Source of the DNA: Actinomycetota bacterium
Lineage (GTDB): Bacteria > Actinomycetota > Actinomycetes > S36-B12 > UBA5976
Length of the DNA stretch: 36,468 nt
Direction of reading: 5' to 3'
NCBI GenBank assembly: GCA_947373075.1
Contig: CANBWF010000001.1
Location: forward strand, 1-36,468
Each line of letters opens with the position of its first letter. The first letter of the stretch is position 1. This document shows, piece after piece, positions 1-36,468 of this stretch. The notes under the pieces are model-generated. The model saw only the letters and a program-made list of their open reading frames with translations, made no database searches and was not told where the DNA came from. The position numbers and the translations under genes were made by a program.

Positions 1-2
1 TA

Positions 3-902
3 GTCGTTTATGACAAAAATAAAGACCGGCTAGTCGATACCGCAACCGGATATGTATATCGCGAAGCTAACGGTTCATTTATCGGCCCAGATGGCGAGGA
101 CATGACTCGTGACCAATCTTGGGTTGGCTGGCAAACCTGGGTTGGCCTAGATAACTTCACGAAGATTTACACTGATAAAGATATTCAGTCAGCATTCGTA
201 AAGATTTTGCTTTGGAACATTGCCTTTGCAATTTTGGCGGTATTTACTTCATTTGTGATCGGGCTTGTCCTAGCACTCACATTGAATCATCCGCGAATGA
301 AAATGCGTCGCACTATGCGTTCTCTATTGATCATCCCGTATGCAGTGCCGGGCATCGTGGCCGTTTCTGTCTGGGCCGGCATGCTCAATGATGATTACGG
401 CTTCATCAACGGAATATTTGGCACAAACATTCGCTGGTTAATGGATCCAACTTGGGCTAAGGTTTCCGTCTTACTAGTGAATCTTTGGATGGCCTTCCCA
501 TACTTCTTCCTAATTACTACAGGTGCCTTGCAGTCAATACCAGCTGAATATTTTGAAGCCGCCGAAGTAGACGGGGCAAGTCCTCTGCAAGTACTAAGCA
601 AAATCAAACTGCCCCTGTTGCTTGTACCCTTAACTCCGTTGATGATCGGTTCACTGGCATACAACTTCAACAACTTTATGAATATTTATTTGCTCACCGG
701 TGGCGGGCCGTTCACTGGCAACGATCCAAATGCTGGTGACACAGATATTTTGCTCAGCTACACCTGGAAGATGGCATTCAACTCTGGCTCGGGTCAGCAG
801 TTTGGTTTAGCTTGTGCGATTTCCGTTCTAATCTTTTTCTTCATCGCGCCAATCTCCATTTATGGGTTCAAGCGCGCGCAGTCTTCTGAGAACATGAGCT
901 AG
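3..902 (+). CDS. malF: MalF-type (CUT1) sugar ABC transporter permease, 5'-truncated by the window edge
   Basis: Frame 3 is open from nt 3 (VVYDKNKDRLVDTATGYVYREANGSFIGPDGED precedes the tracked Met at 102). It aligns with the extracytoplasmic loop and C-terminal TM part of the full-length paralogs at 15674 and 29537. EAA-loop motif EYFEAAEVDGASPLQVLSKIKLPLL. Confidence 0.9.
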   Translation, partial: VVYDKNKDRLVDTATGYVYREANGSFIGPDGEDMTRDQSWVGWQTWVGLDNFTKIYTDKDIQSAFVKILLWNIAFAILAVFTSFVIGLVLALTLNHPRMKMRRTMRSLLIIPYAVPGIVAVSVWAGMLNDDYGFINGIFGTNIRWLMDPTWAKVSVLLVNLWMAFPYFFLITTGALQSIPAEYFEAAEVDGASPLQVLSKIKLPLLLVPLTPLMIGSLAYNFNNFMNIYLLTGGGPFTGNDPNAGDTDILLSYTWKMAFNSGSGQQFGLACAISVLIFFFIAPISIYGFKRAQSSENMS

Positions 903-911
903 GGGATAGAC

Positions 912-1871
912 ATGTCGACAAATACAAAGGCCCGCAGGGTTAAGCAAAAACCAAGCAAGAAAAAAGTTGTAAGCATCAATCAACGCGGAACCGTTTGGTG
1001 GCGGTACATAGTCGGATTGATTGCAATTACTTTCTCACTATTCCCAGTGCTCTTTGTGCTTTCGACTGCATTCAACTCACTTGGAATTCTTGATGGAACA
1101 CACTTAATTCCGCAGCACTATGGTTTGGATAACTTCCGACACTTATTTGTTGACTTTAAGGATCCGAATTCAGACCCAACTTTGCCGGCTTCACACCCAC
1201 CGTTCTGGTCTTGGTATCGCAACTCGCTCTTACTATCTGTTACGGCTGCGTTCCTACAGTGTGTAATCGCTGCCTATGCTGCATTCGCTTTTAGTCGCCT
1301 ACGGTTTAAAGGCAGAAAAGCCACGATCAGCGGACTGTTAATCATTCAAATGTTCCCGCAAGCTCTAGGCCTTGTTGCATTAATTGAAGTTGCCCAGCGA
1401 CTGGGTGCTATTTGGCCGGGCGTAGATCAAAATACTTACACGGGGTTATTGCTGATCTATTTGGGCGGCGCAATGGGATTCAACGCTTACCTAATTAAAG
1501 GCTATTTTGATACCATCCCGACTGAATTAGATGAAGCTGCAACTATTGATGGTGCGACTTCAGCGCAAATTTTCTTCAAAATTCTTCTGCCGCTGTCCGC
1601 GCCGATTCTGGCTGTCGTTGCCCTGCTTTCATTCATTGGGTTGATAAACGACTTCTTGTTAGTGCAAACTTTCTTGACCTTAACTGGCAGTGACGATACG
1701 CGAAATACTTTGGCAACGGGTTTGCACACATTGGTTGGCGATCCACGCTCATCAAACTGGGGAGTCTTCGCAGCTGGTGCTTTGCTTGCGAGTATTCCGA
1801 TGGTCATCTTGTTCCAGTTCTTACAGCGATACATTGTCGGTGGCCTGACTTCAGGTTCAGTAAAAGGCTAA
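912..1871 (+). CDS. malG: MalG-type sugar ABC transporter permease
   Basis: 319-aa ORF starting 9 nt after malF, with a GGGGA RBS. EAA motif ELDEAATIDGATSAQIFFKILLPLSAP. C-terminal QRYIVGGLTSGSVKG is shared with the paralogs at 17203 and 31043. Confidence 0.9.
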   Translation: MSTNTKARRVKQKPSKKKVVSINQRGTVWWRYIVGLIAITFSLFPVLFVLSTAFNSLGILDGTHLIPQHYGLDNFRHLFVDFKDPNSDPTLPASHPPFWSWYRNSLLLSVTAAFLQCVIAAYAAFAFSRLRFKGRKATISGLLIIQMFPQALGLVALIEVAQRLGAIWPGVDQNTYTGLLLIYLGGAMGFNAYLIKGYFDTIPTELDEAATIDGATSAQIFFKILLPLSAPILAVVALLSFIGLINDFLLVQTFLTLTGSDDTRNTLATGLHTLVGDPRSSNWGVFAAGALLASIPMVILFQFLQRYIVGGLTSGSVKG

Positions 1872-2083
1872 AACTGGCAAACAGTTGCTCCACCAGTTCA
1901 ACGCCGCGGTAAAAGTCAATAAAACCGCTGTGTTGTAACGAAATCGTGACAGAAAATGAAAAATTTCTGTTGATTTGTGCAGATTTCTGGGGGTATCCTT
2001 TAGCAACAGGCGGTGTGTTTAGCCGTAAGCCAGCTCAAGTCTTTAGTGACTTGTGAGACGGCTCGTCAGAAGGAGCTAATCCA

Positions 2084-5000
2084 GTGTCCAAGTTAATGAA
2101 GTTTGCTAGCAAGCTAGTTATTGCTGCCCTTGCAATCAGTTTTGTCGGTGCGGCAAGTCCAGCACAGGCGGCGCAGACGGGCGACCTAACTGTCAAGATT
2201 CATTACGCTCGTCAGGCCGGTGACTTCACGGGTCGATATGCATGGGTTTGGTACACAGGCACAAACGCAGCTGGCACGTTTACGGGCACTGGTGTTGTCA
2301 CCGCAGCCGGTGGCGCATGGATTCCAGTTAACAACAGTGGGGTTGACTCTTACGGAGCCGTTTCTACTTTCACGCTTACTGGCGGTCAGAACATAGATCG
2401 ATTCGGCATTATCGAATGTTCGACAAATTCTTGGGGCGCTAATAACTGTGGTCGTGATGCGGCCAGTGCTGCTGACCGCTTCATTCCAGTTTCTAGTTTG
2501 AGTACCGAAGTTTGGTTACGCTCAGGATCTGCAGCATCTGCTGACACCACCGTATATACTTCAGACTCACTAGCTCCGTACCCGGCAACTTCGCAGACTG
2601 TTAAAGTCCACTACAACCGCACTGATGGTAACTACAGCGGTTGGAAGGTGCACTTAGGCACTGAAAGTAAGATCATGGCTTCCACTTATTGGGTGAGCCC
2701 TACCGATTATGATTTTGACGCGACGAGTCCAGTTGGTTACTCGGTTGGCTCCGACCAATTCGGCGCGTTTATCGAAACTACTTTGCCTTATTACGCTGGT
2801 CAAACAAAAACAGTAAACATGGTTGTCTACTCCCTTGATGGGGCTGGAACTTGGGTTAAAGATGGTGGCAATGTAGATGGCAATCGCTATCTAGCCGCTG
2901 ATGCCAGCGGAGTTACCAACATCTGGTTAGTTTCTGGCGACACTACCGGGGCTGCTGCATTTGCGACCGAACCAGTGGTTGCAACTCCAACTCCAACTGC
3001 TACGGCAACATCAGTTCCAGCGCCGGTAATTTCTGGGCTGAGTGTGACAACTGCTTCTGCTGGCGATGAAGTAACCATAAGTGGAACCGACCTGCAAGCT
3101 GATGTAAACCAACCTTCGGTTGATGTCAGTGGGGTGCCTGCAACTGTTACCGCCAGCTCAGCAACATCTGTATCTTTCACTGTTCCTGCGGGCCTCACCG
3201 ATGGTGATGCCTCGGTTACATTGACCACAACAAGTGGAACTTCAAATGCCGTAACTCTGACAATCGCAACTAACCCAAATCCGAGCGGACCGACAATTGA
3301 TTCGTTCTCGCCTTCGGCTGCCCACGCAGGTGATGTAGTTGTGATTAGCGGTTCAGGTTTACTTGACGCAGTAGTAACCATTGATGGAGTGGCAGACCCG
3401 TTAAGTGCCATTTCTGGTGACACTTTTGTTTCGTTTACGATTCCGAACGATTTTGCTAGTGGCACTTACTTGATCACTGTTACGACAACAGCGGGTTCAG
3501 CTGCAGCTGGATACACCGTGTTACCTGTTGGTCCAGCCATTACCTCCATAACCGATGTGTTGGGCAACCCAATTTCACAGGTACAAATAGGTGATTTGGT
3601 TGTTATCAATGGCTCGAACTTCTCTGGAGTTGCTTCCGTTTCATTTGCCGGTCAGGATGCTGACCTAACCACACCGGACACCGTTCTTACCGATACTGCA
3701 CTTACAGTTACCGTTCCGGAATCGATTTCAGGCGTTGTGACAGTTACCACCGCAGGTGGCTCAACCACAAGTGACCCACTTACATTCCTAAATATTGCAG
3801 CACCTTCAATCGATGTAGTAGATCCATCCAGCGCTCGCGCTGGTGACCTAGTTTTCATCGGCGGTGCACATTTATTGGGTGGCTCAGTAACAATTGGTGG
3901 CTTAACCGCAGCAGGAGTTCTTACGACTGCTTCACTTCTAACGGTCACAATGCCATCTGGTTTATCCGCTGGCGACACCGCAGTCGTTGTAACAACTGAA
4001 GGCGGAAGCGCATCTTCATCGATCACAGTTTTGCCAAGTGCCCCATCAATTTCTTCGATTAGCGTTACGAATGCCAACCTTGGAGATGTAATTACGCTTT
4101 ATGGCGCGGACTTTATCGGTGCAACTGAAGTTTCCTTCAATGGAGCACTGGCAGACCTAACTAACCCTGCGTTTGCAGTCAGTTTCGATGGAACCTCACT
4201 ATCTGTTGTGGTGCCTGATGGTGCAACCACAGGTTTTGTTTCCGTAACAACGGAAAATGGAACTGGATCATTTGATGGATTGACCATCGGTGGACCAGCG
4301 CCTACAGATACTCCAACACCGACAGATACTCCAACACCGACAGATACTCCAACACCTCCAGCTGTTCCGGTTATCTCACTCTTGGATCCGCAGGCTGTTC
4401 AAAGTGGAGATGTTGTGACAATCTTGGGCACTGACTTCGGCAACAATCCAGTCGTGACTATTGGCGGTTTACCTGCTGAAGTTATCGATTGTGGATCTTA
4501 TGTTCAAGATGGTTCCGGTGTCTGGGCTCCAGATTTCAACCAGTGCAGTTCAGGCTCACTATTAGTCATTGTTCCAGATGGAATTCCTGTTGGTGCTGCT
4601 GATGTGGTTGTAAATTGGGATAACCAGACAACCGCGAACTCTTCACTGGCGATTGTTTCGCAACCGCCCACAATTGATGGTTTTAGTGACCAAAGTGGTA
4701 AAGCTGGCGATGTAATCACTATTTATGGTTCGCAACTAACGGATATCACTTCAATTACATTTGATGGCGATGGCTCATTTGGGCCGGTTAATGTCGATCT
4801 TGCTGATGTTAATTATGTGGCTAGTCCAGATGGTTCTTCAATCACATTTGCAGTGCCAAGCGGAGCTACGTCAGGCACTATCACCGTTACCACGTTCAGT
4901 GGCTTTGTGGTCAGCGATGATACGTTCGACATTATTCCAACACCAACCATTGATTCGCTGAGTGCAACAAGCGGTATTCCTGGTGACATCATCACAATCT

Positions 5001-5968
5001 ATGGAACCAATCTAGACAGCGTCTTGTCGGTAACTTTTAATGGCAACGAAGCTGATTTAACCGATTTCAATACGGTGGTTGCAGATGATGGAAGCAGTAT
5101 CTCGGTTACTGTTCCTGATACCGCAACAACAGGAAACATCACAGTTACTACAAGTGGTGGCACTGCAACATCTGCAGATATCTTTAACCTTGCATCAGGT
5201 CCAGAAATTATTTCATTGAGTTCGCTCATGGGACGCTCGGGTGCAATCTTGTCTATCAGTGGAGCCAACCTTGGTGGGCTGCAGTCAGTTTCATTTGATG
5301 GTGATGAAGATAGTGGACCAGTTTTTGCGGATCTAACAAGTCCGTTGACCGTCCTCACAGATTCTCGAGTCACAGTTGTGGTTCCAGATGGCACAACTTC
5401 AGGAACTATCACGCTGACAACAGCTGGGGGACTAGTCACTTCAGAAGATGTTTATGAAATTGTTGCTGGGCCAGTAGTAACTTCAATGAGCGATACATCA
5501 TTGAAGCCTGGTAGCACTTTGACTATCCGTGGCTCTGGTTTAACTTGGGCGAAAATTCGAATCCGTGGGGTTCTAGCAAGTGTTGTAGGAAGTTCTACCG
5601 ATACTCAGTTAAAGGTAACCGTTCCACAACTTGGCTCTGGTCGCACAACTTTGGTAATTACGACTCCAGGTGGAGTAATCACTCGTCAAGTTACTATTTC
5701 TTCACCAGCTCCGATAATCAAGTCCTTCACTCAGAGTGCATCTAAGAAGCGTGGGGTTGGAACTGTTGTTGTAACCGGCCGTAACTTGAATGGCGCCGTG
5801 GTCCGAGTTGGTAATATTGTCGTTAAGGTTCGACCTGGTTCGACCGCAACTCGCTTGGTATTTACTTTGCCAAAGCATGCTGCGGTTACAAAGAAGGGCA
5901 TCTTCAGCATCACAACTGATGGTGGAGTTGCAAAGAGTAAGGCAGTCCTTAAGATAACTGCTAAGTAG
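2084..5968 (+). CDS. Secreted 1294-aa non-catalytic surface protein with two PUD/CBM41-like modules and about eleven IPT/TIG-like Ig repeats
   Basis: GTG start 8 nt after a GAAGGAG RBS. Signal peptide ends in ASPAQA/AQ. PUD-like signatures VKIHYARQAGDFTGRYAWVWY and VKVHYNRTDGNYSGWKV. Repeats of about 85-90 aa follow the pattern P.I..(L/F)S....AGD.(V/I)TI.G..L...V.(F/I).G, then (V/I)TVTT.GG. PT-rich linkers. No GH motifs seen. Confidence 0.85.
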   Translation: MSKLMKFASKLVIAALAISFVGAASPAQAAQTGDLTVKIHYARQAGDFTGRYAWVWYTGTNAAGTFTGTGVVTAAGGAWIPVNNSGVDSYGAVSTFTLTGGQNIDRFGIIECSTNSWGANNCGRDAASAADRFIPVSSLSTEVWLRSGSAASADTTVYTSDSLAPYPATSQTVKVHYNRTDGNYSGWKVHLGTESKIMASTYWVSPTDYDFDATSPVGYSVGSDQFGAFIETTLPYYAGQTKTVNMVVYSLDGAGTWVKDGGNVDGNRYLAADASGVTNIWLVSGDTTGAAAFATEPVVATPTPTATATSVPAPVISGLSVTTASAGDEVTISGTDLQADVNQPSVDVSGVPATVTASSATSVSFTVPAGLTDGDASVTLTTTSGTSNAVTLTIATNPNPSGPTIDSFSPSAAHAGDVVVISGSGLLDAVVTIDGVADPLSAISGDTFVSFTIPNDFASGTYLITVTTTAGSAAAGYTVLPVGPAITSITDVLGNPISQVQIGDLVVINGSNFSGVASVSFAGQDADLTTPDTVLTDTALTVTVPESISGVVTVTTAGGSTTSDPLTFLNIAAPSIDVVDPSSARAGDLVFIGGAHLLGGSVTIGGLTAAGVLTTASLLTVTMPSGLSAGDTAVVVTTEGGSASSSITVLPSAPSISSISVTNANLGDVITLYGADFIGATEVSFNGALADLTNPAFAVSFDGTSLSVVVPDGATTGFVSVTTENGTGSFDGLTIGGPAPTDTPTPTDTPTPTDTPTPPAVPVISLLDPQAVQSGDVVTILGTDFGNNPVVTIGGLPAEVIDCGSYVQDGSGVWAPDFNQCSSGSLLVIVPDGIPVGAADVVVNWDNQTTANSSLAIVSQPPTIDGFSDQSGKAGDVITIYGSQLTDITSITFDGDGSFGPVNVDLADVNYVASPDGSSITFAVPSGATSGTITVTTFSGFVVSDDTFDIIPTPTIDSLSATSGIPGDIITIYGTNLDSVLSVTFNGNEADLTDFNTVVADDGSSISVTVPDTATTGNITVTTSGGTATSADIFNLASGPEIISLSSLMGRSGAILSISGANLGGLQSVSFDGDEDSGPVFADLTSPLTVLTDSRVTVVVPDGTTSGTITLTTAGGLVTSEDVYEIVAGPVVTSMSDTSLKPGSTLTIRGSGLTWAKIRIRGVLASVVGSSTDTQLKVTVPQLGSGRTTLVITTPGGVITRQVTISSPAPIIKSFTQSASKKRGVGTVVVTGRNLNGAVVRVGNIVVKVRPGSTATRLVFTLPKHAAVTKKGIFSITTDGGVAKSKAVLKITAK
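4304..4357 (+). repeat. Three tandem copies of an 18-bp unit (acagatactccaacaccg) encoding the PTDTPT linker
   Basis: Units at 4304-4321, 4322-4339 and 4340-4357 are identical except for the last base. They translate to (T)DTPTP x3 between IPT repeats 5 and 6. Confidence 0.9.
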
Positions 5969-6015
5969 CTAAAGTTAGTCTTTGGTTGAACCACTAAGTC
6001 TTTGAGGTAATTTCT

Positions 6016-7854
6016 GTGCGCATTACTGATTTGATCCATCACGATGGGTCTGCCCTATATGTAAGTAACCCGCAGCCAAAACTTGGCGAAACTGTCAAGG
6101 TTTACTTGCGGGTTCCGAATGAGTTGCAACCTTCTGTCGTGGCGTTGCGCCAAGTACGCGATGGTGAGCCAGTGGCAGCGCCAGCGCGGAAAATCGCTTC
6201 ACCATTCCCAGGCGATAGCGATACTTGGTACGCGGCCGATTTGCTGGTACATAATCCGCGAACAAATTACCGATGGTTCGTTAGTGGGGGCGATGTAGGT
6301 TACGGGTGGCTAACTCAACTTGGGTGGGTCGAACACGATGTTAATGATGCTGCGGATTTTGTTATTACCCCGCACCAGCCGATTGCAGACTGGGCTCGTA
6401 AGGCTGTTATCTACCAAATTTTCCCTGATCGTTTCGCTAACTCCGAGCACGAATATGAATTACCAACTTGGGCGATTCCTCGCACTTGGGATCAGCATCC
6501 AGAAGGTCGCGGCTCAAACACTGCGTTTGAATATTTCGGGGGAGACCTTTGGGGCGTAATCGAGAAACTTGATTACATCCAAAACCTTGGCATCAACTGC
6601 CTGTATTTCACGCCGATTTTTCCGGCCACATCACTGCATCGTTACGATGCCCGAAGTTTCGATGAAGTCGACCCACTTCTTGGCGGCAACGAAGCGCTGA
6701 TTGCTTTAGTTGAAGCAGCGCATGCACGTGGGATGAAAGTAATCGGAGACATCACACTTAACCATTCGGGTGATACGCATGAATGGTTTAAAGCAGCGCT
6801 TGCTGGTGATCCAGAATATCGTGATTTCTACATTTTCAATGACGAGCTTGAACATGGGTACGAGTCATGGATTGGGGTTAAGTCGTTACCAAAGTTTAAT
6901 TACGAATCGTTAGCGCTTCGGGAGAAGTTAATCACCGGTACAGACAGCGTTATTCGTAAATGGTTGCGGGCCCCATACAACTTAGATGGCTGGCGCGTTG
7001 ATGTGGCCAACATGTCTGGACGACTTGGTGAATTAGATCTGACGAAAGATGTAGCGCGTTGGACCCGTGAAGCAGTATTGCTTGAAGGTGCTGACAAAAT
7101 CTTGATTGGTGAACACAATCATGATTCTGGTCCTGACCTTGATGGCGATGGCTGGTATGGCAACATGAATTACACGGCGTTTCGTAACCCAGCACTCATG
7201 TGGTTAGTTGCTGACGCGATGTCAAACATCGAAGAATTGGACTATGCCAAGATTCCGCAAGGCATAATCCCCAAAGTTTCTGCAGAATCTATGATGCGGG
7301 TAATTCGTCAGTACTCATCACGTATGCCATGGCGTAGTTACTCTTCTTCATGGAATCTATTAAGTAGTCACGACTCACCCCGGGTTCGCTCAATTGTTGG
7401 TTCGCGTGATCGCCAGTTTGCTGCTGCGACTCTTATGGCAACCTTCCCGGGAACCCCAATGATTTTTGCTGGCGACGAGCTAGGCGCCGAAGGTTCATGG
7501 GGCGAAGATTCACGCACAACACATCCTTGGCAGTTAGTAGAGCAGTGGGATACCCAGCTCCTGGCTGCTTACAAAGCGGTAAATGAACTGAAAGCTGGCA
7601 GTGATGCCTTAGCTTTTGGTGGGCTACGCATTGTTCACATGCAAGATGATGCAATTGCATATCTACGTGAAACTGCCGAAGAACGAATCCTTGCTGTTAT
7701 CGCTCGTGAGCCAGTTGGTGAAATTGAGTTTAATTGTGCCACTTGGGCATTCAGTGAGCTCGAACATTTATTTGGATTCGACGCACAGGTTTCAGGAAAA
7801 ACAGTTACGGTGAAGGTAGACACAGCAGGTGGAGGAATCTGGCGATTAACATGA
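6016..7854 (+). CDS. Cytoplasmic GH13 alpha-glucosidase, maltodextrin glucosidase or neopullulanase-like enzyme
   Basis: No signal peptide. GH13 conserved regions: GDITLNHSG (I), DGWRVDVANM (II), LIGEHNHD (III), LLSSHDSPR (IV). Also DRFANS and GGDLWGVIEKLDYIQNLGINCLYFTPIF. Confidence 0.85.
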   Translation: MRITDLIHHDGSALYVSNPQPKLGETVKVYLRVPNELQPSVVALRQVRDGEPVAAPARKIASPFPGDSDTWYAADLLVHNPRTNYRWFVSGGDVGYGWLTQLGWVEHDVNDAADFVITPHQPIADWARKAVIYQIFPDRFANSEHEYELPTWAIPRTWDQHPEGRGSNTAFEYFGGDLWGVIEKLDYIQNLGINCLYFTPIFPATSLHRYDARSFDEVDPLLGGNEALIALVEAAHARGMKVIGDITLNHSGDTHEWFKAALAGDPEYRDFYIFNDELEHGYESWIGVKSLPKFNYESLALREKLITGTDSVIRKWLRAPYNLDGWRVDVANMSGRLGELDLTKDVARWTREAVLLEGADKILIGEHNHDSGPDLDGDGWYGNMNYTAFRNPALMWLVADAMSNIEELDYAKIPQGIIPKVSAESMMRVIRQYSSRMPWRSYSSSWNLLSSHDSPRVRSIVGSRDRQFAAATLMATFPGTPMIFAGDELGAEGSWGEDSRTTHPWQLVEQWDTQLLAAYKAVNELKAGSDALAFGGLRIVHMQDDAIAYLRETAEERILAVIAREPVGEIEFNCATWAFSELEHLFGFDAQVSGKTVTVKVDTAGGGIWRLT

Positions 7855-9953
7855 GGAAATTTCAAATTATCTTCATGACGTTCGTCTCGATGCTCTTTTG
7901 TGTTACCACAAGTGGTCTGTCTGCTTCAGCTGACTCCTCAGCTTTTCAAATGCAAAAACATCCAATGATTTATTTTGTAATGCTCGATCGCTTTGCGAAT
8001 GGCGACCCGGCCAACGACAGCGGTTACATTGCAGGTGGACCCAGCAAATCCGGATTCAATCCATCAGCAACAGGTTTTTATCATGGCGGCGATCTTGCTG
8101 GCCTTACAAGCAAAATCTCATACATAAAGAATCTAGGTTTTACTGCAATTTGGGTTACGCCAGTTGTTCGCCAAGTGTCCGTATCACCCGATGGCAGTAG
8201 CGCTGGATACCACGGATATTGGGGAGCAGGCTTTGATCAAGTTGATCCGCATCTTGGCACTATGCAAGATTTCAAAGACTTCGTGTCAGCAGCTCACGAG
8301 CAAGGCCTAGGAGTAATCCTGGACATTGTGGCAAACCACACAGGTGATGTCATCTATTCATCCTGGGGTTCAAGCTACTCCGACACTGATTTTTCACCGT
8401 ATTTAACTAAGAATGGCAAAGCTTTCGATGCAGCCAAGTTGGCAGGTACAACGAAATTTCCAAAACTAAGTGAACTGAGTCCAACAGTTTCATTTCCTAA
8501 CCCGCCATTGCTAAATAATTCAGACGAGCACATAAAAAGTCCCGCTTGGCTCAATGATGTGCGCAACTATCACAATCGAGGCAACAGCACTTTCCAGGGT
8601 GAATCAAGTTTGTACGGAGATTTCTACGGCTTGGATGATCTCTTCACTGAATCACCGGTTGTCGTTGCTGGTATGAGCAAAATTTTCGCAGACTGGATTG
8701 TCAATACCGATGTCGATGGATTCCGTATCGATACTGCGCGTCACGTAAATAAAGAGTTCTGGCGCGCATTCCTTCCCGCGATGCGTAAGGCTGCATTAGC
8801 GAAAGGCAAAACTGATTTCCCGATGTGGGGCGAGGTTTATGACACTAATGCATCTCAAACTTCTTATTGGATCAAGAATGCATCCTTTAATGAAGTCTTA
8901 GATTTTCCGCTACAAAACCAGATGCTCAACTTTGTTAACTCCGGCTCAACTAATGGAATTGTCTCGGTACTAAATGATGACGATGTTTATACGACTGCGA
9001 AAAGTAATGCGAATCAACTCGTAACCTTTTTAGGCAATCATGATATGGGTCGCGTGGGTTCGTTCATCGCTAGAAGTACGAGCAATAAGAGCCTGCAGCT
9101 AAGTCGCGACACTTTGGCACATGCCTTGCTGTTTACAGTTCGTGGCAACCCAGCTGTTTATTACGGTGACGAATTTGGTTTAGGCGGCGGCGGCGATCAG
9201 CAAGCACGTCAGGATTTGTTCCCGACCCAAGTTTCACAGTGGAAAACCGATTTACGCATTGGTGGCACACCAATCGGAACTGGCAGTAGCTTTGATACCA
9301 CTAACCCATTACAGGATTCGATAAGAGATTTAACTGCGCTTCGCTCTAGCGACAGTGCATTCAGCGATGGAAGCCAAATCATCAGGTATGCCGCAGATGG
9401 CGTACTTGTATTCAGCCGGATCAATGCACAAACAGGCGCGGAGTTTGTTTGCGCATTCAATTCGAGCGATGCTGACATCAGTAAAACTTTCCGAACATCG
9501 GCTAGCGGTGCAACTTGGATCAAGTCGCTTGGCGCTGGCAGCCTATCCCAGGAAAGGACTAGTGCGACTGTGCAGTTGCCTGCCGGCACATGGGGCGTTT
9601 TTAAGTCTTCCGCTCTTTTGACTTCACCAAATGCAGTTGCGATAAGTGTTGATGCAGTGCGACTAAACCCAGCGGATAGTTCGCAATACAACTTGCAAGC
9701 CCGCGTTACAAATGGTGCGTATAAGCAAATTAATTTCTATCGCAAATCACCAAAAGGCGCATGGACATTATTAGGTGTAGACAATTCGCCTTTGTATAAT
9801 TCAACTGCGACTAGTGCAATAAAAAATGTTTATCGTGTTCTTCCGTTGCGAAGTTCATTTGCTCGAAACACTTCGTATTCGATTAAGGCTCAAGTGGTCA
9901 CGTTAACTGGGCAAAAAATTGACTCAAAGGTCGTCACCTTAAAGGTGAAATAA
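7851..9953 (+). CDS. Secreted GH13 alpha-amylase with a C-terminal beta-rich extension
   Basis: ATG overlaps the upstream stop (ATGA at 7851-7854). Signal peptide ends in GLSASA/DS. GH13 regions LDIVANHTG, DGFRIDTARHV, MWGEVYD, FLGNHDMGR. Also DRFANGDPANDSG and GGDLAGL..KISYIKNLGFTAIWVTPV. Confidence 0.85.
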   Translation: MRKFQIIFMTFVSMLFCVTTSGLSASADSSAFQMQKHPMIYFVMLDRFANGDPANDSGYIAGGPSKSGFNPSATGFYHGGDLAGLTSKISYIKNLGFTAIWVTPVVRQVSVSPDGSSAGYHGYWGAGFDQVDPHLGTMQDFKDFVSAAHEQGLGVILDIVANHTGDVIYSSWGSSYSDTDFSPYLTKNGKAFDAAKLAGTTKFPKLSELSPTVSFPNPPLLNNSDEHIKSPAWLNDVRNYHNRGNSTFQGESSLYGDFYGLDDLFTESPVVVAGMSKIFADWIVNTDVDGFRIDTARHVNKEFWRAFLPAMRKAALAKGKTDFPMWGEVYDTNASQTSYWIKNASFNEVLDFPLQNQMLNFVNSGSTNGIVSVLNDDDVYTTAKSNANQLVTFLGNHDMGRVGSFIARSTSNKSLQLSRDTLAHALLFTVRGNPAVYYGDEFGLGGGGDQQARQDLFPTQVSQWKTDLRIGGTPIGTGSSFDTTNPLQDSIRDLTALRSSDSAFSDGSQIIRYAADGVLVFSRINAQTGAEFVCAFNSSDADISKTFRTSASGATWIKSLGAGSLSQERTSATVQLPAGTWGVFKSSALLTSPNAVAISVDAVRLNPADSSQYNLQARVTNGAYKQINFYRKSPKGAWTLLGVDNSPLYNSTATSAIKNVYRVLPLRSSFARNTSYSIKAQVVTLTGQKIDSKVVTLKVK

Positions 9954-9999
9954 CGAACTTAAATAATTTTCTGTCAATACTTTTTCAGAAACTTTTTCG

Positions 10000-10055
10000 T
10001 GAAACCGCTTACAAGTTTGCGTGAAACCGCTTACACATTTATGAAACCGCTTACA
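10000..10055. promoter_or_regulatory. Three tandem LacI/GalR-type (cre-like) operator candidates, TGAAACCGCTTACA
   Basis: Identical 14-mers at 10000-10013, 10022-10035 and 10042-10055, with start spacing of 22 and 20 bp. Each fits the generic LacI-family/cre pattern TGWAANCGNTNWCA at every constrained position. They lie about 140-195 nt upstream of the 10194 start. Confidence 0.6.
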
Positions 10056-10193
10056 CGGAAATCGTTATAAAAATTCTGGCAATTTCTCAATACTTTCCTA
10101 TCGCTTTCTGCCTATAGTGAGGTTGCGGTTGATGGGTTTGCGAGTTATGCGCAAAATCAATTTGCATCAATTACGAACGGAAGGAAGCACATC

Positions 10194-12641
10194 GTGATTA
10201 CATCTAAGGCAATGGCTCGGAAAATCTTCGCGCCAATCCTTGCAACATTAATGGTTGCTGGTTTGTCAACAGGGCTGGCATCGCCGGCCAAGGCAGACGC
10301 GACAACAAAGCAAGTTGTTTTCCATTATCAATTTGATGGCAAGACAACATTCTCAGACACAAAAGGTCTTGAATTATATTTATGGGCTGGCGCTAACGGC
10401 GACTTCTACCCAAATGGCAATGACGCATACGGCAAGACTTTCACTTTCTCTGTGGATGCTGCTTCGAACTCACTTGGCGGTCTGTTCAAGTTCGGTTCGG
10501 ATTGGGATCACAAAGACAATGGCGGTGCAGCTGATCGCACTATCGCATTGAATGCTTCTGGCTCAACAGAACTATGGTTCCTTGGCAACACAACTGCGTC
10601 CTACTCGTCACTTGCTGATGCAGTAACTGCAGGCGGTGTAGCTGATGCTTACACATCAACTGGTACCGATCCAAACTATGACTGTGATGCAAATAACGTT
10701 TGTACCCCACATTTCGACGTTGTTTACCCAGCAAGCCAGCATGTAGTTATTCACTACCAGGATCCAGCAGCTACTAAGTTCTCTAGCTACAAGAACTGGG
10801 ATGTGTTCGTTTACTCAAACGGAAGCAACCATCCGAATGGTAACTACTTCAACGGATCAGATTCATTCGGTAAAGTTCTAGATTTGACTTTCACCGACAT
10901 GAGCAAAAATGCTTCTATCGGTGTCATCGTTCGTAAAACCAACTGGTCAGATCGTGCTGGTTGTGCAAGTTGTACTGGCGATTCTGGCGCTGATGGCAAG
11001 GGCGGAAACCGCGTGCTTACACTTAGCCTTTCATCAGGTGAAAATGAGTTCTGGATTGTACGCGGTGCTGACAATGAGCCTTACTACACATCACTTGCAG
11101 ATGCTCAGGCAGCTGGCGCAGTATCAGCTCCATGGGCTGAAGGCGCAGTAGACCCAGGCTATGGTTCAGATGGTCTTCCAGTTGCTGGCTACCCAGCAAA
11201 TCAGACCTTCACCATTCACTACAACCGCGCAGATGGCAATTACGGCGACTGGAACATCTGGATGTGGGGAACCGGTACAGCTCTTGACACAGGTCATGAC
11301 TTCACTGGAACAGACGCATACGGTGTTTACACAACACTTGAAGTTCCTGGTGATAATGATTCACTAGTGAGTGGTTTCGGCTACTTGCTTCGCAGCACCC
11401 ATGACTGGTCAAATGCAAGCAAGAACACCAACGACAACTGGGGTAACCAGATTGCTATTGACAACGTCTCAATTCCTGATGGCGGCAAGACCTCTGGTCT
11501 TACTGAAGTTTGGGTAAAGCAGGGCGATGCAACAAGCTACACCTCTAACCCATTCCCAGTTCCACATGTTGGCGCTGTTGCAGCATCTGCAGGCTATGGC
11601 CAGGCAGTGGCAATTGCTGGTACAGGTCTAACCGGCGCTAGCAGCGTGAAACTAGTTCGTGCTGCTGTCCCAGCTGTTACTGCGACCAAGGTTGGAAATG
11701 CTTGGAAGTGTGGATCAACCACACGTTCACAGGGTTACGTATGTACTGCTGCTGTTCCAGCCGCTACTGCAACTGCAGCCGCGAAGGTAGTTTCAGCAAC
11801 CAAGATTGTTGCTGCATTCCCTAACTCAGGTGCAATTACCGGCAAGATTGTGGTTTCAAACCCAGCGGGTACTTCAACATCTGCGGGATCACTAGCACTA
11901 AAAGCAACGAAGTCTGCTCCAAAGATCAGCACTTCCACTGCTAAGGGTGTAATTGGCGACACAGTAACAGTCACTGGTACCAACGTTGGTGCAGCAACTG
12001 GAGTCAAGCTAGGCACTTTGGACATCAGCGACTTCGCTGTGACCGATGTGAACAGCCTCACCTTCGTTGTTCCTGCTGGTGCAACCGATAGCAAGATCTC
12101 GGTTACTACTGCTGCTGGAACTGCAACTGCTGCTAAGGCATTCGCACTTGTACCTTCGATTTCTTCTGTATCTTCATCAGCAGCAATCGGCGGAACAGTA
12201 ACTGTCACAGGCGTTAACTTGGGCGCTGCATCTGCAGTTAAGTTGGGCACAAAGGCAATCACAGGTTTCACCAAGGGTGCAACCTCGATTAGCTTCACCG
12301 TTCCAACTGGCTCAGTAACCGGAACCGTAACCGTAACAACTCCTGGTGGAGTAGTTACCAGCGCGGATTCAGTGACTGTTATCCAGAAGCCAACCGTTAC
12401 ATCTGTAACTGGTGCAAAGACTGGTACTAAGTTCAACAAGGGTGCAACCCTAACGATTACTGGAGCTAACCTCTCAGGCGCAACTAGCGTTTTGATTGGT
12501 GCTTCAGCGGTCACTGGATTCACCGTTGTAGACAGCACACACATCACATTCACTGCGCCTACCAACAAAGTTGGCAAAGTAAGCGTGATCACCCCAGGTG
12601 GAACCGGTACATCTAGTGCGACGATTACGACCACTAGCTAA
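10194..12641 (+). CDS. Secreted 815-aa non-catalytic surface protein with three PUD/CBM41-like modules and four IPT/TIG-like repeats (cassette A)
   Basis: GTG start 6 nt after a GGAAGGAAG RBS. Signal peptide ends in ASPAKA/DA. Module starts VVFHYQFDG, VVIHYQDPAATKFSSYKNWDVFVY and FTIHYNRADGNYGDWNIWMWG, each ending (E/V)(L/F/V)W(F/I/V)..G....Y(S/T)S. The C-terminal half is made of K-rich Ig-like repeats. Colinear paralog at 24058. Confidence 0.85.
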   Translation: MITSKAMARKIFAPILATLMVAGLSTGLASPAKADATTKQVVFHYQFDGKTTFSDTKGLELYLWAGANGDFYPNGNDAYGKTFTFSVDAASNSLGGLFKFGSDWDHKDNGGAADRTIALNASGSTELWFLGNTTASYSSLADAVTAGGVADAYTSTGTDPNYDCDANNVCTPHFDVVYPASQHVVIHYQDPAATKFSSYKNWDVFVYSNGSNHPNGNYFNGSDSFGKVLDLTFTDMSKNASIGVIVRKTNWSDRAGCASCTGDSGADGKGGNRVLTLSLSSGENEFWIVRGADNEPYYTSLADAQAAGAVSAPWAEGAVDPGYGSDGLPVAGYPANQTFTIHYNRADGNYGDWNIWMWGTGTALDTGHDFTGTDAYGVYTTLEVPGDNDSLVSGFGYLLRSTHDWSNASKNTNDNWGNQIAIDNVSIPDGGKTSGLTEVWVKQGDATSYTSNPFPVPHVGAVAASAGYGQAVAIAGTGLTGASSVKLVRAAVPAVTATKVGNAWKCGSTTRSQGYVCTAAVPAATATAAAKVVSATKIVAAFPNSGAITGKIVVSNPAGTSTSAGSLALKATKSAPKISTSTAKGVIGDTVTVTGTNVGAATGVKLGTLDISDFAVTDVNSLTFVVPAGATDSKISVTTAAGTATAAKAFALVPSISSVSSSAAIGGTVTVTGVNLGAASAVKLGTKAITGFTKGATSISFTVPTGSVTGTVTVTTPGGVVTSADSVTVIQKPTVTSVTGAKTGTKFNKGATLTITGANLSGATSVLIGASAVTGFTVVDSTHITFTAPTNKVGKVSVITPGGTGTSSATITTTS

Positions 12642-12673
12642 TAAACCGGCCCACTAGGGCAAACAACTAGAGG

Positions 12674-12705
12674 CTGGGGTCTGTGACATTCGTTGCAGAC
12701 CCCAG
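12674..12705 (+). terminator. 10-bp GC-rich hairpin after the surface-protein gene (attenuator or partial terminator candidate)
   Basis: ctggggtctg (12674-12683) pairs with cagaccccag (12696-12705) around a 12-nt loop. Flanking ctag segments extend the pairing. There is only a weak T-tract downstream. Confidence 0.4.
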
Positions 12706-12875
12706 CACTAGATGTTTAAAGAGCAAGTTGCAATATCACAATGTTTGAAAAATGTAAGGACTGGAAATAATTTTCCATAGCGGCAAATATCTTGATCGGA
12801 TTTTGTTGGAAGCTGTCAGATTCGACAGCGGAGAGTTTTAAATAGGAGCATGACTCCGGAACAGGAAAGTTAATC

Positions 12876-14288
12876 ATGACGGGATACGTAGTTCAGGCTC
12901 GCAAAGCTTTGATCGCTGTTGTATCACTAGGGCTACTCACAGCTGGTGTGATTACAGCTCCAGCTAAGGCTGACACCCCTGCACGTAATCTAACAATCCA
13001 CTACTACCGTTCTTCGGTGGATGCCAATGGCACTGCTGATAACGGCTTCTGCGAAACAGATCCGTGTGGAGTTTATGCCGGTTGGAACATGTGGGTTTGG
13101 AATACTGGCGCAACTCCAGATCCAAACGGCACCGATGGTTTACAGTTTGATTCAACCGATAAGTATGGAGTAAAGGCGACCTTCGCTGTCGGCAATGCCG
13201 CTACAAACGTTGGATTCCTTGTCCGCATCGGAACTAACTGGTCTTGGGCTAAAGCCGATATTCCGGATGATCGTTTCATCGCGCTAAAGGCAACGGGAGA
13301 TACAGAAGTTTGGGTTAAGCAGGGAGATCCAGTCGTTTACACCTCAAACCCAAATGATCGCGTACTTCGTATTCATTACAACCGCGCGGACAACAAGTAC
13401 ACCGGTTGGGACATCAAAACGCAGGAAATCAATGCTGCCGACGATAAGGCCATACCTTTCTCGACCACGAATGATTGCTTCGGTCGTGTAGCGATGATCC
13501 AGGTGCCTGAAATTTCACAGTTAACTCAGGACTACATTTTGCGAAAAGGTGGAAATGCAGCGACCCTTAAGTCACGTAAATTTACCGCAACGCTCAGTGA
13601 TAAGAAATACACGGATGTCTGGTTGAATGCGAGTCTTTTCATGGGTGAAGACATCACCGTCGACGACGGGCCTGACACGTTCCTTGATATGAGTCAACAG
13701 GCGCAGAATCCAAATGGGAATTTGGTTGTAGTTCATTACAGTCGTCCTATTCAAGATTTCAATGGTTGGTCAATGACCACTATTGCTGATGGCATCAAAC
13801 ATCCGTTCACTGCAGTTGATCCAGGATTTGGCCGACTAGGTTGTGCTTATGTAACAGATAGAGCTGCCACATCTTCGATAGTCAAGATTACAAATGGTTC
13901 AAAGGTTGACTTAGGCTTTGGTGAAAATCCAGGCGGACTCGGTGGGCAACGCACAATTGCGATTGCTGGCTCAGTTACTGAAGTTTGGTTAAAGCAGGGT
14001 TACCCGACCGTATGGACAAAGCAGCAAGCACCAGATCCAGCCATTCAAAGCGGGCAAACCGTTAAGGGCGTTGTTAGCAGTCTTAAGCGTGGGAAATCTG
14101 TAGCTTTGCCTGTCAATACAAGTGCAAAGCTGAAAATCTCATGGTTCGTGCTTACCCCATTTAATTGCAAAATTAAATCTGGCAAGTTAATTGCTAAAGA
14201 CCCAGGAACCTGCAAATTAAATGCAACTCAAAAGGGAAATGTCGCCTTTATGGTTTTCACGGCCCAGTACAGAATAACTATCAAATAA
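12876..14288 (+). CDS. Secreted 470-aa multi-PUD/CBM41-like accessory protein with a basic C-terminal Ig-like domain (cassette A)
   Basis: Signal peptide ends in TAPAKA/DT. Module signatures LTIHYYRSS...GWNMWVW...EVWVKQGDPVVYTSNP, LRIHYNRADNKYTGWDI and VVVHYSRPIQDFNGWSM...EVWLKQG. The K-rich tail carries a Cys pair (FNCKIKSGKLIAKDPGTCKL). Paralog at 26727. Confidence 0.8.
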   Translation: MTGYVVQARKALIAVVSLGLLTAGVITAPAKADTPARNLTIHYYRSSVDANGTADNGFCETDPCGVYAGWNMWVWNTGATPDPNGTDGLQFDSTDKYGVKATFAVGNAATNVGFLVRIGTNWSWAKADIPDDRFIALKATGDTEVWVKQGDPVVYTSNPNDRVLRIHYNRADNKYTGWDIKTQEINAADDKAIPFSTTNDCFGRVAMIQVPEISQLTQDYILRKGGNAATLKSRKFTATLSDKKYTDVWLNASLFMGEDITVDDGPDTFLDMSQQAQNPNGNLVVVHYSRPIQDFNGWSMTTIADGIKHPFTAVDPGFGRLGCAYVTDRAATSSIVKITNGSKVDLGFGENPGGLGGQRTIAIAGSVTEVWLKQGYPTVWTKQQAPDPAIQSGQTVKGVVSSLKRGKSVALPVNTSAKLKISWFVLTPFNCKIKSGKLIAKDPGTCKLNATQKGNVAFMVFTAQYRITIK

Positions 14289-14351
14289 CTAAACAAAGAC
14301 AAGAGAGTTTAATTAACTCGCTTATCGAGCTTCAATCCTATGGAGGGAAAT

Positions 14352-15560
14352 ATGAAGAGCAAGAAAAACGGTTTCATCGGAGCCGCTCTGGCAAGCCTTG
14401 TGATTGCCACTATGTTCGGCGCTCCTGCTGCACATGCAACCCCAACGACAATCACAATTTGGACTGACCTTAATCGGGCCAGCGCATTCCAGGCGTGGGC
14501 GCGTACTTACAACCGTAACCATCCGTTGGTTGTAGTTAATGTTGTGGGTAAAGATGGAGCCAAGGACAAACTAGCGACAGTAGCTGATGGTGATGCACCT
14601 GATCTTATTGTTGGCGCGCACGACTGGATCGGTCCGCTAAAAGCACAGGGAATGATCCTGCCAGTAACTCTTGCTAATGCAAGTCAGTTTGCAGAAAGAG
14701 ATAAGGCAGCATTCAATCTAAAAGGCGCAACATATGGCGTGCCAATGACTGTAGAAAATGTTGCTTTGTTCACCAACATGAATTTGGTTCGTAAAGTGCC
14801 AAAAACTTTCGCAGAATTCGAAGCTGATTCAAAGGCTTTCCTAAAGAAGCATACGAAGGCTAAATTTGCTCTCGCTGTAGCTCCTGGCGATGCGTATCAC
14901 ATGTACCCGTTCTTCTCCGGACTAGGTGGCTACATCTTTGGTGGCACTTCAGGTAACTGGAATGTGCATGACTTGGGTATTGCAAACCGGACGTTTCTTA
15001 AGAATGCTCCACTTATCGACAAGTGGTACGCGGAGAAACTGATCAATGCGAATGTCACCGGCGATACAGCTCTGGCAGCATTCACCAGTAACAACGCTCC
15101 ATTTATGATTACCGGACCTTGGAACCTAGACAAGATTCGCTTGAAGAACATCAACTACGAAATTTCAAGTGTTCCGACAATCATCAAGGGCATCAAGCCA
15201 GTTCCGTTCTACGGAGTTCAAGGCGTAATGATGACAAAGTGGGCAGGCCCAGGCAAGCACAACATTAAATTGAAAGTTAATGGAGTTCTTGCGGACTTAA
15301 CAACTAAGCCGACTCAGCTATTGATCGCAAATCAGACCATTCGTACACCGGCTAATCTGCAGGCTCGCGCGAAGTTCAAGGATGTAGATAGTGCTGCGTT
15401 CTTGGCTGCAGGACAAGGTGCGATCACCATGCCACAGATCCTTGAAATGGGCGCAGTTTGGACACCAGTTGCAAATGCCTGGGGTCAAGTAAAAGCTAAA
15501 AAGCATGCTGTAGATCGTTTCAAGGCTGCCAAATCGACTGTGTCGAAGGCAATCAAGTAA
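14352..15560 (+). CDS. malE: MalE-like maltose/maltodextrin-binding protein (CUT1 solute-binding protein), cassette A
   Basis: I prefer the ATG at 14352, because the GGAGGG RBS at 14342-14347 lies inside the tracked 14340 ORF and the paralog at 28212 has the same RBS-to-ATG geometry. Signal peptide ends in APAAHA/TP. MalE-like ITIWTD, DAPDLIVGAHDWIGPLKAQG and ITGPWN. Confidence 0.85.
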   Translation: MKSKKNGFIGAALASLVIATMFGAPAAHATPTTITIWTDLNRASAFQAWARTYNRNHPLVVVNVVGKDGAKDKLATVADGDAPDLIVGAHDWIGPLKAQGMILPVTLANASQFAERDKAAFNLKGATYGVPMTVENVALFTNMNLVRKVPKTFAEFEADSKAFLKKHTKAKFALAVAPGDAYHMYPFFSGLGGYIFGGTSGNWNVHDLGIANRTFLKNAPLIDKWYAEKLINANVTGDTALAAFTSNNAPFMITGPWNLDKIRLKNINYEISSVPTIIKGIKPVPFYGVQGVMMTKWAGPGKHNIKLKVNGVLADLTTKPTQLLIANQTIRTPANLQARAKFKDVDSAAFLAAGQGAITMPQILEMGAVWTPVANAWGQVKAKKHAVDRFKAAKSTVSKAIK

Positions 15561-15590
15561 ATAGCAATAACTGAGACTCTTGGCTCAAAA

Positions 15591-15631
15591 CAGAATGTGT
15601 GGCAACTGAAATTTAGTTGCCACACATTCTG
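15591..15631 (+). promoter_or_regulatory. Perfect 17-bp hairpin in the malE-malF intergenic region
   Basis: cagaatgtgtggcaact (15591-15607) pairs with agttgccacacattctg (15615-15631) around a 7-nt loop. No U-tract follows. A hairpin sits at the same position in cassette B (29452-29497). Confidence 0.6.
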
Positions 15632-15673
15632 TGCAAGACAGGCAACATTCATTTTTGAAATTGGAGTGGTTTA

Positions 15674-17191
15674 GTGGTCGGGATTGTTTTCCGAATCTTA
15701 TTTCTCGGGCTGGTTGATTCCCTAGCCTTCTGGGCGGGTTCGCATCTTTTGGTCTCACGCAATTGGCTTGGCCTGGTCTGGCTATTAGTGGCAACCATCG
15801 CGATTAACTACGTTTACATTTCTAAGCGAGCCAGAGCTTCAAAGTGGTTGTTGCCTGGAACAATTCTGCTTATCGTATTCCAGATTTACCCGATTCTTTT
15901 TACTGCTACTGCAGCTTTCAGTAACTATTCAACAGCGCACTTTGTTTCTCGAAGCGAAGCTATCGATAACTTAGTGCAACAAAATATTCAGCAAGTGCCA
16001 GACAGTCCACAGTATTCAATCGTCCCAATTCACAATGGGGTAACTGTCGCTTTGGTAGTAACCGACCCAACTACAAACAAGGTTTATTTAGGTACCAAAG
16101 AGGCGCTAAAAGAAATTGCAAGTCCCAAGTTTGACGCGAATGGAATTCCGCAAGCTCCGGTGGGGTGGCGAGCATATTCTGAAGCCGAACTTAATACAGA
16201 TACGGTTCTAAACAATCTTTCAACACTCTTAGTACCTATGACTAAGCCAGAGGGCGCCTATCTAATGGTCAGCGACTTCACAACTGCATTCCAATTCGCT
16301 AGTGATGTGATTTATGACGCAAAGAAAGATCAGCTAATCCGACAATCTGATGGCTATGTATTCCCAGAGCGCGAGGGAGCTTTCATCGATTCTGATGGCA
16401 CTTCTCTTGATCCGGGCTGGCGCGTAAATGTTGGCTTTAAGAACTTCAAATCTGTACTAACCGATCCGGTAGTTCGGGGCCCATTCGTTCGCGTTCTAAT
16501 TTGGACTTTCGTTTACGCCGGTTTAACTGTATTAACCACATTTGTATTTGGCTTAACTCTGGCGTTGCTGCTGAACCACCCTGGGGTTAAGGGTCGCAAA
16601 CTATTGCGTTCCACGTTGATCATCCCTTATGCAATGCCTGGCTTCTTGTCTTTACTTATCTGGGCGGGTTTCCTCAATGATGACTTCGGTGTGATCAATA
16701 ATTTATTTAACTCGCACATCCCATGGTTGACTGATCCATTTTGGGCGAAGGTGTCAACAGTTTTGGTCAACCTTTGGCTTGGCTTCCCATACATGTTCTT
16801 GATCTGCACTGGTGCAATCCAGTCGATTCCGGCTGAATTAGCTGAAGCGGCCGAAGTTGATGGAGCTAAGCCACGGCAAATTTTGACGAAAATCAAAATG
16901 CCATTACTTCTTGTCACAGTTTCTCCATTGCTGATTGGATCTTTCGCCTATAACTTCAATAACTTCGGTGGTATTTATTTGTTGACTGGTGGTGGCCCGC
17001 CAGTAGCTGATTCTCAAATCGCTGGTGCGACCGACATTTTGATTTCTTACACATACAAATTGGCGATCGAAGCTGGACATGGAAATGACTATGGATTGGC
17101 TTGCGCCATTTCTATCTTGATCTTCTTCATCGTCGCGGGTGTTTCAACATTGTCGTTCACACGCACTCGCGCACTTGAGAACTTGAGCTAA
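15674..17191 (+). CDS. malF: MalF-type permease with a long extracytoplasmic (P2-like) loop, cassette A
   Basis: GTG start after a GGAG RBS. 505 aa. N-terminal TM helices are followed by a hydrophilic insert of about 180 aa. EAA motif ELAEAAEVDGAKPRQILTKIKMPLL. Confidence 0.9.
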   Translation: MVGIVFRILFLGLVDSLAFWAGSHLLVSRNWLGLVWLLVATIAINYVYISKRARASKWLLPGTILLIVFQIYPILFTATAAFSNYSTAHFVSRSEAIDNLVQQNIQQVPDSPQYSIVPIHNGVTVALVVTDPTTNKVYLGTKEALKEIASPKFDANGIPQAPVGWRAYSEAELNTDTVLNNLSTLLVPMTKPEGAYLMVSDFTTAFQFASDVIYDAKKDQLIRQSDGYVFPEREGAFIDSDGTSLDPGWRVNVGFKNFKSVLTDPVVRGPFVRVLIWTFVYAGLTVLTTFVFGLTLALLLNHPGVKGRKLLRSTLIIPYAMPGFLSLLIWAGFLNDDFGVINNLFNSHIPWLTDPFWAKVSTVLVNLWLGFPYMFLICTGAIQSIPAELAEAAEVDGAKPRQILTKIKMPLLLVTVSPLLIGSFAYNFNNFGGIYLLTGGGPPVADSQIAGATDILISYTYKLAIEAGHGNDYGLACAISILIFFIVAGVSTLSFTRTRALENLS

Positions 17192-17202
17192 GGGGACCAC
17201 TG

Positions 17203-18141
17203 ATGACTACTGATGTAATCGCAAAACCTACTCCAAGTGCACCGCGTAGGGCAGTTAAGAAGCGTAAGCCGTATCGTGGAAAGCTTTGGTGGCGCTATTT
17301 AGCAGCAGCGTTCGCTGTTGCCTTCGCGCTTGCCCCAATTGTTTATGTAGTACTAGCTGCCTGTAACCCAGCTGGAACGTTATCTACCCTAAATTTCTCA
17401 GTTCATGATTTTGGTTTGGATAACTTCCGCTTCCTATTAGGAAAGCATGACCTGAGCGCCGAAGTAACTTACGAAAATTATCCGTACCTACTGTGGTACC
17501 GAAATTCATTGATGGTTTCTTCAATCGCTGCGATTATGCAGGTAACTATTGGAACAGCTTCGGCTTATGCGTTTAGTCGCATCCATTTCAAGGGACGTCG
17601 GTTAAGCCTCGGTGGGCTGTTACTACTTCAGATGTTCCCCCAGATTCTCTCATTTATTGCACTGTTCCTAATCATGCAGAAAATCGGCGCTGTATTCCCA
17701 TTCATGGGCACTGGAACATGGGCGGGCTTAGTGCTTATTTACTTGGGTGGCGCAATGGGTTACAACACCTATTTGCTCAAGGGTTTCTTCGACACGATTC
17801 CACGTGAACTAGATGAAGCAGCAACTGTTGATGGGGCTAGTGCGAATCAGATTTTCTTCAAAATCATTCTTCCGCTTGCCACGCCAATGCTCGCGGTTGT
17901 CATGCTGCTTGCGTTTATCGGCCTAATGAATGACTTCATTCTGGCCAGTATCTTCCTGACTAAGTCGGATCAGATGACATTGGCTGTGGGCTTGCGGTCC
18001 TTTATTTCAGGTCGCTACGAGTCAAGCTGGGGTGTTTTCGCGGCCGGAGCGTTGATGGCGGCCCTACCAGTTGTTATCTTGTTCCAGGTTTTGCAGCGTT
18101 ACATCGTTGAAGGTTTGTCAGCTGGCTCGGTTAAAGGTTAA
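17203..18141 (+). CDS. malG: MalG-type permease, cassette A
   Basis: 312 aa. GGGGA RBS. ELDEAATVDGASANQIFFKIILPLATP. C-terminal QRYIVEGLSAGSVKG. Confidence 0.9.
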   Translation: MTTDVIAKPTPSAPRRAVKKRKPYRGKLWWRYLAAAFAVAFALAPIVYVVLAACNPAGTLSTLNFSVHDFGLDNFRFLLGKHDLSAEVTYENYPYLLWYRNSLMVSSIAAIMQVTIGTASAYAFSRIHFKGRRLSLGGLLLLQMFPQILSFIALFLIMQKIGAVFPFMGTGTWAGLVLIYLGGAMGYNTYLLKGFFDTIPRELDEAATVDGASANQIFFKIILPLATPMLAVVMLLAFIGLMNDFILASIFLTKSDQMTLAVGLRSFISGRYESSWGVFAAGALMAALPVVILFQVLQRYIVEGLSAGSVKG

Positions 18142-18202
18142 TTCGGCCAATTATTACGAAAAATTTATGTTCTAATCAAAGGAAATAGGGAAGAGTACTG
18201 AA

Positions 18203-21127
18203 ATGAAAAAGCACAATAAGAACTGGCGATTTACTCGGGTAGCTACCTTTGCAGCGTTGCTCTTTGCTGCTGTAGGCATGTATGGCTTTGCGCCAGCTTC
18301 CGCAAAAACAAGCAGCACCATAACGATTCACTACAACCGACCTGACGGGGTTTACACAGATTGGAACATGTGGATTTGGTTCCCGGGCTCTTCATCAGCA
18401 GAGCAGGCGACCCACGGTCTAGCTGATAGTCGTAATCTGTTCACTGGTTCGGATTCTTATGGCAGGGTGCTTACGCTAAACCTGACCGACATGGAAACGA
18501 TCAAGAAGATTGGTTTCATCGTTCGTAAAGATGACTGGACAAAAGATATTGGCTCCGACCGATTCATAACTAGTTTTGACGGCTCGGGTAATGCTGAGAT
18601 TTGGATTCGATCAAACATCGAAAAGGTCTACACCGGTGTGCCATGTTTGTGTGCTGAAATCTACAGCGCAACACAAGATGACTACCGCACCATCAATGTG
18701 ACACTTAGTGAGCCATTTAGTGGCGCGACCAATGGAACTGGCGCCCAGGGTTGGACTGTTTCAGGTGGACTTAACGTTGTTTCAGCTGTTGCAACTGGCG
18801 GAAAGAATCCACGAAATACTCGCGCACTGACTTTGACACTTGATGCCGACATGGATTTGAGTGCCCAATACACGATTAATAACACTCGAACTTTTACGGT
18901 GACTAAGAAGGCGGTTGCGAACAATGTCGCAACAATTACTACTTCAACAGATTCAGGCGTAACTGTTGGCGAAACCCTTCGGATCAGTGATGTCGGCTCA
19001 CCATTTAATGGAGTACAAAAAGTAACTGCAGCCACAACCGTTTCGCCATTTACCTTCTCGTTTGCAGTTACCAACGCAAATGTACCTGCAGCCTCTGCAT
19101 CAGGGTCTGTTGAAACTGGTTTTGGTAGTGCTCCAGTTGTGATTGGCAATATCTTCGCATCACAGAAGTTTGCCGATCAATTCACTTACACCGGAAACGA
19201 CTTAGGTAATACCTACACGCAAGCTAAAACAGACTTCCGAGTATGGGCACCAACCGCTTCTGCGGTTTCGCTCCTAACATTTGGAAACTCTTGGGCTGAA
19301 GGTGGCGCACCAGTTGATCCGACCACTCTGCCTGAAGCCACAGTGAAGCCGATGACTCCAAGTGTTAATGGAACATGGACGACTTCACTATCCGGCGACC
19401 AGCATGGAACTATCTATCAGTATCAGGTTTCCGTCGGCGGTGAAGTCCACAACACTATTGATCCGTATGCACGAGCATCTCTGGCTAACGGAACCAAGGG
19501 TGTGGTTGTAGATCTGGCTAAGACCAACCCAACAGTTTGGACCGCTTCCAAACCAGCCTTTACTGGACGGGCAGTTGATGCATCAGTTTATGAAATACAT
19601 GTTCGTGATTTGTCAGTTGATGCTCACAGTGGGATTCCAGCCAATCACAAAGGCAAGTATTTGGCCTTTGCTGACCTAAACACGAAATACTCGAAAAAGG
19701 TTGGCAAGAAGACCCTCACCACCAAGACTGGTCTTAGCGCAATCAAGGAACTTGGCATTACTCACATAGAGTTGCAGCCAATTTATGACTTCACTTCGGT
19801 TGATGAGACTGGAACTGGGAACCCATTCAACTGGGGCTATGACCCACAAAATTACAATATCCCTGAGGGTTCTTACTCCACTAATGCCAATGATCCGATC
19901 TCGCGCATTAAAGAGTTGAAAACTGCAGTTCAAGCAATGCACGCAAATGGATTGCGCGTGAACATGGACGTTGTTTACTCACATGTGGGAAGTGCAACCG
20001 ACTACAGTTATCAGCAGATTGTTCCTGGCTACTTCTACCGCACTGAACCTTCCGGCGCTTTGGCAAACGGAAGTGGTTGCGGCAATGAAATTGCCTCTGA
20101 ACGTCCGATGGCTCGTAAATTTATGGTTGATTCATTCAAGTATTGGGCTACGGAATATCACATGGACGGTTTCCGCCTAGATCAAATGGGGCTTCTTGAC
20201 ATCCCAACGGCGCAGGCTATTCGCACTGCTATAGACACAGTTGATCCGACAATAATCACCTTTGGTGAAGGTTGGAATATCGGAGATGTATTAGCTGCAA
20301 ATAATCGAGCTAATCAGCCGAACTTGGCTCAGATTCCAGGTTTTGGTGTGTTCAACGACCAGATTCGCGATGGCGTAAAGGGATCTACCGGAAACGCTAC
20401 TGGCCCTGGTTGGATCTCCGGCGCAACCTACTTGAACCAAGATGTAATCGCAGGTATCACTGGAAACACCAATTACAGCAATTCGGTTTATCCAAACTTC
20501 ACTACTGTGAACCCTGGTCAGTCAGTTAACTATGTAGAGTCACATGACAACCTGACTCTGTACGACAAGCTGCAGGCAAGTGTTCGCGGAGCTACTCCAG
20601 CGAAGAAGGCTACTTTTGTACAGATGGCTGGTGCAATCACGATTCTTGCCCAAGGCATGCCATTCCAGCAGGCTGGTCAGGAATTCATGCGCAGCAAGGG
20701 TGGTAACGGCAACAGCTACAACGCAACTGACGCAGTGAACTCACTCAAGTGGTCTGAACGTATAACAAATGCGACAACTACTTCCTACTACTCAGGGCTG
20801 TATGCAATTCGTAAAGCGCATCCGGCTTTCCGTATGTGGACTACTGCGCAGGTGAAGAAGAATCTAAAATTCATCAACACTGGTATGGATGACGTGATCG
20901 CATATTCGCTCAATGGAAAAGCTATGGGCGATAGTTGGAAGTCGATCGTTGTTGTGCATAACACCGAGACGATTCCGACTCAGGTAAGTTTGCCATCGAC
21001 TGGAGATTGGAAGATTTATGTTTCCGGTTCTTCCGCAACGGCTAACTCAGCGAAGCCACTCAAGACACTTAAGCGTGCCTACAACGTGACTGTGCCAGCA
21101 CTTACCACGGTGGTTATCGCTAAGTAA
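18203..21127 (+). CDS. pulA: Secreted type I pullulanase (GH13) with an N-terminal CBM41-like module
   Basis: Signal peptide ends in APASA/KT. PUD signature ITIHYNRPDGVYTDWNMWIW. Pullulanase motif FNWGYDPQNYNIPEGSYS. GH13 regions MDVVYSHVG, DGFRLDQMG, FGEGWN, YVESHDNLTLYD. Confidence 0.9.
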   Translation: MKKHNKNWRFTRVATFAALLFAAVGMYGFAPASAKTSSTITIHYNRPDGVYTDWNMWIWFPGSSSAEQATHGLADSRNLFTGSDSYGRVLTLNLTDMETIKKIGFIVRKDDWTKDIGSDRFITSFDGSGNAEIWIRSNIEKVYTGVPCLCAEIYSATQDDYRTINVTLSEPFSGATNGTGAQGWTVSGGLNVVSAVATGGKNPRNTRALTLTLDADMDLSAQYTINNTRTFTVTKKAVANNVATITTSTDSGVTVGETLRISDVGSPFNGVQKVTAATTVSPFTFSFAVTNANVPAASASGSVETGFGSAPVVIGNIFASQKFADQFTYTGNDLGNTYTQAKTDFRVWAPTASAVSLLTFGNSWAEGGAPVDPTTLPEATVKPMTPSVNGTWTTSLSGDQHGTIYQYQVSVGGEVHNTIDPYARASLANGTKGVVVDLAKTNPTVWTASKPAFTGRAVDASVYEIHVRDLSVDAHSGIPANHKGKYLAFADLNTKYSKKVGKKTLTTKTGLSAIKELGITHIELQPIYDFTSVDETGTGNPFNWGYDPQNYNIPEGSYSTNANDPISRIKELKTAVQAMHANGLRVNMDVVYSHVGSATDYSYQQIVPGYFYRTEPSGALANGSGCGNEIASERPMARKFMVDSFKYWATEYHMDGFRLDQMGLLDIPTAQAIRTAIDTVDPTIITFGEGWNIGDVLAANNRANQPNLAQIPGFGVFNDQIRDGVKGSTGNATGPGWISGATYLNQDVIAGITGNTNYSNSVYPNFTTVNPGQSVNYVESHDNLTLYDKLQASVRGATPAKKATFVQMAGAITILAQGMPFQQAGQEFMRSKGGNGNSYNATDAVNSLKWSERITNATTTSYYSGLYAIRKAHPAFRMWTTAQVKKNLKFINTGMDDVIAYSLNGKAMGDSWKSIVVVHNTETIPTQVSLPSTGDWKIYVSGSSATANSAKPLKTLKRAYNVTVPALTTVVIAK

Positions 21128-21142
21128 CCAGCAAAAAGATTT

Positions 21143-21186
21143 GGGGATGCCAGCGACTGTGCGGTTGCTAGCATCCCCTTCTTTTT
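21143..21186 (+). terminator. Rho-independent terminator after pulA
   Basis: ggggatgc (21143-21150) pairs with gcatcccc (21171-21178), and additional pairing (cagc/gcta) is possible. The stem is followed directly by ttcttttt (21179-21186). Confidence 0.75.
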
Positions 21187-21259
21187 AAGGTTTTATCTAC
21201 AGTTACTGCTTAAGGTGGGGGAGCCACTAAACTTTTCTAGCGCCACCTTGTGGTGACAA

Positions 21260-21331
21260 GCCGCCTTAGCTCAGGGGTAGAGCAACGCACTCGTAATGCG
21301 TAGGTCGTGAGTTCAATTCTCACAGGCGGCC
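21260..21331 (+). tRNA. tRNA-Thr (anticodon CGU)
   Basis: I folded the cloverleaf by hand. Acceptor GCCGCCT/AGGCGGC. D arm GCTC-AGGGGTA-GAGC. Anticodon arm ACGCA-CTCGTAA-TGCGT (anticodon CGT). Variable loop AGGTC. T arm GTGAG-TTCAATT-CTCAC. Discriminator C. CCA is not encoded. Confidence 0.9.
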
Positions 21332-21335
21332 CTGA

Positions 21336-21550
21336 GAAATGCTTTTGCATTTCGCAGGATCGCACACAGGATTTGGGAGGAGCGAAGCGACGGCTCCCCG
21401 AGGCGGCCCGCAGAATTGCTTTTGCAATTCGGTGGGACGCTCCATGGATTTGGGAGCCGAATGCAGATTCGTGAAGCCAGACGCCTGGCCGCGTTCGGAA
21501 GTAGCCTGCTCAAGTAAGCAGTGTTCGACGGTTCCCCGAGGTGGCTCCCA
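21336..21550. other. GC-rich, internally repeated, hairpin-rich segment directly 3' of the tRNA (candidate structured RNA or decayed repeat element)
   Basis: Two modules lie 77 nt apart: gaaatgc-tttt-gcatttc...ggatttgggag at 21336-21379, and gaattgc-tttt-gcaattc...ggatttgggag at 21413-21456. A repeat CGACGG(C/T)TCCCCGAGG(C/T)GGC occurs at 21388 and 21526. An 8-bp long-range pairing joins tgggagcc (21451-58) and ggctccca (21543-50). The 60-nt line 21361-21420 has 40 G+C by my count, clearly richer than the flanks. Confidence 0.3.
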
Positions 21551-21863
21551 CCAGATTTAGCAGTTAAGTCACCGTCTGTGCGAGCAGGAAGTATGACTGT
21601 TAAATCCATTGGATTTACCTGGGTTGTTCGTTTGTAACTGCGCCGAAAATAACTTTTCCGTTATTCGCATTTCTAATCATTAGATTAAGAAATGCTTGCG
21701 CTTTTCTAAAATAATGTGGTTGGTTCTTTGAACCAGGGTGGCGATTTAGTAGTTCTCTCAATTAGCATCTTGGCAATATTTTGCTCGCTATAGGATTACT
21801 TGTTGAGTCGAATTTTTAGCATTGCTTTTTCGCATTAACAAATTTCTTGCTACACTCAACAAC

Positions 21864-22370
21864 ATGGTTCACTCATTAGACCGACCGCAAGGAGACCCAA
21901 GCAAACCGCGAAATGCTGAGCTTGGCCTCATGCCGAAGTCGTTGCTTTCCTTGTTTGCGGTGCCTACCCTTGCTCGATTGACAAATTTCTTCCCACGGTG
22001 GCTTGACTCCAGAATTGACAGTGATAGTGGTTTCACTGGACCTCGAGTGATGGTGATGTGGTTACTTTCTCGTTGGCACGAACCCACAATGGGTCAGGTG
22101 GCTGAGATGTTGGACCTAACTCCTCGTGCAATTACTCGGCTAACTGATGGTTTAGAGACTGAAGGATACGTTGAACGAATAGAGAATGCAGATGACGGAC
22201 GGGTGTATAACATTTGCCTAACGCCAAAGGGTGAACGGGCAATTAAAGTTATTGAATCGCAGTTAACGCCCGAATTTGTTTCCCTTTTTTCTTGCCTTAC
22301 CGCACAGGAAATTAGAGCATTTATCAAGACTGCTGAAAAGTTAACTGATCACATGAAAGCGCTGCATTAA
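21864..22370 (+). CDS. MarR-family winged-helix transcriptional regulator
   Basis: MGQVAEMLDLTPRAITRLTDGLETEGYVERIENADDGRVYNICLTPKGERAI is a typical MarR wHTH. The tracked ORF starts at TTG 21822. I prefer the in-frame ATG at 21864, but the start is uncertain. Confidence 0.75.
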   Translation: MVHSLDRPQGDPSKPRNAELGLMPKSLLSLFAVPTLARLTNFFPRWLDSRIDSDSGFTGPRVMVMWLLSRWHEPTMGQVAEMLDLTPRAITRLTDGLETEGYVERIENADDGRVYNICLTPKGERAIKVIESQLTPEFVSLFSCLTAQEIRAFIKTAEKLTDHMKALH

Positions 22371-22424
22371 GGCACGCTTGTTTTAACTCCTACCTCTTCT
22401 GGGATTGAAGAAGTCGGTATTTAA

Positions 22425-22448
22425 GTAACTTCACAAGTGTGAACTTAC
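22425..22448. promoter_or_regulatory. Imperfect 10+10 inverted repeat between the MarR gene and the SGNH hydrolase gene
   Basis: gtaacttcac (22425-22434), spacer aagt, gtgaacttac (22439-22448). There is one central mismatch per arm. It could be an operator or an RNA hairpin. Confidence 0.3.
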
Positions 22449-22552
22449 GGCTTTGCATGGAAACCAAATTTGTTGGTGGTATGTTGATGGAAAATTACGC
22501 TTCAATGCTAGATGTCGAAGCCTTGATTTTATCCAGTCTTAGGAGCATGTAA

Positions 22553-23701
22553 ATGAACCCAGAGTTAGCAGTACTTATCAGAGAATCTCTTCATGGTGTG
22601 GCGGAAATCGAGCTTGGTTCGCATGGATTAAAATTTTCGCGCCTGGCAAAAAAATTTGCAGTCTTTCATGACCATGATCAATTGACTGCAAAAGTTGCAG
22701 CTCAAGGCTCCGGATCTCGGATTGCCCTGATGACATCCGCTAGTGAAGTAACTCTGACATATCGGTCGACTCGAGACATGACAAAAGATTTGTCATTCAT
22801 TGGAAAGCCAAGTGTGGTGACCCTTACATGTGGCGAGTACAGCGAATCTATTCACCACGACAATGGAGATATGCGCGTCTGGAACGGGGCTGAGCTTGTA
22901 GAAATTACCGTCGGTGATAATTCGCAGGCTACGTTCAACATCCCTCATCTGCACGAAGCTGGAGAAATAGTCGACCAGCTTATAGAGATATGGCTACCGC
23001 ACAACTGCAACATAGAAATTGTCGACTTGTTTGCAGATGCGCCTCTCAGGCCTGCCGTGATTACAAGCCCTAGGTGGGTTCATTACGGATCCTCAATAAG
23101 TCATTGCGTCGAAGCTGATGAACCAACTGGGGTCTGGCCGGTGGCCGTTGCGCGCGAACTTAATCTTGATTTGTTTAATCTAGGGCTTGCAGGTTCTGCA
23201 AATCTCGAACTATTTGCTGCTCACGCAATTCGTGAACTTCAACCTGCGATTGTGACATTAAAAGTTGGAATAAACACTGTGAATGGCCGCCATTTAACTC
23301 GGCGAACTTTTATTCCGGCTGTTCATTCTTTTTTGGACAACATCAGAGAATATCATCCAAAAATTCCGATAGTCATTGTCTCGCCCATAATCTGTCCTGG
23401 GCATGAAAGTCTCCCTGGACCTACTCGTGTTGATTTGAATGGCAAAGTAATTGGCTCTGAGCCTTGTGACCTTGAATGGGTTGAAGATCTAACTTTGGTT
23501 GAAATTCGCCAAATCTTGTTGCAAGTTATTAATCGCCGCGATGATGACAATCTTTTTTACCTAGATGGATTGGAACTTTTTGGACTTGATGACATTGAGT
23601 TGTTGCCAGACGGGCTTCACCCTAATTCAGAAGGTTACCGAATAATCGGCCAGAGGTTCATACATCTTCTTTCGCCATTAGTTGACTCAATGAACCTGTG
23701 A
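22553..23701 (+). CDS. SGNH/GDSL-type hydrolase (putative carbohydrate esterase) with an N-terminal beta-rich domain
   Basis: Block I-like HYGSSISHC, block II-like LGLAGSANLE, block V DGLHPNSEGY. No signal peptide. GGAGCA RBS upstream. Confidence 0.65.
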   Translation: MNPELAVLIRESLHGVAEIELGSHGLKFSRLAKKFAVFHDHDQLTAKVAAQGSGSRIALMTSASEVTLTYRSTRDMTKDLSFIGKPSVVTLTCGEYSESIHHDNGDMRVWNGAELVEITVGDNSQATFNIPHLHEAGEIVDQLIEIWLPHNCNIEIVDLFADAPLRPAVITSPRWVHYGSSISHCVEADEPTGVWPVAVARELNLDLFNLGLAGSANLELFAAHAIRELQPAIVTLKVGINTVNGRHLTRRTFIPAVHSFLDNIREYHPKIPIVIVSPIICPGHESLPGPTRVDLNGKVIGSEPCDLEWVEDLTLVEIRQILLQVINRRDDDNLFYLDGLELFGLDDIELLPDGLHPNSEGYRIIGQRFIHLLSPLVDSMNL

Positions 23702-23862
23702 GTGAACGCCCTAAAGTCGCTGTATGTCCTACTTTAAGACCGATATAAGCCAGCGCTGTAGTTGGCGCCTGGTCTAGGGCCTGGGCTGTAACACAAGCCC
23801 TGTCGTAACTTGAACAACCACGGAAAGTCAGTATTAATAAGGCTTTTTGCTACCAATATGAC

Positions 23863-23938
23863 AATTGGTTACCACGGTAACGAAACATAATAATTTGTTA
23901 CCGTGGTAACCAATTATAACAATTTGTTACCACGGTAA
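23863..23938. promoter_or_regulatory. Three copies of the palindrome GTTACC-NN-GGTAAC at exact 29-bp spacing (operator candidates)
   Basis: gttaccacggtaac 23868-23881, gttaccgtggtaac 23897-23910, gttaccacggtaa 23926-23938. AATT(G/T) flanks extend the middle copy to a 24-nt palindrome with 10 of 12 symmetric pairs (23892-23915). The array lies about 120-190 nt upstream of the 24058 start. Confidence 0.55.
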
Positions 23939-24057
23939 AAAAATCTCCTGATTCGCTGTAAACGAGACGATGAGCGTGTTAATGTGGCTCGAGAATAGGA
24001 CATATTCATTCTGAACATGGGTCCTATCCACCAAATGTAAGGAAGGAAATCACTAGC

Positions 24058-26508
24058 ATGAAAACATCATCAACCTCGATGCACAAAATTTTTGCATCAG
24101 TCGTAACCTTGCTTCTGGCAGTCGGTGCTGCGTCGGGGGTTATTGCTCCCGCTCAGGCCACTTCCGCAAGCCAAACGGTTATCGTTCACTACCAAGACCC
24201 AGCAGCTACCGGATTCGATAGCTACAAGGATTGGGCTCTTTATGTTTATGGCCCTGCTTCGTATGGTTGGGGCAAGACGGAATACTTCAACGGCTCCGAC
24301 ACCTTCGGTAAAGTTTGGACTCAGACATTTGATGCATCTGAGACAAGTGTTACGGTCATCGTGAAAGACAGTGCTTGGCGCGCTAAGGGCTGTGCAAATT
24401 GCATCGGTATGGGTGGGGCAGATCGCCCGATTACTCTCGATGCAAGCGGTACCACCGAGGTTTGGGTTGTAGCTGGTTCTGATTCCACTTACACAACAAC
24501 AGCTCCGGCTGGTGCAGCAACGGCACCATGGGCAGCGAATGCGGTAGACCCGTACTTCACCTGTGATGGCAACAATGTTTGTACCCCTATTCCGACAATG
24601 CCTAGCACTCAAAAATTGATTGTTCACTACAACGACCCAGCAGCAACTAGTTTCAAGTCATACCGCGGTTGGGATGTTTACACCTACGGATCTGGCAATG
24701 CGAACTTCAACGATGGGCATTGGTTCAATGGCTCCGATGATTTCGGCAAGGTTCTCACAGCCGATTTGACGAATACTGAAACGGTCTTAAACCTCAGCCT
24801 GATCATTCGTAAGACTGACTGGTCTGCAAGCGCTACTTGTGATGCTTGCGGCGGTATGGGAAAATCAGATCGCACGATTGATTTAGATGCCGATGGCACG
24901 ACTGAGATCTGGATTACGCGTGGCAGCAATGATGGGCTATATGCTACATCTAAGCCAGCATCATTCACAGCGTCTAGTTGGGCTGCGAACGCAACTGATC
25001 CTTACTACTCATGCTCTTCTGATTCGACTCCTGTATGTACCCTGAACCCTGCCTTCCCGGCAACTCAGAAATTCATTATTCACTACAACCGTCCAGGAAA
25101 TGATTACGCAGGATGGAATATGTGGATGTGGGGATTCCCTGACGGTGCACAGAATGGCCAGCGCTACTTCACCGGTGAAGATAGCTACGGCAAGATCACC
25201 ACAATAAATTACTCAGGTAATGCAGGAACAGTCAGCGGTATGAGCTTCCTCATGCGTAGTACCGAAGATTGGAGCAATGCATCGGTCGACCTGAATGGCG
25301 TTGCTATCGCTGGCCTTGAGAGTGCTGAAGGCGCAACTGGTACGACAGAAGTATGGTTCAAGCAGGGAGATAGCACTGTTTACACTGCTAATCCATTCAA
25401 GACCCCAACTGTCACTGCTGTATCTGCCACTACTGGTGGACCAGGTGCTGCAATCACAATCACTGGTACCAACTTTGACGATGTGAACAAGGTGACTTTG
25501 GAACGCGCAGCTGTGCCTGCCGTAACTGCTTCACCTGCATCAACGACGTACTCTGGTCCAAATAAAACTGGAACAAAGACGATTCACGCAGCTATTAAAG
25601 CAGTAGCAGCAGTATCAGCAGCAACCGTTAATGCATCATTCAAGGTTGTTTCTTCAACTAAGATTGTTGCAGCGATGCCAGCTGGTGTTGCTGCAGTGAC
25701 TGGAAAGGTAACTGTAGCGAACCCGACATTCTCGGGTAAGTCATCAGCTAACTTCACTTCAAAGACAGCTGCAGCTAAGCCACTCATCGCAACATCGACG
25801 GCCAATGGGCTTGTTGGTGGAGTTGTGACTGTTACAGGCGCGAATGTCGGCGCTGCAACTTCAGCCAAGATTGGCACACTTGATGTTGGCTCAATCACTG
25901 TATTAGCCGCAGATTCAATCTCATTCGTAGTACCTGCTGGTACTTCTGATGGAAAGATTTCTGTGACAACTGCTGGTGGTACAAAAGTAGCTACTAAAGC
26001 ATTTGCTCTAGTCCCATCAATCACATCGCTGTCTAAGACTTCAGTCGCTATCGGCGGAAGTGTGACAGTGACTGGTGTGAATTTGGCTGCTGTTTCTTCA
26101 GTCAAGATTGGTACCAAGGCTGTTACTGGTTTCACCAAGGGTGCAACCACAGTAACCTTCACGGTTCCTGCAGCAACTGCTTCAGGCAAGGTAACACTTG
26201 TATCAGCAGGTGGCACTGTAATCAGTGTTGACACTTTGTCGATCATTCCTGCTCCAACAGTAACCGGTCTAACTGGTGCTAAGACAGGAACTAAATTCAA
26301 CAAGGGCGCAACCCTGACGATTGCTGGTAGCAATCTAACTGGTGCAACAGCCGTGCGAATTGGTGCGAATTCAATCACCGGCTATGTAGTGGCTAATGAT
26401 GGCAAATCCATCACATTCACTGCACCGACAAACAAGACTGGCAAGATCAGCGTTGAGACCCCTGGTGGTACCGCTATTTCGTCAGCTACTTACACGACTA
26501 CTAGCTAG
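24058..26508 (+). CDS. Secreted 816-aa non-catalytic surface protein with three PUD/CBM41-like modules and four IPT/TIG-like repeats (cassette B)
   Basis: GGAAGGAA RBS. Signal peptide ends in IAPAQA/TS. Module starts VIVHYQDPAATGFDSYKDWALYVY, LIVHYNDPAATSFKSYRGWDVYTY and FIIHYNRPGNDYAGWNMWMWG. The C-terminal IPT repeats are nearly colinear with 10194-12641, and both proteins end in SSAT(I/Y)TTTS. Confidence 0.85.
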   Translation: MKTSSTSMHKIFASVVTLLLAVGAASGVIAPAQATSASQTVIVHYQDPAATGFDSYKDWALYVYGPASYGWGKTEYFNGSDTFGKVWTQTFDASETSVTVIVKDSAWRAKGCANCIGMGGADRPITLDASGTTEVWVVAGSDSTYTTTAPAGAATAPWAANAVDPYFTCDGNNVCTPIPTMPSTQKLIVHYNDPAATSFKSYRGWDVYTYGSGNANFNDGHWFNGSDDFGKVLTADLTNTETVLNLSLIIRKTDWSASATCDACGGMGKSDRTIDLDADGTTEIWITRGSNDGLYATSKPASFTASSWAANATDPYYSCSSDSTPVCTLNPAFPATQKFIIHYNRPGNDYAGWNMWMWGFPDGAQNGQRYFTGEDSYGKITTINYSGNAGTVSGMSFLMRSTEDWSNASVDLNGVAIAGLESAEGATGTTEVWFKQGDSTVYTANPFKTPTVTAVSATTGGPGAAITITGTNFDDVNKVTLERAAVPAVTASPASTTYSGPNKTGTKTIHAAIKAVAAVSAATVNASFKVVSSTKIVAAMPAGVAAVTGKVTVANPTFSGKSSANFTSKTAAAKPLIATSTANGLVGGVVTVTGANVGAATSAKIGTLDVGSITVLAADSISFVVPAGTSDGKISVTTAGGTKVATKAFALVPSITSLSKTSVAIGGSVTVTGVNLAAVSSVKIGTKAVTGFTKGATTVTFTVPAATASGKVTLVSAGGTVISVDTLSIIPAPTVTGLTGAKTGTKFNKGATLTIAGSNLTGATAVRIGANSITGYVVANDGKSITFTAPTNKTGKISVETPGGTAISSATYTTTS

Positions 26509-26529
26509 TCTGGTAGTCGCATAGGCACG

Positions 26530-26580
26530 GTATCTAGAGTTGGGGCGAGCAATGCTTCCGCAAGCCCGAACTCTAGATAC
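26530..26580 (+). terminator. 17-bp hairpin (one mismatch) after the cassette B surface-protein gene
   Basis: gtatctagagttggggc (26530-26546) pairs with gcccgaactctagatac (26564-26580). No clear U-tract follows. Its position matches 12674-12705. Confidence 0.4.
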
Positions 26581-26726
26581 TGTGCTGTCGGCTCATAGTT
26601 TGGTCTGCTGGGCCGCAGAGAAAGAAAGGACCAGTCCCCGGATCGAATGGGTAAGTGCCAGCTCTGGGGAGGGTAAGTGGAATAGAGTTTTTTCGGGTCA
26701 ATATTCTAAGGAAGTCAGGGTTTATC

Positions 26727-28151
26727 ATGAATGCACACATAATACGGGTGAAAAAAATCCTTATTGCCGTTATGTTGCTTGGGCTGTCTACCGCCGGTGT
26801 GATCTTTAGCCCGGCTCAAGGTGCCACAGCGCCAAGGCATATCACAATTCATTATTACCGCGCCACATTGAATAGTTTGGCAACCGTGGCTAACGGGGTC
26901 TGTGCAGCTGATCCTTGCGGAAAGTATGATGGCTGGAACTTCTGGGTGTGGGGAGCAGCACTATCTGGGTACTCTGGATCAACTGACGGTTTTTCCGCAG
27001 CTGTGCCCATTGATTCGATGGATAAATTCGGCGCTAAGGCTACTTTTGAAATTGGTAGCAGTTCAAATGATGTTGGTCTGCTTGCCCGTATAGGTAGCAA
27101 CTGGGCTTGGGCTAAGGCTGATATCACGGTCGAGCGGTACATCAAACCCAACCCAACAGGCGACACTGAAGTTTGGATCAAGGAAGGCGACCCCCTTCTC
27201 TACACCTCAAACCCCAATGATCGCGTGTTGCGTATTCACTACAATCGTTCCGACAATAAGTACAGCGGATGGGATATTCAGACCCAAGAGTCAAACCCTA
27301 CTGATAACAAGGCCGTAGCATTTTCCACAAGAAATGATTGCTTTGGTCGAGTCGCTACTATCCAGGTTCCGGAAATTTCGCAGTCAACTCAGGATTACAT
27401 CTTGCGCAAAGGTGGCAACTCTGGAACCTTGAAGTCTCACGTATTCACTGCCAATTTAAATGAAAGCAAATACACAGATGTATGGCTCAATGCCAATCTC
27501 TTCTTAGGCGAAGACACCACGATCGATGAAGGTGACAGTACTTTTCTTGATCTGAATCAGCAGGACCAGAATCCAAACGGGAATCTGGTTGTGGTGCATT
27601 ACAGTCGACCGTTGCAAGATTATTCCGGTTGGACCATGACTACTTTGGCTGATGGGATAAAACATAAGTTCACTGCCGTAGATCCGTTATTTGGCCGCCT
27701 TGGCTGTGCTTATGTGTTAGATCTGACAGCAACTACCTCAATTATCAAGGTAACGAATGGGTCTAAAGTGGACTTGACTTTTGGCGAGGCATCAACCGGT
27801 TTGGGCGGCCAGCGCACTTTACATTTGTCTGGAGTAATCACCGATGTATGGCTAAAGCAGGGACGCCGCGACATTTGGGATAAGGAACAGGAGCCCGATC
27901 CAGCGGTGAAGGCCTTCCAGAAAATTGGCAAAGTTGTGACGCACTTGAAGGTTGGAAAATCTGCTGCAATACCAATGAAGTCCAACGCAAATTTGAAGCT
28001 TTCTTGGTATGTGATCACCCCAGCAAATTGCAAGATTTCCGCTGGCAAGGTAATCGCGCGCAAACCTGGTACTTGCAAATTGGATGTGACCCAAGTCGGG
28101 AATGCCGCGTTTAATGCTTTCACTTTGCAATACAGAATCACAATCAGTTAA
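26727..28151 (+). CDS. Secreted multi-PUD/CBM41-like accessory protein (cassette B paralog of 12876-14288)
   Basis: I prefer the ATG at 26727 (MNAHIIRVKKILIAVMLLGLSTAG...). It gives a normal signal peptide that aligns with the N-terminus of the paralog. The tracked 26655 start adds 24 non-signal residues. Signatures ITIHYYRAT...GWNFWVWG, LRIHYNRSDNKYSGWDI, VVVHYSRPLQDYSGWTM. C-terminal ANCKISAGKVIARKPGTCKL. Confidence 0.8.
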   Translation: MNAHIIRVKKILIAVMLLGLSTAGVIFSPAQGATAPRHITIHYYRATLNSLATVANGVCAADPCGKYDGWNFWVWGAALSGYSGSTDGFSAAVPIDSMDKFGAKATFEIGSSSNDVGLLARIGSNWAWAKADITVERYIKPNPTGDTEVWIKEGDPLLYTSNPNDRVLRIHYNRSDNKYSGWDIQTQESNPTDNKAVAFSTRNDCFGRVATIQVPEISQSTQDYILRKGGNSGTLKSHVFTANLNESKYTDVWLNANLFLGEDTTIDEGDSTFLDLNQQDQNPNGNLVVVHYSRPLQDYSGWTMTTLADGIKHKFTAVDPLFGRLGCAYVLDLTATTSIIKVTNGSKVDLTFGEASTGLGGQRTLHLSGVITDVWLKQGRRDIWDKEQEPDPAVKAFQKIGKVVTHLKVGKSAAIPMKSNANLKLSWYVITPANCKISAGKVIARKPGTCKLDVTQVGNAAFNAFTLQYRITIS

Positions 28152-28211
28152 TTAATTAGTGCGTTCAAGCTCTTTGGGCGACGCACATCGCTTTAATCCT
28201 TAGGAGGGAAT

Positions 28212-29423
28212 ATGAAAATCAAGAAATTTAGTGTTATTGGAGTGGCCGTAGCGAGCATGCTGAGTGCAGCTTCCATAGCGCCTCCAGCAGCTCAGGCGAG
28301 TGGCTCATTCGTAACTATGTGGGTTGCAAGTGATGTTGCAGGCGCCTATGCGACATGGGCGCAAGGGTATAACCGTACGCATCCCAGTGGGCGGGTCAAC
28401 GTTGTCGCAAAACCGGGATTTTCGGGCAAGGATTTATTGCAGACTGTGTCAGATTCTGATGCTCCAGATCTGATCACATCTAACCATGACGGCGTAGGGG
28501 TACTGAAAGCTCAGGGCTTTATCGTTCCATTAACGCTACCAAACGCGAGCCAGTTCTCTGCTGCAGATAAGACAGCATTTCAACTTAAGAAAATCAATTA
28601 TGGTATTCCGCTTAACATTCAAAATACTGCCTTCTTCACCAATTTAAACCTCGTTAAACGTGTGCCTAAGACTATGGCGGAGCTTGAAGCGGATTCGAAG
28701 GCTTTCTTGAAGAAGCACCCTAAGGCAAAATTCACCGTTGCTGTTCCACCCGAGGCATATCATATGTATCCATACTTCTCCGGACTTGGCGGATATATCT
28801 TCGGTGGGCAATCTGGAAATTGGAATGTGGGCGACGTCGGTATTGCCAACAAGAAATTCCTTAAGAATGCTCCCCTAATTGACAAATGGTATTCGGAGAA
28901 AATATTTAATCCAAACGTTTCTGGAGATTATGCTCTCGGTTCTTTCACAAACAATCAAGCGCCATACGCGATCACTGGCCCATGGAATATTAACAAAATT
29001 CGTTTCAAGCATATGAATTATGAAATTTCTAGTATCCCAGCACTTAATCTTGGTTTCAAGACTGTGCCGTTCGTCACTGCTGTCGGAGTATGCCTGACCA
29101 AATGGGCGAACCCAGCAAAACATAATGTGCAGCTCAAAGCAAATGCAATTTTGGCAGACTTAGCCAGCCCTAAGACGCAGTTGTTGCTGAGCAACGCCAT
29201 CGCAGCAAGTCCAGCGAACTTGGTTGCCAAAACTAAATTCAAGGATGTTGATGCGCGAGCCTTTGCAGCAGCAGGGAAGGGAGGCGTATACATGCCGAAC
29301 AACCTAGAGATGGCCGGAGTCTGGACGCCGCTAACAAGCGCTTGGAATCAGGTTAAGTCAAATAAGTATGCCGTCAACCGGTTCAAGACTGCATCAGCAA
29401 CTATCAAGGCAATGATCAACTAA
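28212..29423 (+). CDS. malE: MalE-like solute-binding protein, cassette B
   Basis: GGAGGG RBS. Signal peptide ends in PPAAQA/SG. Colinear with 14352-15560 (DAPDLI, ITGPWN, AYHMYP(F/Y)FSGLGGYIFGG). Confidence 0.85.
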   Translation: MKIKKFSVIGVAVASMLSAASIAPPAAQASGSFVTMWVASDVAGAYATWAQGYNRTHPSGRVNVVAKPGFSGKDLLQTVSDSDAPDLITSNHDGVGVLKAQGFIVPLTLPNASQFSAADKTAFQLKKINYGIPLNIQNTAFFTNLNLVKRVPKTMAELEADSKAFLKKHPKAKFTVAVPPEAYHMYPYFSGLGGYIFGGQSGNWNVGDVGIANKKFLKNAPLIDKWYSEKIFNPNVSGDYALGSFTNNQAPYAITGPWNINKIRFKHMNYEISSIPALNLGFKTVPFVTAVGVCLTKWANPAKHNVQLKANAILADLASPKTQLLLSNAIAASPANLVAKTKFKDVDARAFAAAGKGGVYMPNNLEMAGVWTPLTSAWNQVKSNKYAVNRFKTASATIKAMIN

Positions 29424-29451
29424 CTAAGAAGAACTGAGCAATCATGCTCAA

Positions 29452-29497
29452 AACGGAGTATGTGATAGCTGTAATTTGGCCTGTCACATACTCCGTT
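29452..29497 (+). promoter_or_regulatory. 14-bp hairpin in the malE-malF intergenic region, cassette B
   Basis: aacggagtatgtga (29452-29465) pairs with tcacatactccgtt (29484-29497). Extra pairing is possible inside the loop. No U-tract follows. Confidence 0.55.
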
Positions 29498-29536
29498 CCA
29501 TAAATGTTGTGACTATTCTGAAAGTGGAGTGTTTTA

Positions 29537-31030
29537 GTGATTGGGATTGTCTTCCGAATTTGTTTTCTAGGTCTAGTGGATTCACTGGCGTTTTGGGCAG
29601 GCTCACATTTACTAGTCTCAAGAAACTGGCTTGGTTTAGTCTGGCTTATTGCCGCTACCGCCACTATCAATTTTGTCTATATTTCTAAGCGGTCCAGGGC
29701 ATCCAAGTGGCTGTTGCCAGGCACTCTTCTCCTACTTATTTTTCAAATCTACCCGATACTTTTCACTGCAAGCGCAGCATTTAGCAACTACTCAACGGCG
29801 CACTTTGTTTCGCGTGATGAAGCAGCTTCAAATATTGTTTTGCAAAATATCCAACAGGTAGAGGGCAGCCCACAATATTCAATCGTTCCATTGCACAACG
29901 GGAACAATGTTGCACTTCTGGTTACAGACCCAAAAACAAAAAAGGTTTACCTAGGTTCAGAAACAGAATTTACTGAGATGGATAGTCCTAGTGCCCCAAC
30001 AGGCTGGAAGCCTTATACAGAAGAGCAGTTCTACGCTGATGCGGTTCAGGCCAAGCTAGGTAGTTTGCTAGTACCCATCCCTGAGCCAAAAGGGGCATAT
30101 CTAAAAGTTAATGATTTTTCTACTGCCTTCGCATTTGTCAGCGATGTAATTTATGACACCAATAGTGAAAAGCTGATTAGGGTCTCAGACCAATATGTTT
30201 TCCCCGAGAGGGAAGGTGCGTTCATCGATGAAGATGGTACAGCTTTGGATCCAGGTTGGCGGGTAAGTGTTGGTTTCAAGAACTTCAAGTCAGTTATTAC
30301 TGACCCGGTTGTTCGTGGACCATTCTTACGTGTGCTTATTTGGACTTTTGTATATGCAGCCCTCACTGTTTTGACTACATTCGCACTTGGCCTGACCCTG
30401 GCGCTTATTTTGAATCACACCCGGGTAAAGGGTAGAAAGTACTTACGCTCGGTGCTAATCATTCCTTATGCAGTGCCAGGTTTCTTGTCCCTTATGATTT
30501 GGGCTGGTCTACTGAATGATGATTTTGGCACAATAAATGCACTATTTCATTCGCACATACCTTGGCTTACCGATCCTGTGTGGGCTAAAGTTTCCACTTT
30601 GCTGGTCAATCTGTGGCTTGGCTTCCCTTACATGTTTCTGATTTGTACTGGCGCAATCCAATCCATCCCAGCTGAACTATCTGAAGCGGCTGAAGTTGAT
30701 GGCGCCAAGCCGAGACAAATCTTGATGAAAATCAAATTGCCGCTCCTACTGGTTACAGTTTCTCCACTCCTTATTGGCTCGTTTGCCTATAGTTTCAACA
30801 ACTTCGGTGGGATTTACTTGTTGACTGGTGGTGGGCCACCTGTGGCAGATTCTCAAATTGCAGGTGCGACAGATATTTTGATTTCGTACACATACAAGTT
30901 GGCTATGGAGGCAGGGCACGGAAATGACTACGGCTTGTCATGTGCTATCTCCATTCTTATATTCTTCATGGTTGCTGGAATAGCAACTTTGTCTTTCACT
31001 CGCACACGAGCACTCGAAAACTTGGGTTAA
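29537..31030 (+). CDS. malF: MalF-type permease, cassette B
   Basis: GTG start after GTGGAG. 497 aa. The first 93 residues differ from the 15674 paralog at 11 positions in my hand alignment. EAA motif ELSEAAEVDGAKPRQILMKIKLPLL. Confidence 0.9.
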   Translation: MIGIVFRICFLGLVDSLAFWAGSHLLVSRNWLGLVWLIAATATINFVYISKRSRASKWLLPGTLLLLIFQIYPILFTASAAFSNYSTAHFVSRDEAASNIVLQNIQQVEGSPQYSIVPLHNGNNVALLVTDPKTKKVYLGSETEFTEMDSPSAPTGWKPYTEEQFYADAVQAKLGSLLVPIPEPKGAYLKVNDFSTAFAFVSDVIYDTNSEKLIRVSDQYVFPEREGAFIDEDGTALDPGWRVSVGFKNFKSVITDPVVRGPFLRVLIWTFVYAALTVLTTFALGLTLALILNHTRVKGRKYLRSVLIIPYAVPGFLSLMIWAGLLNDDFGTINALFHSHIPWLTDPVWAKVSTLLVNLWLGFPYMFLICTGAIQSIPAELSEAAEVDGAKPRQILMKIKLPLLLVTVSPLLIGSFAYSFNNFGGIYLLTGGGPPVADSQIAGATDILISYTYKLAMEAGHGNDYGLSCAISILIFFMVAGIATLSFTRTRALENLG

Positions 31031-31042
31031 GGGGAACAACAG

Positions 31043-31975
31043 ATGACTACAGAAACAATATCCACATCTAAAGCAGGTTCACCTAGGAAAAGGAAGAATC
31101 AGCTTCAGCGCGGTACGGTTTGGTGGCGTTACATCGTCGCCGCCATAACCATCCTCTTCGCAATTTCGCCAGTGGTGTACATCATCATTGCTGCCTGCAA
31201 CCCTGAAGGAACGCTAACAACGTTTAACTTCTCAATTCATAGTTTCGGTTTGGACAATTTCCGATTTCTTTTTGGCCGTCATGACCTTAGTAGCGATGTG
31301 ACCTATCAGGCTTACCCATACATGCTTTGGTATCGCAACTCGTTGATGGTATCCCTACTTGCGGCAACACTTCAGGTCATAGTTGCAACCGCTGCCGCAT
31401 ACGCATTTAGCCGGTTGCATTTCAAGGGACGCCGACTTAGCCTTGGTGCTCTTTTGCTACTTCAGTTATTTCCTTCAGTTCTAGCCTTTGTGTCACTTTT
31501 CCTCATTATGCAAAAAATCGGAGCCGTGTTCCCATTCGTGGGACCGGGCACATGGGCTGGCCTGATCCTCATTTATCTTGGCGGGTCACTAGGTATTAAC
31601 ACTTATTTGTTGAAGGGGTTCTTCGATACCATTCCTAGAGAACTCGATGAAGCCGCAACTGTTGATGGGGCAAGTGCTAATCAGATTTTTATGAAAATTA
31701 TCCTTCCGTTAGCAGCTCCGATGCTTGCAGTCGTGATGCTGCTCGCATTTATTGGATTGATGAACGAATTCCTGTTTGCCAGCATTTTTCTTACTAGGTC
31801 CGATCAAATGACGTTGGCAGTAGGTTTGCGATCCTTAATCAATGGAAGATATGCACAGAACTGGGGAATTTTTTCTGCGGGAGCCATATTGGCAGGGCTG
31901 CCAATGGTGATCATGTTTCAACTTTTGCAACGTTTCATTGTTGAGGGCTTGGCGGCTGGCTCAGTTAAGGGCTAG
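31043..31975 (+). CDS. malG: MalG-type permease, cassette B
   Basis: 310 aa. GGGGA RBS. ELDEAATVDGASANQIFMKIILPLAAP. C-terminal QRFIVEGLAAGSVKG. Confidence 0.9.
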   Translation: MTTETISTSKAGSPRKRKNQLQRGTVWWRYIVAAITILFAISPVVYIIIAACNPEGTLTTFNFSIHSFGLDNFRFLFGRHDLSSDVTYQAYPYMLWYRNSLMVSLLAATLQVIVATAAAYAFSRLHFKGRRLSLGALLLLQLFPSVLAFVSLFLIMQKIGAVFPFVGPGTWAGLILIYLGGSLGINTYLLKGFFDTIPRELDEAATVDGASANQIFMKIILPLAAPMLAVVMLLAFIGLMNEFLFASIFLTRSDQMTLAVGLRSLINGRYAQNWGIFSAGAILAGLPMVIMFQLLQRFIVEGLAAGSVKG

Positions 31976-32099
31976 TCGAACCGAACACGCGGAAATAATA
32001 TTTTTCAAACATTTGCGCTCCAAGTCAGCAATTTATGCGTCCTTTAGAATCCAAGTCGGGCAATGCGCCTAACACGGTCGAATCCGCGGCGCAGTTATA

Positions 32100-34463
32100 A
32101 TGTTATTGATTGAGACTTGCCGTAAATGTGGGGATTTTGTGAATTTAGTTACAGCGGAAACAAAAAACATCGATTTATCCCATGCGCTACCGACTGAGTG
32201 GGCTCATTTATCAGCCGGTCAGGTCAGCATTTTCAATCCCACGTTGCACGATGATGGCGCCAACTTAGTAATCGCTTATCGGGTCGTCGGGCTAGTCGAT
32301 GAATTGCGCCGAATTGCAACTGCAAAACTTGATAACGACTTTCAAATCATCCCGGGCTCAGCCGTCCCGTTTTCTGATTTCATTGAATTCGCAAATCCTG
32401 ATGAACTTGATGAGAATTCGAAAACTTGGTTTGCTGATCCACGTTTTTTCAGATTGAACAATTCTGTCTGGATGATGTGGAATAACGGACATGTCGATGG
32501 CATTAATAAACAGTTCTTGATCGAAGTTTCAGCAGATGGGTTGCGTCCAATCGGCAAAGCTCGAGAGATCGTATTGACGGGAGCAAGGCGCAAAACCGAG
32601 AAAAACTGGAGTTTCTTCGAGAATCATGAAGGAATTTTCGCAGTTTATTCAGTAACACCACATCGAATTATTCAAGCTGATTTTTCTTCATCATTAGAAA
32701 TTAGGTGCCATCTCGTATCCGAGATTGATTGGTCAGCCAAGTATTCAGAATTGTATGGCGCCTTTCGTGGGGGAGCCGGCCCGATCCAAATCGGTGATAA
32801 ATTCCTGAATCTCGCACATTCAAGTTACCGAATGCCGGGGGGTCGCGAGTATGTCCCAGCAGTGTATGAATTTGAAGCACAGAATCCATTCAGACCAACC
32901 GATGAACTAGCTACTCCTATATTTGTCCCGGATGTGAAGCACAAAACTGAGGAAGAAACGGAAGATAGCCTCAACCCTGGAACAAGTCGCGTGGTCTATC
33001 CATCAGGAGCGATTCTTCGTGGAGACGACCTGATTTTCAGTATTGGAATCAATGATCATGAAATGGGAATCTCGCGTACAAGTTTGAGTGCCGTGCAAGC
33101 TGCGAGTCAGCCGGTAGCATCCGTGCGAGTTGCCGCTTACGACTACGCAAATCCTGAGCGGCCAGTTAGCCCGAATGTTGAGATTACGCAGACTCCAAGT
33201 GTCCCTGTGTTTTGGTGGGATGCAACTGGTGCGGTTATGTCTCCACTCAGTCGAGACTGGAAATTCAAACACGGCAACTTTGGCGATGAAGCTTCACATG
33301 AGTTGATTGATCTCCTTGGTCCAATAAAGGCTCGCAAAGTGCGCCCTGGTGACGTAAAACTTTTGGCAATCGGTTCCATTTTGCATCGTATGGGACCTGG
33401 CGATTTGGTCTGGGGTTCAGGTATCAAGCATCCCGAAGCACTCGATGAGTTACCTGTTTCAGATGTTGAATTCGCCGCAGTTCGTGGTCCACTCACCTTG
33501 GAAGCATTAAAGCGAAATGGTTGGGATACCTCAGGTATCAAAGAACTATTTGATCCTGGCTTACTTATGGCCAAGATTTTTGAAAAGGAGTTAGCAGCTT
33601 ACGACACCGCAAAAAATGATGTTTATGGCCCTGTTCGTTTCATTCCGCATTTTCGCGATGAATTAGTGATTAACAGAAATTATCCGAACCTCGCTTCAAG
33701 CTTCTTAACTGTGGATTGTCGTCCACTGGATATGTTGAAACGGATGCTAGGCGCGGAGAAAATTATTTCATCCTCGCTTCATGGTGTTATTTTTGCAGAG
33801 AGTTTGGGTATACCTGCTGTTTGGCTCGCATCTCCTGGCGGCGAAGGAACTTACAAGTTCTCCGACTATTACGCATCAACAGGCCGTGCATCAGTTAAAG
33901 TCTGCGAAACAGTAGAAGATGCGCTCAGGGCTACTCCTCCAGAATTACCTAAAATGGAATTTGAAAAGTGGCAAGCAACATTCCCGGCAGAAAGTATTGC
34001 TCGCTTAGCTAACGTGAGTCCAGTGCCGACATCGCGACCATTCCCAAATCTAGATACAACGTCACTTACCAAACTGCATTGGAGTTCTGAGTTTTCGCGT
34101 AATTTGGAAGGACTTTGGCTACTCGGTAACGACGGTGTACTCGCCCTTCCGCCGTTGCGAGTGTCCGATGACTCACAGTCAGTCACGATAAGTATTCGCC
34201 CTCGTCGCTTGATCCAAAATCCATCTCACCAAAATATTGAATTACATATCGGTGGATGCACGGCTCGCCTGCATTGGGCGCCAAACGACATTTCGATTCG
34301 GACCGTAACTTTGACTCCATCGGTTAGTGAATGGGCCACAGGAGTGCGCATCCATGTTCATTACGACGGTGTAGAAATGAAACGTAAGTTCCTGCGCGGC
34401 GCCCCTCAGCCAACTCGAAACCTATGTATTAACAAAGTTGAAGTAAATCAGGCCGAAGCTTAA
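32100..34463 (+). CDS. Cytoplasmic multidomain protein: N-terminal domain of unknown function (glycosylase or glycosyltransferase-like motifs), central polysaccharide pyruvyl-transferase-like domain, and an unknown C-terminal domain
   Basis: The pyruvyl-transferase-like part has HGNFGDEASHELIDLLG, KLLAIGSIL, VWGSGIK and SSSLHGVIFAESLGIPAVWL (about nt 33200-33960). The N-terminal part has IFNPTL...AYRVVG, ADPRFFRL and EKNWSFFE. The start is uncertain: a perfect TATAAT (32096-32101) overlaps the ATG at 32100, and an in-frame GTG at 32139 follows a GGGGAT RBS. Confidence 0.6.
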   Translation: MLLIETCRKCGDFVNLVTAETKNIDLSHALPTEWAHLSAGQVSIFNPTLHDDGANLVIAYRVVGLVDELRRIATAKLDNDFQIIPGSAVPFSDFIEFANPDELDENSKTWFADPRFFRLNNSVWMMWNNGHVDGINKQFLIEVSADGLRPIGKAREIVLTGARRKTEKNWSFFENHEGIFAVYSVTPHRIIQADFSSSLEIRCHLVSEIDWSAKYSELYGAFRGGAGPIQIGDKFLNLAHSSYRMPGGREYVPAVYEFEAQNPFRPTDELATPIFVPDVKHKTEEETEDSLNPGTSRVVYPSGAILRGDDLIFSIGINDHEMGISRTSLSAVQAASQPVASVRVAAYDYANPERPVSPNVEITQTPSVPVFWWDATGAVMSPLSRDWKFKHGNFGDEASHELIDLLGPIKARKVRPGDVKLLAIGSILHRMGPGDLVWGSGIKHPEALDELPVSDVEFAAVRGPLTLEALKRNGWDTSGIKELFDPGLLMAKIFEKELAAYDTAKNDVYGPVRFIPHFRDELVINRNYPNLASSFLTVDCRPLDMLKRMLGAEKIISSSLHGVIFAESLGIPAVWLASPGGEGTYKFSDYYASTGRASVKVCETVEDALRATPPELPKMEFEKWQATFPAESIARLANVSPVPTSRPFPNLDTTSLTKLHWSSEFSRNLEGLWLLGNDGVLALPPLRVSDDSQSVTISIRPRRLIQNPSHQNIELHIGGCTARLHWAPNDISIRTVTLTPSVSEWATGVRIHVHYDGVEMKRKFLRGAPQPTRNLCINKVEVNQAEA

Positions 34464-34546
34464 GAGTGCTGGCATCGTTGCCTGCAAACTGAGGCCAAGT
34501 TACCTGCTTTTTGCTTAGTTGAAGGGTAAATTATTCATATTGAGTT

Positions 34547-35257
34547 ATGAATAGGGCGATAATGAAATTGTTTCGTAAGGCCCAGATTTTTCTGCTACTG
34601 ATTCTCACTTCACTAGCAACGATTTTTCCTACCCAGGCCCAAGGCGTTGGCGTAAAGACAAGTTCTCCCATCACTTATCAGCAAATGGAATCGCTACTTT
34701 CTCGTGCTGGGTATCCTGTTGGCCGTGTGGATGGGTATCTAGACAACGACACTCGACGCGCGTTATGTCTCTGGCGTGATTACTCGGGCTTTAATGTTTC
34801 GCGAAATATGCCATCGATGCGTGAACGATTCCTGCTTGCAAAAGTAACTCGGCCAAAAGTTCCAGAGCGTTTAGTTACCGGATTAAACATCAGCCGCACT
34901 TGCCAGGCTGTTACTTGGGTATCTTTTTCAAATTTGAAGCAGACTCGATACGTTAAAGCGATTTACAAAGCTTCAACAGGTCAACCCGGTTTTGAAACTC
35001 GCACCGGTTCCTTCCACATTTACGCCCAGGTTGATAAATGGATGGAATCAGATCTTTATCCAGGGGCGATGATGTATCGGCCAAAGTTTTTCTCGGGTGG
35101 TCAAGCACTACACGGCTCGTGGTCTGATTCACTTGTTTTGCCTTATCCGGCTTCACATGGTTGTGTTCGTATGTTGCATAGCTCCATTGATTACATGTGG
35201 AGTCACGGCATTGGCATTGGCACAAAAGTTTTGGTTTATGGCGACTGGCGCGGCTAG
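34547..35257 (+). CDS. L,D-transpeptidase (YkuD domain) with an N-terminal peptidoglycan-binding-like domain
   Basis: Signal peptide or anchor LLLILTSLATIFPTQAQG. PG_binding_1-like LLSRAGYPVGRVDGYLDNDTRRALCLWRD. Catalytic motif HGSW....PASHGCVRM. Confidence 0.85.
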   Translation: MNRAIMKLFRKAQIFLLLILTSLATIFPTQAQGVGVKTSSPITYQQMESLLSRAGYPVGRVDGYLDNDTRRALCLWRDYSGFNVSRNMPSMRERFLLAKVTRPKVPERLVTGLNISRTCQAVTWVSFSNLKQTRYVKAIYKASTGQPGFETRTGSFHIYAQVDKWMESDLYPGAMMYRPKFFSGGQALHGSWSDSLVLPYPASHGCVRMLHSSIDYMWSHGIGIGTKVLVYGDWRG

Positions 35258-35280
35258 TCCGGATCTAAAAAATAAATTTT

Positions 35281-36135
35281 CTATTTTGATATTTGAGTTA
35301 CGCCCGCCAGCAACTGTTTTCGATTTGGCAGGTTATGTGAGAAGTAAATTAGCGCCTGCGTTCGGACTAAGGGCTCTAAATCAGATTGATTTTTTATCCA
35401 CTTGCGCAGAATCTTTATGTCTTGCACTTGACCAAGTTCCTTCTGCAACTGCTTAGTCCAAGCCTGAATATGAGGGCTTTGCAATAAATTAGTTTCGGCT
35501 GCTGCTTCGTATGCATAGCGACATTGTTTGGCCGCAATTCGCACCCGGTGCAGTTGTTTTGTAGTTGGCCGCTTTGGCAAACTGTCCAAGTGCTCAAAAA
35601 GTAGAACCCAAGTGTGGCTAATCGTTGCAGTAACTTTTGCCTGAGCTTTCTTCGGACCAAGTTCGGAAAATTTCTGTCGTATCGGTGGGTTCAATGCGTA
35701 ATTTGTTAGGGCTTTAAGTGCTAAATCCAGTTTGGGGGAGTCAAGCATCTTTTGGAGTTTGATTTCCTGATGTAATCGCTGACCCTGCAATCGGGTAATG
35801 AGCGGTTGTTTCACCTGGTCATTCTCTACTTTCACGACTCGCGCAATCATCGCGTCAAGATCTCGGATAGCGGAAAGTTTTGAGTTCAGCCAATCAAGTT
35901 GGTGCACAACATCGCTGGTTGACTTTCGGCGTAAGAATGGCGAAAACGTGTAAAGATGAGAATCGATGGTCCGAAGCGCAACTCGACAATCGTGAATTGT
36001 TTCGAAGCTTTTATTTTGACGCAAAGCAGTAATGTGTGAAATTAATTTAGTGGTATGGTTCGTCAGAATTGCAGAAATAAAATCGCTAGGCGCGAAGTAG
36101 GTATTTGCTCGCGTCATCTCTTGGTTCGAAGTCAC
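35281..36135 (-). CDS. CHAD domain-containing protein
   Basis: Helical protein with the paired CHAD signatures IHDCRVALRTIDSHL and LHRVRIAAKQCRYAYE. Convergent with the L,D-transpeptidase gene. Confidence 0.7.
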   Translation of the reverse strand: MTSNQEMTRANTYFAPSDFISAILTNHTTKLISHITALRQNKSFETIHDCRVALRTIDSHLYTFSPFLRRKSTSDVVHQLDWLNSKLSAIRDLDAMIARVVKVENDQVKQPLITRLQGQRLHQEIKLQKMLDSPKLDLALKALTNYALNPPIRQKFSELGPKKAQAKVTATISHTWVLLFEHLDSLPKRPTTKQLHRVRIAAKQCRYAYEAAAETNLLQSPHIQAWTKQLQKELGQVQDIKILRKWIKNQSDLEPLVRTQALIYFSHNLPNRKQLLAGVTQISK

Positions 36136-36186
36136 TATTAGATTGTTTCAGTTATAACTTTAAAAGTTCAAACAACGGCAGAGAAG

Positions 36187-36468
36187 TTACCAATACCTTG
36201 GGTACGATTCGTCGCGCGTGAGGTTATTGAATAACAAGGCAACAGCGACTAGTGCTGCTGCACCTAAAAGTGTTGGAAACAAAATTGAGTGCCAGCCTGG
36301 GTCAGTATGCATGTAATGAAAACTCAGGTAGATGATGACTGGGTTCGCGCCCGCTGGTGGGTGTACCACTCCAGCAAGCATCATGATTGCGATGGAGATA
36401 CCCAAAGCAAGCCCAAGACTCCACCAGTGTGCACCTAATAGTTTTGTAACGATCAGTCCGGTTGCGTA
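36187..36468 (-). CDS. HPP-family integral membrane protein, N-terminus beyond the window edge
   Basis: The reverse frame is open to nt 36468 (YATGLIVTKLLGAHWWSLGLALG precedes the tracked Met). Contains the HPPAGANP motif and hydrophobic helices. Confidence 0.7.
   Translation of the reverse strand, partial: YATGLIVTKLLGAHWWSLGLALGISIAIMMLAGVVHPPAGANPVIIYLSFHYMHTDPGWHSILFPTLLGAAALVAVALLFNNLTRDESYPRYW

Follow-up and report, generated by a model that had tools for sequence, protein, structure and literature searches.

The 36,468-nt stretch of DNA analysed here (the window) is the core of a large locus for the utilisation of alpha-glucan (glycogen, starch, pullulan) in an uncultured low-GC freshwater actinomycete. 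The parts of this locus are known ones (CBM41, TIG, MalEFG); what appears to be new is that each of its maltodextrin importers, themselves ordinary, has secreted glucan-binding partners that are not enzymes. Full-text literature searching gave no published study of this pairing, in agreement with the initial annotation, which knew of no characterised operon of this type. The same searching found no characterised non-catalytic CBM41 protein and no residue-level CBM41 data, and CBM41 is mentioned only in passing for Planktophila and Luna-1 genomes (PMC12817590, PMC12422013). Our reading of the whole is that envelope-held binding proteins, here called S and A, capture alpha-glucan, that enzymes cut it and MalEFG imports the products, that two paralogous cassettes are separately regulated and that the second was inserted at a tRNA gene; we put the probability of this reading at about 0.7.

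The locus spans more than 45 kb in a freshwater Actinomycetes MAG, and the window is a part of it. Its full content comprises three MalEFG sets, two pullulanases, one secreted and one cytoplasmic GH13 enzyme, four proteins that combine CBM41 with TIG and two that have CBM41 only; five secreted proteins built solely from CBM41 modules and Ig-like domains lie within the window. The region to the left of the window, visible in two related loci (L010 and L011), carries a 2933-aa PUD/TIG protein, a 1271-aa pullulanase, E0 and the full 513-aa F0. Polysaccharide-degrading enzymes and transporters thus stand together (a pullulanase, AmyB and AmyA beside three MalEFG sets), one of the features by which a Gram-positive PUL is recognised; for another, a dedicated regulator, the window offers a MarR-family gene as a candidate. 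The proposed theme of alpha-glucan capture coupled to MalEFG import is supported. The ~8-kb cassette, however, does not stand by itself: the conserved unit is S-A-E-F-G-pullulanase, often after a cytoplasmic GH13, within the larger locus.

The host has a GC content of 47% and is kin of Nanopelagicaceae; the nearest named relatives of AmyA are from Ca. Nanopelagicaceae (55-63% identity), and in a close relative these genes sit on a 1.02-Mb contig. With its low GC and this affiliation, the host would escape a survey limited to classical Actinobacteria. Nanopelagicales relatives, which count among the commonest bacteria of fresh water, are as a rule portrayed as streamlined small-molecule scavengers. 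For such bacteria, a locus of over 45 kb given to polymeric alpha-glucan and equipped with non-enzymatic capture proteins of its own would be a large investment, and it points to glycogen or starch set free by algae and cyanobacteria as an important carbon source.

The enzymes and importers of the window are as follows:

6016..7854, forward strand: AmyA, cytoplasmic GH13 enzyme, MalZ/cyclomaltodextrinase-like, without signal peptide (Pfam Alpha-amylase)
7851..9953, forward strand: AmyB, secreted GH13 alpha-amylase with basic C-terminal tail (Pfam Alpha-amylase; N-terminal signal sequence)
18203..21127, forward strand: secreted type I pullulanase, CBM41-CBM48-GH13 (TIGR02104, 692 bits against a cut-off of 504.5; Pfam)
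3..902, forward strand: F0, the MalF-type permease belonging to importer 0, truncated at the window's left end (Pfam BPD_transp_1; 56% identical to F1)
912..1871, forward strand: G0, MalG-type permease of importer 0 (BPD_transp_1; 51-53% identical to G1 and G2)
14352..15560, forward strand: E1, MalE-family solute-binding protein without lipobox (Pfam SBP_bac_1/8)
15674..17191, forward strand: F1, MalF-type permease with P2 loop (TM_PBP2_N, BPD_transp_1)
17203..18141, forward strand: G1, MalG-type permease (Pfam, MalG equivalog)
28212..29423, forward strand: E2, MalE-family binding protein with altered pocket (Pfam, PDB match)
29537..31030, forward strand: F2, MalF-type permease (Pfam)
31043..31975, forward strand: G2, MalG-type permease (Pfam)

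The best NCBIfam matches of AmyA, whose gene is overlapped by amyB by 4 nt, are maltodextrin glucosidase and cyclomaltodextrinase, both under cut-off. The closest native (non-fusion) PDB entries to E1 are T. maritima MalE1 and MalE2 (E = 4e-40), and E2 matches MalE1 at E = 1e-29. F1 aligns end to end with the E. coli MalF equivalog (19-516 of 520; 360 bits, cut-off 392) and G1 with that of MalG (2-296 of 296; 244 bits, cut-off 261), the MalE, MalF and MalG matches all falling slightly under the E. coli equivalog cut-offs. No ATPase gene (ABC_tran ORF) was found in the window, nor within 10 kb to either side of the related loci; in actinobacteria a shared ATPase encoded elsewhere is usual.

Interspersed with these genes are the five non-catalytic proteins:

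2084..5968, forward strand: S0, secreted, non-catalytic, 1294 aa; 2 modules of CBM41, 9 or more TIG domains, C-terminus very basic (Pfam PUD, TIG x9)
10194..12641, forward strand: S1, secreted, 3 CBM41 modules and 4 Ig-like/TIG domains (Pfam, iterative HMM, AF2 model)
12876..14288, forward strand: A1, secreted, 3 CBM41-fold modules and a basic Ig-like C-terminal domain (Pfam, AF2 model)
24058..26508, forward strand: S2, paralog of S1 (Pfam, HMM, BLASTP)
26727..28151, forward strand: A2, paralog of A1 (Pfam, HMM)

The expected PUD match (PF03714, cut-off 25) was above the gathering score in all five (S0 68, S1 111.5, A1 113, S2 137 and A2 85 bits, with 73 for the pullulanase), and TIG was found in the three proteins for which it had been predicted, S0 (9 stretches), S1 and S2. 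Iterative HMM searching resolved 15 PUD modules, three each in S1, S2, A1 and A2, two in S0 and one in the pullulanase. AF2 models of A1 (pLDDT 80) and S1 (pLDDT 83) are strings of beta-sandwich domains in which a hidden catalytic domain is absent. The annotation of all five as enzyme-free is supported. By Foldseek, the A1 model matches the CBM41 structures of SpuA, S. pyogenes, T. maritima (TmCBM41) and E. rectale Amy13K (2ya1, 2j43, 2j44, 2j71/2j72 and 6az5, probability 1.0), with TM-scores of 0.62-0.79 when normalised to the single-module targets (2j71/2j72, 6az5).

The aromatic pair at positions i and i+2 of these modules aligns with the W-x-W or W-x-F of solved glucan-binding CBM41 modules, a pair that we take, from the TmCBM41 and SpuA structures, to be the stacking platform for alpha-1,4-glucan. 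W-x-W is kept in module 3 of S1 and S2, in module 1 of A1, A2 and S0, and in the pullulanase; modules 1 and 2 of S1 and S2 have other aromatics at this position (Y/F-x-Y/W). In modules 2 and 3 of A the pair is gone (K-x-Q, T-x-I) and only module 1 retains it. To count every module as CBM41 would therefore overstate the binding capacity. From homology, we infer that S and A would bind alpha-glucan.

These features also bear on whether S and A have a dedicated role at all. They might be freely released glucan binders, or inactive pullulanase relics without a catalytic domain, as could be argued from the absence of an anchor motif of any known type and from the occurrence elsewhere in metagenomes of PUD-only multi-repeat proteins, some distant A-like genes standing alone, far from transporters. 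We consider this improbable: selection has been strongly purifying (pN of 0.23-0.35 against a saturated pS of ~0.75), length and architecture are conserved across ~28 (S) and ~35 (A) protein clusters, the pair of A module 1 (W73/W75) never varies and that of S module 3 (W356/W358) hardly if at all, and a freely diffusing binder would be lost to a planktonic cell.

How S and A are held at the cell is a separate matter. Regex, hydropathy and Pfam scans found no canonical anchor (LPXTG, lipobox, SLH, dockerin) in S, A or E, nor an LPXTG motif, lipobox or C-terminal TM segment in S0, as had been noted for all five CBM41 proteins from the sequence. Sortase, SLH, lipoprotein and dockerin anchoring was considered and rejected, the motifs and Pfam domains being absent, and an 'LPSTG' at residue 930 of the pullulanase was rejected as a sorting signal, lying inside an all-beta domain and without a hydrophobic tail. 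The C-terminal ends are basic (net charge over the last 90 aa of +15 in S0, with a pI of 12, +13 in A1, +9 in A2, +12 in AmyB and +5 in S1 and S2) and the N-terminal parts acidic; such strongly basic C-terminal domains suggest electrostatic retention on the wall. Alternatively, the signal peptides could stay on as membrane anchors. The lipobox cysteine is absent in all eight MalE-type binding proteins examined, so that the retention of binding proteins at the cell becomes a broader question for this lineage.

We propose the following mechanism. S would be elongated, with three acidic CBM41 modules carried by a stalk of four TIG domains; its conserved basic C-terminal half would keep it on the anionic cell envelope, while the CBM41 head would point outward to capture alpha-glucan chains. 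The shorter A, in which one CBM41 is intact, two others are degenerate spacers of the same fold and the Ig-like tail is very basic, would keep glucan nearer the membrane. The pullulanase and the likewise basic-tailed AmyB would cleave the bound polymer, MalE would deliver maltooligosaccharides to MalFG, with import driven by an ATPase encoded elsewhere, and AmyA would complete degradation in the cytoplasm.

A different emphasis would make S, S0 and the giant CBM41-TIG proteins mainly adhesins to glycogen- or starch-rich partners or particles (algae, cyanobacteria, detritus), their linkage to malEFG reflecting co-regulation only, with no direct feeding. The long Ig-like stalks, with at least nine TIG domains in S0 and the 2933-aa protein upstream, are in keeping with this, as is the behaviour of S, the fastest-evolving gene and one that is reshuffled between cassettes, a common trait of surface-exposed proteins; moreover, streptococcal CBM41 proteins act in adhesion to host glycogen, and their structures (2j43, 2j44) are among those matched here. 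We regard a mainly adhesive role as somewhat unlikely, given that seven other loci keep the S-A-E-F-G-pullulanase order, the gaps between the genes being short, and adhesion and substrate capture can in any case coexist.

The proposed capture mechanism resembles that of Sus, as the initial annotation had suggested, and the best Foldseek PDB matches of the S1 model, Bacteroides ovatus SGBP-B proteins, support a functional analogy to SGBPs; the TIG region also matches them by sequence. Bacteroides SusE/SusF and SGBP-B (B. ovatus XyGUL 5e7g, MLGUL 6e57) are, like S and A, non-catalytic and elongated, with an Ig-like stalk and glycan-binding modules, and in Sus-like systems, as here, the binding-protein genes adjoin the cognate importer and enzymes. 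The locus may thus work like Sus SGBPs, yet it is not a Sus member: no SusC or SusD family is found by Pfam among the window ORFs of at least 150 aa, there is neither outer membrane nor lipoprotein anchor, and the importer is an ABC transporter of MalEFG type. The polarity of S is also reversed relative to SGBP-B, its binding modules being N-terminal and its stalk C-terminal, and those modules are canonical CBM41.

Among Gram-positives, the Ruminococcus bromii amylosome has secreted non-catalytic starch binders, Sas6 and Sas20, alongside GH13 amylases and pullulanases (PMC9112005; PMC10826348). These resemble S and A in being secreted and non-catalytic and, as proposed for S and A, in binding starch, but they use CBM26/CBM74 or novel domains and dockerin-cohesin assembly, whereas here dockerin and cohesin are absent by Pfam and the genes are operonic with an importer. 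SpuA (S. pneumoniae), PulA (S. pyogenes), Amy13K (E. rectale) and PulA (T. maritima) share with S and A the CBM41 fold, the W-x-W of the putative platform and, as proposed for S and A, surface-associated alpha-glucan capture; in them, however, CBM41 is appended to a GH13 catalytic domain, and the Gram-positive ones are LPXTG-anchored, S and A having neither. The importers correspond to the MalEFG(K) systems of E. coli and actinobacteria in having a MalE-family binder, a MalF with P2 loop, a MalG and a malE-malF stem-loop, and differ from them in that the locus encodes no ATPase, a lipobox is missing from the binding proteins and three paralogous sets are present, each flanked by CBM41 proteins.

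The locus would represent a Gram-positive counterpart to the Sus paradigm made of CBM41 and TIG domains, and it offers parts for testing: binding modules, two binding proteins with differing pockets, two operator types and a candidate new mode of wall retention. A bolder proposal, which we advance as unlikely, is that S and A form an undescribed class of Gram-positive surface glycan-binding proteins, whose conserved basic TIG/Ig-like C-termini are a new non-covalent anchor on an anionic, possibly pyruvylated wall polymer, with glucan chains passed directly to the cognate MalE-MalF(P2) and the exchangeable S serving as a specificity or phage-evasion cassette. If true, this would be a real monoderm analogue of Sus in a bacterial group that ranks among the most abundant in fresh water.

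The colinear five-gene paralogs described at 10194-18141 and 24058-31975 were recovered at those positions and sizes (S1/S2 815/816, A1/A2 470/474, E1/E2 402/403, F1/F2 505/497 and G1/G2 312/310 aa), as was a third malFG pair with a larger CBM41-IPT protein at the left (the cut F0, then G0 and S0). For A2 the start is taken as ATG 26727 (474 aa; the mechanical ORF from GTG 26655 gives 498 aa) and for E1 as ATG 14352 (402 aa; 406 aa from 14340). Identity between cassettes 1 and 2 is 49.7% for S (616 bits, E = 0 by BLASTP), 63.6% for A, 59.6% for E, 80.7% for F and 72.9% for G, with pN of 0.35, 0.23, 0.26, 0.13 and 0.16, respectively. As pS is 0.73-0.81 in all gene pairs, that is, saturated, a numerical dN/dS is not obtainable. 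The unevenness of divergence reported earlier is borne out by these values and by regional identities: the MalF copies are 90-94% identical over the last 150 aa, a figure that falls to 48-66% for aa 101-200, the external P2 loop, and the C-terminal TIG domains of S are best conserved (58-76%) versus 32-49% for the CBM part. In the first 93 MalF residues we count 12 differences rather than 11. Recent gene conversion between the MalF copies was considered and rejected, pS being 0.64-0.87 along the entire gene.

The cassettes also differ in the sequences that may control them:

10000..10055, forward strand: three exact copies of TGAAACCGCTTACA, a LacI/cre-like pseudo-palindrome, within 56 bp upstream of S1
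23868..23939, forward strand: palindrome GTTACCRYGGTAAC in three copies with a spacing of 29 bp, upstream of S2
21822..22370, forward strand: MarR-family regulator (Pfam MarR), start probably 21930, giving 146 aa
12642..12720, forward strand: very stable stem-loop after S1, without U-tract (RNAfold -44.8 kcal/mol, 79 nt)
15561..15650, forward strand: 20-bp stem-loop between malE1 and malF1 (-36 kcal/mol)
~21140-21190: intrinsic terminator after the pullulanase, a hairpin then a U-tract

Copies of TGAAACCGCTTACA, whose remaining six matches carry 3 mismatches each, are also found upstream of the S1 orthologs of L002, L006, L007 and L009. For GTTACCRYGGTAAC there are 13 matches against 2.2 expected, a number reached in 0/100 shuffles, and its array is kept in L001 and L012-L015. 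Because the operator-like arrays differ, cassettes 1 and 2, ancient homologs in our reading, would now be regulated separately. No LacI-family gene was found within the window; the MarR homolog in L012 has a gene call of 146 aa. At the MBP ligand positions 15, 63, 66, 111 and 153, E2 departs from proteins of the E1/E0 type, and because of this altered pocket the cassettes probably import different alpha-glucan-derived oligosaccharides. The differing arrays and the changed pocket residues both favour the suggestion of substrate specialisation. Equivalent stem-loops lie 3' of S2 and in the E2-F2 gap, and, by analogy with the E. coli malE-malF intergenic region, which is known to set the expression ratio, those after S and after malE probably do so within this operon. 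Scans for consensus promoters and terminators gave fewer sites than shuffled sequence; intergenic folding was informative instead.

The S-A-MalE-F-G-pullulanase order is kept in seven other loci on metagenome contigs (S 45-77% identical). AmyA adjoins the cassette in L006, L007, L016 and L017 and is also conserved in L022, a more distant relative (AmyA 53% identical). Because L022 has a plain malEFG-amyA-amyB without CBM41 proteins, these proteins look like a lineage-specific addition. When the triple-CBM41 region was compared by phmmer, as a single sequence, with 1.84 billion representatives, at least 6 proteins came up at E <= 1e-30, phmmer being weak on so short and divergent a module. Two narrow peptide patterns, whose yield is not proof of rarity, retrieved from species-representative contigs an S homolog in one (MAG ELA390) and an unrelated Bifidobacterium TIG protein.

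With regard to the origin of cassette 2, two features between the cassettes are of interest:

21260..21332, forward strand: tRNA-Thr(CGT) (ARAGORN), where synteny with relatives stops
21324..21550, forward strand: repeats with partial copies of the tRNA 3' end, att-like scars (repeat families D1 and D3)

Cassette 2 sits in a variable region just past this tRNA. The same tRNA-Thr follows the pullulanase in L004 and L006, where nucleotide homology ends at the tRNA 3' end, and L006 has the same att-like motif after it. The most likely origin of cassette 2, in our view, is insertion at a tRNA-Thr hot spot; less likely is a tandem duplication in place, in which an ancestral S-A-E-F-G was doubled, the copies diverged and single-cassette relatives lost one. 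The cassettes do share gene order and strand, with only 6 kb between them, their MalF proteins are 81% identical, and the A, F and G trees (neighbour-joining without support values, W2 being on a long branch) place W2 together with L020 as the sister group of W1 and L007 and not outside all orthologs. We nevertheless find duplication in place doubtful: the tRNA with its att-like scars lies between the copies, and the ~1.3 kb beyond it in L004 and L006 holds unrelated genes, with no second cassette seen. Moreover, cassette 2 lacks a pullulanase, which its nearest sampled relative, L020, possesses; the L020 cassette is the sole one seen in its own lineage, which is another than that of the host. 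The history of S also differs from that of A, E, F and G: S reassorts independently, S2 grouping with the S of L016, L017, L020 and L021, loci in which the remaining genes belong to the cassette-1 type or fall in between. Of the old duplication first proposed, ancient divergence under purifying selection stands (saturated pS, low pN) and an origin in place is doubtful. No integrase is present at the putative insertion, and its right-hand border is not defined. On its far side is a CHAD gene, the product of which is only 34% identical to the CHAD of L006.

We note that all parts of this locus belong to known families, and that it is their combination which appears undescribed: enzyme-free CBM41-TIG and CBM41-only proteins, with basic C-terminal domains, encoded alongside MalEFG and a pullulanase. 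Full-text literature searches found no published characterisation of such a combination, and genome surveys name CBM41 in freshwater actinobacteria in passing only (PMC12817590; PMC12422013). The working logic is like that of the Sus SGBPs and of other Gram-positive starch-capture proteins, but the locus is a member of neither group, as the SusC/SusD pair and lipoprotein of the former and the dockerin-cohesin pair and LPXTG signal of the latter are absent here.

All genes listed by the initial annotation were found on the + strand with unchanged coordinates, and the two five-gene blocks it described are indeed colinear paralogs. Cassette 1 (S1-A1-E1-F1-G1, 10194-18141) and cassette 2 (S2-A2-E2-F2-G2, 24058-31975), where S denotes a secreted CBM41-TIG protein, A a secreted CBM41-only protein and E, F and G denote MalE, MalF and MalG, share global identities of 49.7% (S), 63.6% (A), 59.6% (MalE), 80.7% (MalF) and 72.9% (MalG), with S1 and S2 matching at 616 bits in BLASTP; the permeases of cassette 0, made up here of F0 (truncated at the left end of the window), G0 and S0, are 51-56% identical to the other permeases of the window. 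The domain content predicted from inspection was likewise recovered by Pfam, with PUD (the Pfam name for CBM41) above threshold in S0, S1, A1, S2 and A2, and in the pullulanase (18203-21127) too, and TIG in S0 (9 stretches), S1 and S2. In addition, E1 matched SBP_bac_1/8 and E2 SBP_bac_8, the F proteins TM_PBP2_N and BPD_transp_1, and the G proteins BPD_transp_1.

The divergence between the cassettes is as uneven as had been proposed, pN being 0.35 (S), 0.23 (A), 0.26 (E), 0.13 (F) and 0.16 (G). MalF1 and MalF2 are 90-94% identical over their last 150 residues as compared to 48-66% in the P2 loop, and their first 93 residues are nearly identical as claimed, with 12 differences counted rather than 11. 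Because pS lies at 0.73-0.81 in all five gene pairs, we conclude, short of proof, that the split of cassettes 1 and 2 is old, with purifying selection and without recent gene conversion.

The AF2 models of S1 (pLDDT 83) and A1 (pLDDT 80) are both strings of beta-sandwich domains, with three CBM41 modules and four Ig-like domains in S, three CBM41-fold modules and one C-terminal Ig-like domain in A, and no hidden catalytic domain in either model. Among solved structures, the A1 model matches CBM41 modules from SpuA, from the PulA enzymes of S. pyogenes and T. maritima, and from E. rectale Amy13K. For the S1 model the best PDB matches are the SGBP-B proteins that B. ovatus encodes in its xyloglucan and mixed-linkage glucan PULs, and a match in sequence was obtained as well. 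An iterative HMM search delimited 15 PUD modules in the window, and these were aligned with TmCBM41, whose i/i+2 aromatic pair we take to be the glucan platform of CBM41. TmCBM41 and S. pyogenes module 1 both have W-x-W at these positions, and S. pyogenes module 2 has W-x-F. Among the window proteins, W-x-W recurs in module 3 of S, in module 1 of A, in module 1 of S0 and in the pullulanase; modules 1 and 2 of S show Y/F-x-Y/W, and in A neither module 2 nor module 3 retains the pair. Across the families W356/W358 of S are invariant or nearly so, and W73/W75 of A are invariant.

Among solved native (non-fusion) proteins, T. maritima MalE1/MalE2 are closest to E1 and E2. Both cassette-1 permeases align end to end with their E. 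coli equivalogs, F1 with MalF (P2 loop included) and G1 with MalG. The binding proteins were aligned with E. coli MBP, the DxPDxI..HD segment being unambiguous, and their pockets were compared at the MBP ligand positions. The E0-, E1- and L022-type proteins have in common R/K at 15, A63, D65, W66, E111, D153, Y155, W230 and W340, from which E2 and the L020 protein deviate at 15 (V), 63 (N), 66 (G or V), 111 (Q) and 153 (E).

The order S-A-E-F-G-pullulanase was found again in L004/L005, L006, L007, L016, L017, L020 and L021, all of them metagenome contigs (that of L007 stops inside G, with the pullulanase position beyond its end), and the S proteins of these loci share 45-77% identity with S1 or S2. 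An amyA homolog often lies ahead of the unit, and in L016, L017 and L021 the unit adjoins a glycogen-synthase-like glycosyltransferase gene of GT4/GT5 type, beside which L016 and L017 carry a glgC-like nucleotidyltransferase gene. The more distant L022 (4296-13896; AmyA 53% identical; from a 547-kb contig) has malE-F-G-amyA-amyB and a divergent GH13, with no CBM41/TIG genes at that locus. It thus seems that an ordinary mal operon gained the capture proteins in a lineage-specific manner; the L022 arrangement is probably the ancestral state of cassette 0. The S family comprises ~28 clusters and the A family ~35, from metagenomes only. Distant A-like multi-PUD proteins (28-32% identity) stand alone in other Actinomycetota (L018, 10001-11869; L019, 10001-11623), in a conserved housekeeping neighbourhood away from any transporter, and multi-repeat PUD-only proteins also occur elsewhere in metagenomes.

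The following features lie between the pullulanase and cassette 2:
From 21260: tRNA-Thr(CGT), 132 bp past the pullulanase and immediately after its terminator.
21324-21379 and 21401-21456: 56-nt direct repeat, downstream of tRNA-Thr.
21388-21412 and 21526-21550: partial copies of a tRNA 3' end, downstream of tRNA-Thr.

The same tRNA also stands behind the pullulanase in L004 and L006, and nucleotide homology and synteny with both loci end at its 3' end, beyond which L006 has CHAD, L004 has Sbt_1 and MarR, and the window has MarR, GDSL, cassette 2, a pyruvyl transferase and Ldt. The region (21260-21550) looks like an integration hot spot, but no integrase was seen. In neighbour-joining trees S2 clusters with the S genes of L016, L017, L020 and L021. 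Three of these loci (L016, L017 and L021) have A, E, F, G and pullulanase genes of cassette-1 type, and L020 is sister to cassette 2, itself on a long branch, for A, E, F and G. We conclude, short of proof, that the S gene was exchanged between cassettes, and we consider entry of cassette 2 into a tRNA-linked variable region more likely, again short of proof, than a tandem duplication. A GDSL-family hydrolase (382 aa; 22553-23701) with no obvious signal peptide is also encoded downstream of MarR and ahead of cassette 2; a deacylating esterase is one possibility.

Upstream of and within the cassettes we identified the following elements:
10000-10055: three exact copies of TGAAACCGCTTACA, a LacI/cre-like pseudo-palindrome, upstream of S1.
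23868-23939: three copies of the palindrome GTTACCRYGGTAAC, upstream of S2.
12642-12720: stem-loop without U-tract after S1 (-45 kcal/mol).
26509-26600: stem-loop without U-tract after S2 (-50 kcal/mol).
15561-15650: stem-loop without U-tract after malE1 (-36 kcal/mol).
29424-29510: stem-loop without U-tract after malE2 (-35 kcal/mol).

In L002, L006, L007 and L009 the S1 orthologs are likewise preceded by sites related to TGAAACCGCTTACA, and L004 has the similar pair TGAAAGCGCATTCA and TGAATGCGCTTTCA. The GTTACCRYGGTAAC pattern has 13 matches against 2.2 expected, a number reached in 0 of 100 shuffles, and its sites are kept in L001 and L012-L015. The arrays upstream of S1 and S2 are dissimilar, and the cassettes thus carry different operator-like arrays. 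Cassette 2 shares its segment with a MarR gene (21822-22370), and the window holds no LacI-family gene. All four stem-loops are very stable; they occupy equivalent positions in both cassettes, are unlike in sequence, and probably serve to stabilise or attenuate the transcript. Behind the pullulanase gene lies a canonical intrinsic terminator.

Lipobox, C-terminal LPXTG and C-terminal hydrophobic segment are absent in S0, S1, S2, A1, A2, E1, E2, AmyB (the secreted GH13, 7851-9953) and the pullulanase. Charge polarity is marked in the secreted non-catalytic proteins and AmyB, the N-terminal CBM parts being acidic and the last 90 residues carrying charges of +15 (S0, pI 12), +13 (A1), +9 (A2), +12 (AmyB) and +5 (S1, S2); in S the C-terminal TIG domains are best conserved, at 58-76% identity as compared to 32-49% for the CBM part. 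We infer that these basic C-terminal domains provide a non-covalent hold on anionic wall polymers. Alternatively, the signal peptide might stay uncleaved and act as a membrane anchor. A lipobox cysteine is found in none of eight MalE-type binding proteins of this lineage (E1, E2, L010 7121-8335 and the SBPs of L004, L006, L016, L020 and L022), whose signal peptides are all of AxA type and have a long hydrophobic core. With regard to a hold by the basic domains, one further feature follows cassette 2:
32100-35257: directly after cassette 2, a 787-aa protein that carries a polysaccharide pyruvyl transferase domain, then a YkuD L,D-transpeptidase.

The 787-aa protein has no NCBIfam match. In other Gram-positives, SLH proteins are held by pyruvylated wall polymers, and we speculate that the pair may be linked to holding the basic C-terminal domains.

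Identical-protein look-ups left of the window (L010 1-7078) revealed a 2933-aa PUD/TIG protein and then a 1271-aa PUD-CBM48-GH13 pullulanase, both preceding E0-F0-G0; E0 and the complete F0 were also recovered by these look-ups. Given these further genes the locus exceeds 45 kb and holds three MalEFG sets, two pullulanases, the secreted AmyB and the cytoplasmic AmyA (6016-7854), a MalZ/cyclomaltodextrinase-like GH13, along with four CBM41-TIG and two CBM41-only binding proteins. The 974-aa pullulanase of the window scores over the type I pullulanase cut-off, and no ABC ATPase gene is encoded within the window. Near-identical proteins come from lake metagenomes and MAGs named "Actinomycetes/Actinobacteria bacterium", in one close relative on a 1.02-Mb contig; AmyA has its nearest named relatives in Ca. 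Nanopelagicaceae MAGs (55-63% identity), and GC content is 47%.

The amyA stop and amyB start overlap by 4 nt (7851-7854), which suggests translational coupling of the cytoplasmic and secreted GH13. Mechanical ORF starts at 26655 (A2), 14340 (E1) and 21822 (MarR) probably lie too far upstream; gene calls made on identical contigs, together with alignments of homologs, point to ATG 26727 (474 aa), ATG 14352 (402 aa) and 21930 (146 aa), respectively.

What the first reader, a model, noticed from the sequence alone, without database searches (positions are those of the whole stretch)
11560..12641. CBM41-IPT surface proteins lack any recognisable anchor but have a conserved, strongly basic C-terminal IPT array
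Neither the 815-aa nor the 816-aa protein has an LPXTG-type sorting signal, SLH, LysM or choline-binding repeats, or a C-terminal TM helix. Both simply end in SSAT(I/Y)TTTS. In the last ~330 residues of the 815-aa protein I count about 24 Lys/Arg against about 7 Asp and no Glu, while the N-terminal CBM half is visibly Asp/Glu-rich. The C-terminal repeats are also the best conserved part between the paralogs (for example GAKTGTKFNKGATLTI in both). This suggests a polar design. A cationic Ig-repeat stalk may bind electrostatically to an anionic wall polymer or to a partner protein, while variable acidic CBMs point outward.
Basis: partly seen in the sequence, partly recalled or inferred. Interest (0 to 1): 0.65.

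Follow-up and report, generated by a model that had tools for sequence, protein, structure and literature searches.

The report
Anchorless starch-binding proteins with cationic stalk
Two paralogous secreted proteins of an uncultured freshwater actinomycete carry acidic starch-binding heads on a conserved, positively charged four-domain stalk and have no known anchor, so they are most likely held on the negatively charged cell wall by charge, which is a plausible but untested variant of known non-covalent wall attachment.

Summary
Protein A (815 aa, 10194-12641) and paralog B (816 aa, 24058-26508) each have a cleavable signal peptide, three acidic CBM41 modules (pI 4.4) and four C-terminal IPT/TIG domains (pI 10.2; A: 24 K/R, 7 D, 0 E). 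Pfam, NCBIfam and motif scans find no anchor, although NCBIfam does detect T9SS and MYXO-CTERM signals on homologous IPT proteins.

The stalk is under stronger purifying selection than the heads, and this is not gene conversion. Its lysines are positionally conserved. Its closest structural relatives are the Ig-like spacer stalks of Bacteroides surface glycan-binding proteins (SGBP-B).

The same acidic-body, basic-C-terminus polarity recurs in other proteins of the locus. It is sharpest in a 1294-aa neighbour with ten acidic IPT blocks followed by two strongly basic terminal ones.

The MalE binding proteins also lack a lipobox and have pI near 10, as do 120 homologues.

Best reading: these are SGBP-like alpha-glucan capture proteins of maltodextrin ABC-uptake loci, retained by a cationic C-terminal stalk in an anionic wall, which low freshwater ionic strength would favour. 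The anchoring step is inferred, not shown. A general basic shift of freshwater secretomes is the main rival. This is a new variant of a known kind, of moderate interest.

The parts
10194..12641 (+). Gene A: 815-aa secreted CBM41x3-IPTx4 protein (GTG start; double stop)
   Evidence: ORF list; translation; Pfam PUD 3 stretches and TIG; conserved start in P0315
10194..10295 (+). Signal peptide, residues 1-34; SPase-I type c-region SPAKA, cleavage predicted before D35; no lipobox Cys
   Evidence: Sequence read directly. The same (A/S)PAxA motif occurs in every secreted protein of the locus
10305..11543 (+). Three CBM41 (PUD) modules, about residues 38-135, 181-295 and 336-450, with Cys-containing linkers; acidic (22 basic, 47 acidic; pI 4.4)
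   Evidence: Pfam PUD E=3.7e-32, best stretch 338-450; strand pattern in the full-length model, which has low confidence here; charge
11559..11909 (+). IPT1, residues 456-572, with an insertion carrying a Cys pair (KCGSTTRSQGYVC); 9 basic, 0 acidic
   Evidence: AF2 model pLDDT 93, pTM 0.79; charge. The insertion is absent in P0004 and lacks Cys in B
11910..12155 (+). IPT2, residues 573-654; nearly neutral (6 basic, 5 acidic)
12156..12389 (+). IPT3, residues 655-732; 4 basic, 1 acidic; contains the invariant VK-GTKA-TGFTKGAT
12390..12638 (+). IPT4, residues 733-815; the terminal domain and the best conserved (pN 0.19 against B); ends on its own G strand, SSATITTTS
   Evidence: Seven strands at high pLDDT, including the last residues
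12411..12446 (+). Lys-rich A-B loop of IPT4 (G740-A751, GAKTGTKFNKGA), replacing the canonical SGPxGGT loop. K742, K749 and K792 are invariant in six sequences. By Ig-fold topology the loop lies at the free C-terminal tip of the rod (inferred)
   Evidence: Alignment invariants; secondary structure of the model; comparison with canonical IPT tails
12663..12715 (+). Strong stem-loop just after the stop of gene A (-42.5 kcal/mol, z = -7.1). A similar one follows gene B at about 26530-26580
24058..26508 (+). Gene B: 816-aa paralog with the same architecture. Its IPT array is at 25423-26505 (27 basic, 9 acidic; pI 10.2)
2084..5968 (+). 1294-aa CBM41 + ~12 IPT protein. Ten IPT blocks carry 0-2 basic and 5-11 acidic residues each
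5465..5965 (+). Terminal two IPT domains of the 1294-aa protein: 24 basic, 3 acidic (Fisher p = 2e-13 against the rest). The last one is a distinct 'cap' subtype shared with P0288, P0258, P0025, P0391 and the upstream 2933-aa giant
12876..14288 (+). 470-aa CBM41 accessory protein, always next to the CBM41-IPT gene. Its last ~95 aa (14001-14285) have 15 basic and 2 acidic residues
14340..15560 (+). MalE-like solute-binding protein with an SPase-I signal (APAAHA), no lipobox Cys and pI 9.9
15674..18141 (+). MalF (with an acidic P2 loop, pI 4.6) and MalG permeases
18203..21127 (+). Secreted CBM41-CBM48-GH13 pullulanase, 974 aa, with no anchor
26655..31975 (+). Second copy of the module: accessory protein (probably starts at the ATG at 26727, giving 474 aa), MalE (no lipobox, pI 9.8), MalF and MalG

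Best explanation
A and B are non-catalytic, cell-surface alpha-glucan (starch, glycogen or pullulan) capture proteins. Each heads a conserved operon in an uncultured freshwater actinomycete: CBM41-IPT protein, CBM41 accessory protein, MalE, MalF, MalG and a secreted pullulanase.

After Sec export and signal-peptide cleavage, the three acidic CBM41 modules form the distal ligand-binding head. The four IPT domains form a stiff rod, estimated at roughly 15 nm from four Ig-like domains, which is the cell-proximal end.

The rod carries net +17 charge on positionally conserved lysines. Three invariant lysines sit at the free tip of the last domain. The rod is proposed to lodge non-covalently in an anionic wall matrix, while the acidic heads are repelled outward. 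In lake water the low ionic strength makes such charge interactions long-range and strong.

What is shown:
- the domain architecture
- the charge polarity and its conservation
- stronger purifying selection on the stalk
- absence of every searched anchor
- operon conservation
- structural likeness to SGBP-B stalks
- recurrence of basic C-terminal modules in neighbouring proteins

What is inferred:
- cell association
- the orientation
- the anionic wall partner
- the electrostatic mechanism
For: Architecture and charge.

Absence of an anchor, with a positive control.

Stalk structure: the model has pLDDT 93.1 and pTM 0.79 and shows four 7-stranded domains. The best PDB matches are SGBP-B proteins: by sequence 6e57 at E = 1.4e-7, and by fold 5e7g at 9e-12, then 6e57 and 7k44. 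In SGBP-B the Ig-like domains do not bind glycan and are proposed to project the binding domain away from the membrane (PMC4850273).

Selection: synonymous sites are saturated throughout (pS 0.64-0.75). pN falls from 0.41 in the CBM half to 0.19-0.27 in IPT2-4. Lys identity is 0.75, similar to Gly and Pro, and 15 of 24 basic positions are basic in at least 4 of 5 non-redundant relatives. All relatives keep net +15 to +17, including P0315, which was returned as a separate representative in the 50%-identity clustered library.

Recurrence of the polarity:
- The 1294-aa protein flips from ten acidic IPT blocks to two basic terminal IPTs (p = 2e-13).
- The same terminal cap occurs in giant proteins P0288, P0258 and P0025 and in the upstream 2933-aa protein.
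- The accessory proteins and the secreted amylase have basic last ~100 aa.

C-terminus as the anchor end: homologous IPT arrays carry T9SS, MYXO-CTERM or dockerin modules there.

The stalk is unlikely to bind glycan. It has only 12 aromatic residues in 360 aa.

Synteny is conserved in at least 3 other assemblies. The habitat is lake water.

Precedent: Lactobacillus S-layer proteins have a high-pI wall-binding region that binds teichoic acids (PMC3666127).
Against: - There is no experimental or in-silico test of wall binding, and the wall polymers of this lineage are unknown.
- Charge density is moderate at +4.7 per 100 aa, and IPT2 is nearly neutral.
- 39% of unrelated IPT arrays also have pI above 9.
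- Nearly all secreted proteins of the locus are basic: MalE pI 9.8-10.2, accessory proteins 9.0, pullulanase 8.5. Freshwater secretomes are basic-shifted in general (PMC6706942). Basic charge need not therefore mean 'anchor'.
- The family is tiny, with about seven sequences, so the conservation statistics rest on few lineages.
- Signal-peptide cleavage is predicted only from sequence.
Confidence: 0.45

Rival explanations
1. The basic charge is the general freshwater adaptation of secreted proteins (solubility and low ionic strength), not an anchor. The proteins would be retained by something else or only loosely. The stalk would be conserved because it is a structural spacer.
For: PMC6706942 reports a basic shift in freshwater proteomes, strongest in secreted proteins. 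MalE, the accessory proteins, the pullulanase and the YkuD protein in the window are all basic. All 120 MalE homologues have pI 9.0-10.3.
Against: A global shift cannot explain strongly acidic exposed modules in the same proteins: the CBM41 heads at pI 4.4, and ten IPT blocks with 0-2 basic residues each in the 1294-aa protein. It also cannot explain why the basic part is always C-terminal, or why the lysine positions are conserved.
Confidence: 0.22
2. The IPT array, especially the conserved tip of IPT4, docks on a specific protein partner. Candidates are the co-conserved accessory protein, the acidic MalF P2 loop, a pilus or an S-layer. This would assemble a surface complex analogous to Sus or amylosome complexes.
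For: Gene order with the accessory protein and the transporter is strictly conserved. The MalF P2 loop is acidic, pI 4.6. IPT4 is the most conserved domain and has an unusual invariant loop.
Against: The soluble operon partners (accessory protein, MalE) are themselves cationic at the relevant ends, which argues against electrostatic pairing. Pfam finds no cohesin, dockerin or other known docking module. A membrane-level partner such as MalF would leave a rod estimated at about 15 nm buried in the wall.
Confidence: 0.15
3. The proteins are freely released starch-binding or aggregating factors and are not cell-associated.
For: No anchor of any known type was found.
Against: A non-catalytic binding protein released by a planktonic cell in dilute lake water would be lost by diffusion and could not deliver substrate to the adjacent ABC importer (inference). 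The stalk is under stronger constraint than the binding heads.
Confidence: 0.1
4. A cryptic covalent anchor exists, for example attachment to peptidoglycan by an L,D-transpeptidase or an undescribed sorting enzyme that recognises the conserved C-terminal end.
For: The C-terminal ending is conserved as ..SSA[ST][IY][ST]T[TA]S. A secreted YkuD L,D-transpeptidase is encoded at 34547-35257. Five of ten secreted proteins in the window end in Lys, as Braun's lipoprotein does; the Braun's lipoprotein comparison is from established knowledge.
Against: A and B end in Ser, not Lys. The ending is the structured G strand of IPT4 at high pLDDT. C-terminal Lys is not conserved among the MalE homologues, where Gly ends 85 of 120. 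No sorting-signal model matches.
Confidence: 0.05

Closest known systems
Bacteroides surface glycan-binding proteins SGBP-B (BoSGBP-B of the xyloglucan PUL, PDB 5E7G; MLGUL SGBP-B, 6E57) and SusE/SusF
   Same: Both are non-catalytic. Both are encoded in a glycan-uptake locus. Both use tandem Ig-like/IPT domains as a stiff spacer carrying a distal glycan-binding module. SGBP-B proteins are the best sequence and fold matches of the stalk.
   Different: SGBP-B is N-terminally lipidated on an outer membrane and works with SusC/D, with its binding domain at the C-terminus. Here the polarity is reversed, with N-terminal CBM41 heads and a C-terminal stalk. There is no lipid anchor, the partner is an ABC importer in a monoderm lineage, and the stalk is cationic.
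High-pI cell-wall-binding regions of Lactobacillus S-layer proteins (SlpA, CbsA)
   Same: A secreted protein without LPXTG or SLH, with one strongly basic region proposed or shown to bind anionic wall polymers (teichoic acids) non-covalently (PMC3666127).
   Different: There is no sequence or fold relationship. Those regions are SLAP-type repeats in a lattice-forming protein. Here the basic part is an IPT rod carrying CBMs, and no wall ligand is known.
Sortase-anchored CBM41 pullulanases of streptococci (SpuA, PulA, SAP)
   Same: CBM41 modules displayed at a Gram-positive surface to capture alpha-glucans (PMC2582482, listed but not read in detail).
   Different: Those proteins are enzymes with an LPXTG anchor. 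A and B have neither a catalytic domain nor LPXTG.
'Choice-of-anchor' IPT repeat proteins (NCBIfam NF058597 CoaZ_rpt_PGGG) with MYXO-CTERM, T9SS or dockerin tails
   Same: They use the same repeat type. The 1294-aa neighbour scores 85 bits and B matches weakly. The anchor module is at the C-terminus.
   Different: Here the C-terminal position is occupied by basic IPT domains instead of a recognised sorting signal.
Gram-positive polysaccharide utilisation loci (gpPULs) of Firmicutes
   Same: They co-locate CAZymes, an ABC transporter with its binding protein, and a regulator (PMC5320581, listed).
   Different: From general knowledge, surface components there are typically LPXTG-anchored and the binding proteins are lipoproteins. 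Here neither holds.

Membership tests
CBM41 (Pfam PUD) containing proteins | Match to PF03714 above the gathering score | tested here: met
   A scores 111.5 bits in 3 stretches. B scores 136.8 bits in 3 stretches. The cut-off is 25.
CBM41 (Pfam PUD) containing proteins | Binding of alpha-1,4/alpha-1,6 glucans | not testable with these tools
   Inferred from the family and from the context of GH13 amylases, pullulanases and MalEFG.
IPT/TIG (E-set Ig-like) domain arrays | Match to PF01833 and a 7-stranded beta-sandwich fold | tested here: met
   TIG scores 45.8 bits (A) and 53.5 bits (B). AF2 gives four 7-stranded domains at pLDDT 93. Fold matches include plexin IPT and SGBP-B.
Sortase substrates (LPXTG cell-wall anchor) | C-terminal LPXTG-like motif, then a hydrophobic segment, then a basic tail | tested here: not met
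   No such motif and no C-terminal hydrophobic window. No NCBIfam sorting-signal hit at E <= 1.
Bacterial lipoproteins | Lipobox [LVI][ASTVI][GAS]C at the end of the signal peptide | tested here: not met
   There is no Cys in the signal peptides of A, B, the accessory proteins or MalE. The c-regions are (A/S)PAxA.
SLH, LysM, choline-binding, GW, WxL and CWB2 non-covalent wall-binding modules | Match to the respective Pfam models | tested here: not met
   Pfam scan at E <= 0.1 returns only PUD and TIG.
T9SS CTD, PEP-CTERM or MYXO-CTERM sorting domains | Match to TIGR04183, TIGR03901 or related models at the C-terminus | tested here: not met
   There is no hit on the last 133 aa of A or the last 167 aa of the 1294-aa protein. 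The same search detects these models on homologous IPT proteins.
Bacteroides SGBP-B / SusE-F type surface glycan-binding proteins | Tandem Ig-like spacer domains plus a glycan-binding module, non-catalytic | tested here: met
   PMC4850273.
Bacteroides SGBP-B / SusE-F type surface glycan-binding proteins | N-terminal lipidation and genetic linkage to a SusC/SusD pair | tested here: not met
   There is no lipobox. The neighbours are MalEFG ABC components, not SusC/D. It therefore works like an SGBP but is not a member.
Electrostatic wall-binding regions (Lactobacillus S-layer type) | High-pI region distinct from the rest of the protein | tested here: met
   pI 10.2 against 4.4.
Electrostatic wall-binding regions (Lactobacillus S-layer type) | Salt- or LiCl-extractable binding to teichoic acid or another anionic wall polymer | not testable with these tools
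   This needs biochemistry on cells or purified walls.

The most novel reading that the evidence does not exclude
Abundant freshwater low-GC actinomycetes may retain their whole extracytoplasmic nutrient-capture apparatus without lipid or sortase anchors. Cationic C-terminal IPT 'cap' or stalk domains would constitute a new class of non-covalent wall-targeting module. The non-lipidated solute-binding proteins with pI near 10 would be held in the wall in the same way. This strategy would only be workable at lake-water ionic strength, and it could help explain why such lineages do not cross into the sea.
Probability: 0.25. Interest if true: 0.7.

Novelty: new variant of a known kind. Interest (0 to 1): 0.5.

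Why it matters
If the cationic IPT stalk is a wall-targeting module, it adds a new fold to the small list of non-covalent Gram-positive anchors. It would also provide a sequence signature for finding surface proteins in uncultured freshwater Actinomycetota, where standard predictors (LPXTG, lipobox) find nothing.

It would define an actinobacterial counterpart of the Bacteroides SGBP and Sus paradigm for capture of algal storage glucans in lakes.

Together with the non-lipidated, highly basic binding proteins, it suggests a concrete and testable link between cell-envelope electrostatics and the freshwater-marine divide. If the charge is only the general freshwater shift, the finding reduces to an ordinary annotation of a starch-utilisation locus.

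Tried and rejected
- Gene conversion as the cause of the higher C-terminal identity is rejected. Synonymous sites are saturated in all segments.
- SSAT(I/Y)TTTS as a sorting signal is rejected. It is the last strand of IPT4, and many unrelated IPT proteins end the same way.
- A downstream anchor lost by frameshift is rejected. There is a double stop, no coding frame follows, and the stop is conserved in all relatives.
- C-terminal Lys as an L,D-transpeptidase attachment site is not supported. A and B end in Ser, and the Lys is not conserved in the MalE homologues.
- The homologue search with the basic tail of the 1294-aa protein gave a single hit, because of the limit of the word index. Relatives of the cap were instead found among the representative-search hits.
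- The full-length AF2 model of A was low-confidence in the CBM half (pLDDT 62.7, only 6 sequences) and added only rough domain limits.
- The profile search of 1.8 billion representatives was swamped by giant multi-IPT proteins. Only P0249 and P0315 were true family members.
- Three exact-match look-ups for right-flank genes found nothing. The right flank from L007 showed no wall-polymer genes beyond those in the window.
- The promoter and terminator consensus scan was uninformative.
- Taxonomy could not be refined beyond 'MAG: Actinomycetes bacterium ELA390'. Assignment to Ca. Planktophila is only a guess, based on GC near 47% and the report that CBM41 occurs only in that genus among Nanopelagicales (PMC12817590).
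- The literature search for sortase in Nanopelagicales returned nothing.
Full report
**What is there**

The window carries a series of alpha-glucan utilisation modules, all on the + strand:
- the permease genes of a first ABC system (102-1871)
- a 1294-aa CBM41 + IPT protein (2084-5968)
- two GH13 amylases (6016-9953)
- protein A (10194-12641, 815 aa)
- a 470-aa CBM41 'accessory' protein
- MalE, MalF and MalG
- a secreted pullulanase (18203-21127)
- MarR and a GDSL hydrolase
- a second copy of the module: protein B (24058-26508, 816 aa), accessory protein, MalE, MalF and MalG

The order CBM41-IPT, accessory, MalE, MalF, MalG, pullulanase is kept in other assemblies. Upstream of the window, related contigs carry a third module with a 2933-aa CBM41 + TIG giant and a 1271-aa pullulanase.

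The closest genome hit is 'MAG: Actinomycetes bacterium isolate ELA390'. The DNA is found in lake and freshwater metagenomes from about ten studies. Short fragments at 90-99% identity occur in three lake metatranscriptomes, which is weak evidence of expression.

**Check of the observation**

- The last 330 residues of A hold 22 K + 2 R against 7 D and no E (pI 10.2, net +17).
- Residues 36-455 of A hold 22 basic against 47 acidic residues (pI 4.4).
- B behaves the same way.
- The contrast between halves is significant: Fisher p = 3e-5 for A and 4e-4 for B.

Against 116 distantly related IPT arrays, net charge per 100 residues averages +0.2 (sd 2.2). This family lies at +4.2 to +5.1, and only 2.6% of the background reaches +4. 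pI by itself is less discriminating, because 39% of those arrays exceed pI 9.

The paralogs are 39% identical in the CBM half, 57% in the IPT half and 64% in the last 245 residues. Both contain GAKTGTKFNKGATLTI and end in SSAT(I/Y)TTTS.

Pfam finds only PUD (CBM41) and TIG. NCBIfam finds no sorting signal. There is no LPXTG-like motif, no C-terminal hydrophobic segment and no lipobox. Nothing coding follows the stop.

As a positive control, the same NCBIfam search recognises Por_Secre_tail and MYXO-CTERM on the C-termini of homologous IPT-array proteins, but nothing on the tails of A or of the 1294-aa protein.

The only correction is that the finding's start is one base out of frame. Codon 456 starts at 11559.

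**Anatomy**

The signal peptide (residues 1-34) has the c-region SPAKA. All secreted proteins of the locus share an (A/S)PAxA site, and none has a lipobox. The first CBM41 strand starts about four residues after the predicted cleavage site, so the N-terminus cannot be a spaced membrane tether.

An AlphaFold model of residues 456-815 is confident (pLDDT 93.1, pTM 0.79). It shows four 7-stranded beta-sandwich domains:
- IPT1 (456-572), which has an insertion
- IPT2 (573-654)
- IPT3 (655-732)
- IPT4 (733-815)

The conserved C-terminal ending is the G strand of IPT4, not a free tail.

The charge is carried by IPT1 (9 basic, 0 acidic), IPT3 (4, 1) and IPT4 (5, 1). IPT2 is nearly neutral at 6 basic and 5 acidic.

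In IPT4 the canonical SGPxGGT A-B loop is replaced by GAKTGTKFNKGA. K742, K749 and K792 are invariant in the six available sequences. From the topology of a 7-stranded Ig fold, the A-B and E-F loops lie at the same pole as the C-terminus, which is the free tip of the rod. This is an inference from topology, because the coordinates could not be inspected.

**Is the stalk under selection?**

Synonymous sites between A and B are saturated everywhere (pS 0.64-0.75). The higher C-terminal identity is therefore not due to recent gene conversion. Non-synonymous divergence falls from 0.41 in the CBM half to 0.19-0.27 in IPT2-4.

Lysine is as well conserved as glycine and proline: mean identity 0.75 against 0.77 and 0.80. 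Fifteen of the 24 basic positions are basic in at least four of five non-redundant relatives.

All relatives keep the polarity. They are P0001-P0004 and P0315, the last of which was returned as a separate representative in the 50%-identity clustered library.

The family is small. Only about seven sequences were found among 5.8 billion clustered proteins and 1.8 billion representatives.

**Relatives by structure**

The best PDB match by sequence is the Bacteroides ovatus MLGUL SGBP-B (6e57, E = 1.4e-7). By fold, the top hits are SGBP-B of the xyloglucan PUL (5e7g, 9e-12), 6e57 and 7k44, followed by generic Ig arrays such as plexin and titin.

In SGBP-B, three tandem Ig-like domains do not bind glycan. 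They are proposed to project a distal binding domain away from the lipid-anchored end (PMC4850273).

A and B thus work like SGBPs with reversed polarity: heads at the N-terminus and stalk at the C-terminus.

The stalk has only 12 aromatic residues in 360. This argues against a glycan-binding role for it.

**The wider pattern**

The same polarity is present in other proteins.
- The 1294-aa neighbour has ten IPT blocks with 0-2 basic and 5-11 acidic residues each. Its last two IPT domains then have 24 basic and 3 acidic residues (p = 2e-13).
- Its last domain is a distinct terminal 'cap' subtype (..F.QS.S.KRGVGTVTV.G.NL.GA.VKVG.., ending ..LKIT[AIV][KS]). This cap sits at the C-terminus of giant proteins P0288 (2765 aa), P0258 (4803 aa), P0025 and P0391, and of the upstream 2933-aa protein. 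Where charge was computed (P0288, P0258, P0025, the upstream 2933-aa protein), the bodies are mostly acidic or neutral.
- The accessory proteins and the secreted amylase have basic last ~100 residues, net +11 to +12.
- Homologous IPT arrays in other phyla carry their recognised anchors (T9SS CTD, MYXO-CTERM, dockerin) at the C-terminus. The IPT repeats of the 1294-aa protein belong to NCBI's 'choice-of-anchor Z' repeat family.

By analogy, the C-terminus is the cell-proximal end here too.

**An unexpected companion finding**

The MalE binding proteins of all modules have SPase-I type signals, no lipobox cysteine and pI 9.7-10.2.
- All 120 best homologues, at 40-94% identity, have mature pI between 9.0 and 10.3. 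Some of them are named Actinomycetales, Ca. Nanopelagicales or Actinomycetota MAGs.
- Of the 111 that start at Met, 10 have any Cys in the first 45 residues.
- Only four of these have a Cys that could conceivably be a lipobox.

In monoderm bacteria, binding proteins are normally lipid- or helix-tethered (established knowledge). The retention problem therefore extends to the whole apparatus. The periplasmic P2 loop of MalF is acidic, pI 4.6.

**Most likely mechanism**

A and B are exported, and their signal peptides are cleaved. The cationic IPT rod associates non-covalently with an anionic wall matrix, while the acidic CBM41 heads are repelled outward. The heads capture alpha-glucans for the secreted amylases and pullulanase, and the products are taken up through MalEFG.

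Low ionic strength in lakes gives Debye lengths of several nanometres, against less than 1 nm in physiological saline (established physical chemistry). This makes such binding far more effective than in saline habitats.

The nearest precedent for the binding mode is the high-pI wall-binding region of Lactobacillus S-layer proteins, which binds teichoic acids (PMC3666127).

A possible source of wall anionic charge is hinted at by a 787-aa protein with a polysaccharide pyruvyl-transferase domain next to the second module. No link to the stalk is shown.

The binding step, the orientation and the wall ligand are inferred. I put the composite explanation at 0.45. The SGBP-like role on its own is much more secure.

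**Rivals**

1. The basic charge is the general freshwater shift of secreted proteins (PMC6706942). This accounts for the basic MalE and enzymes. It does not account for the strongly acidic exposed modules in the same polypeptides, or for the strictly C-terminal location of the basic part.
2. A specific protein partner. The soluble operon partners are themselves cationic, and no docking module is present. The conserved IPT4 tip would nevertheless suit such a role.
3. Free release. This is functionally implausible for a non-catalytic protein of a planktonic cell.
4. A cryptic covalent anchor, for example through the neighbouring YkuD L,D-transpeptidase. Nothing supports this for A and B.

**Verdict**

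It is a new variant of known kinds, combining SGBP-like stalked glycan binders with electrostatic non-covalent wall association. It occurs in an ecologically important, uncultured freshwater lineage. Interest is moderate.

Noticed in passing
window 14340-15560 and 28212-29423; L004 7121-8335; L002 3057-4268: All MalE-type solute-binding proteins have SPase-I signals, no lipobox Cys and pI 9.7-10.2. The 120 best homologues (40-94% identity; freshwater Actinomycetales and Nanopelagicales MAGs) are the same, with pI 9.0-10.3 and at most 4 doubtful lipoboxes. How an untethered binding protein is retained in a monoderm is unexplained.
   Followed up: partly
window 2084-5968 (basic tail 5465-5965): The 1294-aa CBM41 + IPT protein switches abruptly from ten acidic IPT blocks to two strongly basic terminal IPTs. 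The last domain is a distinct terminal 'cap' subtype shared with giant proteins P0288, P0258, P0025 and P0391 and with the upstream 2933-aa protein.
   Followed up: partly
window 32100-34463 and 34547-35257: A 787-aa cytoplasmic protein with a partial polysaccharide pyruvyl-transferase domain (PF04230, 41.8 bits) is followed by a secreted YkuD L,D-transpeptidase, directly after the second module. This arrangement is conserved in L007. It could relate to an anionic (pyruvylated) wall glycan, but no link is shown.
   Followed up: no
window 12663-12715 and about 26530-26580: Strong stem-loops lie immediately downstream of both CBM41-IPT genes (-42.5 kcal/mol, z = -7.1; -32.5 kcal/mol, z = -4.7). 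Both have CTAGA/TCTAGA at the stem base. They may be partial terminators or mRNA stabilisers that set a higher level of the first gene product.
   Followed up: partly
L004 / L005 1-8335 (upstream of the window): There is a third alpha-glucan module upstream: a 2933-aa CBM41 + TIG giant, a 1271-aa pullulanase, MalE, MalF and MalG. The region thus holds three ABC systems and at least four CBM41-IPT proteins.
   Followed up: partly
window 10194-12641 (residues 164-171 and 505-517) and 24058-26508: The linkers between CBM41 modules contain Cys pairs (DCDANNVCTP in A, CDGNNVCTP in B). There are CxxC motifs inside CBM41 loops. IPT1 of A has a Cys-pair insertion (KCGSTTRSQGYVC) that lacks Cys in B and is absent in P0004. 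These are probably disulfides.
   Followed up: no
window: C-termini of ORFs 2084-5968, 7851-9953, 12876-14288, 14340-15560, 18203-21127: Five of ten signal-peptide proteins in the window end in Lys, against one of eleven non-secreted ones. This is not conserved among the MalE homologues, where Gly ends 85 of 120, so it is probably a by-product of the basic C-terminal composition.
   Followed up: partly
window 26655-28151: The 498-aa ORF of the second accessory protein probably starts at the internal ATG at 26727, giving 474 aa as called in four other assemblies. Similarly, the MarR ORF is called as 146 aa rather than 182.
   Followed up: partly
window 11735-12634 (-) and 25584-26378 (-): Long antisense ORFs (299 and 264 aa) lie opposite the IPT arrays. 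They are most likely artefacts of the biased Thr/Ala/Gly/Val codon composition. No evidence for a gene was sought.
   Followed up: no
window 12284-12542: One metatranscriptome contig (run X22) joins 12284 to 12542, skipping 257 nt between IPT3 and IPT4. The shorter side of the joint is only 21 nt. This is probably an assembly artefact across the repeats, or a variant from a related strain.
   Followed up: no
window 15674-17191: The large extracytoplasmic P2 loop of MalF (about residues 90-270) is acidic, with 15 basic and 22 acidic residues and pI 4.6. This is opposite in charge to the cationic MalE it should dock.
   Followed up: no
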